Virus record (IMG/VR): IMGVR_UViG_3300005529_000001
Location: 124,001 to 188,000 of that record
Reading direction: 5' to 3' (one strand)
Length of the DNA: 64,000 nucleotides
Under the pieces are notes generated by a model. That model made no database searches and was not told the origin of the DNA. It worked only from the letters and a program-made list of their open reading frames with translations. Position 1 is the stretch's first letter. Each line of letters begins with the position of its first letter. This document shows positions 1 to 64,000 of the stretch, piece after piece. Made by a program: the position numbers and the translations under genes.

Positions 1-288
1 GTCCTTGCCTTCTACGATGCGGATGGCTTCTTCGTGTCGCCGTCGTCGTTCTTCGCGTGCGTCTCTCCGACGTTGCAAGATGCCCTTTCGCCATTTGGAG
101 AAATTCTCTTGGACCCAAATGATCGGAAGCACGATAGCTGCAACAACCATAAAGAGAGGCCAGGCTATCGCGATCAACGGGTAAGGAAGTCGATCGCTGT
201 CATTTGTGTCGTCAAAGAACGCTGCCACAGCGCAGGCAGGATAGCCTAGCACGTAGACAATCAGGAACAACCACCAATACCAGTGCAT
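1..288 (-). CDS. membrane protein, partial (runs off window)
   Basis: Own translation MHWYWWLFLIVYVLG...; two hydrophobic segments, GGAG upstream; not in ORF track. Confidence 0.55.
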   Translation of the reverse strand, partial: MHWYWWLFLIVYVLGYPACAVAAFFDDTNDSDRLPYPLIAIAWPLFMVVAAIVLPIIWVQENFSKWRKGILQRRRDAREERRRRHEEAIRIVEGKD

Positions 289-291
289 CAC

Positions 292-516
292 CTACTCCTG
301 TTGTGTTCTTGAGATGTCAACCGACTGAGCATAAAACGACTTAGCGTTTCGTAGTTTTGCCACCACCAAATCATGACGGATGACTGGGATAGCACACCTG
401 AAAAATGACTCACGCCATGCCGCAGCCTCCTCAAAGAAAGCTCGCCAGTCGCCTCGCTCGATCGCGAGGCTCATTGACCCCGAGTAACGGGAAGCGTTCT
501 CAAGCTCTTCGAGCAT
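292..516 (-). CDS. hypothetical protein
   Basis: ORF from MLEELENAS, directly downstream of 521-784. Confidence 0.5.
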   Translation of the reverse strand: MLEELENASRYSGSMSLAIERGDWRAFFEEAAAWRESFFRCAIPVIRHDLVVAKLRNAKSFYAQSVDISRTQQE

Positions 517-520
517 CCGT

Positions 521-784
521 TCACTTGTATGCATCGGGGTCAGCACGCATGTCTTGTTTGCACGACTCACACGGGTAACCGCCGGGCGTCGGGGTGCCGC
601 ACCCGTACCCGCCACCCTTGCACGGCTTGAGAGGTAGCTTGGCACGTCGTTCCCGCTCCTCAGCTTCTCGGATGGGTCGCAAACGCTGGTTCTCAAGGTC
701 CTGCATGCGGTACCGTACGAGTTGAAGTTCCTTTGGGTTATCGGTTAGGAACTTGACAACTTCTTGGGGAAGACCACGTGCCAT
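521..784 (-). CDS. hypothetical protein, C-terminal Cys cluster
   Basis: Start MARGLP has TACACT 6 nt upstream; C-terminal Cys residues including CxxC. Confidence 0.6.
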   Translation of the reverse strand: MARGLPQEVVKFLTDNPKELQLVRYRMQDLENQRLRPIREAEERERRAKLPLKPCKGGGYGCGTPTPGGYPCESCKQDMRADPDAYK

Positions 785-840
785 GCAAGCAGTGTACCCT
801 TTTACGTGAGTAGCGTACACTGTGGTCACGGGGTCCTGGA

Positions 841-1152
841 ATGAAAAAGTGGTTCGACCGTGTCCAAATCTGGCTGTACCTTGCGGGCCTTCCCACGATC
901 GCTTCGTGGGTTGGACGTTTTGGGTCTCCTCCCGTGCTCATCGAGCATGATGATGTTCATGAGCGTATCACGCTCCCAGAGATTGGCATTCCCACGGGCC
1001 GTGAGCACCTAGAGGGTGTTGGCTGGCGTTTGGACGAGTTCCCGCCCGAGCCTTTGCGAATTATTGACTTTGACAACACGTTCAACGACAACAGGCTCAT
1101 TGACATGGGCCGGGACGTTGCGCTGCCTCACTCGAAGCTCGACGTCAACTGA
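841..1152 (+). CDS. hypothetical protein
   Basis: Protein-like ORF divergent from 784, upstream of the phosphoesterase. Confidence 0.5.
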   Translation: MKKWFDRVQIWLYLAGLPTIASWVGRFGSPPVLIEHDDVHERITLPEIGIPTGREHLEGVGWRLDEFPPEPLRIIDFDNTFNDNRLIDMGRDVALPHSKLDVN

Positions 1153-1185
1153 ACTACGGACAGCGCGTGGGTTACAATACCCACC

Positions 1186-1959
1186 ATGAGTCGTCTGATT
1201 GTCATTGGTGATTTGCACGGGTGTCTGGCAGAAGCAGAGGAGCTGCTCCAGAAGTGTGACGCCCGTCCCGAGGACCACGTCCTCTTTTTGGGTGACCTCG
1301 TTGACCGTGGGCCCGACAGCGCTGGTTGCGTTGACCTCGCCATGCGCATCGAAGCGCGGCAAAACAAGCGTGCATGCATCCTCGGCAATCACGAAGAAAA
1401 ACACCTTTTCTATGACGACATCGAGCTACGCAAGGGCCACGTGCGTGTTGATGTCGAGACACATATCGAGACCCGCAAGCAGCTGAAGCGTCACCATTAC
1501 GACTACTTCAGGGCGATCCCGAAGTTCTTGCGTTTCCCAGAACACAACCTCGTCGCGGTCCATGCTGGTGTCTACCCTGGTCGCCCGATCGAGAAACAGA
1601 CCGATAGGCACCTGCTCCACATCCAGAGCATCAGGCCGCCCGAGGAGAAATCGATGTGGCCCAGCCGCATCCCACCCAACGAGACGGACTGGCGGTTCTG
1701 GCACCGCTACTGGGACGGGCCCGAACGCATCATCTTCGGTCACAGCGTCCTCAACAAGCCGCTGGTCACCGACAAGGTCATCGGCATCGATGGCGGCGCT
1801 TGTTTCGGCTTGGAGCTGTGGGCGTACGTTTTCCCTGATAATCAGCTCGTCAGCGTCAAGGGCCGTGGCTCACACGATCACAAGGACCTTGACAGGCGCG
1901 GCAACTCAAACAAGAAGCTCTACATCATTGATGAGGACCACGGCGTGGGCACGTACTGA
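1186..1959 (+). CDS. calcineurin-like metallophosphoesterase (ApaH/Ser-Thr phosphatase-like)
   Basis: Motifs GDLHG, LGDLVDRG, GNHE, VHAG, FGHS, IDGG. Confidence 0.9.
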   Translation: MSRLIVIGDLHGCLAEAEELLQKCDARPEDHVLFLGDLVDRGPDSAGCVDLAMRIEARQNKRACILGNHEEKHLFYDDIELRKGHVRVDVETHIETRKQLKRHHYDYFRAIPKFLRFPEHNLVAVHAGVYPGRPIEKQTDRHLLHIQSIRPPEEKSMWPSRIPPNETDWRFWHRYWDGPERIIFGHSVLNKPLVTDKVIGIDGGACFGLELWAYVFPDNQLVSVKGRGSHDHKDLDRRGNSNKKLYIIDEDHGVGTY

Positions 1960-2135
1960 TGAGCCAGTCCGACCGTGCCAAGAAGAAGGCGAAGGCGACG
2001 ACTAGCGATGGGTGGAACCGCGACCGGATGAATGAGACGCACCGGAAGGGCAAGCGCAAGGCAAAGAAACAAGTCAGTCGGGCTCGCCGACGCATCCCCA
2101 TTGAGGAGAGCGATGTCTCACAAGGTCCTGTTTAA
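1959..2135 (+). CDS. small basic protein (58 aa)
   Basis: Own translation MSQSDRAKKKAK...; start overlaps upstream stop. Confidence 0.45.
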   Translation: MSQSDRAKKKAKATTSDGWNRDRMNETHRKGKRKAKKQVSRARRRIPIEESDVSQGPV

Positions 2136-2346
2136 AGTCCCCAACCCGTTTCGCAAGACTTACCCGGGCCAAGCTAGCAAGCCGTGCTTCGTCTGGTTGA
2201 CACGTGAAGACCAGTATTGCGACGGCCGGAACGAAAACGCTCCGATCGGTTCTCACTACCTGTTGATGCTATATGGGCTTGACGGCCGTGTCAAGCTTCA
2301 CTATGAGCTCAACGTTTTGAACAGGATGCACGGACAACGAGGCTGA
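2113..2346 (+). CDS. hypothetical protein
   Basis: GAGGAG before MSHKVLF. Confidence 0.5.
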   Translation: MSHKVLFKVPNPFRKTYPGQASKPCFVWLTREDQYCDGRNENAPIGSHYLLMLYGLDGRVKLHYELNVLNRMHGQRG

Positions 2347-2769
2347 TCAGGTGCCCTCACGGCTGGTGTCGATGTTCTTTGACATCCACTCGTTCTCACG
2401 CTGCCAGGCATCCTTTGCGTTCTGGATGTCTTCTTCGTCTGCCATTCCGACGAAGTCCTCAGCCTTCCACACGTCGAAGCGACGTTGGCTTGAGTGACCA
2501 CCAAAACCGACGCTGATTGTCACATAGGGTTCCTGGTCCTTGTTATGAACGACGGTGAATTCCTTGATCTCACCAGCATGGGGCTTGCCTCGTCCTGAAC
2601 CGCGAAACCGTTCAGCGGGAGCAACCATGACCCAATCGCCCACCTTCAGCCCGTCATGCTCTGAGAGCTTCTCGTAGTGAGGCAGGCCCCGAGCGAAAGC
2701 TGCTTGCTTTGGATCTGTCGGAGCTGCTTCGCGAAGAGCGAGCCGGATCTTGCCTAATGTCGTTTTCAT
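2347..2769 (-). CDS. hypothetical protein with N-terminal leader and KOW/SH3-like segment
   Basis: MKTTLGKIRLALREA leader; LKVGDWVMV. Confidence 0.7.
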   Translation of the reverse strand: MKTTLGKIRLALREAAPTDPKQAAFARGLPHYEKLSEHDGLKVGDWVMVAPAERFRGSGRGKPHAGEIKEFTVVHNKDQEPYVTISVGFGGHSSQRRFDVWKAEDFVGMADEEDIQNAKDAWQRENEWMSKNIDTSREGT

Positions 2770-2788
2770 GTGTCCATCCTACCACGAA

Positions 2789-2998
2789 TCAATGTTTTTG
2801 TGAACTGGTAAGCAACGGCAACCAGACTGACTTGATGTCACGTGCAACCATCACGCCCGTGATGACAGCGATAGCACCTGAGGCTACGGGAACCAGCAGT
2901 GGTAGCTTGGTGAAGAAAAAGGTGAACAGACACGTTGCTGTCATGCTCACAAACACGATCCAACTGAACGTAGGACCAATGAGTTTTGTGGCGATCAT
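2789..2998 (-). CDS. small two-TM membrane protein
   Basis: GAGGAGG 5 nt before MIATKL; two hydrophobic stretches. Confidence 0.55.
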   Translation of the reverse strand: MIATKLIGPTFSWIVFVSMTATCLFTFFFTKLPLLVPVASGAIAVITGVMVARDIKSVWLPLLTSSQKH

Positions 2999-3008
2999 CG
3001 TTACCTCC

Positions 3009-3188
3009 TCAGTAGGGCATGCACTGTGGTCGGGTGTCAACACCCGGGAAGCGGCAGACGTAACCGGAAGGACAATCAGCCGGGCTGCTGCACGCCTTCG
3101 CACCAGGTGCCAGGGGCTTGACGTTCGTGGTCGAGAAACATGCCGTTAGGATGACTGCGGTCACCAACGCGGTGAGGAATTTCTTCAT
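3009..3188 (-). CDS. small Cys-rich lipoprotein (59 aa)
   Basis: Own translation MKKFLTALVTAVILTAC (lipobox) ...CSSPADCPSGYVC; not in track. Confidence 0.65.
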   Translation of the reverse strand: MKKFLTALVTAVILTACFSTTNVKPLAPGAKACSSPADCPSGYVCRFPGVDTRPQCMPY

Positions 3189-3358
3189 GTCGAGTAACTA
3201 TCGACCTCATGGTCTCGGTGGAGAAACCAAAAGACCGCACAGAACATCGAGATGAGGACTATGGCACCGGGGACGTTTTGTTGTCCGATCAGGCCATGAC
3301 AGCACATGCCGACAACAACGGCGATGACCCACAACGAGTAGGCTGCGGTTTTTGCCAT
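3185..3358 (-). CDS. small membrane protein (57 aa)
   Basis: Own translation MAKTAAYSLWVIAVVVG...; TAATGT 6 nt upstream; ATGA overlap with 3188. Confidence 0.55.
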   Translation of the reverse strand: MAKTAAYSLWVIAVVVGMCCHGLIGQQNVPGAIVLISMFCAVFWFLHRDHEVDSYST

Positions 3359-3364
3359 GATCGT

Positions 3365-3394
3365 ACATTATCAAGCACGATCACATCGTTTCAC
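3365..3394 (-). promoter_or_regulatory. putative promoter GTGAAA-N18-TAATGT, leaderless
   Basis: -10-like hexamer 6 nt before ATG 3358. Confidence 0.55.
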
Positions 3395-3664
3395 TCAGCG
3401 ACGCCAGGTGACTCGACCCTTGGTCAAATCGTAGGGAGAGACTTCGATGGTGACATTGTCACCGGGTAACAGACGGATGCGATTGATCCGCAGCTTGCCC
3501 GACAACGTGCACACGACCGTGTTGCCCGCCTCACACTTCACCCTGAAGAGCGTTCCCGGTAGGGCTTCCTCAACCCGTCCTTGAAGTTCCAGTCGGTCCT
3601 GCCGTTCCTCCGGCTCGGTCTGAAACTCTTGCTCCTGCCTGCCCCTTCTCTTGTTCTTGCTCAT
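3395..3664 (-). CDS. infA: translation initiation factor IF-1
   Basis: S1/OB signature G.V.EALPG..FRV....G..V.C.LSGK.R.N.IR.LPGD.V.IEVSPYDLTKGR.TWR. Confidence 0.92.
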   Translation of the reverse strand: MSKNKRRGRQEQEFQTEPEERQDRLELQGRVEEALPGTLFRVKCEAGNTVVCTLSGKLRINRIRLLPGDNVTIEVSPYDLTKGRVTWRR

Positions 3665-3860
3665 TGTCCTCGTCTTCGTTGTCAGCCGGACCACCAAGGC
3701 CCGGTGGTGGGCTCATCAAGCTGTTGCTACGTTCAAGGCTGGAGCCACCGCTCCCGCCCCCGTCCATGAAAAAACCAGCGCTGTACCTGAGGTCATCATC
3801 AACGCCAAACTCCAACAGCTGGCGGATCTTTGCTCGTAGCTCGTGCAACCTGATTCTCAT
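3570..3860 (-). CDS. hypothetical protein with N-terminal leader
   Basis: MRIRLHELRAKIRQLLEF; overlaps infA 5' end by 95 nt. Confidence 0.45.
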   Translation of the reverse strand: MRIRLHELRAKIRQLLEFGVDDDLRYSAGFFMDGGGSGGSSLERSNSLMSPPPGLGGPADNEDEDNEQEQEKGQAGARVSDRAGGTAGPTGTSRTG

Positions 3861-3864
3861 CCAT

Positions 3865-4263
3865 TTACGTATCTTGTTCGGACAGCTTCTGGGTCTCATG
3901 ACCAAAGAACAACAATGACCGTGAGTGTTCAAGGGCCCAACCCACGCCTATCTCACATGATCGCATCGTCGCGTAACATTTGATCGTTCGCCCGTGGTTT
4001 TCAGGGGCGACAAGAGCGTAGAAATCAATGCACTCGCTCGATTGCGTTTCAACATTGATTTCTCGAAGATCGCCGACACCTGTGATGAAAACGATGTCAC
4101 CGTTCGGGTGCCGCCCCGCCGCCACCACAATCCTCGCCCTGTCTGGATCAACACGCACCAGTTCCAATTCTTTCGTGGGCAACAGCTTCATGTAAGCGGG
4201 CACTTCAACGGTGACTGGCCCCTTGACGTGAATGTCAGAGTTGGGTGCGATCGTCAACTCCAT
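3865..4263 (-). CDS. hypothetical protein
   Basis: Globular-looking 132 aa ORF divergent from glf. Confidence 0.6.
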   Translation of the reverse strand: MELTIAPNSDIHVKGPVTVEVPAYMKLLPTKELELVRVDPDRARIVVAAGRHPNGDIVFITGVGDLREINVETQSSECIDFYALVAPENHGRTIKCYATMRSCEIGVGWALEHSRSLLFFGHETQKLSEQDT

Positions 4264-4316
4264 TTCAGAACAAGGTACAACGTCTGGGGATAAGGTACAT
4301 GCCTAGGTACCTACAG

Positions 4317-5423
4317 ATGCTCCCGTATGACTATCTGATCGTAGGTGCAGGTCTGTTCGGATCGACTTTCGCGTGGCACGCTAGACAACGTGGCAAGCGT
4401 GTCTTGGTCATAGACAAACGAAACCACGTGGGCGGGAACTGCTACACCCACCAGGTTGAAGGGATCCACGTCCATGCTTATGGCCCGCACATCTTCCACA
4501 CGAGCGATCAACAGGTCTGGTCATTCGTCAACAGGTTCGCTAGCTTTCACAAGTACGTGCACCGGGTCAAGGCTCGGCACGGTGACAAGCTGCTATCTTT
4601 GCCCGTCAACCTGATGACGTTCAACAAGCTATGGGACGTAAAGACGCCAGAAGAAGCCGAGGCAAGGCTCCAACAAGCCAGGACAGTTTGCCCGCATCCC
4701 AAGAACATGGAAGAGTGGGCCCTGTCGCAGGTCGGACCCGAGATCTACGAATTGCTCTTCAAACACTACACCACCAAACAATGGGGCCGAGACCCAAACC
4801 AGATGCCCGCCGCTGTGTTGAAGCGTCTGCCGATCAGGCTCACCTGGGATGACAACTACTATGATGACAAGTGGCAAGGGATCCCAACTGGCGGCTACAC
4901 CCGGATATTTGACGGGCTGTTAGAGGGCTGCGATGTCCGTCTGGGAATCGACTATCTGGCACACCGTGAAGAGCTTGACAAGCTAGCACGGGTTGTGGTG
5001 TACACAGGCCAAGTAGATGCGTATTACGATTACGCGTTGGGCAGGTTAGAATACCGCACGCTTGACTTTGAAACAAAGGTAATCCCCCACAGCAACTACC
5101 AAGGTTGCGCACAGCTGAACTGGACGGGCCCAGAAGTTCCCTGGACTCGGACAATCGAACACAAGCATTTCGAACTCACCGATGTGCCTGCTACCGTTGT
5201 CACGTGGGAGACACCTGCAGCGTACAAACCGGGTGATGAGCCCTACTACCCGATCAACGATACTAGGAACAACGATCTCTACATGAGGTATAAAGACCTA
5301 GCCGATCACGAACCCGGGGTCTTGTTTGGCGGACGGCTGGGAACCTATCGCTATTTTGACATGCACCAGGTGATTGCACAAGCAATGCACCTGGCGAAAC
5401 AAGAAGGGTTGATTGATGTCTGA
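4317..5423 (+). CDS. glf: UDP-galactopyranose mutase
   Basis: YDYLIVGAGLFG, GGNCY, YGPHIFHT, YTTKQWG, GRLGTYRYFDM; alternative start 4299. Confidence 0.95.
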   Translation: MLPYDYLIVGAGLFGSTFAWHARQRGKRVLVIDKRNHVGGNCYTHQVEGIHVHAYGPHIFHTSDQQVWSFVNRFASFHKYVHRVKARHGDKLLSLPVNLMTFNKLWDVKTPEEAEARLQQARTVCPHPKNMEEWALSQVGPEIYELLFKHYTTKQWGRDPNQMPAAVLKRLPIRLTWDDNYYDDKWQGIPTGGYTRIFDGLLEGCDVRLGIDYLAHREELDKLARVVVYTGQVDAYYDYALGRLEYRTLDFETKVIPHSNYQGCAQLNWTGPEVPWTRTIEHKHFELTDVPATVVTWETPAAYKPGDEPYYPINDTRNNDLYMRYKDLADHEPGVLFGGRLGTYRYFDMHQVIAQAMHLAKQEGLIDV

Positions 5424-6117
5424 CGTTCTTGCTTCTTTCTTGCTGCCATCTCGTGGACGAATCGATCGTTTGGTCCAGAGCATGCAATCAGTTCACCGTC
5501 GCAACGGCAACGTCTCACGTTGGGGTGAGATTCCCAACTATGAGTTCCTGATCCGTGCCGATGACGATGATGTCGCAACAGTCAACGTGCTTAAGAAGCA
5601 CTACGTTGGTGATCCGTACACTCGGGTCACGTTTGGTCCACGTGGACGTGGTTACCTGGACCTGCACTTGATGGTCAACGAGCTCGCCGCGCAAGCACGG
5701 GGTGAGTTCTTGGTCCTCTGGAACGACGATGCATTCATGGTCACTCCAGACTGGGATGACGTGCTGTTAAAGCACCTCAATGATCCACCCCTGATTTACC
5801 ATCCGACTTCTGCGGGCACCACTCGTAACATCTTTCCGATCGTCCGCCGTAGCATCTACCAAGCCATGGGCCGGTTTAGCGAGAGCGCCCTTAACGATTT
5901 TTACGTCTGGACGCTTGCAAAAAGGCTTGGTATCAACACGCAGATCAACATTGATGTCCGCCATGACCATCCGCAAGTTGGTGGGACAACGATCGATCAG
6001 ACGTACGTCGATGCAATGAAAGCGTGCACCGTTGTCAAAAATGACGACAAAGACCCACGGATCTTAGCGTGCTTGGACGAAGACGAAGCAAAGATCCGAG
6101 CGCTTCTCAGTAAGTGA
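5413..6117 (+). CDS. GT-A (GT2-like) glycosyltransferase
   Basis: LLPSRGR, IRADDDD, ARGEFLVLWNDD; overlaps glf stop. Confidence 0.75.
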   Translation: MMSDVLASFLLPSRGRIDRLVQSMQSVHRRNGNVSRWGEIPNYEFLIRADDDDVATVNVLKKHYVGDPYTRVTFGPRGRGYLDLHLMVNELAAQARGEFLVLWNDDAFMVTPDWDDVLLKHLNDPPLIYHPTSAGTTRNIFPIVRRSIYQAMGRFSESALNDFYVWTLAKRLGINTQINIDVRHDHPQVGGTTIDQTYVDAMKACTVVKNDDKDPRILACLDEDEAKIRALLSK

Positions 6118-6886
6118 GAAGTTGTCGCCAGTGTTCAGGCATGAGCTGAACCTCGCCCACCGCATATGGATCCCCGAATTGGTTTGACTGTTTATCGATA
6201 TTAGCGAACACATCAATAACAGACTGACGATCAGCGATGTTTAACCGGGCTGAATGACGACGGAAATACTCGTCAACATCGAGACACCAACCGTGAAGTA
6301 ACGACAGTGTTGGGTCAATTGGCTCATTGACTTGTTTGATACCATTCAAGTAAAAGTTATGGAAGCCCCTCTGGTACGTCATTGGCACTTTTGTCACCAG
6401 TGTCTTGTCATACATGGGTAGCCTCCACATCGACCGTCTGTCAACAAGGAGTTGAGCGCCTGGCGTCCGTGACAGCATCGCTTCACCCGGTTGTTGTACC
6501 ACATTCCACCCAACTGCACGTCTCCACTGGTCTTTTGACTTCAGGAAACGCTCACAATAGTCTCGCAAGTTAACGTACTTGGCATTGGGGATCAGGAACT
6601 CGTCGGTCTCGGCAAAGACAACGACGGGGTAGCGTTGGAGCAACTCACGTTGCATTTGCTCAACAACCTGTTTCAAAAACAGACTGACGTGAGTTCCACG
6701 TGACGGCACACACACAAAATTGACCCGAGGGTGAAGCAATCGTGCTTCTTCCACGCTCCCATCATCAGTTGAGTTATCGATCACATAGACGTCTTCAGGC
6801 GGAAAATTGCTGGTGTAGTAATTCAGCCACGTCCGGAGAAACAACGGCTCGTTTCGTGTGATGGTAAAAGCAGCGAAGTCTCCCAT
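6107..6886 (-). CDS. GT-A glycosyltransferase (Glyco_tranf_2_4/GT92-like)
   Basis: ITRNE..FL..WLNYY, VIDNSTDDGS, FAETDEFL. Confidence 0.75.
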   Translation of the reverse strand: MGDFAAFTITRNEPLFLRTWLNYYTSNFPPEDVYVIDNSTDDGSVEEARLLHPRVNFVCVPSRGTHVSLFLKQVVEQMQRELLQRYPVVVFAETDEFLIPNAKYVNLRDYCERFLKSKDQWRRAVGWNVVQQPGEAMLSRTPGAQLLVDRRSMWRLPMYDKTLVTKVPMTYQRGFHNFYLNGIKQVNEPIDPTLSLLHGWCLDVDEYFRRHSARLNIADRQSVIDVFANIDKQSNQFGDPYAVGEVQLMPEHWRQLLTY

Positions 6887-6923
6887 GTGTAGATTCTACT
6901 CTTCCATGATTTAAAGTGTTGCT

Positions 6924-7268
6924 ATGTGGACTGACCGCCCCCGGATGTGGACTGATGGGCTTGTCATGGCGACCCTAGTGGGTCTCCTCCTGATCATGAT
7001 AGTTAGCATCGGGTTTGAAACTAGTTCAGTTCCCATTTCAATCCCACAGTGCCAGGAAGTCGTCGTGACAATTCACCAAGGTGAGGAAACACTGGCAACA
7101 TGCCCCGCAGGGACATGGCTGGATATCATGGATGACAATGTCGTTTGCAGGTGCTCTCCCCAAGACCGTCACCAGCCCGTACCCAAGTTCATCACCCCTC
7201 CCTCGACCACACAAATACCGAAGGCAACTCCCCCGCAAAGAGACGACAAGGGCGGGATCGAGATCTGA
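6924..7268 (+). CDS. membrane-anchored/secreted protein
   Basis: N-terminal TM helix, Cys residues, Pro/Thr tail; TAAAGT 6 nt upstream. Confidence 0.55.
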   Translation: MWTDRPRMWTDGLVMATLVGLLLIMIVSIGFETSSVPISIPQCQEVVVTIHQGEETLATCPAGTWLDIMDDNVVCRCSPQDRHQPVPKFITPPSTTQIPKATPPQRDDKGGIEI

Positions 7269-7275
7269 TGCTTAG

Positions 7276-7518
7276 ATGCTGCTCATACTCACGGCACTGC
7301 TCACGTTCGTTTTGATTGTGGTCTTGTCGCGAGTTGGCATGCTTCACAAACGTGAAGCACAGGACTCACCTTTCATCGCTGACATTGCACACGGAATTTG
7401 CCCGCGGTGCGGGGCCCTACGCCCGGCTGTCAAATTGCCAGATCCCCCAAGCTTTTGGAAGAGCTTTAGCTGCACGTGTGGGTTCACGGTGAAGGCTCAC
7501 CTACGAGATCGAACGTAA
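7276..7518 (+). CDS. membrane-anchored zinc-ribbon protein
   Basis: N-terminal TM helix; CPRC...CTCG. Confidence 0.55.
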   Translation: MLLILTALLTFVLIVVLSRVGMLHKREAQDSPFIADIAHGICPRCGALRPAVKLPDPPSFWKSFSCTCGFTVKAHLRDRT

Positions 7519-7577
7519 CTCTAACGGTGAAACGACGTGCAACCATGGTGTAGGTTGTGATCAAGAGGTTACACACC

Positions 7578-8243
7578 ATGAGATCATTCGCAGCCGTCGC
7601 ACTGACGTTCGCCCTTGCTGCGTGCGGTTCGCACGCTGCGCCGCCCGCCCACACACCGCCGGGACCCGCGATCGTTGCTCTGGTTCGCCCACCGGCTGAA
7701 TCCGCTCCGAAGTCAACCGAAGCGACCACGAAGGTGCTCGATCACAAGTACTGGTCGATCGTGGTGCCCACCACGGCAGGCTGGGAGGTCAAGGACGACA
7801 GCGAGGAAGGTGTTGACCTGAACCGGATGGATCCGAAAACGGGCAAGCAGACGGCTTCGATCCAGATCGTCGCTCAGGATATCGGTCAGATGTCTCCGGA
7901 GGTGTTCATCCAGGTGGCTCCGGGCATGGTGAAGGAGAACATCCTTCCAGCCGGTGTTGAGATCACCGGTGTCAAGGGCCAGCACGGTCACTGGAAGGAC
8001 CACACGTCAAGCGTGGTCCAGATGCTGACAGACGCTCATGTCTTCGTCGGTGTCCTGACGACCGTCGACGAGGTCAACCACACGGGCTACATGGTCATCG
8101 CCATCGGTCCGATGACCCAGGCGGATGCAGACCTGCTCAGCAGCATCTCTCGCACCTTTGAGCTGAAGACGCCTCCTCCGCCCGCTGATGACTCAGTCAT
8201 CACGCCGCCCGAGTTCGAGAAGACGCCGTCTCCCAAGAAGTGA
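7578..8243 (+). CDS. lipoprotein
   Basis: Signal peptide with LAAC lipobox; GAGG upstream. Confidence 0.7.
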   Translation: MRSFAAVALTFALAACGSHAAPPAHTPPGPAIVALVRPPAESAPKSTEATTKVLDHKYWSIVVPTTAGWEVKDDSEEGVDLNRMDPKTGKQTASIQIVAQDIGQMSPEVFIQVAPGMVKENILPAGVEITGVKGQHGHWKDHTSSVVQMLTDAHVFVGVLTTVDEVNHTGYMVIAIGPMTQADADLLSSISRTFELKTPPPPADDSVITPPEFEKTPSPKK

Positions 8244-8464
8244 CAACAGCAGAATCCTGGGTCAAGCGCCTAGCCCCCGGTACGTTGCTCTATAACAAGA
8301 ACCACCAGGGGTTCTACCTGGTGGTTCATGCGTCTGCACGTGACTTCCCAGAGAAGTGGCTGGAGCTGTCGATATTGCTCGTCACGCCACAGTGCACATT
8401 GAAGAGACTCCAGGTAGAATCTGGCATCTTCACTGGCAACTGGGTGATCGTCGATGTCAGCTGA
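8240..8464 (+). CDS. small KOW/SH3-like protein
   Basis: LAPGTLLY...FYLVV. Confidence 0.55.
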   Translation: MTTAESWVKRLAPGTLLYNKNHQGFYLVVHASARDFPEKWLELSILLVTPQCTLKRLQVESGIFTGNWVIVDVS

Positions 8465-8726
8465 GAAGCTTTGCCCTGGTGACATGGTGTGCGCCGTCCA
8501 CCGGATGCGCGCCTGGCAAGACGATTGGGAACGTGGCAACGAGGGAGTCTGGGTCGAGCCCGGTGACCTGGCGGTGATCCTTCAAGTCTGGCGTGTTGGA
8601 CGCAGCCGCACTCGCCTACGGGTCCTGGTCAAGGAACGTATCGCGATGTTCTCGTGTTACACCCGAGACCTTGACAGGAATTGGCAAGTCAAGAGCAGGG
8701 AGTTGCACCTGTCCGGGAGCGCCTGA
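8454..8726 (+). CDS. small KOW/SH3-like protein
   Basis: LCPGDMV and VEPGDLAVILQV. Confidence 0.6.
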   Translation: MSAEKLCPGDMVCAVHRMRAWQDDWERGNEGVWVEPGDLAVILQVWRVGRSRTRLRVLVKERIAMFSCYTRDLDRNWQVKSRELHLSGSA

Positions 8727-9056
8727 TTATTCTTGCAGCCTCTGGCTGCCGAACAACCGGGCAGGGTTGCTGGCCTCGTCTGGGTGGATGATCCTGTTGC
8801 CTGGCACCCGGTAAAACCCGGGTGACATGACATCGTCATCGAGCCCGGGCGGCGTCCCAGCAATGCTCGCGAAGAAGATAACGTAGTACATGTGCGACTC
8901 CTCTTGGAGCGCGTTGGGCTCGACCCACTGGTGAGACCGCTGGATGACCAGGCCCAGTTGCAACCCACGGGTGAACAGCTGGGCCTCGCTCCCGCACCGA
9001 TCGACGAGACTCGATGCTAGGACGACGACCAGGTCTCCCGGAGCCCAGTCACGCAC
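8727..9056 (-). CDS. small KOW/SH3-like protein
   Basis: WAPGDLVVV...LGLVI. Confidence 0.55.
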   Translation of the reverse strand: MRDWAPGDLVVVLASSLVDRCGSEAQLFTRGLQLGLVIQRSHQWVEPNALQEESHMYYVIFFASIAGTPPGLDDDVMSPGFYRVPGNRIIHPDEASNPARLFGSQRLQE

Positions 9057-9264
9057 CTGCCGCCTCCAGGTCCCACGCGCCGAAGGGCCCCAGGAACCGG
9101 GGATGGGTCCCGCCGGTGACGACCCAGAACGACCAGGGCTGGCACTCGCTCAGGCCACGTTCATGGACATCGGGGATCCCGTTGGCTTGGGTCACGCTGA
9201 TCACGAGCGCCGGGGTCTCCCGGGCAACGGTCACCATGTCACCGGGCAGGAACGCGGGCATCAT
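9049..9264 (-). CDS. small KOW/SH3-like protein
   Basis: FLPGDMVTV...ALVISV. Confidence 0.55.
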   Translation of the reverse strand: MMPAFLPGDMVTVARETPALVISVTQANGIPDVHERGLSECQPWSFWVVTGGTHPRFLGPFGAWDLEAAGA

Positions 9265-9491
9265 GGATGCAACGCCTGACGCCCAGATATGTTGGGAACG
9301 TTGCTGAGATCAACGACCTGCAACGCGTCAGGCAGGTGCCACTTGAACTCGCTGCTGCGGTCACCTGTCGTCCACAGGACGAGCCAACTGCCGTTTTCCT
9401 CGCCGATGACCAGCCCCATCAGGTTGGCATCTACGTGCCACCTGACCCTTCTGACGACTAGCTCACCCGGCTTCAGGGAAAGGGCTGCCAC
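9261..9491 (-). CDS. small KOW/SH3-like protein
   Basis: LKPGELVVR...MGLVIG...WLVLW. Confidence 0.6.
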   Translation of the reverse strand: MAALSLKPGELVVRRVRWHVDANLMGLVIGEENGSWLVLWTTGDRSSEFKWHLPDALQVVDLSNVPNISGRQALHP

Positions 9492-9915
9492 TATCGTACG
9501 TATCTGGCCCCTTCGCTGGGTGAGCCGCCGCTAGTTCCCTAGCGACTGCAACGGCTTGTGATTCCATCACCCTGACATCTTGTGCGGCTTGGAAGGCCTT
9601 CCAGTAGAGCCATGAGGCTCTCAGCCCCTGGGTCACTGCGACCAAACCAAGGGCAAACCAGGGGCTGCGGTGAGCAACGAGACAAGCCAGTGTCAGCGCA
9701 ACCATGCTGATGACTGAGCCTGCCGCTGTCCCCCACGCGATCCGACGCTCCCGGTGAGCGTGGGCCGTGTCACGGTAGAACGACAACGCTAGGCCGAAGC
9801 CCACCGCTTCATCCTCAGAGACCTGGTTCCAGTCGACCCTTGAGACCTCATCAGTCATCAGGGCATCGATCTGGATGTCGACGGCTGGGATCTTGACCTC
9901 ACTGCTCACTTGCAT
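9463..9915 (-). CDS. two-TM membrane protein
   Basis: Two hydrophobic helices; start overlaps groEL stop region. Confidence 0.6.
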   Translation of the reverse strand: MQVSSEVKIPAVDIQIDALMTDEVSRVDWNQVSEDEAVGFGLALSFYRDTAHAHRERRIAWGTAAGSVISMVALTLACLVAHRSPWFALGLVAVTQGLRASWLYWKAFQAAQDVRVMESQAVAVARELAAAHPAKGPDTYDSGSPFPEAG

Positions 9916-11548
9916 GCTCCTTGCTGGGCTCATCAAAGATGACAGCGTCCAGCGACAGGAACGTCGTTGCCACGCTGGCGGCGTGCTTCAAAGCTGACCG
10001 GGTCACCTTCACGGGATCGATCACGCCCGCCTTGACGAGGTCCTCGTACTCTCCTGTCGCTGCGTTGTAGCCCAGCTCGTCACCCGCCGCGAGCTCGTGC
10101 TTCTTGTGTTCGAGCTCAGTGAGAATGACGCCGGGAGTTGCACCTGAGTTGCTGACGATCTTGTGCAGCGGGCCGAGGCAGGCCCGGAAGACCGCGTTGG
10201 CTGCCTGGACCTCTTCGGGGTCAACACCCTCAGCCTTGCCAACCTGGCCCTTGACGGCATTGACAGTGTTGAACAGGGCCATGCCGCCGCCGGGGACGAT
10301 CCCCTCTTCCGCGGCCGCTTTGGTCGCATTGAGAGCGTCTTCGATCCTGAACTTCCGCTCTTGCATCTCGATCTCGGTCGCGCCGCCGACGCGGATCACC
10401 GCGACTCCGTTGGCAAGCTTCGCTGCTCTGACACGAAGCTTCGTCAGCTCGTCTTGGGACAACGAGATGTCAGCCATCTGCGTCCGGATCTCTTCGACCC
10501 GAGCCTTGACAGCGTCCTTGGTCTTGCCGGGTCCCACCAACGTTGTCACCTTGGCGTCGGACACCACCTTTGACAGGCTGCCCAGATATTTGCTCTCGAA
10601 CTTGTCAAGCGATGCACCCGTTGCGCTGGAGATCAGCGTGGCCCCCGTCAACACGCAGATGTCTGCTAACAGGTCCTGACGGTGCTGGCCGTAACCGGGA
10701 GCCTTGACGCAAACAACCGGGAGCTTGTTCTGGACACGGTTGATGACGAGACCCGTCATCGCGTCTCCCTCGAAATCCTCCGCAATGAGGAGCAGAGGAG
10801 ACCGGACTTTCATGACCAGCTCTAGGATTGGCATGATGTCCTTGAAGCTTGAGATCTTCTTGTCGGTGATGAGGACCGTCGCGTTCTCATAGACCGCACG
10901 CATCCTCTCGGGATCGGTAACGAAGTACGGAGACACGTACCCGCGGTCAAGCTGCATGCCCTCGACCACCTCCATCGTTGTCTGCATGCCCTTGGCATCT
11001 TCGACAGTGATGACACCGTCACGTCCGACCTGTGCCATCGCATCAGCGATCTGCCTGCCGATGGTCTTGTCACCGTTAGCGCTGATGGTCCCGACCTGAG
11101 CGATCTCGTCGTCAGTCGTCACGGGCTTGGCGTGAGCTCTCAACCCCTCCAAGATCAGGTCAACGGTAGCATTGATGCCTCGGCAAACCGCCAATGGCGA
11201 TGCGCCAGCCTCGACAAGCTTCATCCCTTCCTTGACAAGGGCTTGTGTCAGGACGCTCGCTGTCGTCGTCCCATCACCAGCCACGTCGTTGGTCTGGCTT
11301 GCAGCTTCCCTGACAAGGTCAGCGCCCATCCGAGCGACGGGATCGCTGAGCTTGATCGATTTCGATACCGTCACCCCATCCTTCGTGACAAGGGGTGCCA
11401 TGCCCTGGCGCTGGATGAGGACCGTCTTGCCCCTGGGGCCCAGGGTGCAGCCGATTGCGTCAGCGGCCTTGTTGAGGCCCTCCATCAGCTTTTTACGAGC
11501 TTCGCTACTGAAGATGATCTGCGTTGTTGATTCGCCGGGTAGGTTCAT
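9899..11548 (-). CDS. groEL: chaperonin GroEL
   Basis: TLGPRG, TKDGVTV, AGDGTTT, GANGD-like TISANGD, EGMQLDRGY.SPYF, GGATEIE, IVPGGG, GVIDP.KV. Confidence 0.97.
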   Translation of the reverse strand: MNLPGESTTQIIFSSEARKKLMEGLNKAADAIGCTLGPRGKTVLIQRQGMAPLVTKDGVTVSKSIKLSDPVARMGADLVREAASQTNDVAGDGTTTASVLTQALVKEGMKLVEAGASPLAVCRGINATVDLILEGLRAHAKPVTTDDEIAQVGTISANGDKTIGRQIADAMAQVGRDGVITVEDAKGMQTTMEVVEGMQLDRGYVSPYFVTDPERMRAVYENATVLITDKKISSFKDIMPILELVMKVRSPLLLIAEDFEGDAMTGLVINRVQNKLPVVCVKAPGYGQHRQDLLADICVLTGATLISSATGASLDKFESKYLGSLSKVVSDAKVTTLVGPGKTKDAVKARVEEIRTQMADISLSQDELTKLRVRAAKLANGVAVIRVGGATEIEMQERKFRIEDALNATKAAAEEGIVPGGGMALFNTVNAVKGQVGKAEGVDPEEVQAANAVFRACLGPLHKIVSNSGATPGVILTELEHKKHELAAGDELGYNAATGEYEDLVKAGVIDPVKVTRSALKHAASVATTFLSLDAVIFDEPSKEHASEQ

Positions 11549-11554
11549 GCCCAG

Positions 11555-11584
11555 ATTCTATACCTGGGCAGATCACCTGTTCAG
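11555..11584 (-). promoter_or_regulatory. putative promoter CTGAAC-N18-TAGAAT, leaderless groEL
   Basis: TAGAAT 6 nt before ATG 11548; no SD. Confidence 0.55.
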
Positions 11585-11772
11585 GTGTCAAACAAGATGC
11601 CCAACGTCTGGTTGACTTCTTCCTGCTCCGCAGCAGTGAGGGACTCCGATAGCTTGATGATCTCTTCGTGAATCTTGGCGAATTTGACAGCCCTCGGCGT
11701 TCCCGGGAAAGCTGGACACAGCTCTGTCAGCTCCTTGGTCAGCTTCACCAGCTTCTGAGCGTTTGGGCTCAC
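11581..11772 (-). CDS. hypothetical protein
   Basis: GTG start overlapping upstream TGA. Confidence 0.5.
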   Translation of the reverse strand: MSPNAQKLVKLTKELTELCPAFPGTPRAVKFAKIHEEIIKLSESLTAAEQEEVNQTLGILFDT

Positions 11773-12059
11773 GCCTCGTATTCCTTGGTGACCTTGACGT
11801 AAACGGGTTGGCCCTTGCGCCACGCTACAGCGATGTTTCCCTTCAGGTAATCATCGATCATCGCCATCAAGACCAGCTTCTGTTGCGGGTCATTGGCTTT
11901 GTTAGCGTAGCGGAGCAGCTTGCGTTCCGTGAAGTCGACGACATTACGAAACGAAGACCCGCCGTGTAACTGAAATTCAGTGCAGCGTTCCTTCCTCTCG
12001 GGTAGGTTGGCAGCGTTGCGTGTAGCCATTGCTGGTCTAAGTAGGCCGTCAGCGCTCAT
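11769..12059 (-). CDS. hypothetical protein (start 12059 or 12029)
   Basis: GGAG before ATG 12059; TACTTA 8 nt before ATG 12029. Confidence 0.6.
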   Translation of the reverse strand: MSADGLLRPAMATRNAANLPERKERCTEFQLHGGSSFRNVVDFTERKLLRYANKANDPQQKLVLMAMIDDYLKGNIAVAWRKGQPVYVKVTKEYEA

Positions 12060-12347
12060 GTCATCACTCCGGGTTCAAATGACAACACGCCGGCTTTCCC
12101 GGCGCGTGTCAAGGAATCATGAGCGTTGGTCAACGTTAGGCTAGGTGATGATGTCTCCGAGCGATCCATGACATTACCATTGTAACTCTAAGTAGGGGTG
12201 ACCACCATCACTTTCTTTTTTCTTTGAGTTGCTTCTTGAGCTGTTCTTTGACGCTCTTCTGAGCTTTTTTCATCGCTCGTTTGAGGCTTCCCGCTTTTTT
12301 GATGTCATCCCACTTGAGAAGATCAGCAACGGTAGTATATTGTGTGT

Positions 12348-13904
12348 CTACTCGTCTGCATCCTCGTCGTCCGGGTCTAAAGGGTCACAATCATCCTCAC
12401 CCCCACCTTGCATGGCAACGATAGCATCTTTTAGCTGGTCCGGCGTGATCTCATTAACTTCACCAACATCTCCAAGACTAACTGGTTCGCTTGACGTCGT
12501 CTTAGCTACTGTTGCAGGTCTAGTCGCTATCGCAGCTTTCACGACGGAGATCATCCGTTGTATGCCGTCATCATCTTCATCGCGGTATTTCTCGAGCTTC
12601 TTGACCCGCGTTGCTAGCTCCCTGACGCTATCTGCGGCATCTTCTTTGTTCAGGTACGTACGCCTGACAACATACTCGTTGACAAACGCGATGGGCCAGT
12701 CCTTGACCAGGTCAAAGCCATCAGCGTAATCCCCAAGCACGTGCTGGACGACTTCTTCATCCATCTTGTCAATCAAAACCAGCTCATCGATGCGTCCAGG
12801 ACGGAGCAAAGCATCATCGAGCTTTTTCTTGTTGTTGACAGTGACGATGACCAGCTTCACCTTTTCTTGGAAGTACTCGAGCGTCTCGAGCAGCTGCGCT
12901 TGGTGATGTGTCCGATCAAAATCATCCAAGATGACAGCGTCAGGTTGGAAGATATTGAGGGCCTCGAACAGGGTCGAGTTGTCGAGCTGGCCCAGGTCTG
13001 CGATGCGGATCCGGAACGACCTCAGCCCCATCAGTTCTACGATCGTGCGGGCAAGCGTGGACTTGCCGGTCCCGGGCGGGCCGTAAAACATCACGCTCCT
13101 GGGCACCCCCGCCGCGAGAGGTTTCTTCAGGTACGTTGCGTAATCAACAGCACGCTTGGATTGCTTGGACTCGAACGCGTCATCTTCTTCAAAGACGACA
13201 CGTGCTTCGTTGTCCTTCAAAACGAGCCGGTTGTTCTTCCGCATCACCAAGCTCTTCCCCTCGAACTGTTCCCACAACAGCTTCTTGATGAAAGTCTTTG
13301 CTTCATCTACCCGTTCGGTCTCGACGTAGATGCTGTCAACCAGATGCAGCCGGCCCGTGTATTGCCAACCGATCTTGATGCCATTGGGCAATGCCAACAA
13401 CCTAATGAACGTGTTTTCTTCTGACGTCTTGATCTTCTCGTATGGGAACTTCTGGAGCACGTGGAGCAATGTCTGGGTGAAGTCCTGGCTGTAGGGCTCG
13501 GTCCACTCATCACCAGCGAAGTAATCTTCATTGTACGTCTCAACGTCTTCGACCATCAGCTTGCCCATGCTGAACGTGGCCTTACCTGCCGTCCACCATG
13601 ATGGCTTGTCAAGGAATGGCGTTGCGGCCTCAAACAGCTGGGTTCCCAACGCAAACGCTCGCTTGACCTTGTGCATGCTGAGGAAACGCCTGACCTCTTC
13701 GACCAGGGGCATCTCTTTCACTACCTTGAGCAGGTCTTCTTCTTCGTTTGGCATCAAACCACCGCTGTTTTTCGTTTCGCTGGGCGTAGCATACTTTTCG
13801 TTTTCAAGCTTGTCTTTCATTCGTTCGATTAACCGATCAGCTTCAATTTCAGCCTCAGCCTGATCGAGCAACTCCTTTCGAAACTTCTCCCAGTCAGTTC
13901 CCAT
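12348..13904 (-). CDS. classical-clade AAA+ ATPase
   Basis: Walker A GPPGTGKS, Walker B VILDDFD, SRH LDDALLRPGRID. Confidence 0.9.
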   Translation of the reverse strand: MGTDWEKFRKELLDQAEAEIEADRLIERMKDKLENEKYATPSETKNSGGLMPNEEEDLLKVVKEMPLVEEVRRFLSMHKVKRAFALGTQLFEAATPFLDKPSWWTAGKATFSMGKLMVEDVETYNEDYFAGDEWTEPYSQDFTQTLLHVLQKFPYEKIKTSEENTFIRLLALPNGIKIGWQYTGRLHLVDSIYVETERVDEAKTFIKKLLWEQFEGKSLVMRKNNRLVLKDNEARVVFEEDDAFESKQSKRAVDYATYLKKPLAAGVPRSVMFYGPPGTGKSTLARTIVELMGLRSFRIRIADLGQLDNSTLFEALNIFQPDAVILDDFDRTHHQAQLLETLEYFQEKVKLVIVTVNNKKKLDDALLRPGRIDELVLIDKMDEEVVQHVLGDYADGFDLVKDWPIAFVNEYVVRRTYLNKEDAADSVRELATRVKKLEKYRDEDDDGIQRMISVVKAAIATRPATVAKTTSSEPVSLGDVGEVNEITPDQLKDAIVAMQGGGEDDCDPLDPDDEDADE

Positions 13905-14103
13905 GTTGGCCCTCGGTTAGTCTCCGTTTCGGTGCGTGAGTAGCCACGGTCACCGTGATGATAGCGTCAGGTCCCACGAGCTCGAAGCCACGACGAATCG
14001 CGTCAACGACCCGCTGGATCGTGACCCGAGCATCAGCACCGCCGACCTTTAGGGTCAGGGTGCTGACGGCATCATACTGTTCGACGTGCGGCGCCTCACT
14101 CAT
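13894..14103 (-). CDS. hypothetical protein
   Basis: Fills gap between NRDE and AAA with overlapping ends. Confidence 0.45.
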   Translation of the reverse strand: MSEAPHVEQYDAVSTLTLKVGGADARVTIQRVVDAIRRGFELVGPDAIITVTVATHAPKRRLTEGQHGN

Positions 14104-14869
14104 TGGTTCCAAGCAAACGACCAGCAAGCGTCAGACTGGTTTGCTGACAAGCAGGTCCTTCCTTGTACCAGTACTCCGCAACCCCTTGATTGGACACGGT
14201 GATGAGGGAGGAGCTGACGGTGCCAAAGCTGTGTTCGTCAGCATGGACGCAAATAGCCTGGAACGGATCGTCTTTTGCTTGCCTGTGCGAGAAGTGAGAG
14301 GCGAGCGTGATGCACAGGCGCGTGCAGACCGTCTGGATGTCACCCACATATGGGTCCATCGTCAGGCTCCATGCCATTCGCTTTGTCCACTCTGTCTTCT
14401 CAGCGTACCGGTCTCCCCAGCAGTCATTGCTGATGACATTGAAGCCCGTTGGCATGGGCTGCATCTCGACGGATTGACCTTCTAACACTCGCGTCAGGAA
14501 CATCGCACCCGGCCTGCCAAAGACCAAGTTGAATGGGTTAAACCACTTTGGGTTAAGCTCTGACAGGATCCTCGCGGCTGCGGTGTGGTTTCCACACTCC
14601 AATAGCTGGCGAACCACCTGGCCTCGCGACAGCTTATTGTCGTCATGGTGACCATCATCCTGGTTGGTGATGCCAACGAACCACCCGCCATCCCCCACCC
14701 CGATCCACGTGCCTCCCCTGACCTCATCAATCGGTGCGATGTAGTTGCGACCCGGGATCGTCAGCAGTTGGGGTGCTAACGATCTCCTTCCGTACAGCTC
14801 GTCACGGTTGGCCGCGACGATCAGCGGGTAACCAGGAACAACTTCGTCAAGGACGATGAGCGTACACAT
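14096..14869 (-). CDS. NRDE/TANGO2-family Ntn hydrolase
   Basis: MCTL, AANRDE, GGTWIG, ITN, SRG. Confidence 0.9.
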   Translation of the reverse strand: MCTLIVLDEVVPGYPLIVAANRDELYGRRSLAPQLLTIPGRNYIAPIDEVRGGTWIGVGDGGWFVGITNQDDGHHDDNKLSRGQVVRQLLECGNHTAAARILSELNPKWFNPFNLVFGRPGAMFLTRVLEGQSVEMQPMPTGFNVISNDCWGDRYAEKTEWTKRMAWSLTMDPYVGDIQTVCTRLCITLASHFSHRQAKDDPFQAICVHADEHSFGTVSSSLITVSNQGVAEYWYKEGPACQQTSLTLAGRLLGTNE

Positions 14870-14872
14870 GGC

Positions 14873-15430
14873 TCAGTCTTCGTCGTCACTGTTATCATCA
14901 CTCTCGTGGAGATCGTCGGCGGTGAAGACGGGGGCCTCGGCGGTGGGCTTCAGCACGATTTCACACCAAGTCAGCGTGCCCTCATTGATGAAGAAGTGAG
15001 CAGTCTGAAGCACAATGTCCTCGCCATCATTGTTGTCATCACCGAAGGTGATGCTGCACTCGGCAGTGCCCTGAAGGCATGGGACGACCTTCTCGATAAA
15101 GATCGGAAAGAAGGTGTTCGCCGCGATCGCATCGTAATCGTCATCTGACCAATCGATGGTGTTGAGCTCGAGGCGAGTCGCGGCTTTCTTCCCGAGCTTG
15201 GAACCGCACTCACGGCAAAACTTAGCGTTGCCGTAGCTCTGGGTGCCGCAGTGACACTTGATCTTTTCCTTCGTGTTCTGGTCAGCCTCGTCTTCCAGGT
15301 CCGCGAGGAAGCAGTTCTGGGGGAGCTCGTGAGAGTACTTCTTGAGCAAGCGTTTCACATCGTTCGGGTCGATGGTGAGGTTAGCTTGTTCGGGGTTTAA
15401 CCAGGTGACGTTATCGATCCTTGTGGTCAT
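14873..15430 (-). CDS. acidic protein with zinc ribbon
   Basis: CHCG...FCRECG. Confidence 0.6.
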   Translation of the reverse strand: MTTRIDNVTWLNPEQANLTIDPNDVKRLLKKYSHELPQNCFLADLEDEADQNTKEKIKCHCGTQSYGNAKFCRECGSKLGKKAATRLELNTIDWSDDDYDAIAANTFFPIFIEKVVPCLQGTAECSITFGDDNNDGEDIVLQTAHFFINEGTLTWCEIVLKPTAEAPVFTADDLHESDDNSDDED

Positions 15431-16380
15431 GTCGGTGTCTCCTTGCGGACGTCATAAGCGTTCATCAGTCGTTTGCCAAGGTCACGCAAGAACGCGGGAC
15501 CGTACCTCAGGTTTCCTGTCGCTTCGAGGTCACGTTCCAAGAACTCGGGCAGGACCTCATCTTGGTGACGAGCGGACGCGATTCCCCAAGCGATTGATGC
15601 AACGCTGTCAGTGTCACCTCCCCAATCGATGACCTGGCGCATGATCCCCATCAGGCTGTCCTGCGTTGTCAGGAGGGTGTGGACCGCCCAAGCAGTGTTC
15701 ATGCCCACATCATAGGGAGAAGCCTTCACATTGCCAGCGACTGGGCCCACCCAAGGCTCACGGAAACGCTCGAAGACTGGCAGCTGGGTTACCAACCAGC
15801 TCGACAAGCTGGTGAAGTCTCGACGGTCATAGAGGGCATAGTGAGACATCAAGGCGACAGCAACAGCTGATGTCACGCCCTCGTACGTTGCATGTGTGGT
15901 GCCGGCTTGACGCATCGCCATTGTTTTGACCCACTCAGGGTCTGGGATGACCCCGAGGGGCACGCTTCGCATTGCCGCGCCGTTTTTAGTCGAGTCAGGC
16001 TTGAGCGTCAACCGGAGCTCATCACTCGTTTCCACCGACTCAAGGATCGCCTGGAACTTGCGGCTGTACCCGTCACGAGGGTCACGTTTGAACGCGTAAA
16101 ACCATGCTTCGACAAAGTCTTCGTGTTTCGCGGTCCGACCTTTGGTGAGCAGGAGCTCCGCCAGAGCGGCTGACATCTGGGTGTCATCAGTGTACATGCC
16201 CGGTCGTAGCTTGGTGTGGGTCGGGTGCTGCAGGTACCGTTCGAATTTACGTGCTTCAACATACAGCTCGGGCTTCTCTTTCTCCTTGACGTACTCGACG
16301 CAAGCAGCGTATGCATCTGCTTGCGCGATCCGGAGCAGCATGTTGTCGTTACGGTACCTCACTTGCCCTCTCGATGCCAT
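15427..16380 (-). CDS. ADP-ribosylglycohydrolase (ARH/DraG family)
   Basis: YTDDTQM, NGAAMR..PLG, GGDTDS.A.IA. Confidence 0.9.
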   Translation of the reverse strand: MASRGQVRYRNDNMLLRIAQADAYAACVEYVKEKEKPELYVEARKFERYLQHPTHTKLRPGMYTDDTQMSAALAELLLTKGRTAKHEDFVEAWFYAFKRDPRDGYSRKFQAILESVETSDELRLTLKPDSTKNGAAMRSVPLGVIPDPEWVKTMAMRQAGTTHATYEGVTSAVAVALMSHYALYDRRDFTSLSSWLVTQLPVFERFREPWVGPVAGNVKASPYDVGMNTAWAVHTLLTTQDSLMGIMRQVIDWGGDTDSVASIAWGIASARHQDEVLPEFLERDLEATGNLRYGPAFLRDLGKRLMNAYDVRKETPT

Positions 16381-16667
16381 TTCTCAAAGAGCTGGAACTT
16401 TTGGCTTGTCCTGAACCAAATCTCTTTTCGCTCTTCGAGAGTCATGTTACATTCTTGGAAGAAAGCAAGCGCCGCTTGTAAATCGCCTATCTCTTCGACG
16501 AGCTTCTTTCGCAGGTTGCTACCGTCGTAGTGGTTCGGGTCACCGTGGCTGCCGATCAGCTTGCCCAAGACCTGGCCCAGCTCGTCTTTCTCTTCGACGA
16601 GCTTGCCAAGCCCAGTCCAGATCTGGCTACCGATCGAGAAGTCGCCGTTTCCCTTCACGTCGTTCAT
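16359..16667 (-). CDS. MazG-like all-alpha nucleotide pyrophosphatase
   Basis: KLVEE.DEL.Q...K and EEIGDL acidic motifs. Confidence 0.65.
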   Translation of the reverse strand: MNDVKGNGDFSIGSQIWTGLGKLVEEKDELGQVLGKLIGSHGDPNHYDGSNLRKKLVEEIGDLQAALAFFQECNMTLEERKEIWFRTSQKFQLFEKWHREGK

Positions 16668-16765
16668 GGCGCGATCCGACAAGCGATGGCGATCGCAATG
16701 ATGACAATGCAGACCATCGTCCAGCCCGGGTACGTCCTGATAACGTCAACTAACGCGTTTTTCAT
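16664..16765 (-). CDS. 33-aa membrane peptide
   Basis: Own translation MKNALVDVIRTYPGWTMVCIVIIAIAIACRIAP; GGAGG upstream; ATGA overlaps at both ends. Confidence 0.45.
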   Translation of the reverse strand: MKNALVDVIRTYPGWTMVCIVIIAIAIACRIAP

Positions 16766-17205
16766 CCCCACCTCCTGTGGCCCCTACGATTCTTTTCTAC
16801 GTTGCCCTCAAGTACATCATTGAGGCACTCAGCGGCAGTGTCCCAGATGTCATAGGTGCGGCTGAGGCGGTTGTACTTCCATTCCTGTGTCCGACGATCG
16901 TCTTCGTCAGGACAAATGCGTGAGAGCTCCTCGTTGAGCCAGTAACCCAATGCAACAAGGGACTTCATGTCAGGGCTGGGCGAGTAGGTCTCGGGCCGGC
17001 CGACCATCCACGGCGCGAACAAACGATCGACGTCAGCTTCGACTGTTTGGCGGATCTTCGCTGCTGTGTACTGCTTCTCTTCGAGAAGCTTCTTCCAACA
17101 AGCGCATTTCACAGTCGCCAGCATGCTACACTGGCCACACGTGTGTTGGATCCCTTTTTTGTTGTGGATGCACTCGGGATCAGTGCACCATGTCTGTTCA
17201 GGCAT
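16762..17205 (-). CDS. Cys-rich hypothetical protein
   Basis: Start MPEQTWC; N-terminal Cys cluster. Confidence 0.55.
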   Translation of the reverse strand: MPEQTWCTDPECIHNKKGIQHTCGQCSMLATVKCACWKKLLEEKQYTAAKIRQTVEADVDRLFAPWMVGRPETYSPSPDMKSLVALGYWLNEELSRICPDEDDRRTQEWKYNRLSRTYDIWDTAAECLNDVLEGNVEKNRRGHRRWG

Positions 17206-17419
17206 TGTCTTTGAAAGGGTCCTCGATCGGTCCCCACCAACGTGTGAGCGGAGCAGTGAACTTCTCAACCGGGATGAAGTCCTCAATCTCGTTGACGTAA
17301 ATGCTGGGAGGATTACCGTCATCAAAGCAGTCCACGTAGAACCACTCGGGCGTCCTTCCATCGCCGCGATCTCTTAGCCACCAACCTTCCGAGGTGGGCA
17401 GCTTGGTTTCGCTAGCCAT
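17198..17419 (-). CDS. hypothetical protein
   Basis: Operon-coupled ORF LPTSEGWW...WWGPI. Confidence 0.55.
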   Translation of the reverse strand: MASETKLPTSEGWWLRDRGDGRTPEWFYVDCFDDGNPPSIYVNEIEDFIPVEKFTAPLTRWWGPIEDPFKDNA

Positions 17420-17637
17420 CAGCCACCCGTGTTGCCGACGTTGCCCGCGTCCTCGGGATCTTCCTTGGTCATGACAACCTGGTAGACACCACCATCGAGG
17501 TAGAGCTTGGCAACGTTTGGAGTCGAGTGGACAAAGTAGTGGTCCTGCGGCGACTCGCCCTTTGCCCTGGCGAGGAGGCTCAGGGCTGCTGTCAACTGGA
17601 TGAAGACGTTTGTTACGTCGGGAATCTTCTTGCTCAT
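17419..17637 (-). CDS. hypothetical protein
   Basis: Start MSKKIPDV, coupled to neighbours. Confidence 0.5.
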   Translation of the reverse strand: MSKKIPDVTNVFIQLTAALSLLARAKGESPQDHYFVHSTPNVAKLYLDGGVYQVVMTKEDPEDAGNVGNTGG

Positions 17638-17641
17638 GTTT

Positions 17642-18217
17642 TCACTTGGTTGTCTTGGTCGGAGTCGCTGACGGCGTGACCCGAGCGGGGCACTCACGTG
17701 CTTCAAGGCGGAACGGCGACACCATGACGCGGGGCTCGATGTAAACGGGCTTGGTCTCGTCACCGTTCGGGTCCTTCAACAGGACCCAGGTCCCCTCGGC
17801 AGCGGCAGGCATGAAGAGACCATTGGGCTCAGCTTGGGGCATCTGCTGCCAGCTCCATCCACCCCCATTTAGGCTCATCCTCTCCCACTTGGTGGGCGAC
17901 GAGTACTGCGTCGCGTATGGGAGGCCATAGCCCACCGACGGCCCGATGTAAACGAGGCACCCCTGCATCTCATTGACGATGTAGGTGTGTGTTGCAATCG
18001 CCTTGTCACGGAGCTCGTAGATGTCCTTCGCCATCCGCATCTCTTGAAACTTGACCACAGCCGGCATTCCTACCTGCTTAGAGGCTTCTTCCAGCGATTG
18101 AGCTTGCTGGGCAGCGATTTTCTGGTCTGTGGTGGGAGGCGGTTCCTCGCAACCCGGCAAGGCGATGAAGCCTGCGATCAAGCACACTGCGATTACACCA
18201 TACACTTCGCGGATCAT
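17642..18217 (-). CDS. phage-type lipoprotein
   Basis: LPGC lipobox-like; GYGLPYATQY and QAEPNGLF..AEGTW. Confidence 0.7.
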   Translation of the reverse strand: MIREVYGVIAVCLIAGFIALPGCEEPPPTTDQKIAAQQAQSLEEASKQVGMPAVVKFQEMRMAKDIYELRDKAIATHTYIVNEMQGCLVYIGPSVGYGLPYATQYSSPTKWERMSLNGGGWSWQQMPQAEPNGLFMPAAAEGTWVLLKDPNGDETKPVYIEPRVMVSPFRLEARECPARVTPSATPTKTTK

Positions 18218-18528
18218 AGCACGCTCCTTACGTCAGCGGGAACCTGGTCGGGCGAGAGACCCTCGACACGGTGTCGGATGACAGACAGGATCGCCTGTTT
18301 CGCAGCGGGATCCTTCTCCTTCATGTACGAGAGGTAGAGGTCTTCGAGGTCACGACGGGTGCCCTCGACATGAGATTGCGACTGCTCGTAGACCTTGGTC
18401 TGAGCGTTCTGCTCGGCGACGCCGAAAGTCTTTGTCTCCCAGATGCCCTCCGCTCGTGCGAAGATGCCCAATCCGAAACACAAAGCAATCACGCCGACAA
18501 TTGACATGACAACAGTGACTGGTCTCAT
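18214..18528 (-). CDS. membrane-anchored protein
   Basis: N-terminal TM helix, helical C-terminus; GGAGG upstream. Confidence 0.6.
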   Translation of the reverse strand: MRPVTVVMSIVGVIALCFGLGIFARAEGIWETKTFGVAEQNAQTKVYEQSQSHVEGTRRDLEDLYLSYMKEKDPAAKQAILSVIRHRVEGLSPDQVPADVRSVL

Positions 18529-18561
18529 TGATTCCCTCCGTGGGAGTTGTGAGACCATCAT

Positions 18562-18597
18562 AAAACAGCGGGCTTGGAGACTACACTCCAAGCCCGC
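18562..18597 (-). terminator. Rho-independent terminator
   Basis: Perfect 12-bp stem GCGGGCTTGGAG/CTCCAAGCCCGC, 6-nt loop, then TGTTTT on minus strand, after vWA gene. Confidence 0.75.
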
Positions 18598-18622
18598 CCC
18601 CAATTTAGCTACGATGTTGTCT

Positions 18623-19450
18623 TTACGGCATTTTTGGTGACTTCACGACGGTGACGGTCCCCGGGATGATGGCGGGTACCGCACAGGGATTGAGCTTAAG
18701 ATCCGCCAACAAGCTCGGGTCGGGCTCCCACTTCACGGGTCCAACACCGACGATGGTCGCATCCGATGCAAATGGGTTGTTCCCACCAAGGTTGTCGCCC
18801 GTCGCAGCGTTGTAAGTTGCCTGATTGTACAGGTTGTCCATCGTGCCCTGACCGCTGCTTCGGTAAGCTCCAACGGCGACTGACAGGCTACCCATCATGC
18901 CACGAGAGTGTGCCGCTGAAGGTGTGTATGACACCGTGTTGGACGCATGGATGCCAAGGCTCGTTCCCACCTGGTAAGCGTCCTGGTTGGCGCCAAGGTA
19001 AACGAACTCCCAGCTGTACTTAGTGCGTTGGTGAGTGATCTTGTCGAAGATCATCTTACGACCCACCTCGCCGCGGAACTCCTGGCTGCTATTCTCGCCC
19101 CCGTCGCTGACGATGACGAAGAGAACCTGGCTGGGTCGCTGGCCCTCGGGCATCGAGGCAAGCCGCCAGCCCACGTTGTCGACTGTCTTGCCAATGGCAT
19201 CGTACAAGGCAGTCATGCCCCGCGGTTCGAGGGTGTACTTGGGGACAGCCCACAGTGACTGGGCCACGTACTTGGTCTCATACTTGTCATCGAAGTCGTA
19301 AAGTGATACCAAGCACTCGCCATCCACGCTCTTCTGCTTCTGAATAAACTCGTCGATGCCAGCTGTCATGGCTTCGGCAATGTTGTTCATCGACGCGCTG
19401 CGGTCAACGAGAAAGATGATCTCAGTCTTGTTTGGTTTCGTCATGTTCAA
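18623..19450 (-). CDS. von Willebrand factor A domain protein
   Basis: MIDAS FLVDRSASM, T.LYDA, VIVSDG.EN.S, YLGANQDA. Confidence 0.85.
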   Translation of the reverse strand: MNMTKPNKTEIIFLVDRSASMNNIAEAMTAGIDEFIQKQKSVDGECLVSLYDFDDKYETKYVAQSLWAVPKYTLEPRGMTALYDAIGKTVDNVGWRLASMPEGQRPSQVLFVIVSDGGENSSQEFRGEVGRKMIFDKITHQRTKYSWEFVYLGANQDAYQVGTSLGIHASNTVSYTPSAAHSRGMMGSLSVAVGAYRSSGQGTMDNLYNQATYNAATGDNLGGNNPFASDATIVGVGPVKWEPDPSLLADLKLNPCAVPAIIPGTVTVVKSPKMP

Positions 19451-19686
19451 TTCCTCCAGACCTCGAGTACGTGGTCAACTTTCTCATACTCGACATGGTC
19501 TGCTTCAAGAGCTTCGCGTGCTTTACAACGGAGGCAGGTGATCTTTGTCCCGGGATCGTAATGTCCAGGTGAAACTTTTCCCGTCATGGGATCGTAGGAG
19601 GAGATGTTGCAACTACCGTTGATGTAGTAACAGGTGCAACGTCCCTGGGATAAGTCCTTGGCGAGGCTTTCCGTCCGAGCACCCAT
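19447..19686 (-). CDS. Cys-containing hypothetical protein
   Basis: CTC...CLRC; operon-coupled. Confidence 0.5.
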   Translation of the reverse strand: MGARTESLAKDLSQGRCTCYYINGSCNISSYDPMTGKVSPGHYDPGTKITCLRCKAREALEADHVEYEKVDHVLEVWRN

Positions 19687-19922
19687 CAGTTCACCATCAT
19701 CGATGTTGAAATTGAACAGATGTTGATCGGAGACATGCCCGGCGGGGGATCCCCTACGTAGTAGGGGTAACTTGGCACGGGTTGCCAGGGCTGGACTTGG
19801 GGCCAGATCGTTGGGATCGGTTGCCAGGGGTTATAGGGCTGGATACGTGGGCCCGCGTAAGGTGAGGGGTAAGGTTGACCACAGTGAGGACAGTGCCCAC
19901 AGTGCTTGCAAGGTTCAGACAT
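19686..19922 (-). CDS. Pro/Gln-rich hypothetical protein
   Basis: CKHCGHCPHCG then P/Q/W-rich tract. Confidence 0.5.
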   Translation of the reverse strand: MSEPCKHCGHCPHCGQPYPSPYAGPRIQPYNPWQPIPTIWPQVQPWQPVPSYPYYVGDPPPGMSPINICSISTSMMVN

Positions 19923-19927
19923 GGTTT

Positions 19928-20788
19928 TCAGTGCTGAACAGATGGGACCCAGTGCGTGGTTCGACCGTCCTTGGTCTCTTCCTTGACGACAGGGTTTCCC
20001 ATCGGGTCAGTCAGATTACCATACACCGCAAAACGCCTCTGCGCCCCGCCTTTGGAACCATCGGGATTTACATACGTCCTGATCGTCGCTCCACCCGAGT
20101 TGTAGCTTGCTCCCATCACATTGATGATCTGCTGACGTAGCTGTTTCAGTTCGTTGGGTGTCAAGCTGTTAACGGTCCGATGGGGTGAGAGCTCAGCTAG
20201 ATACAGCGCCTCAGCTTTCACGTAGTTGCCGATGCCGCTAAGCACCGACTGGTCCATCAAGGCCTCAGCCAAAGTCTTCATCGATCTCTTGAAGAGTTGC
20301 AGCTCAAACGTTTGCTGGTCGGGCGGGTGCTTCAGCATGTCGGGTCCCAGCGAAGCTAGCTTCTTTTTCATCAAGACATCGTCAGGATCATACACGAACT
20401 TGACTGTCCCAAAGTGGCGTGGGTCCCGAAAGCCCAGAGTCAACGGACCTTGCCCGTTGCCACTGTCAGCCCTTAGGATCAACGCAGTGTGCTTGTCAGG
20501 CTTTTGGGTGGTCCACTGCCCTGACATCCCGTAAGTGCACCAGACCCACCAGCCGTCGCCAACTGACCAGTACATGAACTTGCCCTTGCACTCGACGGCA
20601 TGGATGCGAAGACCGTTCTCTGGAATGCTGGAGTTTAGCTCAGCCAAACCCTCGGGATCCTTGTCAGCATAGCGGCCTCCCGTGCTGTCGCCGTGGTTTC
20701 GGTTGACGCTGATGGAGCGTAGATGTTTCCCTACCAGCAACTTCCCGAGGAAGTCAGCGCTGCGTCGTACTTCGGGTCCTTCCGGAAT
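19928..20788 (-). CDS. Fpg/Nei DNA glycosylase/AP lyase with ATT start codon
   Basis: (I)PEGPEV N-terminus, KGK, YGMSG, DPRHFG, LGPD, DQS..SGIGNY..E.LY, R.T.WVP..Q. Confidence 0.92.
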   Translation of the reverse strand: MPEGPEVRRSADFLGKLLVGKHLRSISVNRNHGDSTGGRYADKDPEGLAELNSSIPENGLRIHAVECKGKFMYWSVGDGWWVWCTYGMSGQWTTQKPDKHTALILRADSGNGQGPLTLGFRDPRHFGTVKFVYDPDDVLMKKKLASLGPDMLKHPPDQQTFELQLFKRSMKTLAEALMDQSVLSGIGNYVKAEALYLAELSPHRTVNSLTPNELKQLRQQIINVMGASYNSGGATIRTYVNPDGSKGGAQRRFAVYGNLTDPMGNPVVKEETKDGRTTHWVPSVQH

Positions 20789-20932
20789 GACGTTACCCCA
20801 TCCCTTCTCAGACTGCCGATCTTACATCGGGGTTGTCAAGTGTATGGAACGACGATACGCAATCGTGTTACAACAGCAAGACAACTCTGATACAGGGAGC
20901 GTGTCAGACCATATTCATGATCTTAGAGGTGA

Positions 20933-21826
20933 GTGATGAAGCGTCTTGCTTTGTGGGCCAGTGTTGTATTGCTGCCTGCTTGTTGCGTCATGGCCAAGAC
21001 GTCTACAACGAACCCGGCGAGCCACGATACGTTAGTCGAACAACTCGAACAGGAGACCCCAGCGATAGTCCGTTGGTACGACGAAGACAAGACTGACGAT
21101 GACGATCATCCCATCCATTACGATGATCCCGAGAAGATTCCTGATGATGCCAAGACAACGTTGAGAGCCTTCTGCTCGGCGGTGTGGCTGACAAACGATG
21201 TCATGTTGACCGCGGCACACTGTGTTGATGACATTGGCAAGCCCGCCAGCAGTGATGACGACGATGACATCACCGATCCGGTTGGAAAGCTCCAACACTT
21301 GCTGGAGATGTTGCAACACGGGCAAAACCCAATGACCGAAACGGCTCGTTGGAGCCCAGTTGGTCAGACTGTCTATTACTCTTCACATGGTGATGTCGAT
21401 GTCAAACACAAGGCGTATCACTCAGGCAAGGTGAAAGCCGTTGACTGGAACAACGACATCGCTCTGATAAAGGCTGACAGCCCAGGAAACCATCCCGTTG
21501 CTCGCCTCCGTGTGAGCGACGTCCATGACGGAGAAGAGCTTCACATTATCGGTCATCCCCTGGGCATGTGGTGGACATACGTTCACGGGTATGTTGCAGC
21601 ACAACGTCCAGAGTACCACGATGATCACGGGCACGTCTACCCCATCACCCAAGTGTCAGCCCCCGTTTACTTCGGGAACTCTGGTGGCGGAGCGTTTGAT
21701 GTTGATGGCAACCTCATCGGGATGGCAGACGCCATCACCAAGGCACCCGACACTGCGATCTTCATCCCGGTGACAACGATCCGTGCCTTCATGGAGCACG
21801 AACAGGTCATCCCACCCAAGCGTTAG
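20933..21826 (+). CDS. secreted trypsin-like serine protease
   Basis: Signal peptide; LTAAHC, NDIALI, GNSGG triad. Confidence 0.9.
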   Translation: MMKRLALWASVVLLPACCVMAKTSTTNPASHDTLVEQLEQETPAIVRWYDEDKTDDDDHPIHYDDPEKIPDDAKTTLRAFCSAVWLTNDVMLTAAHCVDDIGKPASSDDDDDITDPVGKLQHLLEMLQHGQNPMTETARWSPVGQTVYYSSHGDVDVKHKAYHSGKVKAVDWNNDIALIKADSPGNHPVARLRVSDVHDGEELHIIGHPLGMWWTYVHGYVAAQRPEYHDDHGHVYPITQVSAPVYFGNSGGGAFDVDGNLIGMADAITKAPDTAIFIPVTTIRAFMEHEQVIPPKR

Positions 21827-22116
21827 TGTCCCGGGGGCCCGTCCCAACACTTCAGCTGGCACGCTGTGAGACACTCGCTGTCGTCAGCAAGACATGCAAC
21901 GTCACAGCTGTCGATACAGCACTCAAACCACGTCTTCTTCTTGATGAAGTCGTGCCAGCTCTCACCTGGAACGGGAGCGTTCAAGACCACGCAAGAATCT
22001 AACGTCATCTTGACAGCTTGCTTGCTAGGCTGAACAGAGGTCGTGAAGACCGCGCAACCAGCAACAAACACTGTCGTCACAAACCAGGGCTTCAAGCAAC
22101 CCTCTGTCGGAACCAA
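21823..22116 (-). CDS. secreted Cys-rich protein
   Basis: Hydrophobic N-terminus with AGC; C-terminal Cys cluster. Confidence 0.5.
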   Translation of the reverse strand: MVPTEGCLKPWFVTTVFVAGCAVFTTSVQPSKQAVKMTLDSCVVLNAPVPGESWHDFIKKKTWFECCIDSCDVACLADDSECLTACQLKCWDGPPGH

Positions 22117-22523
22117 CGCCAGTAATCATTAAGGGCGTGGTCATTGGGACATTCATCACCGATGGTTCCCTGGCAGAAGATCTCCCAAGACCTTGCACCG
22201 TACTCCCCGATGCCATGCAGCTCTCGAGCGTGAGACCACCCGCCGTCCACGAACTGGTGGGTCATCTTCATCATGTTGTCTGTCCGTCTCGTTGCAAAGC
22301 CCAGGCTTCGGCAGACGTCCGCAACTGCAAGCGGGTTAGCATCGAGGAACGCTTGCGGCGTGGGCCACAGTCTTCTGAATTCAGGCAGTACCTTCTCGAC
22401 TTGTTTCCTGCTCGTCTGGTTCAGCATCATGCAAGAGATCAGGATCATCCACTCGTTGGGCCACAGGTCCTCCTGCAGCAACCCGAACGGGCTCCTGGGC
22501 GGTGTCCACTTTGTGTTCATCAT
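22092..22523 (-). CDS. MBD4-like HhH-GPD DNA glycosylase
   Basis: LLQEDLW..EW.ILISCMMLNQT, LG...RR, GIGEYG..SW.IF, DHAL..YW.W. Confidence 0.8.
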   Translation of the reverse strand: MMNTKWTPPRSPFGLLQEDLWPNEWMILISCMMLNQTSRKQVEKVLPEFRRLWPTPQAFLDANPLAVADVCRSLGFATRRTDNMMKMTHQFVDGGWSHARELHGIGEYGARSWEIFCQGTIGDECPNDHALNDYWRWFRQRVA

Positions 22524-22917
22524 TGTTCCCTCGCATCATTGCGAGCAATTTTGCTTGCTCCGCAATGAGTTCAGCTTGCTCGGCTCTTGCATCTTTCAAC
22601 GCAGTGATCGCCGTTTCTCGGAATGAAGTGTATGACTTATCAACGTAGTGTGAGCTGCTCGCGTTCGAACGTAACTGGCTTATTTGGTTTTCAAGCTCTT
22701 TTCGTCGTTCTAACAACACCGTCAGAGCCTGCTGGGCTGGGTTGTCTTTGATCGGTGGCGTGTCAAGCTCTGCTTGCCTCAGGTCGTTCTCAGCTTGGTA
22801 CCTCTCAACGCTAGCACGCGTTGAAACGGCATGCTTGCTGATGCTAGAGCCAACCAGCAACGCAATAACGATCACCAGGGTGACACAACCCACGATGATG
22901 AAAGGTAACGAAACCAT
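22381..22917 (-). CDS. membrane-anchored coiled-coil protein
   Basis: N-terminal TM helix, coiled coil; TAGGGT 6 nt upstream; overlaps glycosylase by 143 nt. Confidence 0.6.
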   Translation of the reverse strand: MVSLPFIIVGCVTLVIVIALLVGSSISKHAVSTRASVERYQAENDLRQAELDTPPIKDNPAQQALTVLLERRKELENQISQLRSNASSSHYVDKSYTSFRETAITALKDARAEQAELIAEQAKLLAMMRGNNDEHKVDTAQEPVRVAAGGPVAQRVDDPDLLHDAEPDEQETSREGTA

Positions 22918-22954
22918 GTTGTCACCCTAACACAAGAAACGGTGCTTTGACAAC

Positions 22955-24028
22955 TCAGACGTATTTGTAGCTTGCCAGCAACTTTCCAGCAGCCTCAAAG
23001 TCTTCGGGAGTTTTGATTGGTTGGTAACGTGCCTGTCGGGGTACACAGACGTATTGCGTTGGAAACTCTTCGGTGTATTGCTGCAACAATCGTTCGTGTT
23101 GGACGACGAGTTTGTTACCCATCTGTTTTCTGGTGCGATGCCAACGCCATTCGATGTTTGATTTTAGGACGTCAACATCAATGATCATTGTATTGGTATT
23201 GTGAAACTTTGCCTCATCAGCAAAACCAGCGGGTAACCGCCAGTCTTCAGCAACCTGCAAGCGGTTGTTGACATACGCTAACACGCCACCTTTGTCACTT
23301 GGCAAGCGCTCGACAACCTCTACTGTTACGTTAACGCCCTGGCGCTTGTGGAAACCCAACAAGCCGCTATGTGGTGCAGCTAGCACGTTATCAACGTTAC
23401 AGATGAAAGCGTACTTGACGTCGGGATACTCGTCAAGGACCCCGTTCTCAACCAGAGCAGGTCCCACATCACCGTGGCCCAACGGATATAGATCGGGGGC
23501 ACCGGGAGCGAACAGAGCAAGCCTGTTGTCCGGTGTCAACCTATAACCCTCAAACTGGGTGAAGATGCTTCCACGCGTCTTTGGTGACAACGCAAGCGTA
23601 TGCATGTGACGAGCGACGCTGCTTTGCATGTCAGGCGAGGTCATGATCCAGATGGGCATGTCTCCACCCTGCATCAGTTTCCAAGCCAACAAGCTGGTTT
23701 CGACGCCCGGGATCTTGGCAAAGACCTTGGGACCACCCACCCGAGTCCCGGTCCCGCCCGCCAAAATGACAAAAGCGACCTCACCCCGACGAACCATCTC
23801 GTCTCCAACGAGTTCATCACCGTTGCTGATCTCATCAATTGAGTAAACGCTCTTTGGGTCTGGGTGATCGGGCAAGTACATCGCGGGGTCTGCGTCCTGC
23901 CTAGTCGTCATCCGGACGAGCTCTTCGTCAGTCAACCCACCAGCTCGATGGACTCGAGCCTGGAATTCGGGCAACACCTGGGTCAGCTCTTCACGTAACG
24001 AACGTGCGAAGCCAGGTTCAGGTTTCAC
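22955..24028 (-). CDS. UDPGP/AGX-family UTP:sugar-1-phosphate uridylyltransferase
   Basis: VILAGGTGTR.GGPK, P.GHGD, CNVDNV, KGG, NTN. Confidence 0.85.
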   Translation of the reverse strand: MKPEPGFARSLREELTQVLPEFQARVHRAGGLTDEELVRMTTRQDADPAMYLPDHPDPKSVYSIDEISNGDELVGDEMVRRGEVAFVILAGGTGTRVGGPKVFAKIPGVETSLLAWKLMQGGDMPIWIMTSPDMQSSVARHMHTLALSPKTRGSIFTQFEGYRLTPDNRLALFAPGAPDLYPLGHGDVGPALVENGVLDEYPDVKYAFICNVDNVLAAPHSGLLGFHKRQGVNVTVEVVERLPSDKGGVLAYVNNRLQVAEDWRLPAGFADEAKFHNTNTMIIDVDVLKSNIEWRWHRTRKQMGNKLVVQHERLLQQYTEEFPTQYVCVPRQARYQPIKTPEDFEAAGKLLASYKYV

Positions 24029-24216
24029 TTGAACTCTTCGAACGCCTTGGTCAACATCGCATCAGATCGTTGGCAACGAGCTTGGGTTTCGTTGTCAACT
24101 GATCCCGATTTTCGATACTGAGCGTATGCCATCTTGAGGCATCGTTGTCGTTCAGCAACGGCAATACGAAGCTGCACATACTCCCACGGGATGATGTTGT
24201 TCATTCGCACTTGCAT
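24025..24216 (-). CDS. hypothetical protein
   Basis: Fills gap, overlapping both neighbours. Confidence 0.45.
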   Translation of the reverse strand: MQVRMNNIIPWEYVQLRIAVAERQRCLKMAYAQYRKSGSVDNETQARCQRSDAMLTKAFEEFK

Positions 24217-24926
24217 GAGCTTTGTGACCAGACCTTGACTACACTAAAACCGTTGATGACATCAGACCCAGCGCCACCGCAGATGTCTCCGACCTCGCCC
24301 CCGCCCTTGTCATCAAAGTACCCAGTGCTGACATCGGGGTCAGTGACGGTTTCATAGAGCTCGTGTGAAACGGTCGCGTTCAAGTTCGAGACGTTGTTGT
24401 TATAACCGATGATAGCAAATGAGTAGGGAACCGTTCCGTAGTTCGAAGTGTAATGGTAACCATTCCACTTGTTCGACTTCATTTTCTGCGTGATTGCTCC
24501 CGGAGGGAGGAAAACGACGTATATGCTGCTGTTGTCAGGAACAGGAAGAAACCCATTCTGAAAGTCAGACTCCAATTGAGTGGTTATCTTGCCATCGTCG
24601 ATCGGGTTCCCGGTCGGGAGCGGATCATTGAACTGTTTGTCATCCATGACTCCTTCCTGGATCCCGTATTCGGCCAGACGGTCGAAAACTTTGCTCGCAT
24701 TCAACAACGTCAGCCATTCACCCATCTCGTTTTGAGATTCGTTGCTCGTTGACCAGTAATCGCCCAAGAACACAAACCTGACGACAGGTTGTGGGATCAA
24801 CCGCGGGGGTGATGCATGTGCAACAACGTCGTGTGCACAGCTAGTTGGTGTTGGGCTAAACGATTCAGTGGCACCGCTGCACGCGATGAATGTCACAAAA
24901 CCCAACGTGGTCAACCACTTCTTCAT
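24201..24926 (-). CDS. secreted/lipoprotein with Phi-1/EXORDIUM-like zincin motif
   Basis: IAC lipobox-like; YVVFLP, ATVSHELYETVTDP, EVGDIC. Confidence 0.65.
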   Translation of the reverse strand: MKKWLTTLGFVTFIACSGATESFSPTPTSCAHDVVAHASPPRLIPQPVVRFVFLGDYWSTSNESQNEMGEWLTLLNASKVFDRLAEYGIQEGVMDDKQFNDPLPTGNPIDDGKITTQLESDFQNGFLPVPDNSSIYVVFLPPGAITQKMKSNKWNGYHYTSNYGTVPYSFAIIGYNNNVSNLNATVSHELYETVTDPDVSTGYFDDKGGGEVGDICGGAGSDVINGFSVVKVWSQSSCKCE

Positions 24927-24933
24927 GTTTGCC

Positions 24934-25131
24934 TCAGTTCGCGAAAGTTCGATGCTTGACAAAGACCATGCACTTATCGCTGCCTTTCGCAGCGATCTGT
25001 TCCAGGAACAATTCTAATTGGTTCTTGGTGAAGACCAAGACATAACCGTCCTTGACGGTGACGACAGCAACTCCTTCACGATCGGCCATGTCTAAAATGT
25101 CACTCGGGCCCAGGTCGGACTTGACTGTCAT
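24934..25131 (-). CDS. hypothetical protein
   Basis: TAGACT 6 nt before ATG. Confidence 0.55.
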   Translation of the reverse strand: MTVKSDLGPSDILDMADREGVAVVTVKDGYVLVFTKNQLELFLEQIAAKGSDKCMVFVKHRTFAN

Positions 25132-25179
25132 GATCAAAGTCTACAACCTGGGCCCGAGTTTGTTACTCAGGGTTGTTCA

Positions 25180-26247
25180 TCAGGAAGTGGGCCAGTTCTC
25201 TATCAACAACGCGATCACATCATCAAGTGACAGCAACGATCCCGTTACTGGCGCTGGATCGGGCTGAGGATCTGGACACGGATCCGGTGGAACGGGTTGC
25301 GGGTCTGGCGGGGGAAGTGGAACCGGAATGGGAGCTGGTGCCGGAGGAGGCGCGGGCGGCGCCGGTGGAACTGGCGCGGGCGGCGGGACTGGAACGGGAG
25401 CCGGAGGGATCGGCGCTGGTGCTGGGACGGGCGCAGGAACCGGAGCGTTCCCGCCCATCACATTGAAATCATTGACCAGGTCGGTCCAAGCGACCCCGTT
25501 CGGTGCTGATGTCGCCCCCTTCGCAAGCTGGTCGCTCGTCAGCATCACGTAGAGCTCACCGCCACCTGCTGCGCTGCACAGGTGCGAAAGCGCTGCCCAA
25601 GTCAACGTTCCGATGAGACCCCAGCTGTCGATCTGGACACCCTGGGCGTTGTAACCGACGCCCATGACACAGTGGCCGTTGTTTGGATCGGGCGTGCCAT
25701 CGTCCCAAACGAAACCGTTGGCTGACGGGAAAGGGTTGATCCAAGCGTCGGGCAACGCCATGCCGATGTAAAGGTTCTCAAACAGGTACATCGCCTGCAT
25801 GACCTCTGTCTTGTTGGAGGCATCGACCGCCAAGTAAGCGATGAGTTTCGTCCCATCAGCAAACTGGTTCTTGATCCACCAGTCCATCGCCGTCGGCAGG
25901 TCGGTACCATTGTCAGTCGACGGATCACCCTTGACATAGCCAGCGATCGCGCTATAGTCTGACACGATCTGGTCGTTGGTTGCAACGAAGCCGTCACCCG
26001 CGTTGCCCGTCTCGGTGCCGACAACGTGGTATCCACCAGCGATGACGCAGTCACCCAGCGTGTCATTCATAAAGACCTGTGTCAGCGACACAGCCTTGGC
26101 ACTGTAATCGACAGTTGCAGGCGGCGCTGGCAGCGTCTTCAGGTAGTCTGCCAGCTTCAGGTGCTTGAGTGACGGATCAGAAGGCTTGCGGCCTCCCAGC
26201 TTGATGATGTGGCCCAGGTGTGGGGCTGTGACTTCCTTCAAGGACAT
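25180..26247 (-). CDS. papain-like cysteine peptidase with Pro-rich tail
   Basis: NDTLGDC, GHCV..VGY, DSWG; PAP repeats; GGAGG and TACTTA upstream. Confidence 0.75.
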   Translation of the reverse strand: MSLKEVTAPHLGHIIKLGGRKPSDPSLKHLKLADYLKTLPAPPATVDYSAKAVSLTQVFMNDTLGDCVIAGGYHVVGTETGNAGDGFVATNDQIVSDYSAIAGYVKGDPSTDNGTDLPTAMDWWIKNQFADGTKLIAYLAVDASNKTEVMQAMYLFENLYIGMALPDAWINPFPSANGFVWDDGTPDPNNGHCVMGVGYNAQGVQIDSWGLIGTLTWAALSHLCSAAGGGELYVMLTSDQLAKGATSAPNGVAWTDLVNDFNVMGGNAPVPAPVPAPAPIPPAPVPVPPPAPVPPAPPAPPPAPAPIPVPLPPPDPQPVPPDPCPDPQPDPAPVTGSLLSLDDVIALLIENWPTS

Positions 26248-26292
26248 TTACGACCTCCGGCCGTAAGTATGTCCCTCAAGAAAACGCGGGTG

Positions 26293-26856
26293 TTACTTTT
26301 CAGGCAATCCTAGTTTGGCCCACAGCTGTTTGTTGTAGTTACCAAAAGGCCCCGCGAACAGGACAGAGGGTTTGACCCACTTGATGACGCCCGTCTCGGG
26401 CGTGTTGATCTCACCTTCTACTTCACACGCAAAAGTGTACGTGATGTAACCGTCATCTTCCTGGTGGGTGAAGACGTGGGAGAGCTTGGTCGCGGTCAGG
26501 CCCGTCTCTTCGTAGAGCTCACGGGCCGCAGCTTGTTCGGGAGTCTCACCGGGATCGACTTTACCACCCGGTAAACCAAACGCTGATGGGTCGTCCTTGC
26601 GGCTGACGGCCAAAGCATGACCATCGTCTGTCAGGATCAGACAACACGCCGCCAGCTTCTTGCCTTGCATCTCCTGGTTCTCCTCGTTAGCTTCGTCATC
26701 AAGAATGTTGCTGCTAGCACCAGGCCTGATGCCCGCATCGCCCGTCGAGTTTCCTGTTGGGAACAACGGGCCTGCAACGCCGTCCTTGCCATACTCCTTG
26801 TTGCCGAAGCCCGTCAGGACTTCAACAATGTATTCACGGAGCAATCGTTTGCTCAT
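26293..26856 (-). CDS. NUDIX hydrolase with N-terminal leader
   Basis: Nudix box GGKVDPGETPEQAAARELYEETG; starts MSKRLLREYIVEV. Confidence 0.9.
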   Translation of the reverse strand: MSKRLLREYIVEVLTGFGNKEYGKDGVAGPLFPTGNSTGDAGIRPGASSNILDDEANEENQEMQGKKLAACCLILTDDGHALAVSRKDDPSAFGLPGGKVDPGETPEQAAARELYEETGLTATKLSHVFTHQEDDGYITYTFACEVEGEINTPETGVIKWVKPSVLFAGPFGNYNKQLWAKLGLPEK

Positions 26857-27065
26857 TGGTATCGCTCCGGGTTGAACGGGCTCATTCCATGCTTACCACC
26901 GGGCGTTGGACACGAAGTGGTACTGGTGCAAATGGGCGTTTCTGTTGTGGAATGCCCGTCGTCAGAAACAACCCTGTGTTGCTGGCACTGTGAGCACAGG
27001 TTGCTGATGACAACGAGGCCAAACATGAACGCAAGCAGGAACAGGATGCCCTTGTTTACTTTCAT
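26853..27065 (-). CDS. small membrane-anchored protein
   Basis: N-terminal TM helix, Cys residues. Confidence 0.5.
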   Translation of the reverse strand: MKVNKGILFLLAFMFGLVVISNLCSQCQQHRVVSDDGHSTTETPICTSTTSCPTPGGKHGMSPFNPERYQ

Positions 27066-27382
27066 CAGTCTTCACCCTCACTCAACCTCGTGTCGAGCAA
27101 GTTGTACATCGTCTGTCTCGCGGCGTGTTTGTCGCCCCGGAAACGGCTGACAAGCATGGGCCACTTCCGAGCCACATAACGGTGGACGCGCAGCTTGTGA
27201 TGGTGAGACCGTTCACCCATTTCTTCTAGCCACTCATCAGCGATGTGATGTGCTTCCTTGTCGGAAGGTTCGTCAGGAGAGTCTTGAAAGCCAGTCCCGT
27301 GTAGGACAGACATCATCCTGGGATCGATGCGTAGCTCCGCCAACGTGGCGTGAATGAACTGGCGCAGCAAGCTTGACATCAC
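27065..27382 (-). CDS. hypothetical protein with N-terminal leader
   Basis: MMSSLLRQFIHATLAEL. Confidence 0.6.
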   Translation of the reverse strand: MMSSLLRQFIHATLAELRIDPRMMSVLHGTGFQDSPDEPSDKEAHHIADEWLEEMGERSHHHKLRVHRYVARKWPMLVSRFRGDKHAARQTMYNLLDTRLSEGED

Positions 27383-28635
27383 GTCCTCGGTTTCAACAAC
27401 ATCTTAACCAACCAGGTGATGGCATCGATGAAGCTCTGGAAGCCCGACTTGGCTGGCCCATGGACGGGGACAGGAGTGACTGGCGCGGGCAGAGGGGTGG
27501 GCATTGGCCCGGGTTGCACGGGCGGTGGAGGGGGCGGCGTGGGGGCCGGCTGGTCCTGCACGAGGACGGGGATGCCGAGCTTGTCTGGGTCCCACCACTC
27601 TTGCATGGGCCTGCCAAGGGACGTCAGGACGTTCCCGGTACCCTCCGTGATCGCGTTGTTGGCGCGGCCACCTCCGCCATGGTCAGCGATGCCGTTTGCA
27701 TCGACATCGCTGAGACACCACTCAACGTGGTCGTTATTGGTTCCCGGCGTGTTGTAACGCATCAGAGCGCCACGCTTTGGCATTGTCTTTCCATCAAACT
27801 TGACAAGAGCGCCCGTGTTGATGCCGATCTGTCGGACCCATGACACCGCCATGCCCGACACGTACTTCTTGTTCAGGATCGGGTCACGGACACCCGCCTC
27901 AGCCATGATGCCCAAAGCGGACGTTGCACAGTTGGTGGAGACGGTGACGACCGCGTTTGGGTCATCGACGCCACGTGCCACAAGCTTGCCCAGCTCATCA
28001 CGCCGCGTGCTGAGGTTGCAACCGACGTGCGACTTCACCAGCCTGACGATCCGGTCAGCTGGGCTCTCGTTCGCGAGCAACGGTTGCTGGTTGACGGGAA
28101 CGTTGCTGCTCGAGGGATCAGGATGGGTTGGTGGCGCTGGTGGAGGGGGAGGATCGATGGGAGCTGGGTGAACCAACGGCTGGCCATCGGGGGTCAAGAA
28201 CAGCTGACGTTCGCGGACTCGCCGGTTGTAGAGGCCCTTGTCTTGAGTCAGCTTGCCGTTGATGACAGCGTGGCACCAGAGGAGCATCGCGTCAGCTGCG
28301 CCCGCAACATCGCCAGCATTTAGCTTGGTTCGCATCGACGAACCGGCCAACGAACCTGTGCCGCAGTTGAAGGTGAACGACACCAGGGCATCAAACATGT
28401 TCTGGGTCAAGCCGGAGTACGTGATGTCCTTGTTGACAGCACCTTCCGCAGTGCTCACGTCACCGGCTAGGATCTGCAACGCTTGGTCATGGGTGATGCC
28501 GTTTGGGAACGACTCACCAGGCCGCACAACGTGCCCGATCCCGATCGTTGGGATCCCAGCAATGTCCTTGTAAACGTGATCGACTTCCCCTTCTTCGCGT
28601 GCGATGAAGTTAAGTCCATTCTGGGACGTTTTCAT
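27379..28635 (-). CDS. endolysin: GH24 lysozyme plus putative CHAP/NlpC-like domain
   Basis: IAREEG...YKD.AG..TIGIGH, FDALVSFTFN.G, GL..RR..E..LF; second domain NCATS...NDHVE; Pro linkers. Confidence 0.88.
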   Translation of the reverse strand: MKTSQNGLNFIAREEGEVDHVYKDIAGIPTIGIGHVVRPGESFPNGITHDQALQILAGDVSTAEGAVNKDITYSGLTQNMFDALVSFTFNCGTGSLAGSSMRTKLNAGDVAGAADAMLLWCHAVINGKLTQDKGLYNRRVRERQLFLTPDGQPLVHPAPIDPPPPPAPPTHPDPSSSNVPVNQQPLLANESPADRIVRLVKSHVGCNLSTRRDELGKLVARGVDDPNAVVTVSTNCATSALGIMAEAGVRDPILNKKYVSGMAVSWVRQIGINTGALVKFDGKTMPKRGALMRYNTPGTNNDHVEWCLSDVDANGIADHGGGGRANNAITEGTGNVLTSLGRPMQEWWDPDKLGIPVLVQDQPAPTPPPPPPVQPGPMPTPLPAPVTPVPVHGPAKSGFQSFIDAITWLVKMLLKPRT

Positions 28636-28640
28636 GTCCC

Positions 28641-28646
28641 TAAATA
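28641..28646 (-). promoter_or_regulatory. putative late-type promoter element TATTTA
   Basis: 5 nt before endolysin ATG; recurring TA[CGT]TTA class. Confidence 0.5.
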
Positions 28647-28658
28647 GGCGTGGGACGG

Positions 28659-28961
28659 TCAGGCAGCTACGGGCTTTTTCTCGCCCTTCGGTGCTGCAGA
28701 CTTGAGCTTCGCGACGCTTGCTCGGATGAGAGCGGTGACCTGGTTATGCAGGTCTGACATCTCCCTCTCGACGTCCTGGGGCGGGAACTGTGCTTTCAGC
28801 TTCTCGCCCACCGTGTTGACGAGCTGGGCGACCTGTTGCTTGACGCTGCCCTCAGCACCGCTGCCCGGTTCACCGCCTTTTGCAGCGGGATCCCTGGGGG
28901 CGTCCATGGCTTCTTTGACGAGCTTCTTGATGAGTGCGTTGGTAACAGGGGTGCGGGCCAT
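28659..28961 (-). CDS. hypothetical protein with N-terminal leader
   Basis: TNALIKKLVKEAM; TAGTTA 5 nt upstream. Confidence 0.6.
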   Translation of the reverse strand: MARTPVTNALIKKLVKEAMDAPRDPAAKGGEPGSGAEGSVKQQVAQLVNTVGEKLKAQFPPQDVEREMSDLHNQVTALIRASVAKLKSAAPKGEKKPVAA

Positions 28962-28969
28962 GCCAGTAA

Positions 28970-29485
28970 CTAGGCTTTCACCCGTGCGACTGCTTCATCA
29001 AACCAACGGCTGACAGTCTTGGGAAAGGGCCACATGTAACCGTAAGCGCTCGAGACGAACTGCTTCAAGTACCAAGCTCGACGCTTGTCATCATTGTAAT
29101 CGATCCCGTAATCTGCAAAAGCTTGGAGAGACTCTGCATACGCTTGCTGTTCCAGCTTGGCTCGGCAATAGGACAGGCCCACCGGGAAAAGGATGAGCAA
29201 GTAAAGAAGGGCATACACGGGGTACGTCAACGTGCGTGATTGCCGCATGTGAACGCGCTCGTGACGCAGGATCGAGCACCTATCGTCATCGCCGAACGTC
29301 TCCCAGCCATCAGGCACGTACACCGTGTGATAGATCGTCGTCACGTAGCTAGTCATGAATTGCTGGCCCAGGACGAGTCCAACCAGCTTCATGAACCAGC
29401 TATCGTTCTTTTTAGCGATGTTGAAAGAGGGGAACTCTGTTTTTATCTCGGCGCACAGACCTTGATAATCAGGTGTGATTGTCAT
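28970..29485 (-). CDS. HExxH zincin-like protein (DUF4157-like)
   Basis: ILRHERVH...LEQQAY. Confidence 0.65.
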   Translation of the reverse strand: MTITPDYQGLCAEIKTEFPSFNIAKKNDSWFMKLVGLVLGQQFMTSYVTTIYHTVYVPDGWETFGDDDRCSILRHERVHMRQSRTLTYPVYALLYLLILFPVGLSYCRAKLEQQAYAESLQAFADYGIDYNDDKRRAWYLKQFVSSAYGYMWPFPKTVSRWFDEAVARVKA

Positions 29486-29489
29486 GCTG

Positions 29490-29984
29490 TTACGTATTCT
29501 TCTTGGACGGCAGCTTGAGCCGTCCTTCTGTTGCAGCCCTCTTCACCGCACCGATGACGTCCACCACTTGACCAGCTGCGCGTCGCGCGTCGATCTCAAA
29601 TGGGTTGTCATAGTAGGGGTGAGCGTGCAAGCAGAACTTCAGTCCCACGTACGCTAGTCCGTAAAAGATGGGCAAGAAAACGCCCAGCACCATGCCCTGA
29701 CGTACGTGTTCCTGTTCGTGTCGCAGGGCCATGCGACCGTGGTGGGTGTCCAGGTTCCCGTTAAGAACGACGACGTTGCCGATGGTGTGCCCCGCCCAGT
29801 GCCTCCACGAGTATCTCAACCAGCTGGGCATCAGGTCATTGTTGACAAACCAAACCAGCGCGTCATCTTTGCGACCCTCGTTGGTGTACCACCCAAGGAC
29901 GGTGAATGCTGTGACGTAGATGAGGCCACACAACGTGAGCGGGAGGGCCCACAACCAGCCCAACGTCCGCCAAGGTTGCTTCAC
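29490..29984 (-). CDS. HExxH-like membrane-associated metallopeptidase
   Basis: RHEQEHVRQ, YYDNPFEIDAR. Confidence 0.65.
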   Translation of the reverse strand: MKQPWRTLGWLWALPLTLCGLIYVTAFTVLGWYTNEGRKDDALVWFVNNDLMPSWLRYSWRHWAGHTIGNVVVLNGNLDTHHGRMALRHEQEHVRQGMVLGVFLPIFYGLAYVGLKFCLHAHPYYDNPFEIDARRAAGQVVDVIGAVKRAATEGRLKLPSKKNT

Positions 29985-30028
29985 ACCCCACCTCCCATAC
30001 GGGTAGGTAGGCCAGTTCGTTCAATTGT

Positions 30029-30433
30029 TCACTTCGGAAGAATCACGTGTGGCACTCGTGACTTCCACTCAACGTACTCGCCAACAACCTTCTGGTGACG
30101 CTTGCGAAGCTGCTCAAACTTCTCAGTGAAGTCGACATTCAGGGCAACCCTCTCAACAAAGAGATCGTCCCAAGTAACCTTGGGCAACGCCACCTTCAGT
30201 TCCCAGAGGTTGGCACCTTCAATCGCACCAGGAGCGTCGTTGTAAAACGTGACAGTTGAGACCCCCTGGGGTGAATCGAATTCAACGAGCGCCCCATCTA
30301 TTGACAGCTTTTTGCCCTCTTGGCGAATGACGTCTTTCAAACCCTCGAGGTCGGCTGTCAGCGACCTGATGGTGCGATTGAGTTCCACTGCTTTGGCGAT
30401 GGCCTGGCTCACGCGAGCGTTCTTGACCGGCAT
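30029..30433 (-). CDS. hypothetical protein
   Basis: GGAGG upstream and TGG-TAGACT promoter-like site. Confidence 0.6.
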   Translation of the reverse strand: MPVKNARVSQAIAKAVELNRTIRSLTADLEGLKDVIRQEGKKLSIDGALVEFDSPQGVSTVTFYNDAPGAIEGANLWELKVALPKVTWDDLFVERVALNVDFTEKFEQLRKRHQKVVGEYVEWKSRVPHVILPK

Positions 30434-30475
30434 GGTGCCTCCACACCATCCAGTCTACCACAAATCATACATGAC

Positions 30476-30739
30476 TTACACTGTCGGAACCCACTCCATT
30501 TTGGAGCGGTCGAAGCGCATGATGTGAGGCGGTTTCTTGCATATCAAGATGACATCTTTTGGAGCAACCATCGCTAGCTGGTAATCGAGCGGTAGCTCGA
30601 ACGCAGGCAGGTCCTCCCATGTCTTCACTCCCTCTGGGATGGGAAACAGGTGGATGAGGTTGATGTATGCGTTTGGGTCGATGAGAAGCAGCTGGCCTGG
30701 CGTGATCTTGACGATGGGAATCGTTGCTTTGGTGCTCAT
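30476..30739 (-). CDS. hypothetical protein
   Basis: ATGA overlap with exonuclease stop. Confidence 0.55.
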   Translation of the reverse strand: MSTKATIPIVKITPGQLLLIDPNAYINLIHLFPIPEGVKTWEDLPAFELPLDYQLAMVAPKDVILICKKPPHIMRFDRSKMEWVPTV

Positions 30740-31578
30740 TGTGGACCCCACAGAGGATCGAACGTTGCGACGAACTTGTCCCAAGTTGATTCCTTTAGCA
30801 TGCTCTTGAAAGCCATCCCTTCGAACTCGGCCTTTATGAGCGTCCAATCACGTGGACAGCCCGATGACCGCATCTTCAACGCTTCTGCGTCAGACCACCT
30901 GTAGAACCTGATGAGCCTGACGTTACGGTCAGCGTGTTCAGCCAACGTGTTGTCCTTATCAAGGAAGTTCATCAGCTTGTGTGGGTCGCTCGCAAGCTCA
31001 GCGGCCCGCGTGTCTCCAACGCCCGGCAACCCCGGGATGTTGTCACTGCCGTCTCCCCTCAGAGACTTCCACACAACGTAGCTGTAACCCTCGGGAGGGC
31101 TGACATACTTTTTGGTGATCGGGTTGTAGAGCTTGACGTTGCCAAACTCCTGGAGCATCTGGATGAAATCGGTGTCAGTCGAGACCACAGTGAACTCGAT
31201 CGCCGAGCTCGCTCGACAGACCAGATTATAGATCAGGTCGTCAGCCTCAAAATCGGGGTGTTGTACCACGGTGATCGGCAACATGTGTGACAGGATGCGA
31301 ACGATGATCTCGTTCTGCCGCCTGTAATCTTCCTCGCTACGCTTTCCCTCCTTGGGCTCATCACGCCCAATGCGGTTTGCCTTGTACGTGGGAAGCATGT
31401 CTAGCTGACGTTTTGGTGCGCCCTCCAACGTGAAATAGACCCGGGTCGGTTCCATCGTCTCAACCAATGACCGCAGGTTACGGACAAAGTTGAAGACGAC
31501 GTTAAAGTCACCCAACTGGAAGCCAGCGCGAGCACGGTACATGAAATTGTGCCCGTCAATGATCAGTACCTTGCTCAT
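30736..31578 (-). CDS. 5'-3' exonuclease/flap endonuclease (PolI-N, T4 RNase H-like)
   Basis: IIDGHN, FEADD, STDTDF.Q, GDGSDNIPG.PGVG. Confidence 0.92.
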   Translation of the reverse strand: MSKVLIIDGHNFMYRARAGFQLGDFNVVFNFVRNLRSLVETMEPTRVYFTLEGAPKRQLDMLPTYKANRIGRDEPKEGKRSEEDYRRQNEIIVRILSHMLPITVVQHPDFEADDLIYNLVCRASSAIEFTVVSTDTDFIQMLQEFGNVKLYNPITKKYVSPPEGYSYVVWKSLRGDGSDNIPGLPGVGDTRAAELASDPHKLMNFLDKDNTLAEHADRNVRLIRFYRWSDAEALKMRSSGCPRDWTLIKAEFEGMAFKSMLKESTWDKFVATFDPLWGPQ

Positions 31579-31913
31579 GTTCTCCCCAGCGGGTACTCCT
31601 TGTCGGGTACCATGTTTGTGTGTTCGGGTGGCCCAGAAACCACACCTTGTTCAGCGAACCTGCAACAGGGCCCATCACCTTGCGTGTTGTGGTCATATAG
31701 GACGGTCATGAAGTATCGCCCGTCAGCTTGCTTGCGAGCCCACCAGTCGATGCTGGGCATGATGTCCTTGCATGACGTTACGTCAATGACGACTCCACGA
31801 GGCGTGACATCTACGACCCGGTGCGCCCATGTCCGGATACCAAAAGTGACAACGTCACCGACCTTGAACTTCCGTTGCGCCTTCTTGCGCTGGGCTCGGG
31901 TCAGGTTTCTCAC
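31575..31913 (-). CDS. KOW/SH3-like hypothetical protein
   Basis: FKVGDVV; TGG-TAGACT 6 nt before GTG. Confidence 0.6.
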   Translation of the reverse strand: MRNLTRAQRKKAQRKFKVGDVVTFGIRTWAHRVVDVTPRGVVIDVTSCKDIMPSIDWWARKQADGRYFMTVLYDHNTQGDGPCCRFAEQGVVSGPPEHTNMVPDKEYPLGRT

Positions 31914-31949
31914 CAGACAAGTCTACCACAACCGGGGCGAAAATTACAC

Positions 31950-32237
31950 TTACTTGTTGCCAAGGGCGCTGGAGCGATCGAGGTCATGCAATACCTCATC
32001 AATGATTCCCATCGCCTGCCGTAAGCGGACATCGATCGTCGGTGTCGGCGGGATGCCTCTCAGAGCAGCATACCTCTTCACGTCCTCGCGTGAAGCGAAA
32101 ATCTTCTCCCATGCTGAAGCAAGTCGCGCCTGCAAGACATCGATGGGACCGTCAGGGATGTCACGTTTTCGGGCGGTGACCTCGAGCCGTGCCAGTGTGG
32201 CTTGTGAATCGTGCCGCAAAGCCTGTTCTCCGTTCAT
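31950..32237 (-). CDS. hypothetical protein
   Basis: Coupled to 32234-33154. Confidence 0.5.
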   Translation of the reverse strand: MNGEQALRHDSQATLARLEVTARKRDIPDGPIDVLQARLASAWEKIFASREDVKRYAALRGIPPTPTIDVRLRQAMGIIDEVLHDLDRSSALGNK

Positions 32238-33154
32238 GGCGTGCTCTTTTCCAACAGAGATCCGACAACACTCTGGCCCAGTTGTTCAGCGATCTGGTCA
32301 AGCGTCAGGTCACAGACCTCGTCGATCCAATCACCCACAACATAGAGGACACGACGGTCCTTCATCAAGCCAAACAAGATCGGGTCACGCTTGGCTGCTT
32401 TTTCAGCCTGCGTCTCAGCATAAGACTTGGCTTGGGGATCGTAATGAAGGACAGCATAGTTGTCAAAGATGCCCAGCTCGTTGGCGCGTTGCATCTTGGC
32501 GACGATGTTCTCTGGGATGGTTCGTCCAAAGTTGCGAACCCAATCCAATCGTAGGCCCTTCTTGGCTTGCTTGACGAACTTGACGACCGTCTCTTCGGTC
32601 AAGAACTTGGGCATGCCGAGAGCAACGAGCTGCGTCTCCATCCTGTAAGCATTGAGCCCGCCCTTCAGTTGCTCAACCAAGGCGTGTTGGCCCGCGGCCA
32701 AAGCGTTGGTGATGGCGCGGTCGTAACCCTTGGCTCGGGCTTCAACAACGCTGAGCTCCTCAGCGTTGTTTTTCAGGTGACTGAAGAACTCCAGGATGGT
32801 AATGCCCGGGTTTTCCTCCGGGGACGGTGGGGGCGGAGGTGGCTTTCGCCAGAAGGCGAGCCTAGACCAGAAACCTGGTCCCTCTTTTTTAGAAGAGTCA
32901 TATGGGACCATGCGAATGTTGAAGTCGCTGTTTAACGCGGTGCCCAAGTTGACGACTTGCGCCGGGCCCGCGGGATTTAAGACGATACTCCCGTTCCACG
33001 GGTTCCCCATCATCACTTCGCCCTCGCTGTCCTCTAACGTGTCGTCATACTTCGACGTCTTGTCACGCTTCTTGCCCTTCTGGAACTTGGGCAACAGAGG
33101 ATCAGTCACGAAGAACTCAAACACCTCGAGCTTGTTGTTGCGGATCATTGCCAC
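32234..33154 (-). CDS. conserved-looking phage hypothetical protein
   Basis: 306 aa ORF; FD.YAVLHYDP...RDPILFG. Confidence 0.7.
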   Translation of the reverse strand: MAMIRNNKLEVFEFFVTDPLLPKFQKGKKRDKTSKYDDTLEDSEGEVMMGNPWNGSIVLNPAGPAQVVNLGTALNSDFNIRMVPYDSSKKEGPGFWSRLAFWRKPPPPPPSPEENPGITILEFFSHLKNNAEELSVVEARAKGYDRAITNALAAGQHALVEQLKGGLNAYRMETQLVALGMPKFLTEETVVKFVKQAKKGLRLDWVRNFGRTIPENIVAKMQRANELGIFDNYAVLHYDPQAKSYAETQAEKAAKRDPILFGLMKDRRVLYVVGDWIDEVCDLTLDQIAEQLGQSVVGSLLEKSTP

Positions 33155-34293
33155 TCCAACGCATCGCGGTACTCGCGTGCGGTTTGCCTAATGTCCTCGT
33201 GCTGCTTTTTGTCCCACTCCCTACGCCTGCGATCGCGCTCCTCAAGGGAGAGCCGCCAGTCATCGCTATGGTAGTAGGGACGCCGGCAACCGGGTCCCAG
33301 CTTCCACTCTTCGGCAAGGTCAGTCCACTGTTGTGCGGTGCGGTAGTTGTGCCTGTTGTGCTCGTTGGTTCGGATCTCAGCAACGAAGTCATCGCTGACC
33401 TCGCCGACGTCAGCCTCAAACTTGGGCGATGCCATGAAGATGATCGGTGGATTGCTGTAGCGATCTCCTTCTTTGCTGACGTAATAGAGATTTGGCTCTT
33501 CATTCCAGTAAAAGTTGCACCTCTCAAGCCACGTCATCTTGTCCCAGTTGCGGCAGACCTCCATGTACCGCTTCCGACCCGCTTTCCAGGTGTCAGAAGC
33601 GTATTCGAGATCATCAATGTCCTCGTCCGTCTGGTCGGCCTCTTTGTTCGAGGGCGGCATCTCAACGAAGGCAAACTGGACCTTGGCACACCTCGGCCTC
33701 TTCACCCTGCCCAAAAAGAGGTGCAGCGTCTTGTCTTTCTTCCTGTAGATGTGGCCTACCTGTAACGTGCTCTCAGTCGGGGTCAGCCCCGCCTTTTGGG
33801 CAAGCTCGAATGCCTTCTTGTCGTTGGCACCGCGCAGCATCGACTGGTGCAGCTCGCCGTCAACAAGCACGAGGCGTACCTGGCTCCCCAACACGCCCCA
33901 GACGAAAGTGCCTGACACGATCCCCATTGGGAGGATACCCACCCGTTTCATCACCTCGAGGACCTGGTCTTCGCGGAGGTCAAACCTGCGGTTGTTGTCA
34001 TCGATGACCTTGTAGGCTCGGCCACCCTCACTCCTGACGTGGAGGTCGGTGATGGTGATAGCGAAGGGCTCGTTGTCTCGGACAATGACTTCGGGTTCGT
34101 GCTTGTCGTTGCTTCGCCAACCATAACCCCGTGCCCAACGTTTGGCTGTCTCGGGAGCTGTCTTCGACTCAGGGTTGTACGGGAAGGTGTCTCGTACCTC
34201 GATCTTCTCATCAACGATGTTGGTTGCTTTGCACTTGGGCCGCATGCAGTAAGCGACCCTATCGAGCAACCGACCGCCCTCGGGAGACTTCAT
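33145..34293 (-). CDS. hypothetical protein
   Basis: 382 aa ORF; TGT-TAGGGT 6 nt upstream. Confidence 0.7.
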   Translation of the reverse strand: MKSPEGGRLLDRVAYCMRPKCKATNIVDEKIEVRDTFPYNPESKTAPETAKRWARGYGWRSNDKHEPEVIVRDNEPFAITITDLHVRSEGGRAYKVIDDNNRRFDLREDQVLEVMKRVGILPMGIVSGTFVWGVLGSQVRLVLVDGELHQSMLRGANDKKAFELAQKAGLTPTESTLQVGHIYRKKDKTLHLFLGRVKRPRCAKVQFAFVEMPPSNKEADQTDEDIDDLEYASDTWKAGRKRYMEVCRNWDKMTWLERCNFYWNEEPNLYYVSKEGDRYSNPPIIFMASPKFEADVGEVSDDFVAEIRTNEHNRHNYRTAQQWTDLAEEWKLGPGCRRPYYHSDDWRLSLEERDRRRREWDKKQHEDIRQTAREYRDALEWQ

Positions 34294-34324
34294 GTCACCA
34301 CCCTAACACGTCAGGGGGTGTTTT

Positions 34325-34741
34325 TCATACATTCATCAAAACACAACCCGCAACGATCATGATCCCGCCGAGAGCACGGACCACGGTCATCGGTTCACCC
34401 AACAACAGCCACGCTAGCACGAAAGCGATGCCTGGGTAAACGCTGGTCAGTGACGCAACGACATTGACTGGCTTGTGTTCAAGCGCGAACATGAACGCAT
34501 AGACCGCAATCAGACCAAGCACCGATGTCACTGTTGCCCAAAAGATGCCAGGACGCGTCCATGCAAACGTGTCACCACGCCACTTCATCCACAAGAAAAC
34601 GAGCGGAGCGACTGAGGAGTAAACATACAGCGTCACCAGCTGGACCAGCATCGGTGACATGTTGCGAACGGCGAGTTTTGATGTGATGACCCACGTGCCC
34701 CAACCCAAAAGAGCGCACGCGATGTAAAACCAATCACGCAT
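34325..34741 (-). CDS. EamA/DMT-family transporter
   Basis: About 5 TM helices; V..V..L...YP...LA.LLLGE......G...I..G. Confidence 0.85.
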   Translation of the reverse strand: MRDWFYIACALLGWGTWVITSKLAVRNMSPMLVQLVTLYVYSSVAPLVFLWMKWRGDTFAWTRPGIFWATVTSVLGLIAVYAFMFALEHKPVNVVASLTSVYPGIAFVLAWLLLGEPMTVVRALGGIMIVAGCVLMNV

Positions 34742-35067
34742 CAGATGTCCTTCAGTTTTTCACCGCCCAAGATGTGGAAATGCAAGTGTTTCATCGTCTG
34801 GCCCGAATCTGAACCTACGTTGGTCACGATCCGGTAACCCTCCGGGAGGTTGATGTTGGCAAAGTGAGTGGCCAGCGACAGCATCCTTCCCGCGTGGACG
34901 AAATCACGTTGGCAGGTGGCATGGATGTCGGGGTCACAGTGACGGCCAATCGCCAGGTAATGCCTGGTAGCTGCTGGGTCTTTGGCACGGATGATGATCC
35001 CGACCTCGTTTGTGTCAAGGATCTCGGTTGAGATCTCTTTGTTCACGATCTTACAGAAGACGCACAT
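34741..35067 (-). CDS. HIT-family nucleotide hydrolase
   Basis: CVFCKI, D..A..HYL, GYRIVTN.G...GQT..HLHFHILGG. Confidence 0.92.
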   Translation of the reverse strand: MCVFCKIVNKEISTEILDTNEVGIIIRAKDPAATRHYLAIGRHCDPDIHATCQRDFVHAGRMLSLATHFANINLPEGYRIVTNVGSDSGQTMKHLHFHILGGEKLKDI

Positions 35068-35447
35068 CAGTTAACCTTCTTGGACGCCTCGGCCCGTTCT
35101 TTCTCAGTCACGCCCTCGCTCAGCTTGCCATGCCCAATGTTCCAGGTGCAACCCGCGGCTTCGCTGACAATCAAGCTCCAAAACTTGCCCTTGACCAGTT
35201 TCATCACATCACACAGCTCAGCATGGATGCCCGAAGCGTTGTACTCTTTCTTCTCTTCCTCGGACTTCGGAGCTCGATGGATGGACAAAGCAACTACACA
35301 CGCTGGGGACTCCTCGTACTCGAGGATCATGCACCGTGCTAGCGGGCCGACCGTCCACCCACGCCTGATCATCTTTGCACACAAAGCTTCGGCAAAGTTC
35401 GTGTTTGACGTAGTAAACCAGACATACCAGATTGCTGACAAGTTCAC
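35067..35447 (-). CDS. hypothetical protein
   Basis: Operon-coupled ORF. Confidence 0.55.
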   Translation of the reverse strand: MNLSAIWYVWFTTSNTNFAEALCAKMIRRGWTVGPLARCMILEYEESPACVVALSIHRAPKSEEEKKEYNASGIHAELCDVMKLVKGKFWSLIVSEAAGCTWNIGHGKLSEGVTEKERAEASKKVN

Positions 35448-35881
35448 CCCTGCTTCAAGTGATCAGTTGATGGCATCTCGTATTGAGCCATTGCGACCTC
35501 ACCCTGGAACGCTTTGCCGATGGCCTCGCTAATGAACATCTTGCGGTGGTAACGTTGTCGATAGTAAGCGGCATGAAAGACCTCGGTCTCTCCCTCTTTC
35601 CTAGGAACCCTGACCAGGTGATCGATGCTCTTTCCCCAACCGCCAAAAGAAACGAAGTCATCGATGCTCAGCGTCCGGTAACCGAGACCGCTGTAAGCCT
35701 TTTCCGTCAGTTGCCACTGGTCTAGCAACCTGTCAAAGCCGACGCACTCTCCCATGTAGATCATGGAGACAACGCTACCCATCTCCGCGCCTGCAAGGAC
35801 ATACGCTTCGATGATCTCATCATCTCGGAAGACCCGGACGTCCTTGCCAAACCGGTTGCGCCACCACCGTTTGAGTCCCAT
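35444..35881 (-). CDS. hypothetical protein
   Basis: Operon-coupled ORF. Confidence 0.55.
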   Translation of the reverse strand: MGLKRWWRNRFGKDVRVFRDDEIIEAYVLAGAEMGSVVSMIYMGECVGFDRLLDQWQLTEKAYSGLGYRTLSIDDFVSFGGWGKSIDHLVRVPRKEGETEVFHAAYYRQRYHRKMFISEAIGKAFQGEVAMAQYEMPSTDHLKQG

Positions 35882-36087
35882 CAGACTGCCTCACCGATCT
35901 CTTCATCGATCGCAGCACAAACGAGCTCACCAGCCGTGGCAGGCAAGCTGACTGCGACCTGGTCCTTGAGCCGGTACAGGCTCATGACGTGTCTCAGCTT
36001 CATCGTGTAAACTTGCCGAGCTCGCCGGCTCTCGCTCCAGATGAGCGCAAAGACCAGGAACCCGATCACCGCCACGATGAAGTGCAT
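35881..36087 (-). CDS. small membrane-anchored protein
   Basis: N-terminal TM helix; TAGGGT 5 nt upstream. Confidence 0.55.
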   Translation of the reverse strand: MHFIVAVIGFLVFALIWSESRRARQVYTMKLRHVMSLYRLKDQVAVSLPATAGELVCAAIDEEIGEAV

Positions 36088-36118
36088 GCCTAACCCTACA
36101 ACGGGTTGCGCGCTTTTT

Positions 36119-36391
36119 TCAGGCGCTCTTCTTGGTGGGATGGCCCGCCATCTTCGACCAGACTTCGAATGGGACCATCTTGAGCGCTTTCAATGCCATG
36201 TCAGCAGCGTCTGCCCACGCCTCCACACCAGCTTGGTCGTTGATCTCGCCTGACTTGACCAAGTCAATGATGTGTTGCTGCATGTGCTCGCGAACGGCTT
36301 CCTTCTTCATGTAATCAGGATGAGCAGCGATACGAGCTTCCTCTATCGCTTTCGCAAACATCTGGCGCAGCCTACCGACTGTCGTCCGCAT
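36119..36391 (-). CDS. hypothetical protein with N-terminal leader
   Basis: MRTTVGRLRQMFAKAIEEA; TACTTA 5 nt upstream. Confidence 0.65.
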   Translation of the reverse strand: MRTTVGRLRQMFAKAIEEARIAAHPDYMKKEAVREHMQQHIIDLVKSGEINDQAGVEAWADAADMALKALKMVPFEVWSKMAGHPTKKSA

Positions 36392-36406
36392 TCTCGTAAG
36401 TATCGA

Positions 36407-36949
36407 TCAGCCCTGCATGCTTTCGGGCACTTTGATGCTGTTTACCTTCACCCGTGTGCCATCGGGCATCTCAACCTCTAGCTTCTCGTTGTCAGCCTGG
36501 AGTTCAGCAGCGAGTTCAGCGAGTTCGGGGGGCGGGGCCTGAGGCCGCTTGGGTTGCTTCTTGGGCGGGGGCGGGACCCGGGTCTGCTTGATCTGTCCCG
36601 GCTCTGCGGGCTTCAGGGGCACGGGCATGTCCTCTGAATTTGTCTCCTCGAACCCAGAAGGGTACCACTCCTGTGCTTTAGCAACCGCAGCCTCTACCAT
36701 CGTGTTGATCCCGCTGGTCGCTCGCTCTAAGAGAGCTCTCTGGACCTTGGCAGCGGAGTCGAAGAATTCCCCCTCGACCCTGTCAATCGCAACGGGTTCA
36801 CCAGCTGACGGACCACCGCGGACCATGTAGGTGACAGCTTGGCCCTCGAGAGTCTTCCGAGACACCTCCTCGACGACCTGCATCGGGTAGATCTTGGTCT
36901 CCTTGTGGAGGACCACATACAGGATCTGGCCGACACGGTAAGATGTCAC
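36407..36949 (-). CDS. hypothetical protein, SH3-like N-terminus
   Basis: YRVGQILYVV. Confidence 0.6.
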   Translation of the reverse strand: MTSYRVGQILYVVLHKETKIYPMQVVEEVSRKTLEGQAVTYMVRGGPSAGEPVAIDRVEGEFFDSAAKVQRALLERATSGINTMVEAAVAKAQEWYPSGFEETNSEDMPVPLKPAEPGQIKQTRVPPPPKKQPKRPQAPPPELAELAAELQADNEKLEVEMPDGTRVKVNSIKVPESMQG

Positions 36950-37431
36950 TTTCGCTTCCCCTTGGTCACAGCAGCCTGACGTGCGGGCTTTTTCCGTGTG
37001 GGCTTGGTGGGTTCAGGAGCACCCCCATCATCGTCATCACCAGGGTGGAAGTGAGGACCGGTCTCCGGCTCGTGAAAGAGAGCTGACGGGTCTCCGTCAG
37101 GGCCGAGCTGTTCCTCTTCACCCATGTCATCTGCGATCCTGATGACATCGAGGATGGGTGCACCCGTTGTCATGACAACAAAATCCGGCGCTTCCTTGTT
37201 GAGCGGGATGTTAGCGCTCTTACAGAGAGCTGACACCTCTGCCCATAGCTGGGTCTCAGCGATGGAACGCTGCTCGCTCGCGGCCAGTGCTTGGCTCACC
37301 GTCCGCGACCCGTCAGGAGGTAGCAAGACCGACAGCACGTCACGCAGGTGTAGCAGCTGCACCTTGGTTAGCAACAGCTCCCACGTAGGTTGGGGAGTCA
37401 GCTGGATTGGTTTGTCCTTCTTGGCCGGCAT
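36946..37431 (-). CDS. hypothetical protein
   Basis: TAGGAT 6 nt upstream. Confidence 0.6.
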   Translation of the reverse strand: MPAKKDKPIQLTPQPTWELLLTKVQLLHLRDVLSVLLPPDGSRTVSQALAASEQRSIAETQLWAEVSALCKSANIPLNKEAPDFVVMTTGAPILDVIRIADDMGEEEQLGPDGDPSALFHEPETGPHFHPGDDDDGGAPEPTKPTRKKPARQAAVTKGKRK

Positions 37432-37453
37432 GATGCGATCCTACTACACACGT

Positions 37454-37750
37454 TCACTCAGTGGGATCGGTCAGCGCCTCGATGAACAGGTCAAAAGCGT
37501 CACGACGTTGGACTGCGTTCTGGAGCTTGATGATCCGCAGAGCGATCTGGAGCGTTTTCATGTCCAGCTTCTCTTTGTACTCTTCGATCAGCTCTTTCTT
37601 GTCCTGCTTGAGCGTCTCAATCTCGTTGTCGATGTTCTCAGCCTTGGTCATGAACTCCTTGACGAGTTCACGGAGAGCATTGAGCTCATCCGGCTGCATC
37701 TCAGCAATCGCCTTGTCAACCGTGGGTGCGTTTTTCTTTCCTCGTGCCAT
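37454..37750 (-). CDS. GapR/DUF2312/T4 DsbA-like DNA-binding protein
   Basis: L..LV.E......IDNEIE.LK.DKKE...EYK...D.K.L..ALRI.K coiled pattern. Confidence 0.6.
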   Translation of the reverse strand: MARGKKNAPTVDKAIAEMQPDELNALRELVKEFMTKAENIDNEIETLKQDKKELIEEYKEKLDMKTLQIALRIIKLQNAVQRRDAFDLFIEALTDPTE

Positions 37751-37782
37751 GCTGCCACCCTACTTTGCGGAGCGCTAAAAGA

Positions 37783-38097
37783 TCACTCATTGCGGAACGG
37801 TGGGCAACACTGGCCTTCGTGGTTGTCAACGAGCCGACACAAGCCCATCTTTCCCTCAGAATCATAGACAGGCGAGTTGCAACGTGGTGCCCGTTCCGCT
37901 TCCGGCGTCCAGTTGTCGATATGGATGTTCGGAGCTGACAAATCATTTTCTGCGCCGAACGTGATCGTTGCTCCAGTCACGTTCTGACCAGCTTTACGAA
38001 GCTGCTTGACGAACTCCGCCGCCAGACGATCAGCGTCAGTCGGGCTGCTGTTGTGGTGACACCCGATGCCCTTGATTACGATGGACCAGTTTCCCAT
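37783..38097 (-). CDS. hypothetical protein
   Basis: TAAGAT 6 nt before ATG 38097. Confidence 0.6.
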   Translation of the reverse strand: MGNWSIVIKGIGCHHNSSPTDADRLAAEFVKQLRKAGQNVTGATITFGAENDLSAPNIHIDNWTPEAERAPRCNSPVYDSEGKMGLCRLVDNHEGQCCPPFRNE

Positions 38098-38115
38098 GGT
38101 CACATCTTACTTCGA

Positions 38116-39204
38116 TCACAGCGACTTGATCTTGCTGATCGTCTGCTGGTAATCTTGCGCGATCGGAGAGTTTCCAAACTTCTTCGCTTGTTGTTGCAAG
38201 CTCTTGACGTAAAAAGCCTTCATCGACTTCTTGACGCCAACTAGCAGCTGCTGTTCTGCAGCTCGACGAGCGTTTGGCTCGATCTGGGCCAACTTCTCTG
38301 CACCCTTGATTCGCTTGCCCAGCTTTTGTTGCAAGTCTTGGACCGAGTTCGCTTTCAACACTGCTTGCGCTTGCTTGTAGACTTGCGTTAGGGGCGTCCT
38401 GATGAGTTGCTGCGCCTGCTGTCGCATCTTACGACCCAACTGGCTGTCGTTGACAGCAGCGATCAGTTTCGGGTTGTTGAGCATCTGGTCGCCGCTGGCT
38501 TGCTGTTTATCCGCATCTTCACGGATGACGCCCTCCATGTGCCCACCAAAGCCCATGTCGCCGTAGCCGCCGAGGTCATAGCCCCCACCACCTCCCATTG
38601 CCTTGTTGAGGTTCTTGTCATCCTTGCGATGGGGACCCTCTTCACCGCCCAGCTCTTTCTTGAGACGATCGAGGTAACCGTCAATGGTTCCTCCAGTGAG
38701 CGTGCTCAGCAGGCCGATCGCTGCACCTGGCGCTTTCTTTGCAAGCGAACCGATGATGAACTTGGCGGGGTCATACATGAATGACAAGAACAAGAAATCT
38801 TCGTCCTTGAAGGCGTCCCAGTTCGCTTGGTAAACCTCAGCGTACTCCTGACGGATCTTGTCGATGTTCTCTTTTTCTTTCTGGAAGATCTCGTTGTACG
38901 AGTCTGTCAGGACCGGGATCAGAGTCGTAGCGATGGTCTCAAAAGCGACCCTAACGAGGGTCTGCGCTTTCTGGGACAGCTCTTTGGTCTTGCCCGCCGC
39001 AGTCTGGACTACGTCAACGAAGGGCCGAACGAAGATGTTGTAGAGCTGGTCGTTGGAGCCGAACGAGACTCCCCAGGGAGAGTTCGTGGCATCCCACATG
39101 GCCAGGTCATAGTAGGTGGAATCTCCACCAAACCCACCATCGTCCTCTTGTAGGACCTCTTGGACAAACTCCTTGAGAAGGACCTTTTCAGCTAGACGCC
39201 CCAT
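38116..39204 (-). CDS. hypothetical protein with N-terminal leader (virion-internal candidate)
   Basis: EKVLLKEFVQEVLQED; TATTTA 6 nt upstream. Confidence 0.7.
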   Translation of the reverse strand: MGRLAEKVLLKEFVQEVLQEDDGGFGGDSTYYDLAMWDATNSPWGVSFGSNDQLYNIFVRPFVDVVQTAAGKTKELSQKAQTLVRVAFETIATTLIPVLTDSYNEIFQKEKENIDKIRQEYAEVYQANWDAFKDEDFLFLSFMYDPAKFIIGSLAKKAPGAAIGLLSTLTGGTIDGYLDRLKKELGGEEGPHRKDDKNLNKAMGGGGGYDLGGYGDMGFGGHMEGVIREDADKQQASGDQMLNNPKLIAAVNDSQLGRKMRQQAQQLIRTPLTQVYKQAQAVLKANSVQDLQQKLGKRIKGAEKLAQIEPNARRAAEQQLLVGVKKSMKAFYVKSLQQQAKKFGNSPIAQDYQQTISKIKSL

Positions 39205-39210
39205 CCACCC

Positions 39211-39216
39211 TAAATA
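39211..39216 (-). promoter_or_regulatory. putative late-type promoter element TATTTA
   Basis: 6 nt before ATG 39204. Confidence 0.5.
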
Positions 39217-39219
39217 GGC

Positions 39220-39681
39220 TCACAGAGGCCTAGCGACGTTCCCGTTCTCCAAGTGCTTGAACAGGGCTTCTACGCCCGTCGCGACCAGTGGACGCTGGTA
39301 GACGTGGATCGTTGGGAGCTCCCCCACGTCGAACCACCGAGCGTCGGCAACCTCGCTGTCGGGATCATCGTGCCGCGGGTCATCACTGCCCACCACGGTG
39401 CATAACCAGGAGACAACTGTCTTGTCTTCGTTTTGCGTCAAGCAGCCCACGTCGGGCAGCTTCATCCCAAGGACGACTTGGACACCAGCTTCCTCACGAA
39501 CTTCACGAATTGCGCACTCTTCCTGAGTCTCTCCCGGGTGCATGTGCCCCTTCGGGATTCCCCATGAGTCCTTGTGAGCAAACTGCTTGATCAGGAGCAC
39601 CTCGATCCGTCCGTCGCGCTGTCGCCAGGGCAGCCCGCCGCAGGACATTGACTTCCTACGTTCCTTGTTCTCTGTCTTCAT
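39220..39681 (-). CDS. NUDIX hydrolase (Ap4A hydrolase-like)
   Basis: WGIPKGH..PGET.EECAIREVREEAG. Confidence 0.9.
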   Translation of the reverse strand: MKTENKERRKSMSCGGLPWRQRDGRIEVLLIKQFAHKDSWGIPKGHMHPGETQEECAIREVREEAGVQVVLGMKLPDVGCLTQNEDKTVVSWLCTVVGSDDPRHDDPDSEVADARWFDVGELPTIHVYQRPLVATGVEALFKHLENGNVARPL

Positions 39682-39702
39682 GCTACCACTGTAACCCAGG
39701 CT

Positions 39703-41292
39703 TCAGCTCGTTGACACACCGCCCAAGAGAAGCGCCCAAACGGCTTCACCATCAATGCTGTTGGGTAGGTTCTTGACGAATTGAGCCTTGTCACCGTTAG
39801 CGAGCCAATGGCGCATCTGGGTACCAGACACATCTACTGTGGAAGAACGCTCAATTGCTCTTGTCTTGATCTGTCCGTTAGCAACCAAAGTACCAGCATA
39901 CTTGGGCAGGGTATCAAACCTGTTGGCGTCGCTGGGGTCTGAATAGATGCTGAAGATGTCACGGCTGGAGTCGTCGTTAGCGTGACCCAGGAGCTCGAAG
40001 ACCTTGCCCACTGGCGAGCCCCCGTATACGACAGCAACGTTGTCAGGTAGCGAGGGTACGATCTGCTCTTGCCAGATTCGCTCCATTGCTTTGCCGCTGA
40101 TGTTGTCACGATCTGATAGCGACACAAAGACAGTGACCCTATCGTTTTCCTGTGCAGCCAGTCGGATGATAGCATCATGACCCGCATGGTAAGGTTTGTA
40201 TGCACCAGGAACGAGACCGATCTTCATGGGTGTTACCATCGATGCAGGCTGGAAGTATTTGAAGTGCGCATCGCCTTTAGACATGTTGAGAAACTTCACT
40301 GTCTTGTCATAGTCGGCTTTTGGGATAACGAGGTATTGGGTGGGTCTATCCACGGGACGCACCAGGAAGATGTAATCAGTGAAGAAACTCTCGCTGCCCT
40401 TCATCGTGTGGCTGACATACCTGCAGAAATGGTAGATGCCTTCCGGATCTCGGATCATCTGGTCTTCGCGGTACAGGCTCGGCGTGCCGTTCCAATCAAG
40501 GTGATTAAGGATCTCAATCACGGAATAAAACTCTTGCCAGTCACCGAGGTGCATGTTGCCATACTCAAGGCTGGCATTGACATTGTTGAGCAACCTGACA
40601 ACCCACTCAAGTTTTCGAACCTCTTGGTCAGACAGTCGCTTGCCTGCTTTCTTGATCAGATCAGGCATAATGTCGATGATCCGTTCAATTCGGCGTCGGA
40701 CACGGTTGATGTTTCGCCGAGAGTGAGCTCCCCCGCGGAAGGTGTTGTCGTCAGTTGCTTTGGTTTCCGCAGTCTCTCCGCCAGGTAATGCATGGTCGCA
40801 CCGGCCACCCTTGGGAGGAATTGCACCCATCAACGCATTGATCTCGTTCTCCCCAGGACCCTTGCCTCGTGCGTACTTGACATCAGCAGTCACGGGTGGC
40901 AGGTGCAACCAGGTATGAAACGCTGGAAACTGGAACTTGGGACCGTCTGGGAAGACGATGGGAGGCAGCGCGGGTCGGACACGACAAGTGAACTCTTCTG
41001 GGATCTCTCCCAACTCAATGGCAAGGTCTCGTGCTAATTGCCTGTCTTCGGCGATGTACTTGGGCTCAACGGGATAACGCCGGAGGTTCCGTAGCTTGGC
41101 TGCGGTATTGCACTTAGCTTTGTCACGTTCCCACCGTTCTTTTTCAGCTGCTAGAAACTGGTCGAACGTCTCCAACTTGGAGCTGACATCAACCAGTCGA
41201 TCGAACGTGGCGACACGTTGTAGCTCGATGGTGGTCGGGTCTTCCAGTTCACGGAGAGGTTGGACCCGATCGCGGATGCTCTCAAGCAGCAT
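39703..41292 (-). CDS. fusion: putative PD-(D/E)xK-like domain plus HxGH cytidylyltransferase-like domain
   Basis: C-terminal PGAYKPYHAGH and VSGTQMR; central GPGE...D.......E.K. Confidence 0.7.
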   Translation of the reverse strand: MLLESIRDRVQPLRELEDPTTIELQRVATFDRLVDVSSKLETFDQFLAAEKERWERDKAKCNTAAKLRNLRRYPVEPKYIAEDRQLARDLAIELGEIPEEFTCRVRPALPPIVFPDGPKFQFPAFHTWLHLPPVTADVKYARGKGPGENEINALMGAIPPKGGRCDHALPGGETAETKATDDNTFRGGAHSRRNINRVRRRIERIIDIMPDLIKKAGKRLSDQEVRKLEWVVRLLNNVNASLEYGNMHLGDWQEFYSVIEILNHLDWNGTPSLYREDQMIRDPEGIYHFCRYVSHTMKGSESFFTDYIFLVRPVDRPTQYLVIPKADYDKTVKFLNMSKGDAHFKYFQPASMVTPMKIGLVPGAYKPYHAGHDAIIRLAAQENDRVTVFVSLSDRDNISGKAMERIWQEQIVPSLPDNVAVVYGGSPVGKVFELLGHANDDSSRDIFSIYSDPSDANRFDTLPKYAGTLVANGQIKTRAIERSSTVDVSGTQMRHWLANGDKAQFVKNLPNSIDGEAVWALLLGGVSTS

Positions 41293-41323
41293 GCTCAACT
41301 CTACACAACATGTGAAGCTAAGT

Positions 41324-42139
41324 TCAGCCGCCAGCGAGTGCGTCGATATACTCGAGAGCCTTCTCGGGCTCATCTCCCAACAAGCGAGGTGTCTTCGTCA
41401 CAAGCTCACGCATCTCACTGGCAAACGTCAGCATGATTTGTGGACCAAGCTTCTTCCAACGTGACCGGAACAGCGCGACAACGACGCCCTCAAACGTCCG
41501 TGTGTCCTGGGCTGACGCTTTCTTGCCAAACACCTTGTGAACGATGGTGTCCGGGTCGCTGCTGACGCGGAAACGACAATTAGTTTTCCAGTCTTTCAGG
41601 ACCCGCCCGTTCTTTCCCCTTTTCGTCTGCTTGACTTCAAACAGTCCCATGTCAAAGTCAATGCACCACCTGTAACGTTCAAGGGGAGAGACGCTGGGCC
41701 ACTTCTCTTCTGAGGCAAAACGGGTTATGACGTTTAGCAACACGTTCCGAGCCACGTTCTTGACGTGGCTGTAATCTGGGTGCTTTGGGTCTTCTGATGT
41801 GCCTGCTCGGGCCCACCGAAGGTATGTTGGATCACCCAGCATGATGTCGACTTGATATCCAGGGTCTTCTGCACCGTAACACACAGACACGATGTTGCCA
41901 CCGACCCGACGGGTGTTATGCTTGCCGAAGTGCTGGGCGATGGCTTCATACGCTTCTTCAGGGGTTCCCTTAAACTTGCAAGCAACATCGATGTCGCCCA
42001 TCAGCTGCTTCTTGCCAGTGGTACCGATTGGCTCTGGATCTGTCAAACCTGCCATCGCTAGATCACGTTGCAGCTGCGGCCACTCCCTCTCAAACATCTC
42101 AAGGGTGATGGGTTCGATGGTGTCAAACCTGTTACACAT
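41324..42139 (-). CDS. Pol-beta-superfamily nucleotidyltransferase
   Basis: IGTTGKK...GDIDV and QVDIM. Confidence 0.75.
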   Translation of the reverse strand: MCNRFDTIEPITLEMFEREWPQLQRDLAMAGLTDPEPIGTTGKKQLMGDIDVACKFKGTPEEAYEAIAQHFGKHNTRRVGGNIVSVCYGAEDPGYQVDIMLGDPTYLRWARAGTSEDPKHPDYSHVKNVARNVLLNVITRFASEEKWPSVSPLERYRWCIDFDMGLFEVKQTKRGKNGRVLKDWKTNCRFRVSSDPDTIVHKVFGKKASAQDTRTFEGVVVALFRSRWKKLGPQIMLTFASEMRELVTKTPRLLGDEPEKALEYIDALAGG

Positions 42140-43352
42140 GCTGCATCTCCATCTTCGGGATGTCCTTGCGACCGAACTTGAACAGCGCCATGATCTGGTG
42201 AGCGGGAGCAAAAGCTCCTGTGAACTTGTATGCTTGGCCCTTGTAGAAGAAGACGATTCCCTCCATCGCCGCGGCCAGGTTCTCGACGCTGCCCAGGCGT
42301 GACATCTCCTTCCGCAGGACTGCCATGGCTGCCTGGTGCCCGCTAGCCTGGATTGTCTCGATGGCTCGAGCGAGGTATGCCTGCAGCCTCGCAACCTCTG
42401 CGTCGGATCGGGAAATGAGTGACGATGGCAAGCCCCGCAACACTTCAATGGCAAACGCGTGGATCGTCTTCTCGATAGGTGCCAAGTACTTGGGCTTCAG
42501 CACCTCGTCGCTATGCCGGACAAAGACCTGGATCTTCTCGTGGAGTTCCTTGGGAGCGACACGCTTGATAGTGATGACAGTGGGCGCCCCGGGCCTGCCC
42601 ACCACACGTTCTAACGTCATCTTGGCAACGACGCCGGGTAAGTCGAGAGCCCTGACATCAAGTTCCAGACGTTTGTTGAGATAGTCGTAGATACTGGCGC
42701 CTTCGGTAACGCCGGCAACGACCATCGCCGCTTCAAATTGCCAGAACGCCTTGTTCACGACCGAGAAAGGTAGCGTCTTGAGCTTCAAGCCGACAGGGCC
42801 ACGGACATGCCAGTCCTTGACGGTCACCGCCTGCTGCATCCTGTCCAGCTGGCTGAGCATCAGCTCCAAACCACGGTTGTCGTCAACCTGCGTGAACTCG
42901 TCACCGGTTGCCTGATAGATGGGCCAGCTATGGAAAACGACGCTGTTGGAGTCGTATGTGATGACGTTGGGGTCAGCCGCGTAGATGATCTCCATCGAGT
43001 ACCAGCGGTGACCGCCCTTGAAGATCCACTGACGTTGCCTGTCGCTCAGCGAGTTCAGAGCTTGGGTCAACACCTTGAAGGCATCGTTGAACGCGGTCTC
43101 GACGTTGCCCCTGCCAAAGAACTTCTTGGCCAACGCTGCAGCGTCCATGCCCCCGCTCCTGATGTCATTGGGATTTCGGGCGACCCTGAGCACCTCACCG
43201 TCACAGGTGAAGACGAGGTTCATCCCATCAAGCTTCTCGGTGACCCCCTCGAGTTTTCCAGCTGCCGCAGAGGCAAGCACTTCCTTGATCTCGCCAAAGG
43301 TGAGACCTAGGTTCTCGTAGAGGTGTTGGAGATGGCCTGCTGCGCCACCCAT
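42132..43352 (-). CDS. ATP-dependent ligase-like (RNA ligase/DUF6267-like) protein
   Basis: GAAGHL.H, TEKLDG (KxDG), EGIVF, YKFTG.FAP. Confidence 0.75.
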   Translation of the reverse strand: MGGAAGHLQHLYENLGLTFGEIKEVLASAAAGKLEGVTEKLDGMNLVFTCDGEVLRVARNPNDIRSGGMDAAALAKKFFGRGNVETAFNDAFKVLTQALNSLSDRQRQWIFKGGHRWYSMEIIYAADPNVITYDSNSVVFHSWPIYQATGDEFTQVDDNRGLELMLSQLDRMQQAVTVKDWHVRGPVGLKLKTLPFSVVNKAFWQFEAAMVVAGVTEGASIYDYLNKRLELDVRALDLPGVVAKMTLERVVGRPGAPTVITIKRVAPKELHEKIQVFVRHSDEVLKPKYLAPIEKTIHAFAIEVLRGLPSSLISRSDAEVARLQAYLARAIETIQASGHQAAMAVLRKEMSRLGSVENLAAAMEGIVFFYKGQAYKFTGAFAPAHQIMALFKFGRKDIPKMEMQHV

Positions 43353-43356
43353 GGCA

Positions 43357-43650
43357 CTACCTCGAATCGGTGCTGGTTGGTGCGGGGTTGTCGACCTTGC
43401 CCGAGCGCTTCGCTGATGACAGCTCGCTCTTCAAGCGTCCGATCAGACGTGAGTAGTTAGCCCGCGCTTCGCTACCACGCTTCTGTTTGCTACGAAAGTG
43501 CATCAGTTCCTCGATGCGGCGTTCCAGGTCGCGGATGTGCTTGGTGGATCCGTGCTTCACCCGAGAGCCGTCACTGACGTCAGCTTCCCTGACTTTTCTT
43601 TCGACGACGAGTTCGACGAACTCTTTCAGGGTTTTCTTCGGGCTTGGCAT
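43357..43650 (-). CDS. basic protein with N-terminal leader
   Basis: KKTLKEFVELVVERKVREA. Confidence 0.6.
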   Translation of the reverse strand: MPSPKKTLKEFVELVVERKVREADVSDGSRVKHGSTKHIRDLERRIEELMHFRSKQKRGSEARANYSRLIGRLKSELSSAKRSGKVDNPAPTSTDSR

Positions 43651-43880
43651 CCTGCTTCATCTCCCGCTCGGCCTTGTCAACAGCGCCGTTGAGGCTACCC
43701 CATACATACATCCGAACGTGGTCGTCATCCAGGGTCTGGTCACCCGTGAGCCCATAGTGCTGGCGCAGCTTGGCGATGAACTGGGGTGACATTTCAACCT
43801 CCAGCACGCCGCCTTGGGGCAAGGTGATGCTGCGTTTTTCAGCGACCTTGTCAGGCGGGAGTTGGGGGTGGTTGCTCATG
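43580..43880 (-). CDS. hypothetical protein
   Basis: TACTGT 6 nt before MSNHPQ. Confidence 0.55.
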
Positions 43881-43912
43881 TGGGAACAGTAACCCATTCC
43901 CAAACAAGTGTT

Positions 43913-44677
43913 TCACTTACGTCTTTTCGGGACGATGGGTGAGGGCGGTGTGGTGTCTTCCTCGGCTCCCGCACCAGCCGGTGCAGGACCGCCAGCGGGT
44001 GCAGCGGGTTTCGGTGATGCCTTGCTGGTCTCGCCGGGCCCCTTGATGACATTGGGCTTCTTCTGGATCGTCTTGGGCTCGTTGCCCTTTTCCATGTTGA
44101 CGTCAGCGGGTTGTGCGTCAGGCGAGACAGCGGCTTGGCCGGGCACCTCTCCTGTCACGATCTGGCTGATCCCCTGGAGGAATGACATCAGGGCCACGCG
44201 CTCGGGCTTCTTCAGCTTGGCAACGTAAGTGTCGATAGCTTGTGAGACTGCGCTGTCCTTGAAGGACTTGCCGCTGCGGATCGAGTTCAGCTTCTCGACG
44301 ATGTCCTTGACACTGATGTCGCCACGCTTCAGCTTATCAGCGGTGTCATCAGCGGGCTCGACCTGGTCATCCTTGTCAGGCATGTTGTCGGGCATCGGGC
44401 TCTCTGCATCCTCGGCGCCGCCACCCGCCATCGCATCATCCCCACCAGCGTCACCGCCCCCGCCGTCGAACAGGCTGTCAACGTCACCGCCCAAGTCCGG
44501 TTCTGAAGCAGGCTCATCAGGCTTGCCCGCCACAGAGCTAGCTGTCTTCAGCTGCTTCTCCTTCTCAGTCAACGCTTTGTGCGCCAACGAGCTCTTGTAA
44601 CCCGTCTCAAAGACGTGGCCCAGGTATGCTCGCAACGACTTTCCGCTGTCGATCTTCACCGTACGTTCGTCTGACAT
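43913..44677 (-). CDS. low-complexity protein with N-terminal leader
   Basis: KSLRAYLGHVFET; acidic/Pro-Ala-rich. Confidence 0.65.
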   Translation of the reverse strand: MSDERTVKIDSGKSLRAYLGHVFETGYKSSLAHKALTEKEKQLKTASSVAGKPDEPASEPDLGGDVDSLFDGGGGDAGGDDAMAGGGAEDAESPMPDNMPDKDDQVEPADDTADKLKRGDISVKDIVEKLNSIRSGKSFKDSAVSQAIDTYVAKLKKPERVALMSFLQGISQIVTGEVPGQAAVSPDAQPADVNMEKGNEPKTIQKKPNVIKGPGETSKASPKPAAPAGGPAPAGAGAEEDTTPPSPIVPKRRK

Positions 44678-45057
44678 CACCGGCCTCCCCATCGTGTCTT
44701 GTTCATCGGACGGTCCTGGATGCGAGCCGCGCGCCGGCGTTGCGGGTTGTCCTCGGTCTTGCGATCGATCTTCTGGCGCTGGTGTTCATCAACAACGATG
44801 CGGTCCATGAACTTGTCGAACTCCGTCACCTTGTTTTCGAATTGCCTCTCACCTGGCGGCAAGAAAGACTTTGAAAGATCGTAGTCTTCGTCCCTATCGA
44901 CATGACCGCCTTCCTCTTCTGGGCAGCCCATGCCTGGGATGCACGGGCCATCGTGGCCGTCACGGCCCCCGCAACCATAGCAGATCGCTTCGTCAGGAAG
45001 CTCCATGTCGAGGTCTTCGGGACCCTCTAATCCTGTGCGTGGTGCCATACCGGGCAT
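44677..45057 (-). CDS. hypothetical protein
   Basis: AGGAG SD and TAGTTA upstream. Confidence 0.6.
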   Translation of the reverse strand: MPGMAPRTGLEGPEDLDMELPDEAICYGCGGRDGHDGPCIPGMGCPEEEGGHVDRDEDYDLSKSFLPPGERQFENKVTEFDKFMDRIVVDEHQRQKIDRKTEDNPQRRRAARIQDRPMNKTRWGGR

Positions 45058-45089
45058 GATCTTCTCCTGTGATAACTAGGAGGTTCGAG

Positions 45090-45512
45090 TCACCGTGCGG
45101 GGCGCTTGAGACCAAGGCCCAGGACGCACAGACCGTTCCTGACGTCCAGATGGTCCATCCGTGCCGCCTTGATCAGGAAGGGACCCGGAGCCTTGATGAC
45201 ACGATCGCCATAGTGCAGCTCGTAACCCTGGAAGACAAGCTGTGCCGCTGACACGACATTGAATGCGTCTTCGAGCGTTACCTTGAACTCTAGCTCGGGT
45301 TCGACATCGAACAGGACTGACTGCAGGTGACCGACAACCGCGGTGCCCTTGCCCGAACCAAATTGGATGTTCGCCACGACGGTGACAACGGAACCCTCGA
45401 GCTGGTCAGCTGCTTGGACGATCGCCTCGTCTTCTAGCTCCGCAGGGACCTGGCCCCTGAGGACCTCGCTCATCAGGACTTTAGACGTCTCCGGTTGGAT
45501 CCTCGTCTCCAT
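45090..45512 (-). CDS. hypothetical protein
   Basis: TAGGAT 6 nt upstream. Confidence 0.6.
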   Translation of the reverse strand: METRIQPETSKVLMSEVLRGQVPAELEDEAIVQAADQLEGSVVTVVANIQFGSGKGTAVVGHLQSVLFDVEPELEFKVTLEDAFNVVSAAQLVFQGYELHYGDRVIKAPGPFLIKAARMDHLDVRNGLCVLGLGLKRPAR

Positions 45513-45897
45513 CCTCGAATCCTACAACAACGTTGGGCCTGGAGACGAGGTCTTTGAAGACACAGTCAGCAAACCGAGCGTATTCCTTGTCTAGCTCGGT
45601 CACGCGTTCAGCGGTCTTGGTCTGCACCCTGAGGCTCACTTCGCCCTCATCGATCCTGATCTGCGCGTTGTGCTGGACATCACGCTCGTGGGCTAACAAT
45701 GCGATGACAAACTGGTCACGTTGGTCGCCCTCGCGGAACGTGTAGGTCTTGTAGAGGGCGCCGTCAGCTTCGTGCCACCTGTCCATCGGGATGATGGGCG
45801 CTTGGGGCGTACGCGCTCTGATGGGCAAGCCACCGAGCTGCATCGGGCGCTGCGCTCGTTGGATGAACTGTTCGTTGAGTTGCGTTAGCTTGGTCAT
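45481..45897 (-). CDS. pterin-4-alpha-carbinolamine dehydratase-like protein
   Basis: W......LYKTY.F, QH.A.I.I, V.L...T.....VTELD..YA...D. Confidence 0.75.
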   Translation of the reverse strand: MTKLTQLNEQFIQRAQRPMQLGGLPIRARTPQAPIIPMDRWHEADGALYKTYTFREGDQRDQFVIALLAHERDVQHNAQIRIDEGEVSLRVQTKTAERVTELDKEYARFADCVFKDLVSRPNVVVGFEDGDEDPTGDV

Positions 45898-46445
45898 CAG
45901 TTCTTTTGTGAGCCGGGCTCGTCTTCTGGGTATGTGTTATCAATTGTACCCTCTTGCCAGTGTTCTCGGACAGTCATTGACGTGTCTGTAACGATCCACG
46001 CGCCAGGCGAGCTTGGAATGAAAACGGCGAGGATGACTTTGTCCCCTGGCTTGAAACGCGTCTTTTTGATGGGCTGGAATCCGGTGGGATCCATGTCAGC
46101 CGCGAGATCAGGGTAGCTGATCATAACGCTTGACCCGGCATCGTAGCTGTCACCAAACGCATGTTCGACTGTCGTTATTGCGGTACCCTTGATGAGGGGA
46201 TCGCCGGCGGGCAAGACGATTGGGCACCCGTCAGCTTCACCAGGATCATTTTCAATCTCCTGCTTGTCAGTGATGTGCGTGCCAAGCAACGTTGCCATCT
46301 GCTGGGCGGCAGCATGGCACGCTTGTTCGTTGCCTTTGACAAACCAAGCACAAAGATCACCTTCCCAGTCAAACATGCACGTCATGAACTGGCCTTTTGC
46401 GGCTTCCGCAATCAGAGCACGAAGTTGTCTTAGAGTAGTTTTCAT
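45897..46445 (-). CDS. hypothetical protein with N-terminal leader
   Basis: MKTTLRQLRALIAEA. Confidence 0.65.
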   Translation of the reverse strand: MKTTLRQLRALIAEAAKGQFMTCMFDWEGDLCAWFVKGNEQACHAAAQQMATLLGTHITDKQEIENDPGEADGCPIVLPAGDPLIKGTAITTVEHAFGDSYDAGSSVMISYPDLAADMDPTGFQPIKKTRFKPGDKVILAVFIPSSPGAWIVTDTSMTVREHWQEGTIDNTYPEDEPGSQKN

Positions 46446-46452
46446 CCCAACA

Positions 46453-46842
46453 TCACATCTCCCACTCGTCGCCCGTCCATTTCATGTCGCTGCCACCGCC
46501 AGCGAGATTCGCGACGGCTTCATCGTCATAGAAGTGAAGAACGTATCCGGGGAAATCGGACAATGCATTTTCATAGTATGGGCTATCAAAATCACCGAAC
46601 GCTTGCAACGACCAACGGCACTGATCAGGTGAAAGCAACCCAGGCTCTTGTGGGTCCCAATCTCCCGTCTCTTTGGCGGCTTCTACGTTATCTTTGTAGA
46701 GTTCCAGTGCAGAAGCCCATGCTTCAGGAAAGAACTGCATGACCTGGTCAATTGACAATGGCACGGTATGCTGACCGCTACTAATGTCTGGCTTGAGGGC
46801 TTCTTGAATCAGCTTCTTGAGCTTACCGATTGTTGTTTTCAT
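46453..46842 (-). CDS. acidic protein with N-terminal leader
   Basis: MKTTIGKLKKLIQEAL. Confidence 0.65.
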   Translation of the reverse strand: MKTTIGKLKKLIQEALKPDISSGQHTVPLSIDQVMQFFPEAWASALELYKDNVEAAKETGDWDPQEPGLLSPDQCRWSLQAFGDFDSPYYENALSDFPGYVLHFYDDEAVANLAGGGSDMKWTGDEWEM

Positions 46843-47615
46843 CCCAGCACCACAACTCCACCAACGACCGCTGCTTCCGTGAAGCTGCTGCCATGTGTCC
46901 AGATCCGACGGTCACGGTCGATGACACATGACCCACCCTTGTATGACATGTCACGTTCAGTGCCCACGCGGTTGCTGACGACCACGTTTGCGCGTGTCTC
47001 CTCAACCAGCTCGACCCAAGCGTTGTCCGGGTAACCGTACGCAGCGCCCCAGTTCGTCAGCAGGGCGATGGTGTCAACGCTGCCCAGCTTGTAAAAACGC
47101 TGTGTTGTTGCATGGTGGATGTACGACTCACGGTAACGGTTCGATGCGTCTCTGCAGATCAGGACACCCAACCTTCCCGCGGGGGTGATGATGACCGGAG
47201 CGGGTGCCTCGCTGGGCTGTGCCCACAGGTTGTCGCTGCCATAGAGGTTGTGCTTCTGGGCGTTGCCCGCCAACCCGTTGGGTCCCACGACGGCGGCTGA
47301 GTTGTACAGCTTTCCCTCACAGAGCTCGGTGTAACCGAAGACGACGTAGCAACCAAACTTCCGGGTGATAGCTTCGAAAGCACAGGTTTGGTAACCATCA
47401 CGTGTCTGTGCGACCTCGACGGCTTCACGGGGCGAGTGCAGGTTGTAACCCCCGATACAAGTCTCGGGCAACACGACCAGCATCGCGCCCTTGGCTGCAG
47501 CTTCGAACGTCAGCTCGAGCGCAGTCGCCAGGTTCTCTTGGACCCGCCCGAGCTTGGGCTCGTACTGGACCGCAGCGACAACCTGTGTCTGTGGGATCGC
47601 GGTGACAAACTCCAT
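46839..47615 (-). CDS. carbon-nitrogen hydrolase (nitrilase superfamily)
   Basis: AAVQ, VVLPE, YNSA, K..LY, GVLICRD (E-K-C triad). Confidence 0.9.
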   Translation of the reverse strand: MEFVTAIPQTQVVAAVQYEPKLGRVQENLATALELTFEAAAKGAMLVVLPETCIGGYNLHSPREAVEVAQTRDGYQTCAFEAITRKFGCYVVFGYTELCEGKLYNSAAVVGPNGLAGNAQKHNLYGSDNLWAQPSEAPAPVIITPAGRLGVLICRDASNRYRESYIHHATTQRFYKLGSVDTIALLTNWGAAYGYPDNAWVELVEETRANVVVSNRVGTERDMSYKGGSCVIDRDRRIWTHGSSFTEAAVVGGVVVLG

Positions 47616-49111
47616 CACTTCTTGCCCTTCTTGGGAGACTCCTTGATCACGTTGGACCACTTCTCTCCGTTTGGCATCTCAACGATGAAGATGCCCTTCT
47701 TACCGTGACGGTGGACGTTGACCTTGGTGCCCGCCCTGTACTGCGTCTTGTTTGGGTTCGTTGGCCGAGCCTCGACGCCGTCAGCGATGACGTACGGTCC
47801 CTTGTTATCAGCCATGACCATCGCGGCGGCTTCAGATAGCAACGGGCTCTTCGCTCGCTTGCTCTCGTCAAACCCGCTCCAGTCAACAGCAGCTGACTTG
47901 CCCGATGCCATCTTGACATCCTTGCTCTTGCCCGGGCGACCCACTGGCTTTGACGGCTTGCTTGGGTCAGCTGCAACGCTCTTGCCGCTGATGTTTGCAG
48001 GGTCATCCTCGTCAAGCTGTTCATCGCCCTCGCCCAACGGGTCCTCGAGATCTTCGGGCTTGGCTTTCATGTTGCGACGGATAGTGTTGTGAAGGTACTC
48101 ACGGAAACCGTCCAGCTCACGGACGATGTCTGGGTGGTCCTTCATCAGCTGGACATCAGCCGCGGTCAGCTCACCCGTCTTGTTCAGCATGCCGATGTAA
48201 TCGTTCATTGCCGTCAAGACCAGGATCTCACGGTCATCTTCCGGCAGCTCATAAAGGAACTTGAACCGCAGCAACGCCTTGTCGACGGCTTGCTTGGCGC
48301 CTGACACCGACATGCCAGCTTCTTTGGCGATGTCCTCAAATGAAGCAGCGCCGACCTGGCCCAGAGCTCCGATCTCCTGGTGAGCGTGCTTCGGCTTCTT
48401 CTCAGCCTCTTCATCACCACCCTCTTCGTCTGGGAGATGGGGTTCTTCTTCAGCCGCGGGCTCCTCCTCGTACTTCTCGACAGATGGGCCCAACGTCTTC
48501 CGCAGGTCTCCGACAGTCTTCTCGTGCCGCTTCTGGTATTCACCACCGTGAACGCCCATCGGGATCTTCTTTGCGACCACGTTGTTCGGGTTCGTGGCGG
48601 GCGACAAGTCTTTCTTCTCCTTGCCAGCTTGATCCAGGTCCGCCTCAGTCAGGCCACGTGCTTCCAGGATCGCCTTGCGGATGCGTGCCCGCAGCATTTC
48701 TTCTACCTTGTTCGTCGTCGGCATCTTGCCCTCGTGTTGTTCCTTGTCTTTGCCGCTGTTGCCAGCGTTGTCGATCGCTTCTTGGCTACCGGCCACCATG
48801 GCTGCCTGGGTCGCAGCATCAATCTCGTCTTTTTCGCTACGCCTGTCAAGTGCAGTCTTGACCGCGGTGAACACCGCCGGCATGTCGGTGTCAGGCAGGT
48901 TCTTGACCAGCTGCTGGATCGCCACTCCGAACTCTGTCTTGTCCTGTGGCGTGAAGTTCGGGTTGACGGGGTCAGTCACAGCGACGGACGGGTCGGTGAT
49001 GGGATTGATCTTAACAGCCGGGCTCTCGCCCTCGCCTGACCATCCCGTCGAATCCAGGGCTTCGCGCACCATCTCCCGGAGCGCTTTGTCGCTGATGACG
49101 ACCTTTGTCAC
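47615..49111 (-). CDS. large protein with leader and internal xxE repeats (virion-internal candidate)
   Basis: KALREMVREAL; internal IRKAILEARGLTEA and LLSEA. Confidence 0.7.
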   Translation of the reverse strand: MTKVVISDKALREMVREALDSTGWSGEGESPAVKINPITDPSVAVTDPVNPNFTPQDKTEFGVAIQQLVKNLPDTDMPAVFTAVKTALDRRSEKDEIDAATQAAMVAGSQEAIDNAGNSGKDKEQHEGKMPTTNKVEEMLRARIRKAILEARGLTEADLDQAGKEKKDLSPATNPNNVVAKKIPMGVHGGEYQKRHEKTVGDLRKTLGPSVEKYEEEPAAEEEPHLPDEEGGDEEAEKKPKHAHQEIGALGQVGAASFEDIAKEAGMSVSGAKQAVDKALLRFKFLYELPEDDREILVLTAMNDYIGMLNKTGELTAADVQLMKDHPDIVRELDGFREYLHNTIRRNMKAKPEDLEDPLGEGDEQLDEDDPANISGKSVAADPSKPSKPVGRPGKSKDVKMASGKSAAVDWSGFDESKRAKSPLLSEAAAMVMADNKGPYVIADGVEARPTNPNKTQYRAGTKVNVHRHGKKGIFIVEMPNGEKWSNVIKESPKKGKK

Positions 49112-49112
49112 T

Positions 49113-49469
49113 TCAGCCTCCCGACACTGGGTTCTTCGCGTTTGAATCAACCCAGTGACGTCCGAAGTACAACGTCAGGATCGGGATGAAGTATGCACCC
49201 GCAGCCGCGGCGTCAAAGGGCCTGAAAGAGACAGGACCTACTTTGTCAACGATCGACAGGATGTATGCGATTGACGTGATGACAAAAGCGACGGTGACGA
49301 ACGTGGTGCTGACGCTCCCGTTTCCGTTGGTGTCCTTGATCCAGAACCACGATGCCTTGACCTCGGTGGGATCTGACACGGGCGTCTCACTGACCGCTTG
49401 GGCTGGCACATGTTGCACTCCAGCAGCGGGAGCCTGGGGATCGGGCGGGAGGGGCTGTGACTCGTCCAT
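49113..49469 (-). CDS. two-TM membrane protein (holin-like)
   Basis: Two hydrophobic helices in 118 aa; GAGG upstream. Confidence 0.55.
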   Translation of the reverse strand: MDESQPLPPDPQAPAAGVQHVPAQAVSETPVSDPTEVKASWFWIKDTNGNGSVSTTFVTVAFVITSIAYILSIVDKVGPVSFRPFDAAAAGAYFIPILTLYFGRHWVDSNAKNPVSGG

Positions 49470-49529
49470 GGTTACCTCTGATGGGCACTATACCACAGCC
49501 CACCGCAGGTAAGTAGGATGCCCGGGACG

Positions 49530-50078
49530 TCAGTGTGTGGCTTTCGAGAGCGCAAAAGCCGTCAGGACGGTGGTAACCACCCCGCCGACGAACCCGACAC
49601 CGATCCACACCCCAGCTCCAGGCCCGCCCGTGTTCTTTTTAAGCTGGTCCTGCAAGATCTGGCTCTGCTTCTGTGCATCGGTGAGCTGGGCGTTCAGGAT
49701 GTTCTTGTCAGCTGTGCACGTAGTCGCTGATGAATCTAGCGCGTATTTCTTGTCAGCTGCGTCAACCTCCTGTTGGCGCTGGACCGCGAGCTGTGCTGCC
49801 GCTGCTGCGGTGTCACGTTGCGCGATGACTGATGCCACCGCCTCGGGAGAAAACAGCACCCCCGTCAAAGGAGACGCTTGCCCCTTGTTAAGCGGGTAGA
49901 TGACCGGGGGCGGCGAGGGAGCCGCAGGAGCAGTCGCAACAGGTGCTGCTGGCGCGGGAGGGCTTGCCCAAGCGGGTGAGGCAGTGACCAGCATCGTGGT
50001 GACGAGCAACGCTGAGATTCCTCTGTAGATGGGCCGAGGGGGGAGGGGCCGGGGTGACTTTTTCATGTTGGACCTCAT
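49530..50078 (-). CDS. secreted coiled-coil protein with C-terminal TM helix
   Basis: Signal-like ASPAWA; C-terminal GVWIGVGFVGG helix. Confidence 0.65.
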   Translation of the reverse strand: MRSNMKKSPRPLPPRPIYRGISALLVTTMLVTASPAWASPPAPAAPVATAPAAPSPPPVIYPLNKGQASPLTGVLFSPEAVASVIAQRDTAAAAAQLAVQRQQEVDAADKKYALDSSATTCTADKNILNAQLTDAQKQSQILQDQLKKNTGGPGAGVWIGVGFVGGVVTTVLTAFALSKATH

Positions 50079-50470
50079 TGCGCTGGCACCTGGACGACGA
50101 ACCCGAACTTCGATGCAGCGAGGTCAGCGAGCCCTTTCGCATCGTTGCCATACTTCTTGACGATCTGGCTGGTCTCCTGTGTCTGTTGCTGCTGCAGCTG
50201 AGCCTGAGCCTGGACGTACTCCTGTTGGATCTGAGCTAACTGCGTTTGGTACTGCTGCAACTCTTGCTGGTGCTGTGCCACCTCGTCAGCGCGAGCCTTG
50301 TTGACTGCCGCTATCTCCTGTGCATGTGCAGCATCAAGCTTGTTGACGATGTCAACCTGAGCTTTCTGTTCGTGCCTGACCCAGGCGTAACCCACAACGA
50401 TGGCAACAACCAGCAAGATCGCTTGCCAGTGGGTTTTGAAGAAACTCCAGACAGACGTGAGCACGGGCAT
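50075..50470 (-). CDS. membrane-anchored coiled-coil protein (i-spanin-like architecture)
   Basis: N-terminal TM helix followed by Gln/Ala-rich helix. Confidence 0.65.
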   Translation of the reverse strand: MPVLTSVWSFFKTHWQAILLVVAIVVGYAWVRHEQKAQVDIVNKLDAAHAQEIAAVNKARADEVAQHQQELQQYQTQLAQIQQEYVQAQAQLQQQQTQETSQIVKKYGNDAKGLADLAASKFGFVVQVPAQ

Positions 50471-50503
50471 GTTTACCTCAGAGGATGGGATCAGTTCCGG
50501 GAA

Positions 50504-50860
50504 TCAATTTGGTTTCTCCCCAGCTTGTTTACGAAGCTTTGCAGCTTCGACAGCGGTGGTATCTTTGGTGTCGATGACGGGCGTCTCGATGTCGGGCATC
50601 TCCATGTTCATCGAGTTCTCATTGAGCTTCTTGAAGATGACCTGCTGCATCTGCCACATCTGCTGCATCACTCCGTGGTGGACGCGCTGGTTGTGGGCGA
50701 GGACGGCAACTGCTTCCGCGACGTGACCCAGCTGCTCAGCACAAGCATGAAGACCTAGGGCTAACATCTTGACAGTCCGCGTTGCTTCGACGGCTTTGTC
50801 AAAGACGCGATCGATAAACGACACCGCATCCTCAGCCTCAGGCGGATAGTGAATCTTCAT
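50504..50860 (-). CDS. hypothetical protein
   Basis: GGAGG upstream. Confidence 0.6.
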   Translation of the reverse strand: MKIHYPPEAEDAVSFIDRVFDKAVEATRTVKMLALGLHACAEQLGHVAEAVAVLAHNQRVHHGVMQQMWQMQQVIFKKLNENSMNMEMPDIETPVIDTKDTTAVEAAKLRKQAGEKPN

Positions 50861-51164
50861 CGTCGATTTCCTCCGAATCGTCGTTTATCAAATCGTACAA
50901 CGTATCAGAGTCAAGTTCATTAAGCCCACGTCGTCGGGTACGAAGCCCAGGCCTCAAACCCGTACCAGCCAGAGCAGCTCGTGCCCGTTCACGTTTCATC
51001 TGCTCGACCAGGCGAACAGCTGACTTGTTGCCCTCAGCCACGCACTTGGCAAACCACTCGAACGCTTCTTGCATCGAAGCGTCCATCTCAACCAGGGTCG
51101 ACTTGAACCTGGTGTGGACGGGCTTCATCAGCTTCACGTGAACGTTGGTGCTCTTGCCCTCCAC
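50838..51164 (-). CDS. hypothetical protein (possible ribbon-helix-helix)
   Basis: Short beta strand VHVKL followed by helices. Confidence 0.5.
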   Translation of the reverse strand: MEGKSTNVHVKLMKPVHTRFKSTLVEMDASMQEAFEWFAKCVAEGNKSAVRLVEQMKRERARAALAGTGLRPGLRTRRRGLNELDSDTLYDLINDDSEEIDDEDSLSA

Positions 51165-51167
51165 TTG

Positions 51168-51845
51168 TCACGCCGGCGCGCCGCCGCCTCCTGGGCCCGC
51201 CTCAGCAGAGCCGCTTGCACGAGCAGCGGGCGGTGCTGGGAATTTGTCGTCATCGACTGACTGCCTATCCTGGCCGGGGACCATGCCATGATCGTCACGC
51301 ATGACGTTGTCAAACGCTTGCAGGACCTCGTCGTTGTAGTTCTTCTGCAAGAAACCACGCGCTCGGCGCATCAACGTAGCCTTGACTTCAAGCAAGCTGT
51401 CATAGTTCTCAATGAGCCTGACGACATCATCACAGAACTTGGCGACATCAACGTCTTCCATCGTCAGCTTCCCAGCGTCATCGTCACCCATCATGTCGTC
51501 AGCACCGGGAGCAGCATCATCAGCGCCCTGGGCATCCTTGTCTCCCTGGCCCGCCTCGATCAGGACTCCCTTGACCAGGTCACGCCAGTCCATCGCTTCC
51601 ATCTGTGCGGCGCTGCCGGGACCCTGGAGCGAGTTGTCTGTCTTCTTGGAATCGGTCTCGTACTGCATCAGGTACTTGTCGACCTGCTCATCCAGCGAGT
51701 CACCGCTAGCGCCCGTCACGTGTGCCTGGCTGTCATCGGGCGCTTCCTCAGGAGCCTCCTCGAGGACACGAAGGTAAGTGTCCATCCGACCGCGTTTTGC
51801 TTCGGACATGATCTGACGGAGATCACCCATCCTTAATCGCATCAT
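51168..51845 (-). CDS. acidic protein with N-terminal leader
   Basis: MRLRMGDLRQIMSEA. Confidence 0.65.
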   Translation of the reverse strand: MMRLRMGDLRQIMSEAKRGRMDTYLRVLEEAPEEAPDDSQAHVTGASGDSLDEQVDKYLMQYETDSKKTDNSLQGPGSAAQMEAMDWRDLVKGVLIEAGQGDKDAQGADDAAPGADDMMGDDDAGKLTMEDVDVAKFCDDVVRLIENYDSLLEVKATLMRRARGFLQKNYNDEVLQAFDNVMRDDHGMVPGQDRQSVDDDKFPAPPAARASGSAEAGPGGGGAPA

Positions 51846-52600
51846 GAGCCCCTCTTCTGTCCCTGGCCCATCACCTGTGCCAGCTCCTCAGCCTTCTTGA
51901 AACGTTCTTCGATGACATCGAAGTTAAGCTCTTTCATCATCGCAACCAGGTATGACTCCTTGTCGGTCTGGTAATCTTTGAAGTACGAGTGCTCGTGCAT
52001 GTCAATGACGACCAACGGGTAGAACCCGAGCATCACGTCTTGTGAGTTGTTGCTGACCATCGTGTTGATGTAGCGTTGGAGGTACATGTGATAGCCGCAG
52101 ACAGCCCATCCCTGCCCGCTGCCCATCGCGCAAGCCATGAAGTCTTTCTGCCAGTCGTTGAATGTTCCAAAGTCACGTTCTAACCTCAGGTACGTCATCG
52201 AGTCCATGTAGACTTCGCTGTGAGGATCGAAGCAGTTGGCAAAGTACAGCTCGTGAAGCCACACTGCATTGAGGTTGTATGTCTCATCCAGCTTCAGGCT
52301 ACGGTAATCGCTGTGCTTGCTGTCGGCTTGCGCTCGTTCTGCGGTGTCGAGCTCGCTGCTGACGCGGTTCAGCGTCTCGATGTGGCCCTTGTAAAGAGCC
52401 TCGTGAGCGTCCTTCGTCTTCTGTGACGCAAACTCGGTCACCTGACTGTACTGCTTGGGTTGCGCGACGTACGCCTCGTCAAGCGGTTCGGGTCCCGGGA
52501 TCTGCTTCTTCAGCGACTCTTTGATGATGCCAGCGAGGTCAACACCCTCTGCAAGACCCAGCAAGCCGTCACCTGTCTTTCCGTTCGAGCTCATGGCCAT
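51842..52600 (-). CDS. Fe/Mn superoxide dismutase-like protein with N-terminal leader
   Basis: HEALYKGH, LHELYFAN, GQGWA, PLVVIDMHEHSY..DY. Confidence 0.82.
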   Translation of the reverse strand: MAMSSNGKTGDGLLGLAEGVDLAGIIKESLKKQIPGPEPLDEAYVAQPKQYSQVTEFASQKTKDAHEALYKGHIETLNRVSSELDTAERAQADSKHSDYRSLKLDETYNLNAVWLHELYFANCFDPHSEVYMDSMTYLRLERDFGTFNDWQKDFMACAMGSGQGWAVCGYHMYLQRYINTMVSNNSQDVMLGFYPLVVIDMHEHSYFKDYQTDKESYLVAMMKELNFDVIEERFKKAEELAQVMGQGQKRGS

Positions 52601-52627
52601 ACTTATCAGGTGGGTCGGGCGCAGGAC

Positions 52628-52903
52628 ATGACAGAACAGCTCCTCAGGCAGTTCATCAAGGAGACTCTGGACAGTCTCGACCTCGACCAGAGCCTGGTCA
52701 AGAAGGATGACACTGACGGCAAGCCCGTCATTCGCAAACTAGTCACCTTCAAGAAACGTGGCACACGGTTTCACAAGGGCGACAACCTGAACACTGACAT
52801 CAACATGGATGGTAACCTCGTCGTTGATGACAGTGAGATCTGGGAACCCGATATGACCAAAGAGAAGGTCAAGACGGGCCGGACCGTCCACCGAGTAGCG
52901 TAA
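52628..52903 (+). CDS. hypothetical protein with N-terminal leader
   Basis: MTEQLLRQFIKETL; TACTTA upstream. Confidence 0.6.
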   Translation: MTEQLLRQFIKETLDSLDLDQSLVKKDDTDGKPVIRKLVTFKKRGTRFHKGDNLNTDINMDGNLVVDDSEIWEPDMTKEKVKTGRTVHRVA

Positions 52904-53132
52904 ATAGCTGGCCTCGGATGACATCGTCACGGATGTCGTGAGCAAACTTGACGCATTCCGGGTCCTTGGAATGAGCCTCCTGGTCCTCGTAGGCCTCATC
53001 GCACCCACACGGAGAACCGTTGATGTCACGGGTGCCCCCGTTGCAACAGTTGTTACCACAGTCGGCGCAGATGACCATGTCACACTCGCAACCGAAACAG
53101 TATGACAGGGTGTGACGAGACGGGCGTGCCAT
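52869..53132 (-). CDS. Cys-rich hypothetical protein
   Basis: CFGCEC...CADCGNNCCNG. Confidence 0.5.
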   Translation of the reverse strand: MARPSRHTLSYCFGCECDMVICADCGNNCCNGGTRDINGSPCGCDEAYEDQEAHSKDPECVKFAHDIRDDVIRGQLFTLLGGRSGPS

Positions 53133-53135
53133 GGG

Positions 53136-53795
53136 TCAGACTGTAAACTGTCCAGCTTTGAATTGTTTGTCAGTCACTCTTATCAACTTCAAGTTATTCT
53201 TGTGGAACCACTCGTCCTGTCGCCTATCGATCTGGTACTTCAACAGGATTGTACGATCGCGTGGCGTCTTGAACCTCATAATCTCTTCCAGCGAGCGGTC
53301 AAGCCCGTGCCAGTACTCGCCGTCAAACTGCACGTAGGTATCGATGCTCTTAACGTAAAAGTCGATGGGCCACTTGTTGACGACAACTTGACGTTCTACG
53401 TTGCCGAACTGTAACACGAGCCACTCGTAAAACGCATCTTCACTCTTGGAGTTGAAGTACGAACCGTTCCGTTTCATCGTCTCATGACGTTGTCGGCACT
53501 TTTCGGGCGTGTTAGCTAGAAAATGTACTTCAGGAAGCGAGAGAACTGATTTGACACCAAAGCGTGCTAGTACGGTCGCTTGTTGCTTAGCAACAACATC
53601 AGGTTGAACTCTTGCCTGCGTACACAGTTCTCGATGTTCAGCTTGCGAACACTTACATGAACAGAAGTGTTGTGGTTGGCTCTCATATCCCGACGAGAAG
53701 TTTGTTACGAATCTTCGACCACAGTGATCACACTGAACTTCCAGCTTTTGAAGAGGCTTACGACGACTAGGCACTGAAAACTTACGAAGCAACAC
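53136..53795 (-). mobile_element. free-standing DUF559/Vsr-like endonuclease (putative homing endonuclease)
   Basis: N-terminal CDHC...FCSCKC; SKSE, IDFY, QFDGEYWH, D..QD......LIRV; visibly more A/T-rich than flanks. Confidence 0.7.
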
Positions 53796-53835
53796 GAGAT
53801 CTACATATCTCCCGCGTCTAATTCGTACTCAGTTT

Positions 53836-54117
53836 CTAGTCCAACTCATATTCTTGTTCGAGCGTAGACTTATCGACGATGAACTTCTCGTCCTCAGGCG
53901 TCCTTAGGATGACATCCCGGGGTCCAACGCTGTCGATGGTGTAACGGATCTGACTGCCCTTGTGCTTCACCTTGAGCTCGGGCGACAGCACGTCCTTCGG
54001 GTCGTGACCGACCTTCGAGTTCATGACCATGTCGATCTGCTCGGCGAGCTGGTCAACCTTCTTCTGCCACTCCTCACGCATCACACGGAGGACGTCTGCT
54101 TCTGTTAGCGGCTTCAC
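53836..54117 (-). CDS. hypothetical protein with N-terminal leader
   Basis: LTEADVLRVMREEW; TAGTTA 5 nt upstream. Confidence 0.65.
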   Translation of the reverse strand: MKPLTEADVLRVMREEWQKKVDQLAEQIDMVMNSKVGHDPKDVLSPELKVKHKGSQIRYTIDSVGPRDVILRTPEDEKFIVDKSTLEQEYELD

Positions 54118-54125
54118 GACAGTAA

Positions 54126-54689
54126 CTATCGCCGGGCCAGAGCTTGGTAGATGGCTTCCTGCAGGGTCAACACCTCGACCCCAGCGCTTTTCAGGAGATC
54201 GATCCCATCAGTGATCCGATACGGGATCTCATAGACGACTCTGGCAATCTCCGCGTTGACGATCAGCTTCGCACACTCCTTGCACGGGCTGTTCGTCACG
54301 TACATGTGCTTCGGTCTGGCAAAGTTGTAGTCGCACTTGACGAGAGCGTTGACCTCAGCGTGGACAGTGCCGCTCTTCCCGCGTTCGAGCGATTCAACGT
54401 GATTGGGACCGCCCTTCCACATCCCGTTGTACCCTACGCTGAGCATCTGCGTGTTGTTCGACGAAACGACGATCGCTCCCACTTTCAATGCCGGGTCGAT
54501 CGAGCGCAAAGCGATTGTCTTTGCGACCTGCATCCAGACTGACGGCCAGGTCGGACGTTCGGGTTCCTTGTCCTCAACGAGAACAGTCAAGCAGAACTTG
54601 CACGTCTGCCCACCGGCATCATTCTCCACCCAATGATGGAAGATGTCTTTGGTGTTTGCTAGACACGCTTCGTTTAGGTTTCCCATCAA
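54126..54689 (-). CDS. dCMP deaminase
   Basis: VGAIVV, SVGYNG, HAEVNAL, SPCKECAKLI. Confidence 0.92.
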   Translation of the reverse strand: MMGNLNEACLANTKDIFHHWVENDAGGQTCKFCLTVLVEDKEPERPTWPSVWMQVAKTIALRSIDPALKVGAIVVSSNNTQMLSVGYNGMWKGGPNHVESLERGKSGTVHAEVNALVKCDYNFARPKHMYVTNSPCKECAKLIVNAEIARVVYEIPYRITDGIDLLKSAGVEVLTLQEAIYQALARR

Positions 54690-55861
54690 GCCCCCACCAT
54701 GGATTGGAACAACTCGCTCTCAAGGCGATGGATTTCCTGGCCTAGCGCTTTGCCCGAAAACCCCTGTGCCATCAGGGGCTCACCCCTGAAAGGCTCAGAG
54801 CCCAGGTACCGCAAGAAAGCATCGAACTCTGCGTTCGAGGGCATCCCGCGAGCACGAACGTACTCAACGTACATCGTGAAGGCGTCATCTTCTGACATGC
54901 CCAGGGCTTTCTCGGCCTTGCGGAGCTTCAGAGCGGTGTCCTTCGTGATGTTACGGAGCCGGAGCAAGAACGTGACTTGCGCGACCTCGTCAACCGAGTA
55001 CTTCAGGTGAAGCAGCTTTTTCCCCAACGTCTCAAGGTTCTCATCATCCAAGATGAGAGCTAGCACGACCGGGACGGTGTTGGAATCGACCCCACGCGTA
55101 GACACGAGGTTGTCCAGGTACGTTGACACTTTGAGCCCGGGCAGCACCCGATCCCACAACCCCAACGACGTCATGAGGTTCATCAACCGTTGTGGTTTCT
55201 CAGCTGCTACGATCGACTTGACAAGCTCGTCCCGGACCCGTTCAAACGAGACGCCATCAAGGTTGTTGTCACGCTGAATGGCTGCGAACGTTTCTTTGGA
55301 GATCTCAAAGCCGAGCTTGACTGCGAACCTGATGGCTCGCAACACCCTGAGCCTGTCTTCGGCAAACCTGTCCTCGGGACGTCCAACCGTCCTGATGACC
55401 TTGTGACGAATGTCATCGAGCCCGCCGACTAGGTCAACGACCTCTTGCGCGGTGATGTCATAGAACAGAGCGTTGATCGTCAGGTCCCGACGTTGCACGT
55501 CTTCCTTGATCGTCGCGAAGCGTACCTGTGGGTGGCGACCCGCGCTCAGGTCCTCACGGAACGTTGCGATCTCGTACTCCTCGGAAGGAGACCCATCGTG
55601 GGTGTACGTCCTCGTTCGGATGACGCCGAAAGCCTTGCCGACTGCATCCGTTAGCCATCGTCCCGTGGTGTGGAGCAAGCGCTCCACTTGGTCAGGAGTG
55701 GCATCAGTTGCGAGGTCGAAATCCTTGGGCTTCTTGCCCATCACCGCGTCACGCACTGCACCACCGACCAGGTGCAGTGCGTAGCCATTCGTATGAAAGA
55801 GCATCGCCAGCGATTTGACATCGCTGTGCAAGTCAATCTTGAGAGGCTGACGGACTACCAT
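54686..55861 (-). CDS. cca: class II CCA-adding enzyme/tRNA nucleotidyltransferase
   Basis: LVGGAVRD, DFDLAT, EIATFR, DVQRRDLTINAL, EDRLRVLRAIRF, VSFERVRDEL. Confidence 0.9.
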   Translation of the reverse strand: MVVRQPLKIDLHSDVKSLAMLFHTNGYALHLVGGAVRDAVMGKKPKDFDLATDATPDQVERLLHTTGRWLTDAVGKAFGVIRTRTYTHDGSPSEEYEIATFREDLSAGRHPQVRFATIKEDVQRRDLTINALFYDITAQEVVDLVGGLDDIRHKVIRTVGRPEDRFAEDRLRVLRAIRFAVKLGFEISKETFAAIQRDNNLDGVSFERVRDELVKSIVAAEKPQRLMNLMTSLGLWDRVLPGLKVSTYLDNLVSTRGVDSNTVPVVLALILDDENLETLGKKLLHLKYSVDEVAQVTFLLRLRNITKDTALKLRKAEKALGMSEDDAFTMYVEYVRARGMPSNAEFDAFLRYLGSEPFRGEPLMAQGFSGKALGQEIHRLESELFQSMVGA

Positions 55862-55867
55862 GCGGTC

Positions 55868-55897
55868 ATCCTACCATCGTTGGTGGTTGGTTTTCAC
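55868..55897 (-). promoter_or_regulatory. putative promoter GTGAAA-N18-(TGG)TAGGAT, leaderless
   Basis: 6 nt before ATG 55861. Confidence 0.55.
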
Positions 55898-56475
55898 TCT
55901 TTCGCGATGTTCGCTCGTTTGTCAACGGCAAGATGGTGGCGAAAGCAACGCGGCTCATAGAGCTCCGCGCCACCGACCTGGATCTCCTCGCCGTCTGTCT
56001 GTTTCTTGTGAGTGTAGAAAGCGTCACGCCCACATTCAGTGCAGACCGCTGCACATTTTTCGACATGCGTTGCCCAAGCCATCAGCTTCTCGACCTCGTG
56101 GAATGGCTTGCCCAGGTATGACAGGTCCAACGTTGAGACCACGACATCGATGCCGAGCTGGTAAAGGTAGATCAGGACGTCGGCGACGCCCGGGATCATG
56201 AACGCTTCGTCAACGGCAACCACCTCGGGCATCTGTTCCGCTTCCGCAAGCGCGCCCAAGATGTCTGACCCCTCCTTGACAAGGGTAGCATCGTGTTTCC
56301 AGCCCGAGTGACTGACAACCTCAGTGTTGCTGTACCTGGCATCGATCGCGGGCTTGAAGACCTGGATTCGCTTGTGTTGGTACTTGGCACGCTCAAGAGC
56401 GAGCAACAGTTTCGTCGTTTTTGACGAGAACATTGCGCCCGCGAAGACCGTCAGCGTTGGGTTCTGCCCGCTCAT
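55894..56475 (-). CDS. tdk: thymidine kinase (type II)
   Basis: GAMFSSKTT, KP.ID.RY, AVDEA.F, C..CG, YEPRC..H. Confidence 0.93.
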   Translation of the reverse strand: MSGQNPTLTVFAGAMFSSKTTKLLLALERAKYQHKRIQVFKPAIDARYSNTEVVSHSGWKHDATLVKEGSDILGALAEAEQMPEVVAVDEAFMIPGVADVLIYLYQLGIDVVVSTLDLSYLGKPFHEVEKLMAWATHVEKCAAVCTECGRDAFYTHKKQTDGEEIQVGGAELYEPRCFRHHLAVDKRANIAKE

Positions 56476-57029
56476 GCGAACCTATGTTCCAGGATGACGA
56501 AGGGAGCGCGGCACACCGAGTCATACCTTGCTGCAGCCTCAAGGGCTAACGTGATTCGTTTCTTTGGGTCCATTTGCATGTCTCTTGTCGCGTACATTGC
56601 CCCGTTGGCAACTTGCGCGCCCACACCGATGCAACAGTAATCATCCTGAGGACAACCAACATCAAAATCTTCTTCGATGGAATAGAGCTTGCCGTTGTAT
56701 CCCACCAGCAACCCAACCGAGTGAAACTCTTCTTCGTCTTCCCTCTTCAGAGATCCTTTTTCCTTGTGCAACTCTCTGACAGCATCGATGAAGTTGATGA
56801 CCATGTAAGCCATGTCATCGTGCTTCTTGGGCTTGTCAGGTGCTTCGAAAGCGTACCGCAACAGCTGTCCCACACGGAAGCTTCCCGCAAAACCTATGAT
56901 GAAGTCACCGTTGATGAAGACTTTTTCGTCAGCCCGGCCGAGAACAGAGGTGCCTTTCGTATCGGATGCCAACGAATCAGCACCCATATAGATCACGCCG
57001 TTCTCGACCAAGCCAACGATACAGGTCAT
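56472..57029 (-). CDS. HslV/proteasome-like Ntn peptidase, paralog 1
   Basis: MTCIVG (Thr1), GADS, KVF, IGFAGS, IGVGA. Confidence 0.8.
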   Translation of the reverse strand: MTCIVGLVENGVIYMGADSLASDTKGTSVLGRADEKVFINGDFIIGFAGSFRVGQLLRYAFEAPDKPKKHDDMAYMVINFIDAVRELHKEKGSLKREDEEEFHSVGLLVGYNGKLYSIEEDFDVGCPQDDYCCIGVGAQVANGAMYATRDMQMDPKKRITLALEAAARYDSVCRAPFVILEHRFA

Positions 57030-57033
57030 GGAC

Positions 57034-57603
57034 TCAGTTCCGGTTCTTCACCACCAGCGTATCGAACGGTGGAGCACAGCCTGCGTTCTTGGTAGAAGCT
57101 TCGAGTGCCATGAGAACACGCTTCTTGGCGCCGCCCCACATTTTCTTGGTCGCTTCGAACGAACCGAGCGCCAGCTTGCTGCCGCTGCCGACAGAAGCAA
57201 ACTTCTCATCGCCTTCGACCAGCTGAAAGTTACCCTCGAGCGTGTAGAGATGGCCACGATAAGCGACCAACATCGCGCCTTCAAAGCAGATCTCACCGTT
57301 ACCGCCGAATGGGCTGTTGTCAGGACCCGCTGCGTCGAGCTTCTTGAGGCCCTCGCGGATCGCTGGAACTAGCTCGGTCACTAGGAACTGCCTATCATCG
57401 CCGCCTGCCTGGATGGGCAGCTCGATGCCATGTTTTAGCGCGTCCATGACCTTGGGCAGGCCGCAGACACCAAAGCCCACATCGCCCTTTGCAAAGATCT
57501 TGGGCTCCTTGAGCAAGGTCCTATTGAGACCGCCATCCGTGGCCGCCCGATCTCCGCCGAGCCACACCTTGTTCCCATCAACCAAACCGACTATGCAGGT
57601 CAT
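57034..57603 (-). CDS. HslV/proteasome-like Ntn peptidase, paralog 2
   Basis: MTCIVG (Thr1), GGDR, KIF, SVGSGS..ALG. Confidence 0.8.
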   Translation of the reverse strand: MTCIVGLVDGNKVWLGGDRAATDGGLNRTLLKEPKIFAKGDVGFGVCGLPKVMDALKHGIELPIQAGGDDRQFLVTELVPAIREGLKKLDAAGPDNSPFGGNGEICFEGAMLVAYRGHLYTLEGNFQLVEGDEKFASVGSGSKLALGSFEATKKMWGGAKKRVLMALEASTKNAGCAPPFDTLVVKNRN

Positions 57604-57782
57604 GACTTGTTCTCCGAGCTTGACTTCTTGGTGTCCTGTTCACCGGCAACGTACGACGACCAAGCGATCAACGTCATCGCGTTGAATGCTTCGCCAGTGT
57701 AGCCGAGTTTCTTTGCTGCCTTGATCGCTTTCGTGATCGACGAAGCGAGTGTATCACGCCAAACAGTGTTGTCTTCGCTCAT
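57600..57782 (-). CDS. hypothetical protein
   Basis: Coupled ORF between hydroxymethylase and peptidases. Confidence 0.5.
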   Translation of the reverse strand: MSEDNTVWRDTLASSITKAIKAAKKLGYTGEAFNAMTLIAWSSYVAGEQDTKKSSSENKS

Positions 57783-57785
57783 TAG

Positions 57786-58553
57786 TCATCCTTCCTTTGT
57801 GTTGTACGGCGAGTCTGGGTAGAGTTCACGGTATTGTGACTTGGATACGGCGATCTCTCCCGTCTTGGTAAAATGGTCTACCAAGTAGAAGTGTCGCTCG
57901 TAGACGTGGAGACTGCCTGCGCTCCAGTGAATGTCACCCTCAGGCAACTGGAGATCCTTGGCAAGGTTGGCAAGGACGGTATACTGCCAGGCTCGATCGT
58001 TCTTGTAACCCAGAACCGCGTCATTGGATCGCATCTGGACCACGGCATGAAGAGCACCATCACGGACTAGGTACTGTACCGCGTTGGTGCACATGAAGTC
58101 GCTCCGGCCATCGATGTTGTACTCCTCCCACATCGAGGGACGGGTGTAGATGACAACAGCCCTCCGGCTCTCCGGGTTTTTCTTGAGCTCGGCCAGCACT
58201 TTTGTGTACTGGCCACCGTTCTCTGGGCTGTAGGTCGTCCACCCGTAGTTGCTGTTGATGGTACCGTCCTTAGAAGCGACAGCTTTCCACACCGTGGGTG
58301 CCCCGCCCGGGATGTCATTGACGTTCCGGCTCTGGCTCATGTACCACATCTCCTCGCGGTGGATGTAGTCCCAGTCAACCTTGCCGAACAGGGCGTCGTC
58401 CGAAGCGATGAAGTTAGCCCCAACGATCTCAATCGTCCTCTTGCCAACCAGAGAGGTCATCGACGCTTCCCGGTTGACGCTAGTGAATTTCTCCTCGGCA
58501 AGAAGAGAAGCGAATTGGTCCCTGATCGACTGCGTTGAATTGTAGAGCGTCAT
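57786..58553 (-). CDS. dCMP hydroxymethylase (T4 gp42-like, thymidylate synthase superfamily)
   Basis: KRTIEIVGANF, INSNYGW, NPESRR..IYTRPSM, DFMCTN, MRSND..GYKND.AWQ, GSLHVYERHFYLVDH track recalled T4 gp42; Asp rather than TS Asn. Confidence 0.9.
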   Translation of the reverse strand: MTLYNSTQSIRDQFASLLAEEKFTSVNREASMTSLVGKRTIEIVGANFIASDDALFGKVDWDYIHREEMWYMSQSRNVNDIPGGAPTVWKAVASKDGTINSNYGWTTYSPENGGQYTKVLAELKKNPESRRAVVIYTRPSMWEEYNIDGRSDFMCTNAVQYLVRDGALHAVVQMRSNDAVLGYKNDRAWQYTVLANLAKDLQLPEGDIHWSAGSLHVYERHFYLVDHFTKTGEIAVSKSQYRELYPDSPYNTKEG

Positions 58554-59503
58554 TTGTTAAGCTTCATCTTTCCGACCCAATCCCAGTTGTCTTCGTACCA
58601 TTTGACGGTCCGATCCAGACCCTCCCAGAACCTGACCAGTGGGACATATCCTAACAACTGTTGTGCTTTTGTCACGTCGGCTTGGGTGTGCATGACATCG
58701 CCGGCGCGCCAGGGCGCGTTGCAGACCTGAGCACCTGGATAACGCTTGCCCAGCTCGATGATGATGTCACGGTTAGTCGTTCGGTCTCCACATGCTACGT
58801 TGATGCACTCAGCATTGAGCAAACCTGATACGTTTCCAGCCTTGACACACGCATCGACAACGTTGTCAACGTAACACATGTCGCGGCTCTGGCTGCCGTC
58901 GCCGTCGCTACGAAGAGGGATGCCCTTCTTGATCGCTGTCAACCAGGCTGACACCGCGGTTGAATACGGGCTGTCACCCAGCTGGTTGGGTCCAAAGACA
59001 TTGAAGAAACGCAAACAAACGCTGTCAAGCTTGTAAAGATCGCGGTACAAGACCAGGTAATCTTCAATGATCGACTTCTGAAGAGCATATGGTGACTTGG
59101 GGTTCTTACGCTCGTTCTCGCTGGTGGGTAGTATGTCAGCCCCACCGTATACCGACGAGCTAGACGCGAAAACGAACCGCTTGACGTTGTCCCGACAGGC
59201 ATCCATCAACGCCAACGTCCGGGACACGTTGACGTGGTTGGTTTCTAGCGGGTGCTCGACTGAGTACGACACCCTGGGAACAGCCGCCAAGTGAAAGATG
59301 ACATCGTACCTGCCCTGCTTTATCTCGTGCAATACATCAGCATGAGCAAAATCTTTCGTGATTACCGCCTGGCCATGAGGTACAAACTCCAGGTGACCGT
59401 TGGACAGATCGTCAACAGTGTCAACATCCCACCCTTCGTCCAAGCAACGCTTGACAAGGTTCGATCCGATGAAGCCCGCGCCGCCAGTGACAAGGACGTG
59501 CAT
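58550..59503 (-). CDS. NAD-dependent NDP-sugar epimerase (GalE/WbpP-like)
   Basis: GGAGFIG, FHLAA, ASSSSVYG, YALQK (YxxxK), RFFNVFGP, GDG.QSRD. Confidence 0.93.
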   Translation of the reverse strand: MHVLVTGGAGFIGSNLVKRCLDEGWDVDTVDDLSNGHLEFVPHGQAVITKDFAHADVLHEIKQGRYDVIFHLAAVPRVSYSVEHPLETNHVNVSRTLALMDACRDNVKRFVFASSSSVYGGADILPTSENERKNPKSPYALQKSIIEDYLVLYRDLYKLDSVCLRFFNVFGPNQLGDSPYSTAVSAWLTAIKKGIPLRSDGDGSQSRDMCYVDNVVDACVKAGNVSGLLNAECINVACGDRTTNRDIIIELGKRYPGAQVCNAPWRAGDVMHTQADVTKAQQLLGYVPLVRFWEGLDRTVKWYEDNWDWVGKMKLNK

Positions 59504-59509
59504 GAGCGG

Positions 59510-59515
59510 ATCATA
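59510..59515 (-). promoter_or_regulatory. -10-like TATGAT heading the epimerase-hydroxymethylase operon
   Basis: 6 nt before ATG 59503. Confidence 0.55.
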
Positions 59516-59536
59516 ACCCGCCCGCCGTCCAAAGTT

Positions 59537-60058
59537 TCAGTACCGCGTGGTGTCGACCCAAGCACCGTCGGCAGGAACCCACTGCCACGGTGGCATGTCT
59601 TCCTCTTCGCTTGGTTCACCCTCGGTTGCCATCAGAGCCCAAGGAACACCATCAACAACAATCGATGGGTCATTTTCGTCGACCGCTTCAAGGACGTAAA
59701 AGTACGTGAGATCAGCAGGAGCATCAGCAAGAGCAACAACGGCTTCAGGCACCATCTTTTCTAGCTCTTGAAGGGTGAATGCCTGCATGTGATGCAAGCC
59801 CTCAGACAACACCTTCATGGCATCGTTGACGTAATAGTCGAGGATGTCGGCTTCGACCTTGTTGGATCCTGCTTCCTGGACTGCGCTGCTCCAGCTCGTG
59901 AAGGTAGTGTCCCACCCATCACTGTCATCTGTGAACCGGCGACCGATCTTAGCCTCGACAAGACGTCGAAACTTCCGATGATCATCAATGATCATTTCTT
60001 CATTCAGTGCGCGTTCGATCTCCTCACGCACCAGGGCCCTTAGCGACTTCTCATCCAT
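59537..60058 (-). CDS. acidic protein with N-terminal leader
   Basis: MDEKSLRALVREEIERALNEE; TACTTA 6 nt upstream. Confidence 0.65.
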   Translation of the reverse strand: MDEKSLRALVREEIERALNEEMIIDDHRKFRRLVEAKIGRRFTDDSDGWDTTFTSWSSAVQEAGSNKVEADILDYYVNDAMKVLSEGLHHMQAFTLQELEKMVPEAVVALADAPADLTYFYVLEAVDENDPSIVVDGVPWALMATEGEPSEEEDMPPWQWVPADGAWVDTTRY

Positions 60059-60059
60059 G

Positions 60060-61424
60060 TCAGGTAAGTAGGCCCATCCTGCGCATGGCGGCGGGAGTTG
60101 TTGCCTCGTAGGAGCACCGCTTCCTGATGACTTCCAACAGCTTCTGGTTGATGTTGTGACGGGCATTCTCCCGTGATGGACACTGAACACGCCCAATCGA
60201 CCTGTCAAGCAAATCAACCAAATTGATGAGATTTACTTCACCCAGCACGTATTGGCTCACCCCAGCCTCCTCAGCCAGGCTCGAATACTCGTAGTTGTCG
60301 AGCCACAGTGGCATGCATCCCAACTCGACGCATTCTCGAGCAGCTGTCCCGCCATACGGATCCTTGTTATAGAGGCCCAGAGCGATGTGGGAGTTCCGTG
60401 CCACGTACTTGTACTCGTCACGGTTGAAAGTGTCATCCGTCAGCTTGACGTAGCCGTTGGCCCCACATTTCTCTTCGAGCTCAGCGTTAGAGAACTTGAA
60501 ATTTGGATTGCCACACACTACGACGTAGTCCCGTCGCCGTTGTCGCAGCTGGGGAAGGATATCGAACATGAACTTCATACCGTTGGTATAGTCGCCGCTC
60601 GACGGAGAGATCCGATTGGGGAAGAACAGGACGCACTTTCCCTCCGTCTTGGCTTTCCATTCCGCCGCAGAAAAACGGACGTTCTTCATGTCAGGTTCCA
60701 GCAACGTCTCCGCCGAGGAGTACCCGTCGTCCCAGGGCATTGACTTGGCACGAACGTCATCAACCACGTCCTGGGTGAACCACTTGCCCATGCTGTCAAA
60801 GAACTGCAACATCGCTGACTCGCACTGCCAGAAGTTGTAGTCGGCCCGGAGTGCGGCTTCACACTGGCCAAGCCACAGTGAACACTCTTGCGGGAACTTG
60901 GGGACTTCAGGCACATCTACAAAGTGGGAGTGGACGTAGAACTTGGGTTGGTAACCACCGTTGATGTGAAACATCGCCTTGAAGTTACGAAGGTGCATCG
61001 GATCATTGATGTAGACCGCGTCGTACTTCAACTCTGGGTGCTTTTTGTGATTGTGGATCCCGATGCTCAGGGAGACCTTGTTGAAGTTGAGATCGTACCT
61101 GGTCGCCAGCGCGTTTGCCATTACTTCGTGCTGGATATAGTTGAGCCGGCCCCGGTCTTCTTTGGTCGGATCGACATAACCATAGAGGCAATGCCAGTCA
61201 AGATCCGGGTTGACGATCCACGGATAATCAACGCACTGGCTAGCGTTTTCATAGTAGGTATCGAACAGCTTCGGTCCCATCACGTCGATCTGGAGATCTG
61301 GGTTGCGGCGCAACATCTCTCGCACCCGCCCCATCACCATCTGCCACCCGCTGTCGCAAGCCAGGTCAAACTTGTTGTGTTTGTAGTTGATGTTACTCAG
61401 CTGAGTCTGGACTAGCAGGCGCAT
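60060..61424 (-). CDS. GT-B-fold glycosyltransferase (candidate DNA glycosyltransferase)
   Basis: Two-domain size; FFPNRIS..DYTNG, YGG.AARE.VELGC.PL; start MRLLVQ after GGAAAGG. Confidence 0.7.
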   Translation of the reverse strand: MRLLVQTQLSNINYKHNKFDLACDSGWQMVMGRVREMLRRNPDLQIDVMGPKLFDTYYENASQCVDYPWIVNPDLDWHCLYGYVDPTKEDRGRLNYIQHEVMANALATRYDLNFNKVSLSIGIHNHKKHPELKYDAVYINDPMHLRNFKAMFHINGGYQPKFYVHSHFVDVPEVPKFPQECSLWLGQCEAALRADYNFWQCESAMLQFFDSMGKWFTQDVVDDVRAKSMPWDDGYSSAETLLEPDMKNVRFSAAEWKAKTEGKCVLFFPNRISPSSGDYTNGMKFMFDILPQLRQRRRDYVVVCGNPNFKFSNAELEEKCGANGYVKLTDDTFNRDEYKYVARNSHIALGLYNKDPYGGTAARECVELGCMPLWLDNYEYSSLAEEAGVSQYVLGEVNLINLVDLLDRSIGRVQCPSRENARHNINQKLLEVIRKRCSYEATTPAAMRRMGLLT

Positions 61425-61761
61425 GCTTGAACCTTTCCCTGATGTCGGCGTGGTGTTCATCGCAGTGTGCACGTGCCTGCTCAAAAAGCGCAACTAGGAT
61501 GCGACGCAGTTTCCTGTTGTCGTCGAAAGTCAGGTCTTCAATGATTTCCCTGGCGCAGTGCTCAGCCCACTTCTCCTTGTTGAACGTGACCTCACCGTAC
61601 TGATCATCGATCACCCATGACCCGGGCGCTGCGGCTTTTGACCTGAACTTGGTCTTGAAGGTGATGTGACCGCTCGACCAATCCTCGAAGCCAGGAACGC
61701 ACTCCTTTCGAGCGTCGAGCATGTGGAACTCGACGCCCATGATGAAAGCGCTCTTGCTCAT
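61393..61761 (-). CDS. hypothetical protein
   Basis: ATGA overlap with exonuclease stop. Confidence 0.55.
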   Translation of the reverse strand: MSKSAFIMGVEFHMLDARKECVPGFEDWSSGHITFKTKFRSKAAAPGSWVIDDQYGEVTFNKEKWAEHCAREIIEDLTFDDNRKLRRILVALFEQARAHCDEHHADIRERFKHAPASPDSAE

Positions 61762-62321
61762 GTCGTGCTTCGCTTCAGGTTCTGTCTCAGCCACTCGGTA
61801 CACTCCTTACCATGTGCGATGCTCTCGAGAACGTCGTCTTGGGCACGGTGCGCTTGGGCTTTCTTGAGCTGCGGCATTCCCATCGACCGGCAGTACAGTT
61901 TCAGCACCGAGACGTCATAGCACCTGACATCGTTCTCACGGAACTCGAACCGCGTTGCTACCCTAGGCATGTGGACTTTCATGAACTTGTAATCAAAACG
62001 GATGCTAGATCCTCCCATGACGGGTCGTTCGTCTGGGTCACCAACAAGCGGGACAACACGAAGGAGGTCTTCCTCAACGTCCCGTACCTGTTTCGCAAGC
62101 CACGACGAACAGTCAGCAAGCAGACCGTTCTTGGTGTGCATCTCCAAGACGATCGGTCTCAGATCAGATGGAATCCACGGGGCCAACGGCATCACTGCAT
62201 GGTACACGGGCCTGGCGTTGAAGGGGTCGTTGAAGTCCGCGACGGACACCGCGAGCTCCAACGGCTTGTCTTTGTCAGGATCGATGCCCGTTGACTCAAA
62301 GTCAAGCCAGAAGATCTTCAT
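61758..62321 (-). CDS. DEDDh 3'-5' exonuclease (oligoribonuclease-like)
   Basis: WLDFESTG, EMH.KNGL, GSSI.FD..F, DVS, HRA.DD..ES. Confidence 0.9.
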   Translation of the reverse strand: MKIFWLDFESTGIDPDKDKPLELAVSVADFNDPFNARPVYHAVMPLAPWIPSDLRPIVLEMHTKNGLLADCSSWLAKQVRDVEEDLLRVVPLVGDPDERPVMGGSSIRFDYKFMKVHMPRVATRFEFRENDVRCYDVSVLKLYCRSMGMPQLKKAQAHRAQDDVLESIAHGKECTEWLRQNLKRSTT

Positions 62322-62602
62322 GCGTTTCTCAGCGCAGCTGTCAGCAAACCGATCAATGGTCGCAACGTTTGTCCCGTACGCGCTGCCTCTTTCCCACCGC
62401 GACTGAGCAGCGCATCTAAGGATAACGCCATTGCTCGAGCTTCATCGTGGTCGAGCTCAATGGTGACTGTCTTCGCCAACCGCTTGGGATCAGTCTTAGC
62501 GTTCTCCCAGATGCCCAAGCAAGTGGGACACCCATCGGGATACTTCGCTGTCTTCATCGGCATCCGACGTGCCTGGTACTTCGGGTGTTCTTTGCACTTC
62601 AT
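62318..62602 (-). CDS. hypothetical protein
   Basis: C..H...C..C; operon-coupled. Confidence 0.55.
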   Translation of the reverse strand: MKCKEHPKYQARRMPMKTAKYPDGCPTCLGIWENAKTDPKRLAKTVTIELDHDEARAMALSLDALLSRGGKEAARTGQTLRPLIGLLTAALRNA

Positions 62603-63153
62603 CAGACCACCCTGTAGATGAAATAATGAACGTCATCGAGCTCACGTTGGAGGTTCTCATCGTCAACGTTGAGCTTCAGGAGCTTGCATTTGGTCCATGA
62701 CGCAAAGTCCATGTACGCATCATGGATCTGCTGGAGCGTCTCCCCCTTGACGGTTGGGTCAAGATCATCAACGATCTTTGAGTAATCTGTACGGCAAGCA
62801 AGGATGATGCGAGCGTCGAGCTTGGCCCACTCTTCGTCGAGATGCCTCAGCATCCTGTCGTCAGTCACCCGGCCGAACGTCTTGCTGTAAGCATACTCGC
62901 ATGGGTAACCACGATCGAAGATGACAGACTGGCCTGTTTGTTTGAGCAGGTCCATAACCCGGGGGTCAGCATACCGCAGCTGTTCTAGGAACAGCTCACG
63001 TTTCGAGACCCGGCTTGACAAGAAAGCATCGTGCTCGCTCGACGCCTTGAAGTAAGGGATGTCGGTGACCCTGGAGAGGGCCTTGCTTATCTCTGTTTTC
63101 CCAGACATGTCGGGCCCAACGAAGAAAACGATGCGTTGCCGTCCCACGTACAT
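62602..63153 (-). CDS. P-loop nucleoside-monophosphate kinase (thymidylate/dNMP kinase-like)
   Basis: GPDMSGKT, FDR..P.EY.Y. Confidence 0.8.
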   Translation of the reverse strand: MYVGRQRIVFFVGPDMSGKTEISKALSRVTDIPYFKASSEHDAFLSSRVSKRELFLEQLRYADPRVMDLLKQTGQSVIFDRGYPCEYAYSKTFGRVTDDRMLRHLDEEWAKLDARIILACRTDYSKIVDDLDPTVKGETLQQIHDAYMDFASWTKCKLLKLNVDDENLQRELDDVHYFIYRVV

Positions 63154-63159
63154 GGCTCT

Positions 63160-63165
63160 ATCCTA
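63160..63165 (-). promoter_or_regulatory. -10-like TAGGAT heading the kinase-exonuclease-GT operon
   Basis: 6 nt before ATG 63153. Confidence 0.55.
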
Positions 63166-63186
63166 ACCTACCGCCCTGCAAATCGA

Positions 63187-63192
63187 TACTTA
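63187..63192 (+). promoter_or_regulatory. putative late-type element TACTTA
   Basis: 7 nt before ATG 63200. Confidence 0.5.
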
Positions 63193-63199
63193 GAGAGTC

Positions 63200-64000
63200 A
63201 TGAGGGTCAGTCTGGGCGTCCTGAGGGACTACGTCTCCAACCTGTTGGTTGAGAATCGCATCGATGATGCACGTGAAAAATACCCCGACATCGAAGAGGA
63301 TGTCTTCCAAAACCTCGTCGCGAACCAACCCGGCGGGTCGAACAACAAGTACCTGATGTGGTCAGCCAAGCAGGTTGACGACGAGGTAATGCCTGAAGAG
63401 GTCATCATGGCCATCAGGTTGTTTCACGACAACGTTCACCGTCTCAAGCAAAAGGACATCAACCAGTACGAGAGCGTCGAAGCCCTCGACACCGCCATTG
63501 ACGAGCTCCAGAAGAACAAGAGCAAGAGCCAAGAAGCCAAGCAAGCGAAGGCTGACACCCAGGTCATCTACAACGACGACAACTGGCTCGTTGTCCGCCC
63601 GTACACTGCTGACGCATCATGCAAGTACGGCGCAGGTTCAAAGTGGTGCATCTCGGCCACTGCATCTCGCAACTACTTCAACTCGTACTCAGAGACCAAC
63701 AACAAGTTCTACTTTGTCATCGACAAGAAATCAACTAGCAACACGCCCAACTCAAAGTTCGCTATCGCTATCGTTGCAGCGGGCTTGGCTGCCGCCGGTC
63801 GCGAGATCCAGGTCTACAACGCCTCCGATAGCTTGGTGTCTCTGAACACCGTAGCTAGCGCCGTCGGTAGCAAGTGGCCTGAAATCTGGGAAAAGATCCA
63901 AGCTCACGTCGCAGCAAACCCGAAGACCCGTGAGGTCGAAGACGCTGAGAGAGCGACTGAAGAGCATGTTGCTGCGTTGTTGAAAGGCGAGAAGCTTAGC
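63200..64000 (+). CDS. PcfJ-like domain protein with N-terminal leader, partial
   Basis: Own translation MRVSLGVLRDYVSNLLVEN...KDINQY...WLVVRP.T..ASCKYG.GSKWCIS; open to window end; not in track. Confidence 0.75.
   Translation, partial: MRVSLGVLRDYVSNLLVENRIDDAREKYPDIEEDVFQNLVANQPGGSNNKYLMWSAKQVDDEVMPEEVIMAIRLFHDNVHRLKQKDINQYESVEALDTAIDELQKNKSKSQEAKQAKADTQVIYNDDNWLVVRPYTADASCKYGAGSKWCISATASRNYFNSYSETNNKFYFVIDKKSTSNTPNSKFAIAIVAAGLAAAGREIQVYNASDSLVSLNTVASAVGSKWPEIWEKIQAHVAANPKTREVEDAERATEEHVAALLKGEKLS

What the first reader, a model, noticed from the sequence alone, without database searches (positions are those of the whole stretch)
784..63165. Pervasive leaderless transcription architecture TANNNT-N6-start
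Seen: a -10-like hexamer lies 5-7 nt before the start codon, mostly without a convincing SD, at 22 genes (exactly 6 nt in 19): 784, 1186, 2769, 3358, 6886, 6924, 11548, 22917, 25131, 31913, 34293, 36087, 37431, 37750, 38097, 39681, 41292, 43880, 45512, 55861, 59503, 63153. Several have TGn extensions and a (G/C)TG(A/T)(A/C)(A/C) element 18 nt further up (784 GTGTAC, 1186 and 11548 CTGAAC, 3358 and 55861 GTGAAA, 39681 GTGTCA). Established: this spacing puts the TSS on or next to the start codon, as in leaderless mRNAs of Actinobacteria and Deinococcus-Thermus. Inference: operon-head genes are translated leaderless while internal genes use SD or overlap coupling; this also hints at the host type.
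Basis: partly seen in the sequence, partly recalled or inferred. Interest (0 to 1): 0.62.

Follow-up and report, generated by a model that had tools for sequence, protein, structure and literature searches.

The report
Leaderless-gene promoters in a giant phage
The window lies in a 369-kb uncultured soil "jumbo" phage in which about a fifth of the genes have a promoter placed so that transcription should begin on the A of the ATG (leaderless mRNA). The feature is real and shared by the phage's relatives, but it is a known kind of architecture and does not reveal the host.

Summary
All 22 listed sites carry TANNNT 5-7 nt before ATG or GTG, and 19 have exactly 6 nt. Genome-wide (369,475 bp phage), TANNNT-N6-ATG occurs 155 times against about 62 at other spacings. 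With an ORF of at least 50 aa it occurs 113 times against about 20.

The motif is a full sigma-70-type promoter: gGTG(A/C)AA (-36..-31), 18 nt, tGn-TAgrnT (-12..-7), N5, C(-1), A(+1)TG. The same promoter also stands before tRNA arrays and before genes with short Shine-Dalgarno (SD) leaders. There it keeps the C/A start-site signature at the same distance.

The peak is specific to ATG. It is kept at orthologous genes (92/149 against 13/225). It recurs in 83 related viral contigs with GC of 35-62%.

The other genes use SD or overlap coupling. A second motif, TACTTA, precedes structural genes that have SD leaders.

The "operon head" reading is only partly right, because the promoters sit inside tightly packed arrays with no sign of terminators. 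The host hint is not supported. The -35 element belongs to the phage clade, which encodes a conserved RpoD-like sigma lacking region 4.2. No RNA data exist, so start sites are inferred.

The parts
782..821 (-). leaderless promoter plus start (A of ATG at 784)
   Evidence: -35 GTGTAC, -10 TACACT, spacer 6, ORF 87 aa, PWM 18.8
1148..1188 (+). leaderless promoter plus start (ATG at 1186)
   Evidence: -35 CTGAAC, -10 TACAAT, spacer 7, ORF 257 aa, PWM 13.0
2767..2806 (-). leaderless promoter plus start (2769)
   Evidence: -35 GTTCAC, GTGG-TAGGAT, spacer 6, ORF 140 aa, PWM 20.6
3356..3395 (-). leaderless promoter plus start (3358)
   Evidence: -35 GTGAAA directly after the TGA stop of the phage IF1 gene; -10 TAATGT, spacer 6, ORF 57 aa, PWM 17.2
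6884..6923 (-). -10-only candidate leaderless start (6886)
   Evidence: TAGAAT, spacer 6, ORF 259 aa, no -35 match, PWM 0.9
6887..6926 (+). doubtful candidate (ATG at 6924)
   Evidence: TAAAGT, spacer 6, ORF 114 aa, weak coding score 6.3, PWM -7.3
11546..11585 (-). leaderless promoter plus start of the GroEL gene (11548)
   Evidence: -35 CTGAAC, -10 TAGAAT, spacer 6, 549 aa, Cpn60. The promoter is retained at the ortholog in G003 with a 9-nt spacer.
22915..22954 (-). leaderless promoter plus start (22917)
   Evidence: -35 TTGTCA, GTGT-TAGGGT, spacer 6, ORF 178 aa, PWM 15.9
25129..25168 (-). candidate leaderless start (25131)
   Evidence: TAGACT, spacer 6, ORF 65 aa, weak -35, PWM 5.4
31911..31950 (-). 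leaderless promoter plus GTG start (31913)
   Evidence: -35 GTGTAA, GTGG-TAGACT, spacer 6, ORF 112 aa, PWM 16.6
34291..34330 (-). candidate leaderless start (34293)
   Evidence: GTGT-TAGGGT, spacer 6, ORF 382 aa, weak -35, PWM 5.5
36085..36123 (-). leaderless promoter plus start (36087)
   Evidence: -35 CTGAAA, -10 TAGGGT, spacer 5, ORF 68 aa, PWM 18.7
37429..37468 (-). candidate leaderless start (37431)
   Evidence: TAGGAT, spacer 6, ORF 161 aa, PWM 9.9
37748..37787 (-). leaderless promoter plus start (37750)
   Evidence: -35 GTGATC, -10 TAGGGT, spacer 6, ORF 98 aa, PWM 13.4
38095..38134 (-). candidate leaderless start (38097)
   Evidence: TAAGAT, spacer 6, ORF 104 aa, PWM 6.5
39679..39718 (-). 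leaderless promoter plus start (39681)
   Evidence: -35 GTGTCA, GGGT-TACAGT, spacer 6, ORF 153 aa, PWM 14.8
41290..41328 (-). leaderless promoter plus start (41292)
   Evidence: -35 CTGAAC, TGTG-TAGAGT, spacer 5, ORF 529 aa, PWM 11.8
   Evidence: TACTGT, spacer 6, ORF 99 aa, PWM -1.0
45510..45549 (-). -10-only candidate (45512)
   Evidence: TAGGAT, spacer 6, ORF 140 aa, PWM -1.2
55859..55898 (-). leaderless promoter plus start of the tRNA nucleotidyltransferase (CCA-adding) gene (55861)
   Evidence: -35 GTGAAA, ATGG-TAGGAT, spacer 6, 391 aa, best PWM in the window at 24.6
59501..59540 (-). -10-only candidate (59503)
   Evidence: TATGAT, spacer 6, ORF 317 aa, PWM 0.7
63151..63190 (-). candidate leaderless start (63153)
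   Evidence: AGGT-TAGGAT, spacer 6, ORF 183 aa, PWM 4.6

Best explanation
The window is part of a complete 369,475-bp jumbo phage genome from a soil metagenome. The phage has no recognisable RNA polymerase of its own, so it should be transcribed by the host core enzyme with a sigma-70-family factor.

Its main promoter class has this consensus: gGTG(A/C)AA at -36..-31, an 18-nt spacer ending in (t)G(n), a -10 hexamer TAnnnT (most often TAGGAT or TAGRRT) at -12..-7, five bases, then C(-1) and A(+1).

At about 100-125 of about 515 genes (20-24%), that A(+1) is the A of an ATG. The mRNA should therefore start with AUG, have no 5' UTR and no SD, and be translated by the leaderless route, in which the ribosome recognises a 5'-terminal AUG.

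The same promoter class also drives tRNA arrays and genes with 10-35-nt leaders that contain an SD. Most other genes use GGAG-type SD sites or 4/1-nt overlap coupling. Structural genes tend to follow a second, -35-less motif, (A)TACTTA, with short SD leaders.

Shown here: motif geometry, statistics, strand concordance, and conservation in orthologs and relatives.

Inferred: the start site, leaderless translation, and which sigma reads the promoter.
For: - Spacer peak at 6 nt: 155 against about 62; with an ORF of at least 50 aa, 113 against about 20. In 515 called genes: 120 at 6 nt and 47 at 7 nt, against about 20.
- Logo with a -35 element, an extended -10, and C at -1 in 86 of 114 sites.
- TG[AC]A[AC]-N18-TANNNT occurs 104 times against about 20 at other gaps. 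Fifty of those have ATG exactly 6 nt after the hexamer.
- PWM hits: 148 against about 20 in Markov-shuffled genomes. Hits are co-oriented with genes.
- The same promoter stands before tRNA arrays and SD-leadered genes. Promoters with no start codon at 5-7 nt still show C at position 6 (19/36) and A at position 7 (18/36) after the -10.
- The peak is ATG-specific: GTG 21 against about 17, TTG none.
- Orthologs of leaderless genes keep the arrangement in 92 of 149 cases, against 13 of 225 for other genes.
- The same two peaks appear in three DnaE-related contigs and in 80 sigma-bearing contigs totalling 1.0 Mb with GC 35-61%.
- Canonical TTGACA/TATAAT is not enriched: 6 against 6.0.
- No RNAP beta, beta-prime or T7-like RNAP was found.
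- Non-leaderless genes have an SD peak at -11/-10.
- Published geometry: a -10 box 6-8 nt from the start codon marks leaderless genes (PMC6028130; PMC3160421).
Against: - There are no transcript data. Only three DNA metagenome runs hold the sequence, so no start site is mapped.
- Ten of the 22 window sites lack a convincing -35.
- About 21% of the leaderless candidates carry an SD-like k-mer, mostly the AGGA inside TAGGAT at ideal SD spacing. That could act on read-through transcripts.
- Start-site choice can vary by 1-2 nt.
- My gene calls are home-made, from ORF length plus codon log-odds.
- The host and its ability to translate leaderless mRNA are unknown.
Confidence: 0.8

Rival explanations
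1. The promoters are ordinary host primary-sigma promoters, and the leaderless architecture mirrors a host from a leaderless-rich phylum (Actinobacteria or Deinococcus-Thermus), so it can be used to infer the host.
For: - TAnnnT with a TAGRRT flavour and 6-8-nt spacing is the pattern of GeneMarkS-2 group C genomes, which are 90% of Actinobacteria and 97% of Deinococcus-Thermus.
- The phage sigma operon itself sits behind a promoter of this class, near G000:34912. Something present before phage gene expression must therefore read it.
- The class is densest among small, early-like genes at 60-90 kb.
- The phage has no RNAP of its own.
Against: - The -35 element GTG(A/C/T)AA is not a described host consensus (own knowledge). 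It is conserved across related phage contigs with GC of 35-62% from soil and other metagenome samples, which suggests varied hosts.
- It co-occurs in 80 of 80 contigs with a phage sigma and a partner ORF.
- In three MAGs that hold related contigs, the full pattern lies on the phage-like contigs only.
- Thirty-one Bdellovibrionota genomes show no excess. This is a weak test, because that phylum is only a binning-based guess.
- The tmRNA tag starts ANDN, which resembles Proteobacteria rather than actinobacterial tags (own knowledge).
Confidence: 0.3
2. The promoters are real, but transcription starts a few bases away from the A of ATG. The mRNAs would then carry very short leaders of 1-5 nt rather than being strictly leaderless. 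Alternatively, most protein could be made from read-through polycistronic transcripts in which the G-rich -10 (TAGGAT or TAGGGT, with AGGA at -11..-8) serves as an SD.
For: - Spacers of 5 and 7 nt also occur.
- The G003 GroEL ortholog has a 9-nt spacer.
- The upstream gene ends 9-37 nt away, and no terminator excess was seen.
- TAG-initial -10 hexamers are commoner at leaderless promoters (44/78) than at other promoters of the class (27/90).
Against: - The peak is sharp at exactly 6 nt and is ATG-specific.
- C(-1)/A(+1) sits at that exact distance even where there is no start codon.
- Many -10 hexamers have no SD-like core, for example TACAGT, TACACT and TAGACT.
Confidence: 0.12
3. The TANNNT-N6-ATG signal is a translation signal (a non-SD ribosome-binding element) or a by-product of in-frame TAG/TAA stops and gene calling. 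On this view it is not a promoter.
For: - At 6-nt spacing the hexamer's TAG or TAA is in frame with the ATG, and 64% of leaderless -10 hexamers start with TAG or TAA.
- AGGA occurs at -11 in a subset of sites.
Against: - The hexamer has a fixed-distance -35 partner: 104 at gap 18 against about 20 at other gaps.
- It has an extended -10.
- The same composite motif stands before tRNA genes and 10-35 nt upstream of SD-led genes.
- In-frame spacings of 3 and 9 nt show no peak.
- The ORF-length test uses only downstream sequence.
Confidence: 0.04

Closest known systems
Leaderless genes of GeneMarkS-2 'group C' bacteria (Actinobacteria, Deinococcus-Thermus): PMC6028130, PMC3160421, PMC4633059
   Same: A -10 box (TAnnnT) sits 6-8 nt before the start codon, so +1 falls on the start codon. 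About 20-40% of genes or operons are affected. The remaining genes use SD sites at a similar distance.
   Different: Here the genome is a phage. The promoters carry a well-conserved, non-canonical -35 (GTGMAA at an 18-nt gap), whereas mycobacterial promoters mostly lack a -35 (own knowledge). The promoters are packed inside gene arrays, often overlapping the previous gene's stop codon, rather than sitting at operon heads.
Thermus thermophilus phage phiYS40 (152 kb): most middle and late transcripts are leaderless (reviewed in PMC3594737)
   Same: A large phage that relies on host RNA polymerase and makes many leaderless mRNAs from -10-type promoters.
   Different: In phiYS40 the start sites were mapped experimentally, the host is known, and that host is itself rich in leaderless genes. 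Here nothing is mapped. The leaderless class looks early/middle rather than late (densest among small genes, sparse in the structural region). The late-like TACTTA class has SD leaders.
Jumbo phages with mapped start sites: phiKZ (PMC8244752) and AR9 (PMC5312081)
   Same: Genome size class, with several promoter classes used in temporal order.
   Different: phiKZ showed no leaderless transcript, and AR9 has 5' UTRs of 26-491 nt. Both encode their own multisubunit RNAPs. This phage has none detectable and shows a leaderless architecture.
T4 middle promoters (MotA box at -30 plus a sigma-70 -10, 'sigma appropriation') and two-part sigma factors such as B. subtilis SigO-RsoA (own knowledge, not tested)
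   Same: A normal TAnnnT -10 is combined with a phage-specific upstream element in place of TTGACA. A sigma-related function could be split over two polypeptides.
   Different: There is no sequence or fold relation to MotA, AsiA or RsoA. The 100-aa partner ORF has no significant fold or profile match.

Membership tests
sigma-70-type (group 1-3) bacterial promoter | -10 hexamer TAnnnT with invariant A(-11) and T(-7) | tested here: met
   This feature was used as the seed. Independent support comes from the flanking conservation (G-t-G-G before the hexamer, g/G/a inside it) and a PWM giving 148 hits against 20 in the null.
sigma-70-type (group 1-3) bacterial promoter | -35 element at a fixed spacing of 17 +/- 1 bp | tested here: met
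   TG[AC]A[AC] lies exactly 18 nt before TANNNT 104 times, against 14-28 at gaps of 14-17 and 19-22. The consensus GTGAAA matches TTGACA at 4 of 6 positions, so it is a variant and not the canonical hexamer.
sigma-70-type (group 1-3) bacterial promoter | extended -10 (TGn) in a subset of promoters | tested here: met
   At -15, T occurs in 45 and G in 38 of 114 sites. At -14, G occurs in 65 of 114. The 'tGnTA' form is clearer in the relatives.
sigma-70-type (group 1-3) bacterial promoter | start site about 7 nt after the -10, with purine at +1 and pyrimidine at -1 | tested here: inconclusive
   The sequence signature is present. C(-1) occurs in 86 of 114 sites. At promoters with no start codon, C occurs in 19 of 36 and A in 18 of 36 at the same positions. 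No 5' ends are mapped because no RNA run holds the sequence.
leaderless mRNA gene (group C-type architecture) | -10 box 6-8 nt upstream of the start codon at many genes, above chance | tested here: met
   The arrangement is conserved at orthologs: 92 of 149 against 13 of 225.
leaderless mRNA gene (group C-type architecture) | 5'-terminal AUG required (strong ATG preference) | tested here: met
   At 6 nt: ATG 113 against about 20, GTG 21 against about 17, TTG 28 against about 21.
leaderless mRNA gene (group C-type architecture) | transcript 5' end mapped on the start codon and protein made from it | not testable with these tools
   No RNA runs hold the sequence, and the host is uncultured and unknown.
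full-length sigma-70 family protein (the phage sigma, G000:33359-34174, minus strand) | regions 2 and 3 present | tested here: met
   Pfam Sigma70_r2 at 3e-22 and Sigma70_r3 at 6.6e-6. It aligns to RpoD and SigA chains at up to 1.7e-44, and the FSTYATWWI(K)QAI motif is kept.
full-length sigma-70 family protein (the phage sigma, G000:33359-34174, minus strand) | region 4.2 helix-turn-helix that reads the -35 | tested here: not met
   There is no Pfam region 4 hit. The alignment to E. coli RpoD stops at about residue 570-574 of 613. All 29 aligned orthologs end at the same conserved ...G(K)GLT stop.

The most novel reading that the evidence does not exclude
The leaderless promoters may be read by a phage-borne initiation system rather than by the host's housekeeping sigma. 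That system would be the conserved 271-aa RpoD-like sigma, which lacks region 4.2, working with the co-conserved 100-aa ORF found 200-700 nt downstream in 80 of 80 relatives. That ORF carries a helix-turn-helix-like motif (NYREIAD...SSARNYVLRVMRKF) and would recognise the clade-specific GTGMAA element. If so, a large uncultured jumbo-phage clade (more than 330 IMG/VR contigs) would carry a portable, two-part sigma. That sigma would impose leaderless gene expression whatever the host's own habits.
Probability: 0.2. Interest if true: 0.75.

Novelty: new member of a known kind. Interest (0 to 1): 0.48.

Why it matters
- Gene calling. Start-codon and gene calling in this phage clade will be wrong for about a fifth of genes if an SD-only model is used. 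The consensus given here can fix the starts.
- Contrast with studied jumbo phages. The two jumbo phages with mapped start sites (phiKZ and AR9) have no leaderless transcripts. This clade would show a different expression strategy in giant phages that depend on host RNA polymerase.
- A testable promoter system. A clade-wide non-canonical -35 element occurs together with a sigma that lacks its -35-reading domain. This gives a concrete, testable system for phage control of promoter recognition.
- A caution. A leaderless signature in a viral contig should not be used to infer the host.

Tried and rejected
- RNA evidence.
- Close isolates. There is no nucleotide match in GenBank phages. DnaE is at most 30% identical, the sigma at most 40%, and the 100-aa ORF has no match.
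- Canonical TTGACA-N16-18-TATAAT scan. No enrichment, 6 against 6.0.
- Phage RNA polymerase. No beta, beta-prime or T7-like hit. The T7-like control rang nowhere, so that one is uninformative.
- Translation-factor genes that might favour leaderless mRNA. IF3, IF2 and S21 are absent. Only IF1 was found.
- The 100-aa ORF as sigma region 4. There is only a non-significant profile hit to SigR region 4 (E 0.43). The AF2 model is good (pLDDT 82), but Foldseek PDB gives no match at E <= 0.001 and VIA-align gives only generic helical matches at Z <= 5.8. The idea is left as a lead.
- Complex prediction of the sigma C-terminus with the 100-aa ORF.
- Host from MAGs. Relatives of the 100-aa ORF lie in one 'Paceibacterota' and two 'Bdellovibrionota' MAGs. 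The promoter pattern is confined to the phage-like contigs, and 31 Bdellovibrionota genomes show no leaderless signature. These are probably binning artefacts, and no host is assigned.
- Stop-codon recoding. Rejected: coding coverage is 88% under table 11, with large intact ORFs.

Full report
WHAT THE SEQUENCE IS

The window is bases 124,001-188,000 of a single 369,475-bp IMG/VR virus record with direct terminal repeats. CheckV rates it 100% complete, and its GC is 56%. It is a jumbo phage.

- The window encodes a GroEL, a phage-lysozyme endolysin, a tRNA nucleotidyltransferase, a UDP-galactopyranose mutase and an AAA ATPase.
- Elsewhere the genome has a DnaE-type polymerase, a tail sheath, about 55 tRNAs and a tmRNA.
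- The only public runs that hold the sequence are DNA metagenomes: one soil run (the likely source) and two mine runs. No RNA run holds it.
- GenBank phages contain nothing close.

CHECKING THE OBSERVATION

All 22 listed positions carry TANNNT followed by 5-7 nt and a start codon. Nineteen have 6 nt, one has 7 and two have 5. Twenty-one start with ATG and one with GTG. 43880 should read 43879.

In the window, TANNNT-N6-ATG occurs 20 times against 9.2 +/- 3.0 in dinucleotide shuffles. No shuffle out of 100 reaches 20, and 18 of the 20 are on the gene-bearing minus strand.

Genome-wide, the spacer histogram is flat at about 62 per spacing except at 6 nt, where it is 155. Requiring an ORF of at least 50 aa downstream gives 113 at 6 nt and 38 at 7 nt, against about 20 elsewhere. 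This test looks only at downstream sequence, so the in-frame TAG of the hexamer cannot bias it.

I called 515 genes from ORF length plus codon log-odds, covering 88% of the genome. Among them, 120 candidate starts have the hexamer at 6 nt and 47 at 7 nt, against about 20 at other spacings. After subtracting background, about 100-125 genes (20-24%) have this arrangement.

WHAT THE MOTIF IS

Aligning the 6-nt sites gives a complete promoter:
- g-G-T-G-A-A-A at -37..-31.
- A non-conserved stretch, then G-t-G-G at -16..-13.
- TA-g-g/a-n-T at -12..-7.
- Five variable bases, then C at -1 in 86 of 114 sites.
- Then ATG.

The -35 part is not an artefact of selecting on the ATG. The pentamer TG[AC]A[AC] lies exactly 18 nt before any TANNNT 104 times, against 14-28 at every other gap from 14 to 22. 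Fifty of those 104 have ATG exactly 6 nt after the hexamer.

A PWM built on this motif finds 148 sites against about 20 in Markov-shuffled genomes. Hits follow the strand of the local genes.

The remaining promoters of the class sit directly before tRNA arrays (for example at G000:15185 and 39368) or 10-35 nt before genes that have their own GGAG-type SD. The element therefore functions as a promoter whether or not a start codon follows.

At high-scoring promoters with no start codon at 5-7 nt (n = 36), position 6 after the hexamer is C in 19 and position 7 is A in 18. This pyrimidine(-1)/purine(+1) signature at the same distance is independent sequence evidence that +1 is the seventh base after the -10. 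At the leaderless genes that base is the A of ATG.

The peak is specific to ATG. GTG (21 against about 17) and TTG show none. That fits the known need of leaderless translation for a 5'-terminal AUG (Brock et al. 2008, cited in PMC5312081).

Canonical TTGACA/TATAAT promoters are not enriched, at 6 against 6.0. No phage RNA polymerase was detected. This class is therefore the phage's main promoter for a host-type core enzyme.

COMPARATIVE SUPPORT

Three contigs with DnaE at 64-89% identity show the same two peaks: the 18-nt gap, and the 6-nt spacer before ORFs of at least 50 aa.

Eighty contigs with an ortholog of the phage sigma (at least 55% identity, 1.0 Mb in all) show them too. In the 80 contigs the counts are 290 against about 115 for the spacer and 361 against about 150 for the gap.

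The GC of these relatives ranges from 35 to 62%. The logo is the same in every GC class: gTG(C/A/T)AA ... tGnTAnanT-N5-(C/T)ATG.

Gene by gene, 92 of 149 N-terminally aligned orthologs of leaderless genes keep TANNNT at 5-7 nt from the aligned start. Only 13 of 225 orthologs of other genes do so. The spacer and flanks have diverged. The arrangement is under selection.

HOW THE REST OF THE GENOME IS EXPRESSED

Non-leaderless genes show an SD k-mer peak at -11/-10, with 39 and 41 occurrences against about 5 expected.

Rough classes of the 515 genes:
- 148 leaderless candidates.
- 234 with an SD, of which 47 also overlap the previous gene.
- 70 with a 4/1-nt overlap only.
- 63 with neither.

A second hexamer, (A)TACTTA, is the most enriched word 14-40 nt upstream of long ORFs, both in this genome (13 against 1.0) and in the relatives (41 against 5.7). 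It has no -35 and is followed by an SD. It is concentrated in the structural region at 200-310 kb, including upstream of the tail sheath gene. It is a candidate late promoter.

The main class is densest at 60-90 kb among small genes and sparse in the structural region. So 'pervasive' holds for one promoter class and not for the whole genome.

1. Operon heads. For most leaderless genes the previous co-directional gene ends 9-37 nt upstream. In 16 of 106 cases its TGA stop is the TGA of GTGAAA. TGA makes up 82% of all stops. No terminator excess was seen on the coding strand. These are internal promoters in dense arrays. Read-through transcripts probably exist, and on those the AGGA of TAGGAT lies at SD distance. 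TAG-initial hexamers are commoner at leaderless promoters (44/78) than at other promoters of the class (27/90). This could reflect a second use as an SD or as an in-frame stop, and it is not resolved.

2. Host type. The phage encodes a 271-aa sigma with RpoD-like regions 1.2-4.1. It lacks region 4.2, and every one of the 29 aligned orthologs stops at the same place. A 100-aa ORF with a helix-turn-helix-like motif lies 200-700 nt downstream in 80 of 80 relatives.
- The clade-wide, non-canonical -35 element travels with these genes.
- In three MAGs that contain related contigs, the full pattern lies only on the phage-like contigs.
- G000 has 48 TGnTAnnnT-N6-ATG sites against 3 in the reversed-pattern control, in 0.37 Mb.
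- Thirty-one Bdellovibrionota genomes are at control level.
- On the other side, the sigma operon is itself behind a main-class promoter with a leader. Some pre-existing holoenzyme must therefore read at least that one.

It could be the host primary sigma, the phage sigma, or the first followed by the second. The architecture cannot be used to name the host.

THE 100-AA ORF

Its AF2 model is confident (pLDDT 82; four helices), but it has no significant fold or profile match. The complex prediction could not be run. The 'two-part sigma' idea is therefore a lead and not a result.

COMPARISON WITH WHAT IS KNOWN

A -10 box 6-8 nt from the start codon is the published mark of leaderless genes in GeneMarkS-2 group C bacteria (PMC6028130). 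The same holds for the 'TA-led' genes of Zheng et al. (PMC3160421).

Thermus phage phiYS40 makes most of its middle and late mRNAs leaderless (PMC3594737).

The jumbo phages with mapped start sites differ. phiKZ has no leaderless transcript, and AR9 has UTRs of 26-491 nt.

This case is therefore a new member of a known kind: a large, uncultured jumbo-phage clade with its own promoter consensus positioned for leaderless expression.

LIMITS

No start site or protein N-terminus is measured. Gene calls are my own. Ten of the 22 window sites rest on the -10 alone, and 6924(+) is doubtful. The host is unknown.

Noticed in passing
window 3398-3664 (-): The phage encodes a translation initiation factor IF1 homolog (Pfam eIF-1a/IF1, 1.3e-23). 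It has an N-terminal extension and is SD-led (GAGGA before the ATG at 3664). Its TGA stop abuts the GTGAAA -35 of the next, leaderless gene at 3358. No IF2, IF3 or S21 was found.
   Followed up: partly
G000:C1:33359-34174 (-) and 32470-32772 (-) (= L001:1060-1875 and 171-473): An RpoD-like sigma has regions 1.2-4.1 but no region 4.2, and all orthologs end at ...GKGLT. A 100-aa ORF with an HTH-like motif (GVNYREIAD..MNHSSARNYVLRVMRKF) is always 200-700 nt downstream, in 80 of 80 related contigs. The ORF between them is variable. The 100-aa ORF has no fold or family match.
   Followed up: partly
window 26264-26269 (-), 63187-63192 (+); genome-wide e.g. G000:247748, 251065, 269683, 279050: A second conserved upstream motif, (A)TACTTA, has no -35. 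It lies 14-40 nt before long ORFs with an SD in between and is concentrated at structural genes. It is enriched 13-fold here and 7-fold in relatives. It is a candidate late promoter.
   Followed up: partly
genome-wide; window examples 11548, 37750, 55861: Signals are packed together. In 16 of 106 leaderless genes, the TGA of the -35 GTGAAA is the stop codon of the previous gene, ending exactly 32 nt before the ATG. TGA is 82% of all stops. The TAG or TAA of the -10 hexamer is an in-frame stop at -12 in 64% of leaderless promoters.
   Followed up: partly
G000:C1:765-39338 (-), 265088-265457 (-), 336639-336792 (+): There are two large tRNA arrays (about 55 tRNAs) driven by the same promoter class. 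They include a tRNA with anticodon CUA (amber-suppressor-like, called 'Pyl' by ARAGORN). Two tandem tRNA-like genes have an 8-nt anticodon loop (ttca). A one-piece tmRNA carries the tag ANDNGFADDVRLAA. No sign of stop-codon recoding was seen in the gene calls.
   Followed up: partly
L123, L124, L125 (MAG contigs JBAYGN010000014.1, CAZPXK010000001.1, JBBAUR010000009.1): Contigs of this phage clade are binned into MAGs labelled Candidatus Paceibacterota and Bdellovibrionota/Bdellovibrionales. Within those MAGs the promoter pattern marks the phage-like contigs (for example G006 C9 and C72). This is probably a binning artefact and not a host assignment.
   Followed up: partly
G003:C1:~25100-25230 (-) against window 11546-11585: The GroEL ortholog in a 47%-GC relative keeps the CTGAAC...TAAAAT promoter, but with 9 nt to the ATG. 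That predicts a leader of about 3 nt instead of none.
   Followed up: no
window 4245-5423 (+): The phage encodes a UDP-galactopyranose mutase (Glf, 5e-74) on the minority plus strand. This is a cell-envelope sugar enzyme that is unusual for a phage.
   Followed up: no
relatives L043-L122: The base at -33 of the -35 element differs by lineage and runs against the compositional trend. It is mostly C (GTGCAA) in low-GC relatives and A/T (GTGAAA or GTGTAA) in high-GC relatives. This suggests a specificity difference rather than drift.
   Followed up: no

What the first reader, a model, noticed from the sequence alone, without database searches (positions are those of the whole stretch)
3188..63200. 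Second promoter-like class TA[CGT]TTA marks leader-bearing and lysis genes
Seen on the coding strand 5-8 nt before starts 3188, 12029, 28635 (endolysin), 28961, 36391, 39204, 54117, 60058 and 63200, and further upstream of 26247, 45057, 52628 and 49469. Seven sites sit directly before leader-bearing genes, and three more leader genes lie in operons headed by one. TATTTA is the reverse complement of the core of the T4 late promoter TATAAATA. Inference: a phage-specific late promoter without a -35 element, co-regulating virion cargo and lysis. Caveats: two sites include the upstream TAG stop, one lies inside coding sequence, and leader gene 2769 uses the other promoter class.
Basis: partly seen in the sequence, partly recalled or inferred. 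Interest (0 to 1): 0.62.

Follow-up and report, generated by a model that had tools for sequence, protein, structure and literature searches.

The report
Phage late promoter abutting start codons
A rare six-base word, TA(C/G/T)TTA, sits at a fixed few bases before the capsid, tail, lysis and head-cargo genes of an uncultivated 369-kb phage and its relatives, and is most likely a T4-style late promoter with a new sequence, placed so that many messages begin at the start codon.

Summary
The window is part of a 369,475-bp IMG/VR phage genome (GC 56%). TA[CGT]TTA occurs only 91 times on both strands. 41 copies lie within 30 nt upstream of a gene start on the coding strand, against 1 of 91 for the reverse complement and 1-6% for single-mismatch variants.

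The extended consensus is S-M-TA-B-TTA, with no -35 signal. Spacing to the start is bimodal. One peak is at 5-6 nt with no Shine-Dalgarno and only ATG or GTG starts. The other is at 14-22 nt, with the Shine-Dalgarno beginning 6-8 nt after the motif.

The motif heads the major capsid protein, both tail-sheath genes, a baseplate gene, the endolysin, about 12 genes with a conserved N-terminal leader, and two tRNA genes. Motif and spacing are conserved in relatives while flanks drift. No phage RNA polymerase was detected, but a conserved gp55-like sigma factor was.

Best reading: a single-element, T4-geometry late promoter of a new sequence, giving leaderless or Shine-Dalgarno-first mRNAs. There is no transcript evidence, because no RNA run was listed.

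The parts
3195..3200 (-). TAGTTA, 6 nt before ATG 3188. The gene encodes a 59-aa protein with a lipoprotein-like signal peptide.
12038..12043 (-). TACTTA, 8 nt before ATG 12029 (86-aa protein, no family match).
12189..12194 (-). TACTTA, intergenic and co-oriented with its neighbours, with only a 37-aa ORF downstream. This is an orphan or spare copy.
26264..26269 (-). TACTTA, 16 nt before ATG 26247. A GGAGG Shine-Dalgarno begins at nt 6 after the motif.
28641..28646 (-). TATTTA, 5 nt before the endolysin ATG 28635. Four relatives keep the motif (as TACTTA) and the 5-nt spacing.
27379..28635 (-). Endolysin gene (418 aa) with an N-terminal Phage_lysozyme domain.
28967..28972 (-). TAGTTA, 5 nt before ATG 28961 (100-aa leader-like protein). 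Its TAG is the stop codon of the upstream gene. Motif and spacing are conserved in relatives L110 and L111.
36397..36402 (-). TACTTA, 5 nt before ATG 36391. The protein begins MRTTVGRLRQ, a leader peptide.
39211..39216 (-). TATTTA, 6 nt before ATG 39204 (362-aa protein, no family match).
45073..45078 (-). TAGTTA, 15 nt before ATG 45057. A GGAG Shine-Dalgarno begins at nt 6 after the motif.
49510..49515 (-). TACTTA, 40 nt before ATG 49469. A class-1 TGGTATAGT element lies between them. This site heads the gene string that contains leader genes 46842 and 46445.
52600..52605 (+). TACTTA, 4 nt before GTG 52610 or 22 nt before ATG 52628. Which start is used is uncertain.
54123..54128 (-). TAGTTA, 5 nt before GTG 54117. 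Its TAG is the stop codon of the upstream gene.
60065..60070 (-). TACTTA, 6 nt before ATG 60058. It lies inside the last codons of the upstream gene (60060-61424).
63187..63192 (+). TACTTA, 7 nt before ATG 63200. The gene encodes a 1037-aa protein that begins MRVSLGVLRDYV, a leader peptide.
2776..2784 (-). Class-1 comparator: TGGTAGGAT extended -10 element exactly 6 nt before ATG 2769, a leader gene that begins MKTTLGKIRLALREA.

Best explanation
TA[CGT]TTA, in its extended form (C/G)(A/C)TA(C/G/T)TTA, is most likely the only sequence element of a phage-specific promoter class. It has no -35 element and sits where a -10 element would.

The class drives the structural genes (major capsid protein, two tail sheaths, baseplate), the endolysin, and a family of proteins that share an N-terminal leader of the form M-R/K-x-R-L-G-x-L-R-x-x-I-x-E-A. 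These leader proteins are probably head cargo trimmed by the phage's T4 gp21-type prohead protease.

The proposed mechanism is inferred, not shown. Host core RNA polymerase is re-targeted by a phage sigma factor. The best candidate is the conserved gp55-like protein at genome 340740-341660, outside the window. It would read the element at -11 to -6 (the 8-mer at -13 to -6, as in T4), and transcription would start at the sixth base after the final A.

Where the spacer is 5-6 nt, the mRNA would begin at the A or G of the ATG or GTG, so it is leaderless. Where the spacer is 14-22 nt, the mRNA would begin at or next to the Shine-Dalgarno.

Shown here: position, orientation, stringency, absence of a -35 signal, conservation across relatives, the identity of downstream genes, and the presence of a sigma-like protein. 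Inferred: that the element initiates transcription, where the start site lies, that expression is late, and which sigma factor reads it.
For: 1. Stringent, oriented enrichment. 41 of 91 copies lie within 30 nt upstream of starts in the sense orientation, against 1 of 91 for the reverse complement. Every single-base variant is at background. The motif came out of an unsupervised hexamer scan.

2. No -35 signal. Information content upstream of -2 is near zero. The other promoter class in the same genome shows a clear GTGAAA -35 element plus a TGG-extended -10.

3. Geometry fits a start site at nt 6.
- Class-2 spacing to RTG starts peaks at 5 nt (11 sites at 5, 6 at 6). Class-1 TAnnnT ends exactly 6 nt before 77 of 553 starts. 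The one-base offset is what is expected for a T4-type box at -13 to -6 against a sigma70 hexamer at -12 to -7 (PMC2988020).
- At the longer-spaced sites, Shine-Dalgarno tetramers begin 6-8 nt after the motif.
- Credible closely spaced starts are all ATG or GTG. That is the requirement for leaderless translation in mycobacteria (PMC4633059).

4. The motif sits 7 and 8 nt upstream of two tRNA-Gly genes. This argues for a transcription signal and against a translation signal.

5. Conservation.
- In 14 relatives (GC 46-63%), 48 of 63 copies precede ORF starts, at orthologous positions before the capsid gene and its neighbours.
- Four endolysin orthologues keep the motif plus exactly 5 nt plus ATG, while the middle base, spacer and flanks change.
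- In 66 more distant loci, TANTTA is still 9-12 times enriched upstream of genes.

6. Downstream genes include the gp23-type capsid protein, two sheath genes, a baseplate wedge gene and the endolysin.

7. No multisubunit or T7-type RNA polymerase was detected. A phrog_234 'late sigma' match was found (E 3e-6 and 6e-5). Its AlphaFold model aligns to T4 gp55 (7d7c_F, Z 10.6 over 119 residues), and all top 50 structural matches are sigma factors. The protein has 1759 homologues at 67-92% identity.
Against: - There is no transcript evidence of any kind. No RNA run was listed.
- The link from sigma factor to motif is circumstantial. The phrog_234 score is only 24-25 bits. Foldseek E-values were no better than 0.07. 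Profile comparison with T4 gp55 alone found nothing. Z values near 10 are not decisive for helical proteins.
- No gp45-type clamp was found, so a T4-style activation mechanism is unsupported.
- The candidate sigma has a C-terminal sigma4-like part, yet there is no -35 signal.
- 19 copies lie antisense inside genes and a few are orphans.
- The motif pattern was not seen around the capsid gene of LR756508, which has a 27%-identical sigma homologue.
- My gene starts come from a home-made gene caller.
Confidence: 0.7

Rival explanations
1. The element is a promoter of this kind, but it is read by a different factor. Candidates are the phage's 271-aa sigma70-family protein (genome 33359-34174) or an alternative host sigma factor.
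For: That protein has strong Sigma70_r2 (78.6 bits) and r3 matches. The gp55-family evidence for the other candidate is weak. Both sigma genes lie in gene strings headed by class-1 promoters.
Against: A sigma factor with region 3 fits the TG-extended class-1 promoters better. The motif is invariant across relatives whose GC spans 46-63%, which likely have different hosts. That argues for a phage-borne reader over a host sigma. The gp55-like protein is exceptionally conserved, and the single-box, no -35 architecture is the gp55 hallmark (PMC2988020).
Confidence: 0.2
2. The motif is an RNA-level endonuclease processing site. Cleavage would cut polycistronic transcripts just upstream of genes and create leaderless or short-leader mRNAs.
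For: It would explain the strand specificity, the location at gene 5' ends (including sites overlapping upstream stop codons), and the fixed distance to the ATG. Primer-extension ends at T4 'promoters' can be processing products (PMC2988020).
Against: The geometry parallels the class-1 -10 elements, offset by exactly 1 nt. The motif occurs before tRNA genes. A matching sigma factor is present. No nuclease candidate was identified.
Confidence: 0.07
3. The motif is a translation-initiation element without a Shine-Dalgarno: an A/U-rich landing pad for the ribosome or protein S1 just upstream of the start codon.
For: 25 sites lie 3-8 nt before starts that lack a Shine-Dalgarno.
Against: Single-base variants of equal A/T content are not enriched. 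28 sites lie upstream of a normal Shine-Dalgarno, which starts 6-8 nt after the motif. Two sites precede tRNA genes.
Confidence: 0.03
4. The pattern is an artefact: compositional bias of intergenic DNA, or shared ancestry of the duplicated 5' ends of the leader-gene family.
For: Intergenic DNA is richer in A and T. 12 of the closely spaced sites precede paralogous leader genes. The raw window count is only about twice the shuffle expectation.
Against: The reverse-complement control is 1 of 91. Flanks and spacers of the paralogues are unrelated while the motif is invariant. About 30 sites precede unrelated genes.
Confidence: 0.02

Closest known systems
Bacteriophage T4 late promoters (TATAAATA at -13 to -6, read by gp55 with gp33 and the gp45 clamp)
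   Same: Both are a single 8-bp box at the -10 position with no -35 conservation, and both head structural and lysis genes (PMC2988020). Read on the same strand, both have TA at box positions 3-4 and 7-8. The predicted gap from box to +1 is 5 nt, matching the P23 scaffold in PMC7892883. The phage also has a gp23-type capsid protein, a gp21-type protease and a gp55-like sigma factor.
   Different: The sequence differs at -9/-8 (AA in T4, (C/G/T)T here) and at -13/-12 (S-M here, TA in T4). In T4, -12, -9 and -8 are the bases gp55 flips into pockets (PMC7892883). TATAAATA has zero copies in this genome. No gp45 homologue was detected. The sigma candidate is 306 aa with a sigma4-like C-terminal part, against 185 aa for gp55. 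Many of the promoters abut the start codon.
Aeromonas phage Aeh1 late-promoter variant ((a/g)C at -13/-12 in place of TA)
   Same: It shows that the first two box positions vary within T4 relatives (PMC2988020). The S-M at those positions here resembles it.
   Different: As described in that review, Aeh1 differs from the T4 consensus only at those two positions. This motif also differs at -9/-8.
Leaderless mRNAs of mycobacteria (an ATG or GTG at the 5' end is necessary and sufficient)
   Same: Both lack a Shine-Dalgarno, use only RTG starts, and have a -10-type element at a fixed short distance from the start codon (PMC4633059).
   Different: The architecture here is inferred from sequence only and the host is unknown. 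It applies to two promoter classes of a phage: 77 genes of class 1 and about 25 of class 2.
Late promoters of jumbo phages phiKZ (TATG) and AR9 (AACA-N6-TA/G), read by non-virion RNA polymerases
   Same: All are short promoters without a -35 element in giant phages (PMC5312081, PMC4666361).
   Different: Those promoters are read by phage multisubunit RNA polymerases. None was detected here. The consensus differs, and AR9 5' UTRs are 26-491 nt long (PMC5312081).

Membership tests
T4-type (gp55-dependent) late promoter | A single -10-like box with no conserved -35 element | tested here: met
   Across 53 sites, information content from -50 to -3 relative to the motif is at most 0.17 bit per position. 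Class-1 sites in the same genome show a clear -35 element.
T4-type (gp55-dependent) late promoter | Box sequence TATAAATA or a near variant | tested here: not met
   TATAAATA has 0 copies on either strand. The motif is SMTABTTA, which shares 4 of 8 positions with it.
T4-type (gp55-dependent) late promoter | Box at -13 to -6 relative to a mapped transcription start | not testable with these tools
   No RNA run was listed. Indirect support: RTG starts peak 5 nt after the motif and Shine-Dalgarno sequences begin 6-8 nt after it.
T4-type (gp55-dependent) late promoter | The phage encodes a gp55-family sigma factor | tested here: inconclusive
   For: phrog_234 matches at E 3e-6 and 6e-5, 24-25 bits; VIA-align to 7d7c_F gives Z 10.6 over 119 residues, and all top 50 matches are sigma factors. 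Against: Foldseek E-values no better than 0.07, nothing from PDB sequence searches, and hhalign against T4 gp55 negative.
T4-type (gp55-dependent) late promoter | gp45 sliding-clamp activator and gp33 co-activator | tested here: not met
   gp45 was not found with the T4 protein or with phrog_223. A failure to detect it does not prove it is absent. gp33 was not searched for.
T4-type (gp55-dependent) late promoter | Drives late (virion and lysis) genes | tested here: met
   Downstream genes include a gp23-type capsid protein, two tail sheaths, a baseplate wedge protein and the endolysin. Timing of expression was not testable.
Housekeeping sigma70-type promoter (-35 element plus TAnnnT -10) | T at the last position of the -10 hexamer, and a -35 element or TG extension | tested here: not met
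   The last base is invariably A. The TA.TTT variant is at background, 8 of 145. There is no -35 signal and no TG extension.
phiKZ/AR9-type late promoter read by a non-virion RNA polymerase | A phage-encoded multisubunit RNA polymerase | tested here: not met
   PF00562 and PF00623 gave no match in the genome, although both rang in all 14 control genomes. Very divergent subunits could escape Pfam.
Leaderless mRNA | The transcript 5' end coincides with an ATG or GTG start codon | not testable with these tools
   Only the sequence prerequisites are met: no Shine-Dalgarno, RTG starts, and a fixed 5-6 nt gap from the promoter element to the start codon.

The most novel reading that the evidence does not exclude
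A globally distributed, uncultivated clade of roughly 340-370-kb T4-related phages uses a previously undescribed gp55-related sigma family. This sigma would be longer than gp55, with a sigma4-like tail, and would be specific for TA(B)TTA. Both its late promoters and its host-type early promoters are positioned so that about a hundred phage mRNAs start at the initiation codon. On this reading the capsid-targeting leader codons of the head-cargo proteins are also the 5' end of a leaderless mRNA.
Probability: 0.4. Interest if true: 0.68.

Novelty: new variant of a known kind. Interest (0 to 1): 0.55.

Why it matters
If confirmed, the finding has four uses.

- It gives a ready-made late regulon map of about 50 promoters for a very large clade of giant phages that has no cultured member. 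That clade has over 1,700 homologues of the sigma-like protein and over 599 capsid-gene contigs.
- It shows that the T4 late-transcription design (one -10-like box and a dedicated minimal sigma factor) has diversified in sequence specificity at the positions gp55 reads by base flipping. That makes the sigma-DNA recognition code testable by comparison.
- It would be an unusually clear case of a phage built around leaderless mRNAs in both the early and late classes. That constrains what the unknown host can be.
- The motif is rare enough in GC-rich relatives to be used directly for annotating gene starts and transcription units.

Tried and rejected
**Searches that found nothing**
- Megablast of 15 kb of the window against isolated phages: no match.
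- T4 gp55 and gp45 proteins searched singly in the genome: nothing.
- phrog_12791 and phrog_223 in the genome: nothing.
- PF00940 (T7-type RNA polymerase): no match, but the control genomes were also silent, so this is uninformative.
- PDB sequence searches with the sigma candidate and with its alignment: nothing.
- hhalign of the sigma alignment against the single T4 gp55 sequence: no meaningful match.
- Foldseek against PDB: only E-values of 0.07 or worse, although the matches were almost all sigma factors.

**Transcript evidence**
- No RNA sequencing run was listed for the capsid region, so read laying was not used and no start site could be checked.

**Literature**
- No paper links TACTTA-type motifs to phage promoters.
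- Nothing was found on Mel-JY01 or on immuto phage promoters.

**Other negative or uninformative results**
- The capsid region of LR756508, a 484-kb uncultured phage with a 27%-identical sigma homologue, shows no motif pattern.
- An E. coli-consensus promoter and terminator scan of 20 kb of the window was uninformative: 7 promoter-like sites against 6.3 expected.
- PHROG scans of ten small motif-headed window genes gave no function.

**Readings rejected**
- A compositional or paralogy artefact.
- The zero count of TAATTA as a meaningful signal. All AT-only hexamers with TA steps are nearly absent from this genome.

Full report
**Context**

The window is bases 124001-188000 of a 369,475-bp IMG/VR virus record with terminal repeats. 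Its GC content is 56%. It has no near relative among isolated phages.

I laid the whole genome in the Python box. I called 554 genes with a codon-usage model trained on the genome's own long ORFs. Coding density is 89%, and 439 genes are on the minus strand. Gene starts were chosen by coding score alone, not by any upstream motif.

**The observation**

The number of bases between motif and start codon is:
- 6 for start 3188, 8 for 12029, 5 for 28635, 5 for 28961, 5 for 36391, 6 for 39204, 5 for 54117, 6 for 60058 and 7 for 63200;
- 16 for 26247, 15 for 45057, 40 for 49469 and 22 for 52628.

Two TAGTTA copies use the upstream gene's TAG stop. One copy lies in the end of the upstream gene. Leader gene 2769 has a different element.

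The raw count in the window is not striking: 19 copies against 10.8 expected from shuffles. What stands out is where the copies lie.
- The whole genome holds only 91 copies on both strands.
- 41 of them lie within 30 nt upstream of a called start in the sense orientation.
- The reverse complement gives 1 of 91, and each of 15 single-mismatch families gives 1-6%.
- 54 of 91 copies lie entirely in the 11% of the genome that is intergenic.

An unsupervised scan of all hexamers in the 35 nt upstream of starts returned two families at the top. One is TACTTA, TATTTA and TAGTTA (p from 3e-23 to 1e-9). The other is TGGTAGGAT-like words.

**Anatomy of the two classes**

Aligning the sites gives (C/G)(A/C)TA(C/G/T)TTA. 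No information is present further upstream, out to -50.

The second family (class 1) is a conventional two-part promoter: a GTGAAA -35 element, then a TGG-extended TAnnnT. It is concentrated among small genes at 60-90 kb of the genome, where class 2 is absent. Class 2 is scattered through 120-310 kb, among large genes.

The spacing of both classes to start codons is informative.
- A TAnnnT hexamer ends exactly 6 nt before 77 of 553 starts, against a background of about 4 per offset.
- 38 of the 75 start-proximal TG-extended sites show that same 6-nt spacing.
- Class 2 peaks one base closer, with 11 sites at 5 nt and 6 sites at 6 nt.
- The closely spaced genes have no Shine-Dalgarno, and the credible ones begin only with ATG or GTG.
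- At the remaining class-2 sites (9-46 nt), Shine-Dalgarno tetramers begin preferentially 6-8 nt after the motif.
- Two copies lie 7 and 8 nt upstream of the mature 5' ends of tRNA-Gly genes.

All of this is what one expects if transcription begins at about the sixth base after the motif. That start point would give leaderless mRNAs, mRNAs that open with the Shine-Dalgarno, and tRNA precursors with 1-2-nt leaders.

The one-base offset between the classes matches the known difference in position between a sigma70 -10 hexamer (-12 to -7) and the T4 late box (-13 to -6, so its last six bases span -11 to -6) (PMC2988020). The T4 P23 scaffold in PMC7892883 has five bases between the box and +1 in that numbering.

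**What the motif heads**

Downstream genes include:
- a gp23-family major capsid protein (Pfam Gp23, E 5.9e-78);
- two tandem tail-sheath paralogues;
- a baseplate-wedge protein;
- the endolysin in the window.

The closely spaced sites are strongly associated with a protein family that shares an N-terminal peptide of the form M-(R/K)-x-(R/T)-L-G-x-L-(R/K)-x-x-(I/L/V)-x-E-(A/E). There are 23 such genes genome-wide, and 12 have the motif 4-7 nt upstream. Several others have looser versions of the peptide.

The peptide ends in an (I/L/V)-x-E pattern, and the phage encodes a T4 gp21-type prohead protease (Peptidase_S77, 86.6 bits). PHROG scans gave no function for the small window genes.

**Conservation in relatives**

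The capsid protein has more than 599 relatives in IMG/VR at 68-90% identity.
- In 14 of the closer ones (GC 46-63%), the motif is retained at orthologous positions before the capsid gene, the 706-aa gene upstream of it, a 93-aa gene and others.
- In those loci, 48 of 63 copies precede an ORF start, and nearly all are on the gene strand.
- In the other 66 loci, TACTTA, TATTTA, TAGTTA and TAATTA are still 9-12 times enriched upstream of ORFs.
- Four endolysin orthologues (70-81% identity) keep the motif, exactly five bases, then ATG. The middle base changes from T to C, the spacer changes, and the flanks change.

Conservation of both the motif and its spacing is the strongest argument for function.

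The nearest isolates are Microcystis phage Mel-JY01 and Flavobacterium phage immuto (both GC 35%). In them, TATTTAT lies in the 50 nt upstream of annotated starts in 9 of 14 and 8 of 11 sense-strand copies, against 3 of 10 and 4 of 10 for its reverse complement. This is suggestive only. The capsid region of LR756508 shows no such pattern.

**Who reads it**

No multisubunit RNA polymerase domains were found. The T7-type search was uninformative. Two sigma-like genes exist.

- The first is a 271-aa protein with Sigma70 regions 2 and 3.
- The second is a 306-aa protein at genome 340740-341660.
  - It matches the PHROG 'late sigma transcription factor' family that contains T4 gp55.
  - It has 1759 homologues at 67-92% identity on contigs of up to about 360 kb, none of them annotated.
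  - Its AlphaFold model has a mean pLDDT of 67, with the core at 80-90.
  - The model aligns to T4 gp55 in the late open complex (7d7c_F; Z 10.6, 119 residues, rmsd 4.4 Å). It aligns to sigma region-2 domains at Z 9-11 with rmsd 2.5-3 Å.
  - All top 50 structural matches are sigma factors.

Weaker tests of the second protein were negative.

I assign the motif to this gp55-like protein as the more likely reader. The single-box, no -35 architecture is gp55's hallmark, and a region-3-bearing sigma factor suits the TG-extended class 1 better. This assignment is not demonstrated. No gp45 clamp was detected, so I do not claim the T4 activation mechanism.

**Comparison with what is known**

The system works like T4 late transcription but fails the sequence criterion for membership. 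TATAAATA has zero copies in the genome. The box differs from T4's at -9/-8 and at -13/-12. In T4, -12, -9 and -8 are the positions gp55 flips into pockets (PMC7892883). Variation at -13/-12 is known in Aeh1 (PMC2988020).

The motif is not a sigma70 -10 hexamer, because its last base is invariably A. It is not a phiKZ or AR9 non-virion-polymerase promoter (PMC5312081).

I found no paper describing this motif. I therefore rate it a new variant of a known kind.

**Limits**

- There is no RNA evidence. Lateness, start sites and the reader protein are all inferred.
- Gene starts come from my own caller.
- The host is unknown.
- The rivals are an RNA-processing site, a translation element without a Shine-Dalgarno, and a compositional or paralogy artefact. 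All are disfavoured by the variant and reverse-complement controls, the tRNA sites, the Shine-Dalgarno-first geometry and the class-1 parallel. Only 5'-end mapping can exclude the processing reading.

Noticed in passing
window 2776-2784 (-), and genome-wide (for example upstream of window starts 31913, 34293 and 55861): The other promoter class is a two-part promoter: GTGAAA, about 14 nt, then TGGTAnnnT. Its -10 hexamer ends exactly 6 nt before the start codon at 77 of 553 genes. A large share of the phage's early-type genes therefore look leaderless too. This hints at a host in which leaderless translation is efficient.
   Followed up: partly
G000:C1 about 765-39,340 (L002-L004), outside the window: An array of about 55 tRNA genes, all on the minus strand, covers nearly all amino acids. 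It includes a tRNA with a CUA (amber-reading) anticodon at L003:18381-18456. Two tandem tRNA-like genes at L020:5439-5592 (+) were called with a 4-base 'ttca' anticodon. TAG is still used as a stop in 49 of 554 called genes, and coding density is normal under code 11.
   Followed up: partly
L002:902-975 (-) and L002:1948-2022 (-): The class-2 motif lies 7 and 8 nt upstream of the mature 5' ends of tRNA-Gly(UCC) and tRNA-Gly(GCC). Some tRNAs would therefore belong to the same regulon.
   Followed up: partly
Genome-wide; in the window at starts 2769, 36391, 46445, 46842, 51842 and 63200: 23 genes share an N-terminal peptide M-(R/K)-x-(R/T)-L-G-x-L-(R/K)-x-x-(I/L/V)-x-E-A. It resembles a capsid-targeting or propeptide signal ending at a gp21-type cleavage site. 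A T4 gp21-like prohead protease gene lies at G000:C1:275092-275535 (-).
   Followed up: partly
L015:5382-8525 (-) and L015:8638-11823 (-): Two tandem tail-sheath paralogues of 1048 and 1062 aa, each with its own class-2 motif (17 and 36 nt upstream).
   Followed up: no
L003:14962-15774 (-), genome 33359-34174: A second phage sigma factor of 271 aa with Sigma70 regions 2 and 3. It lies in a gene string headed by a class-1 promoter. Its target promoters are unknown.
   Followed up: partly
Whole genome: TAATTA is the only one of the 4096 hexamers with zero copies. It would be the A-variant of the motif and is palindromic. Its neighbours AATTAA, ATTAAT and TATATA have only 1-2 copies, so the gap is probably just general depletion. 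In AT-rich relatives TAATTA is enriched upstream of genes.
   Followed up: partly
window 3012-3188 (-): A 59-aa protein with a lipoprotein-type signal peptide (…LTAC…) and a very weak match to Cor superinfection-exclusion proteins (E 0.008). It has a class-2 motif 6 nt before its ATG.
   Followed up: no
L026-L105, P0002-P0120: The phage belongs to a very large uncultivated clade. It has over 599 capsid-gene contigs and 1759 homologues of the sigma-like protein, on contigs of up to about 360 kb, with GC from about 35% to 63%. Some members are binned in public data as Dependentiae or Paceibacterota MAGs, which is probably mis-binning.
   Followed up: no
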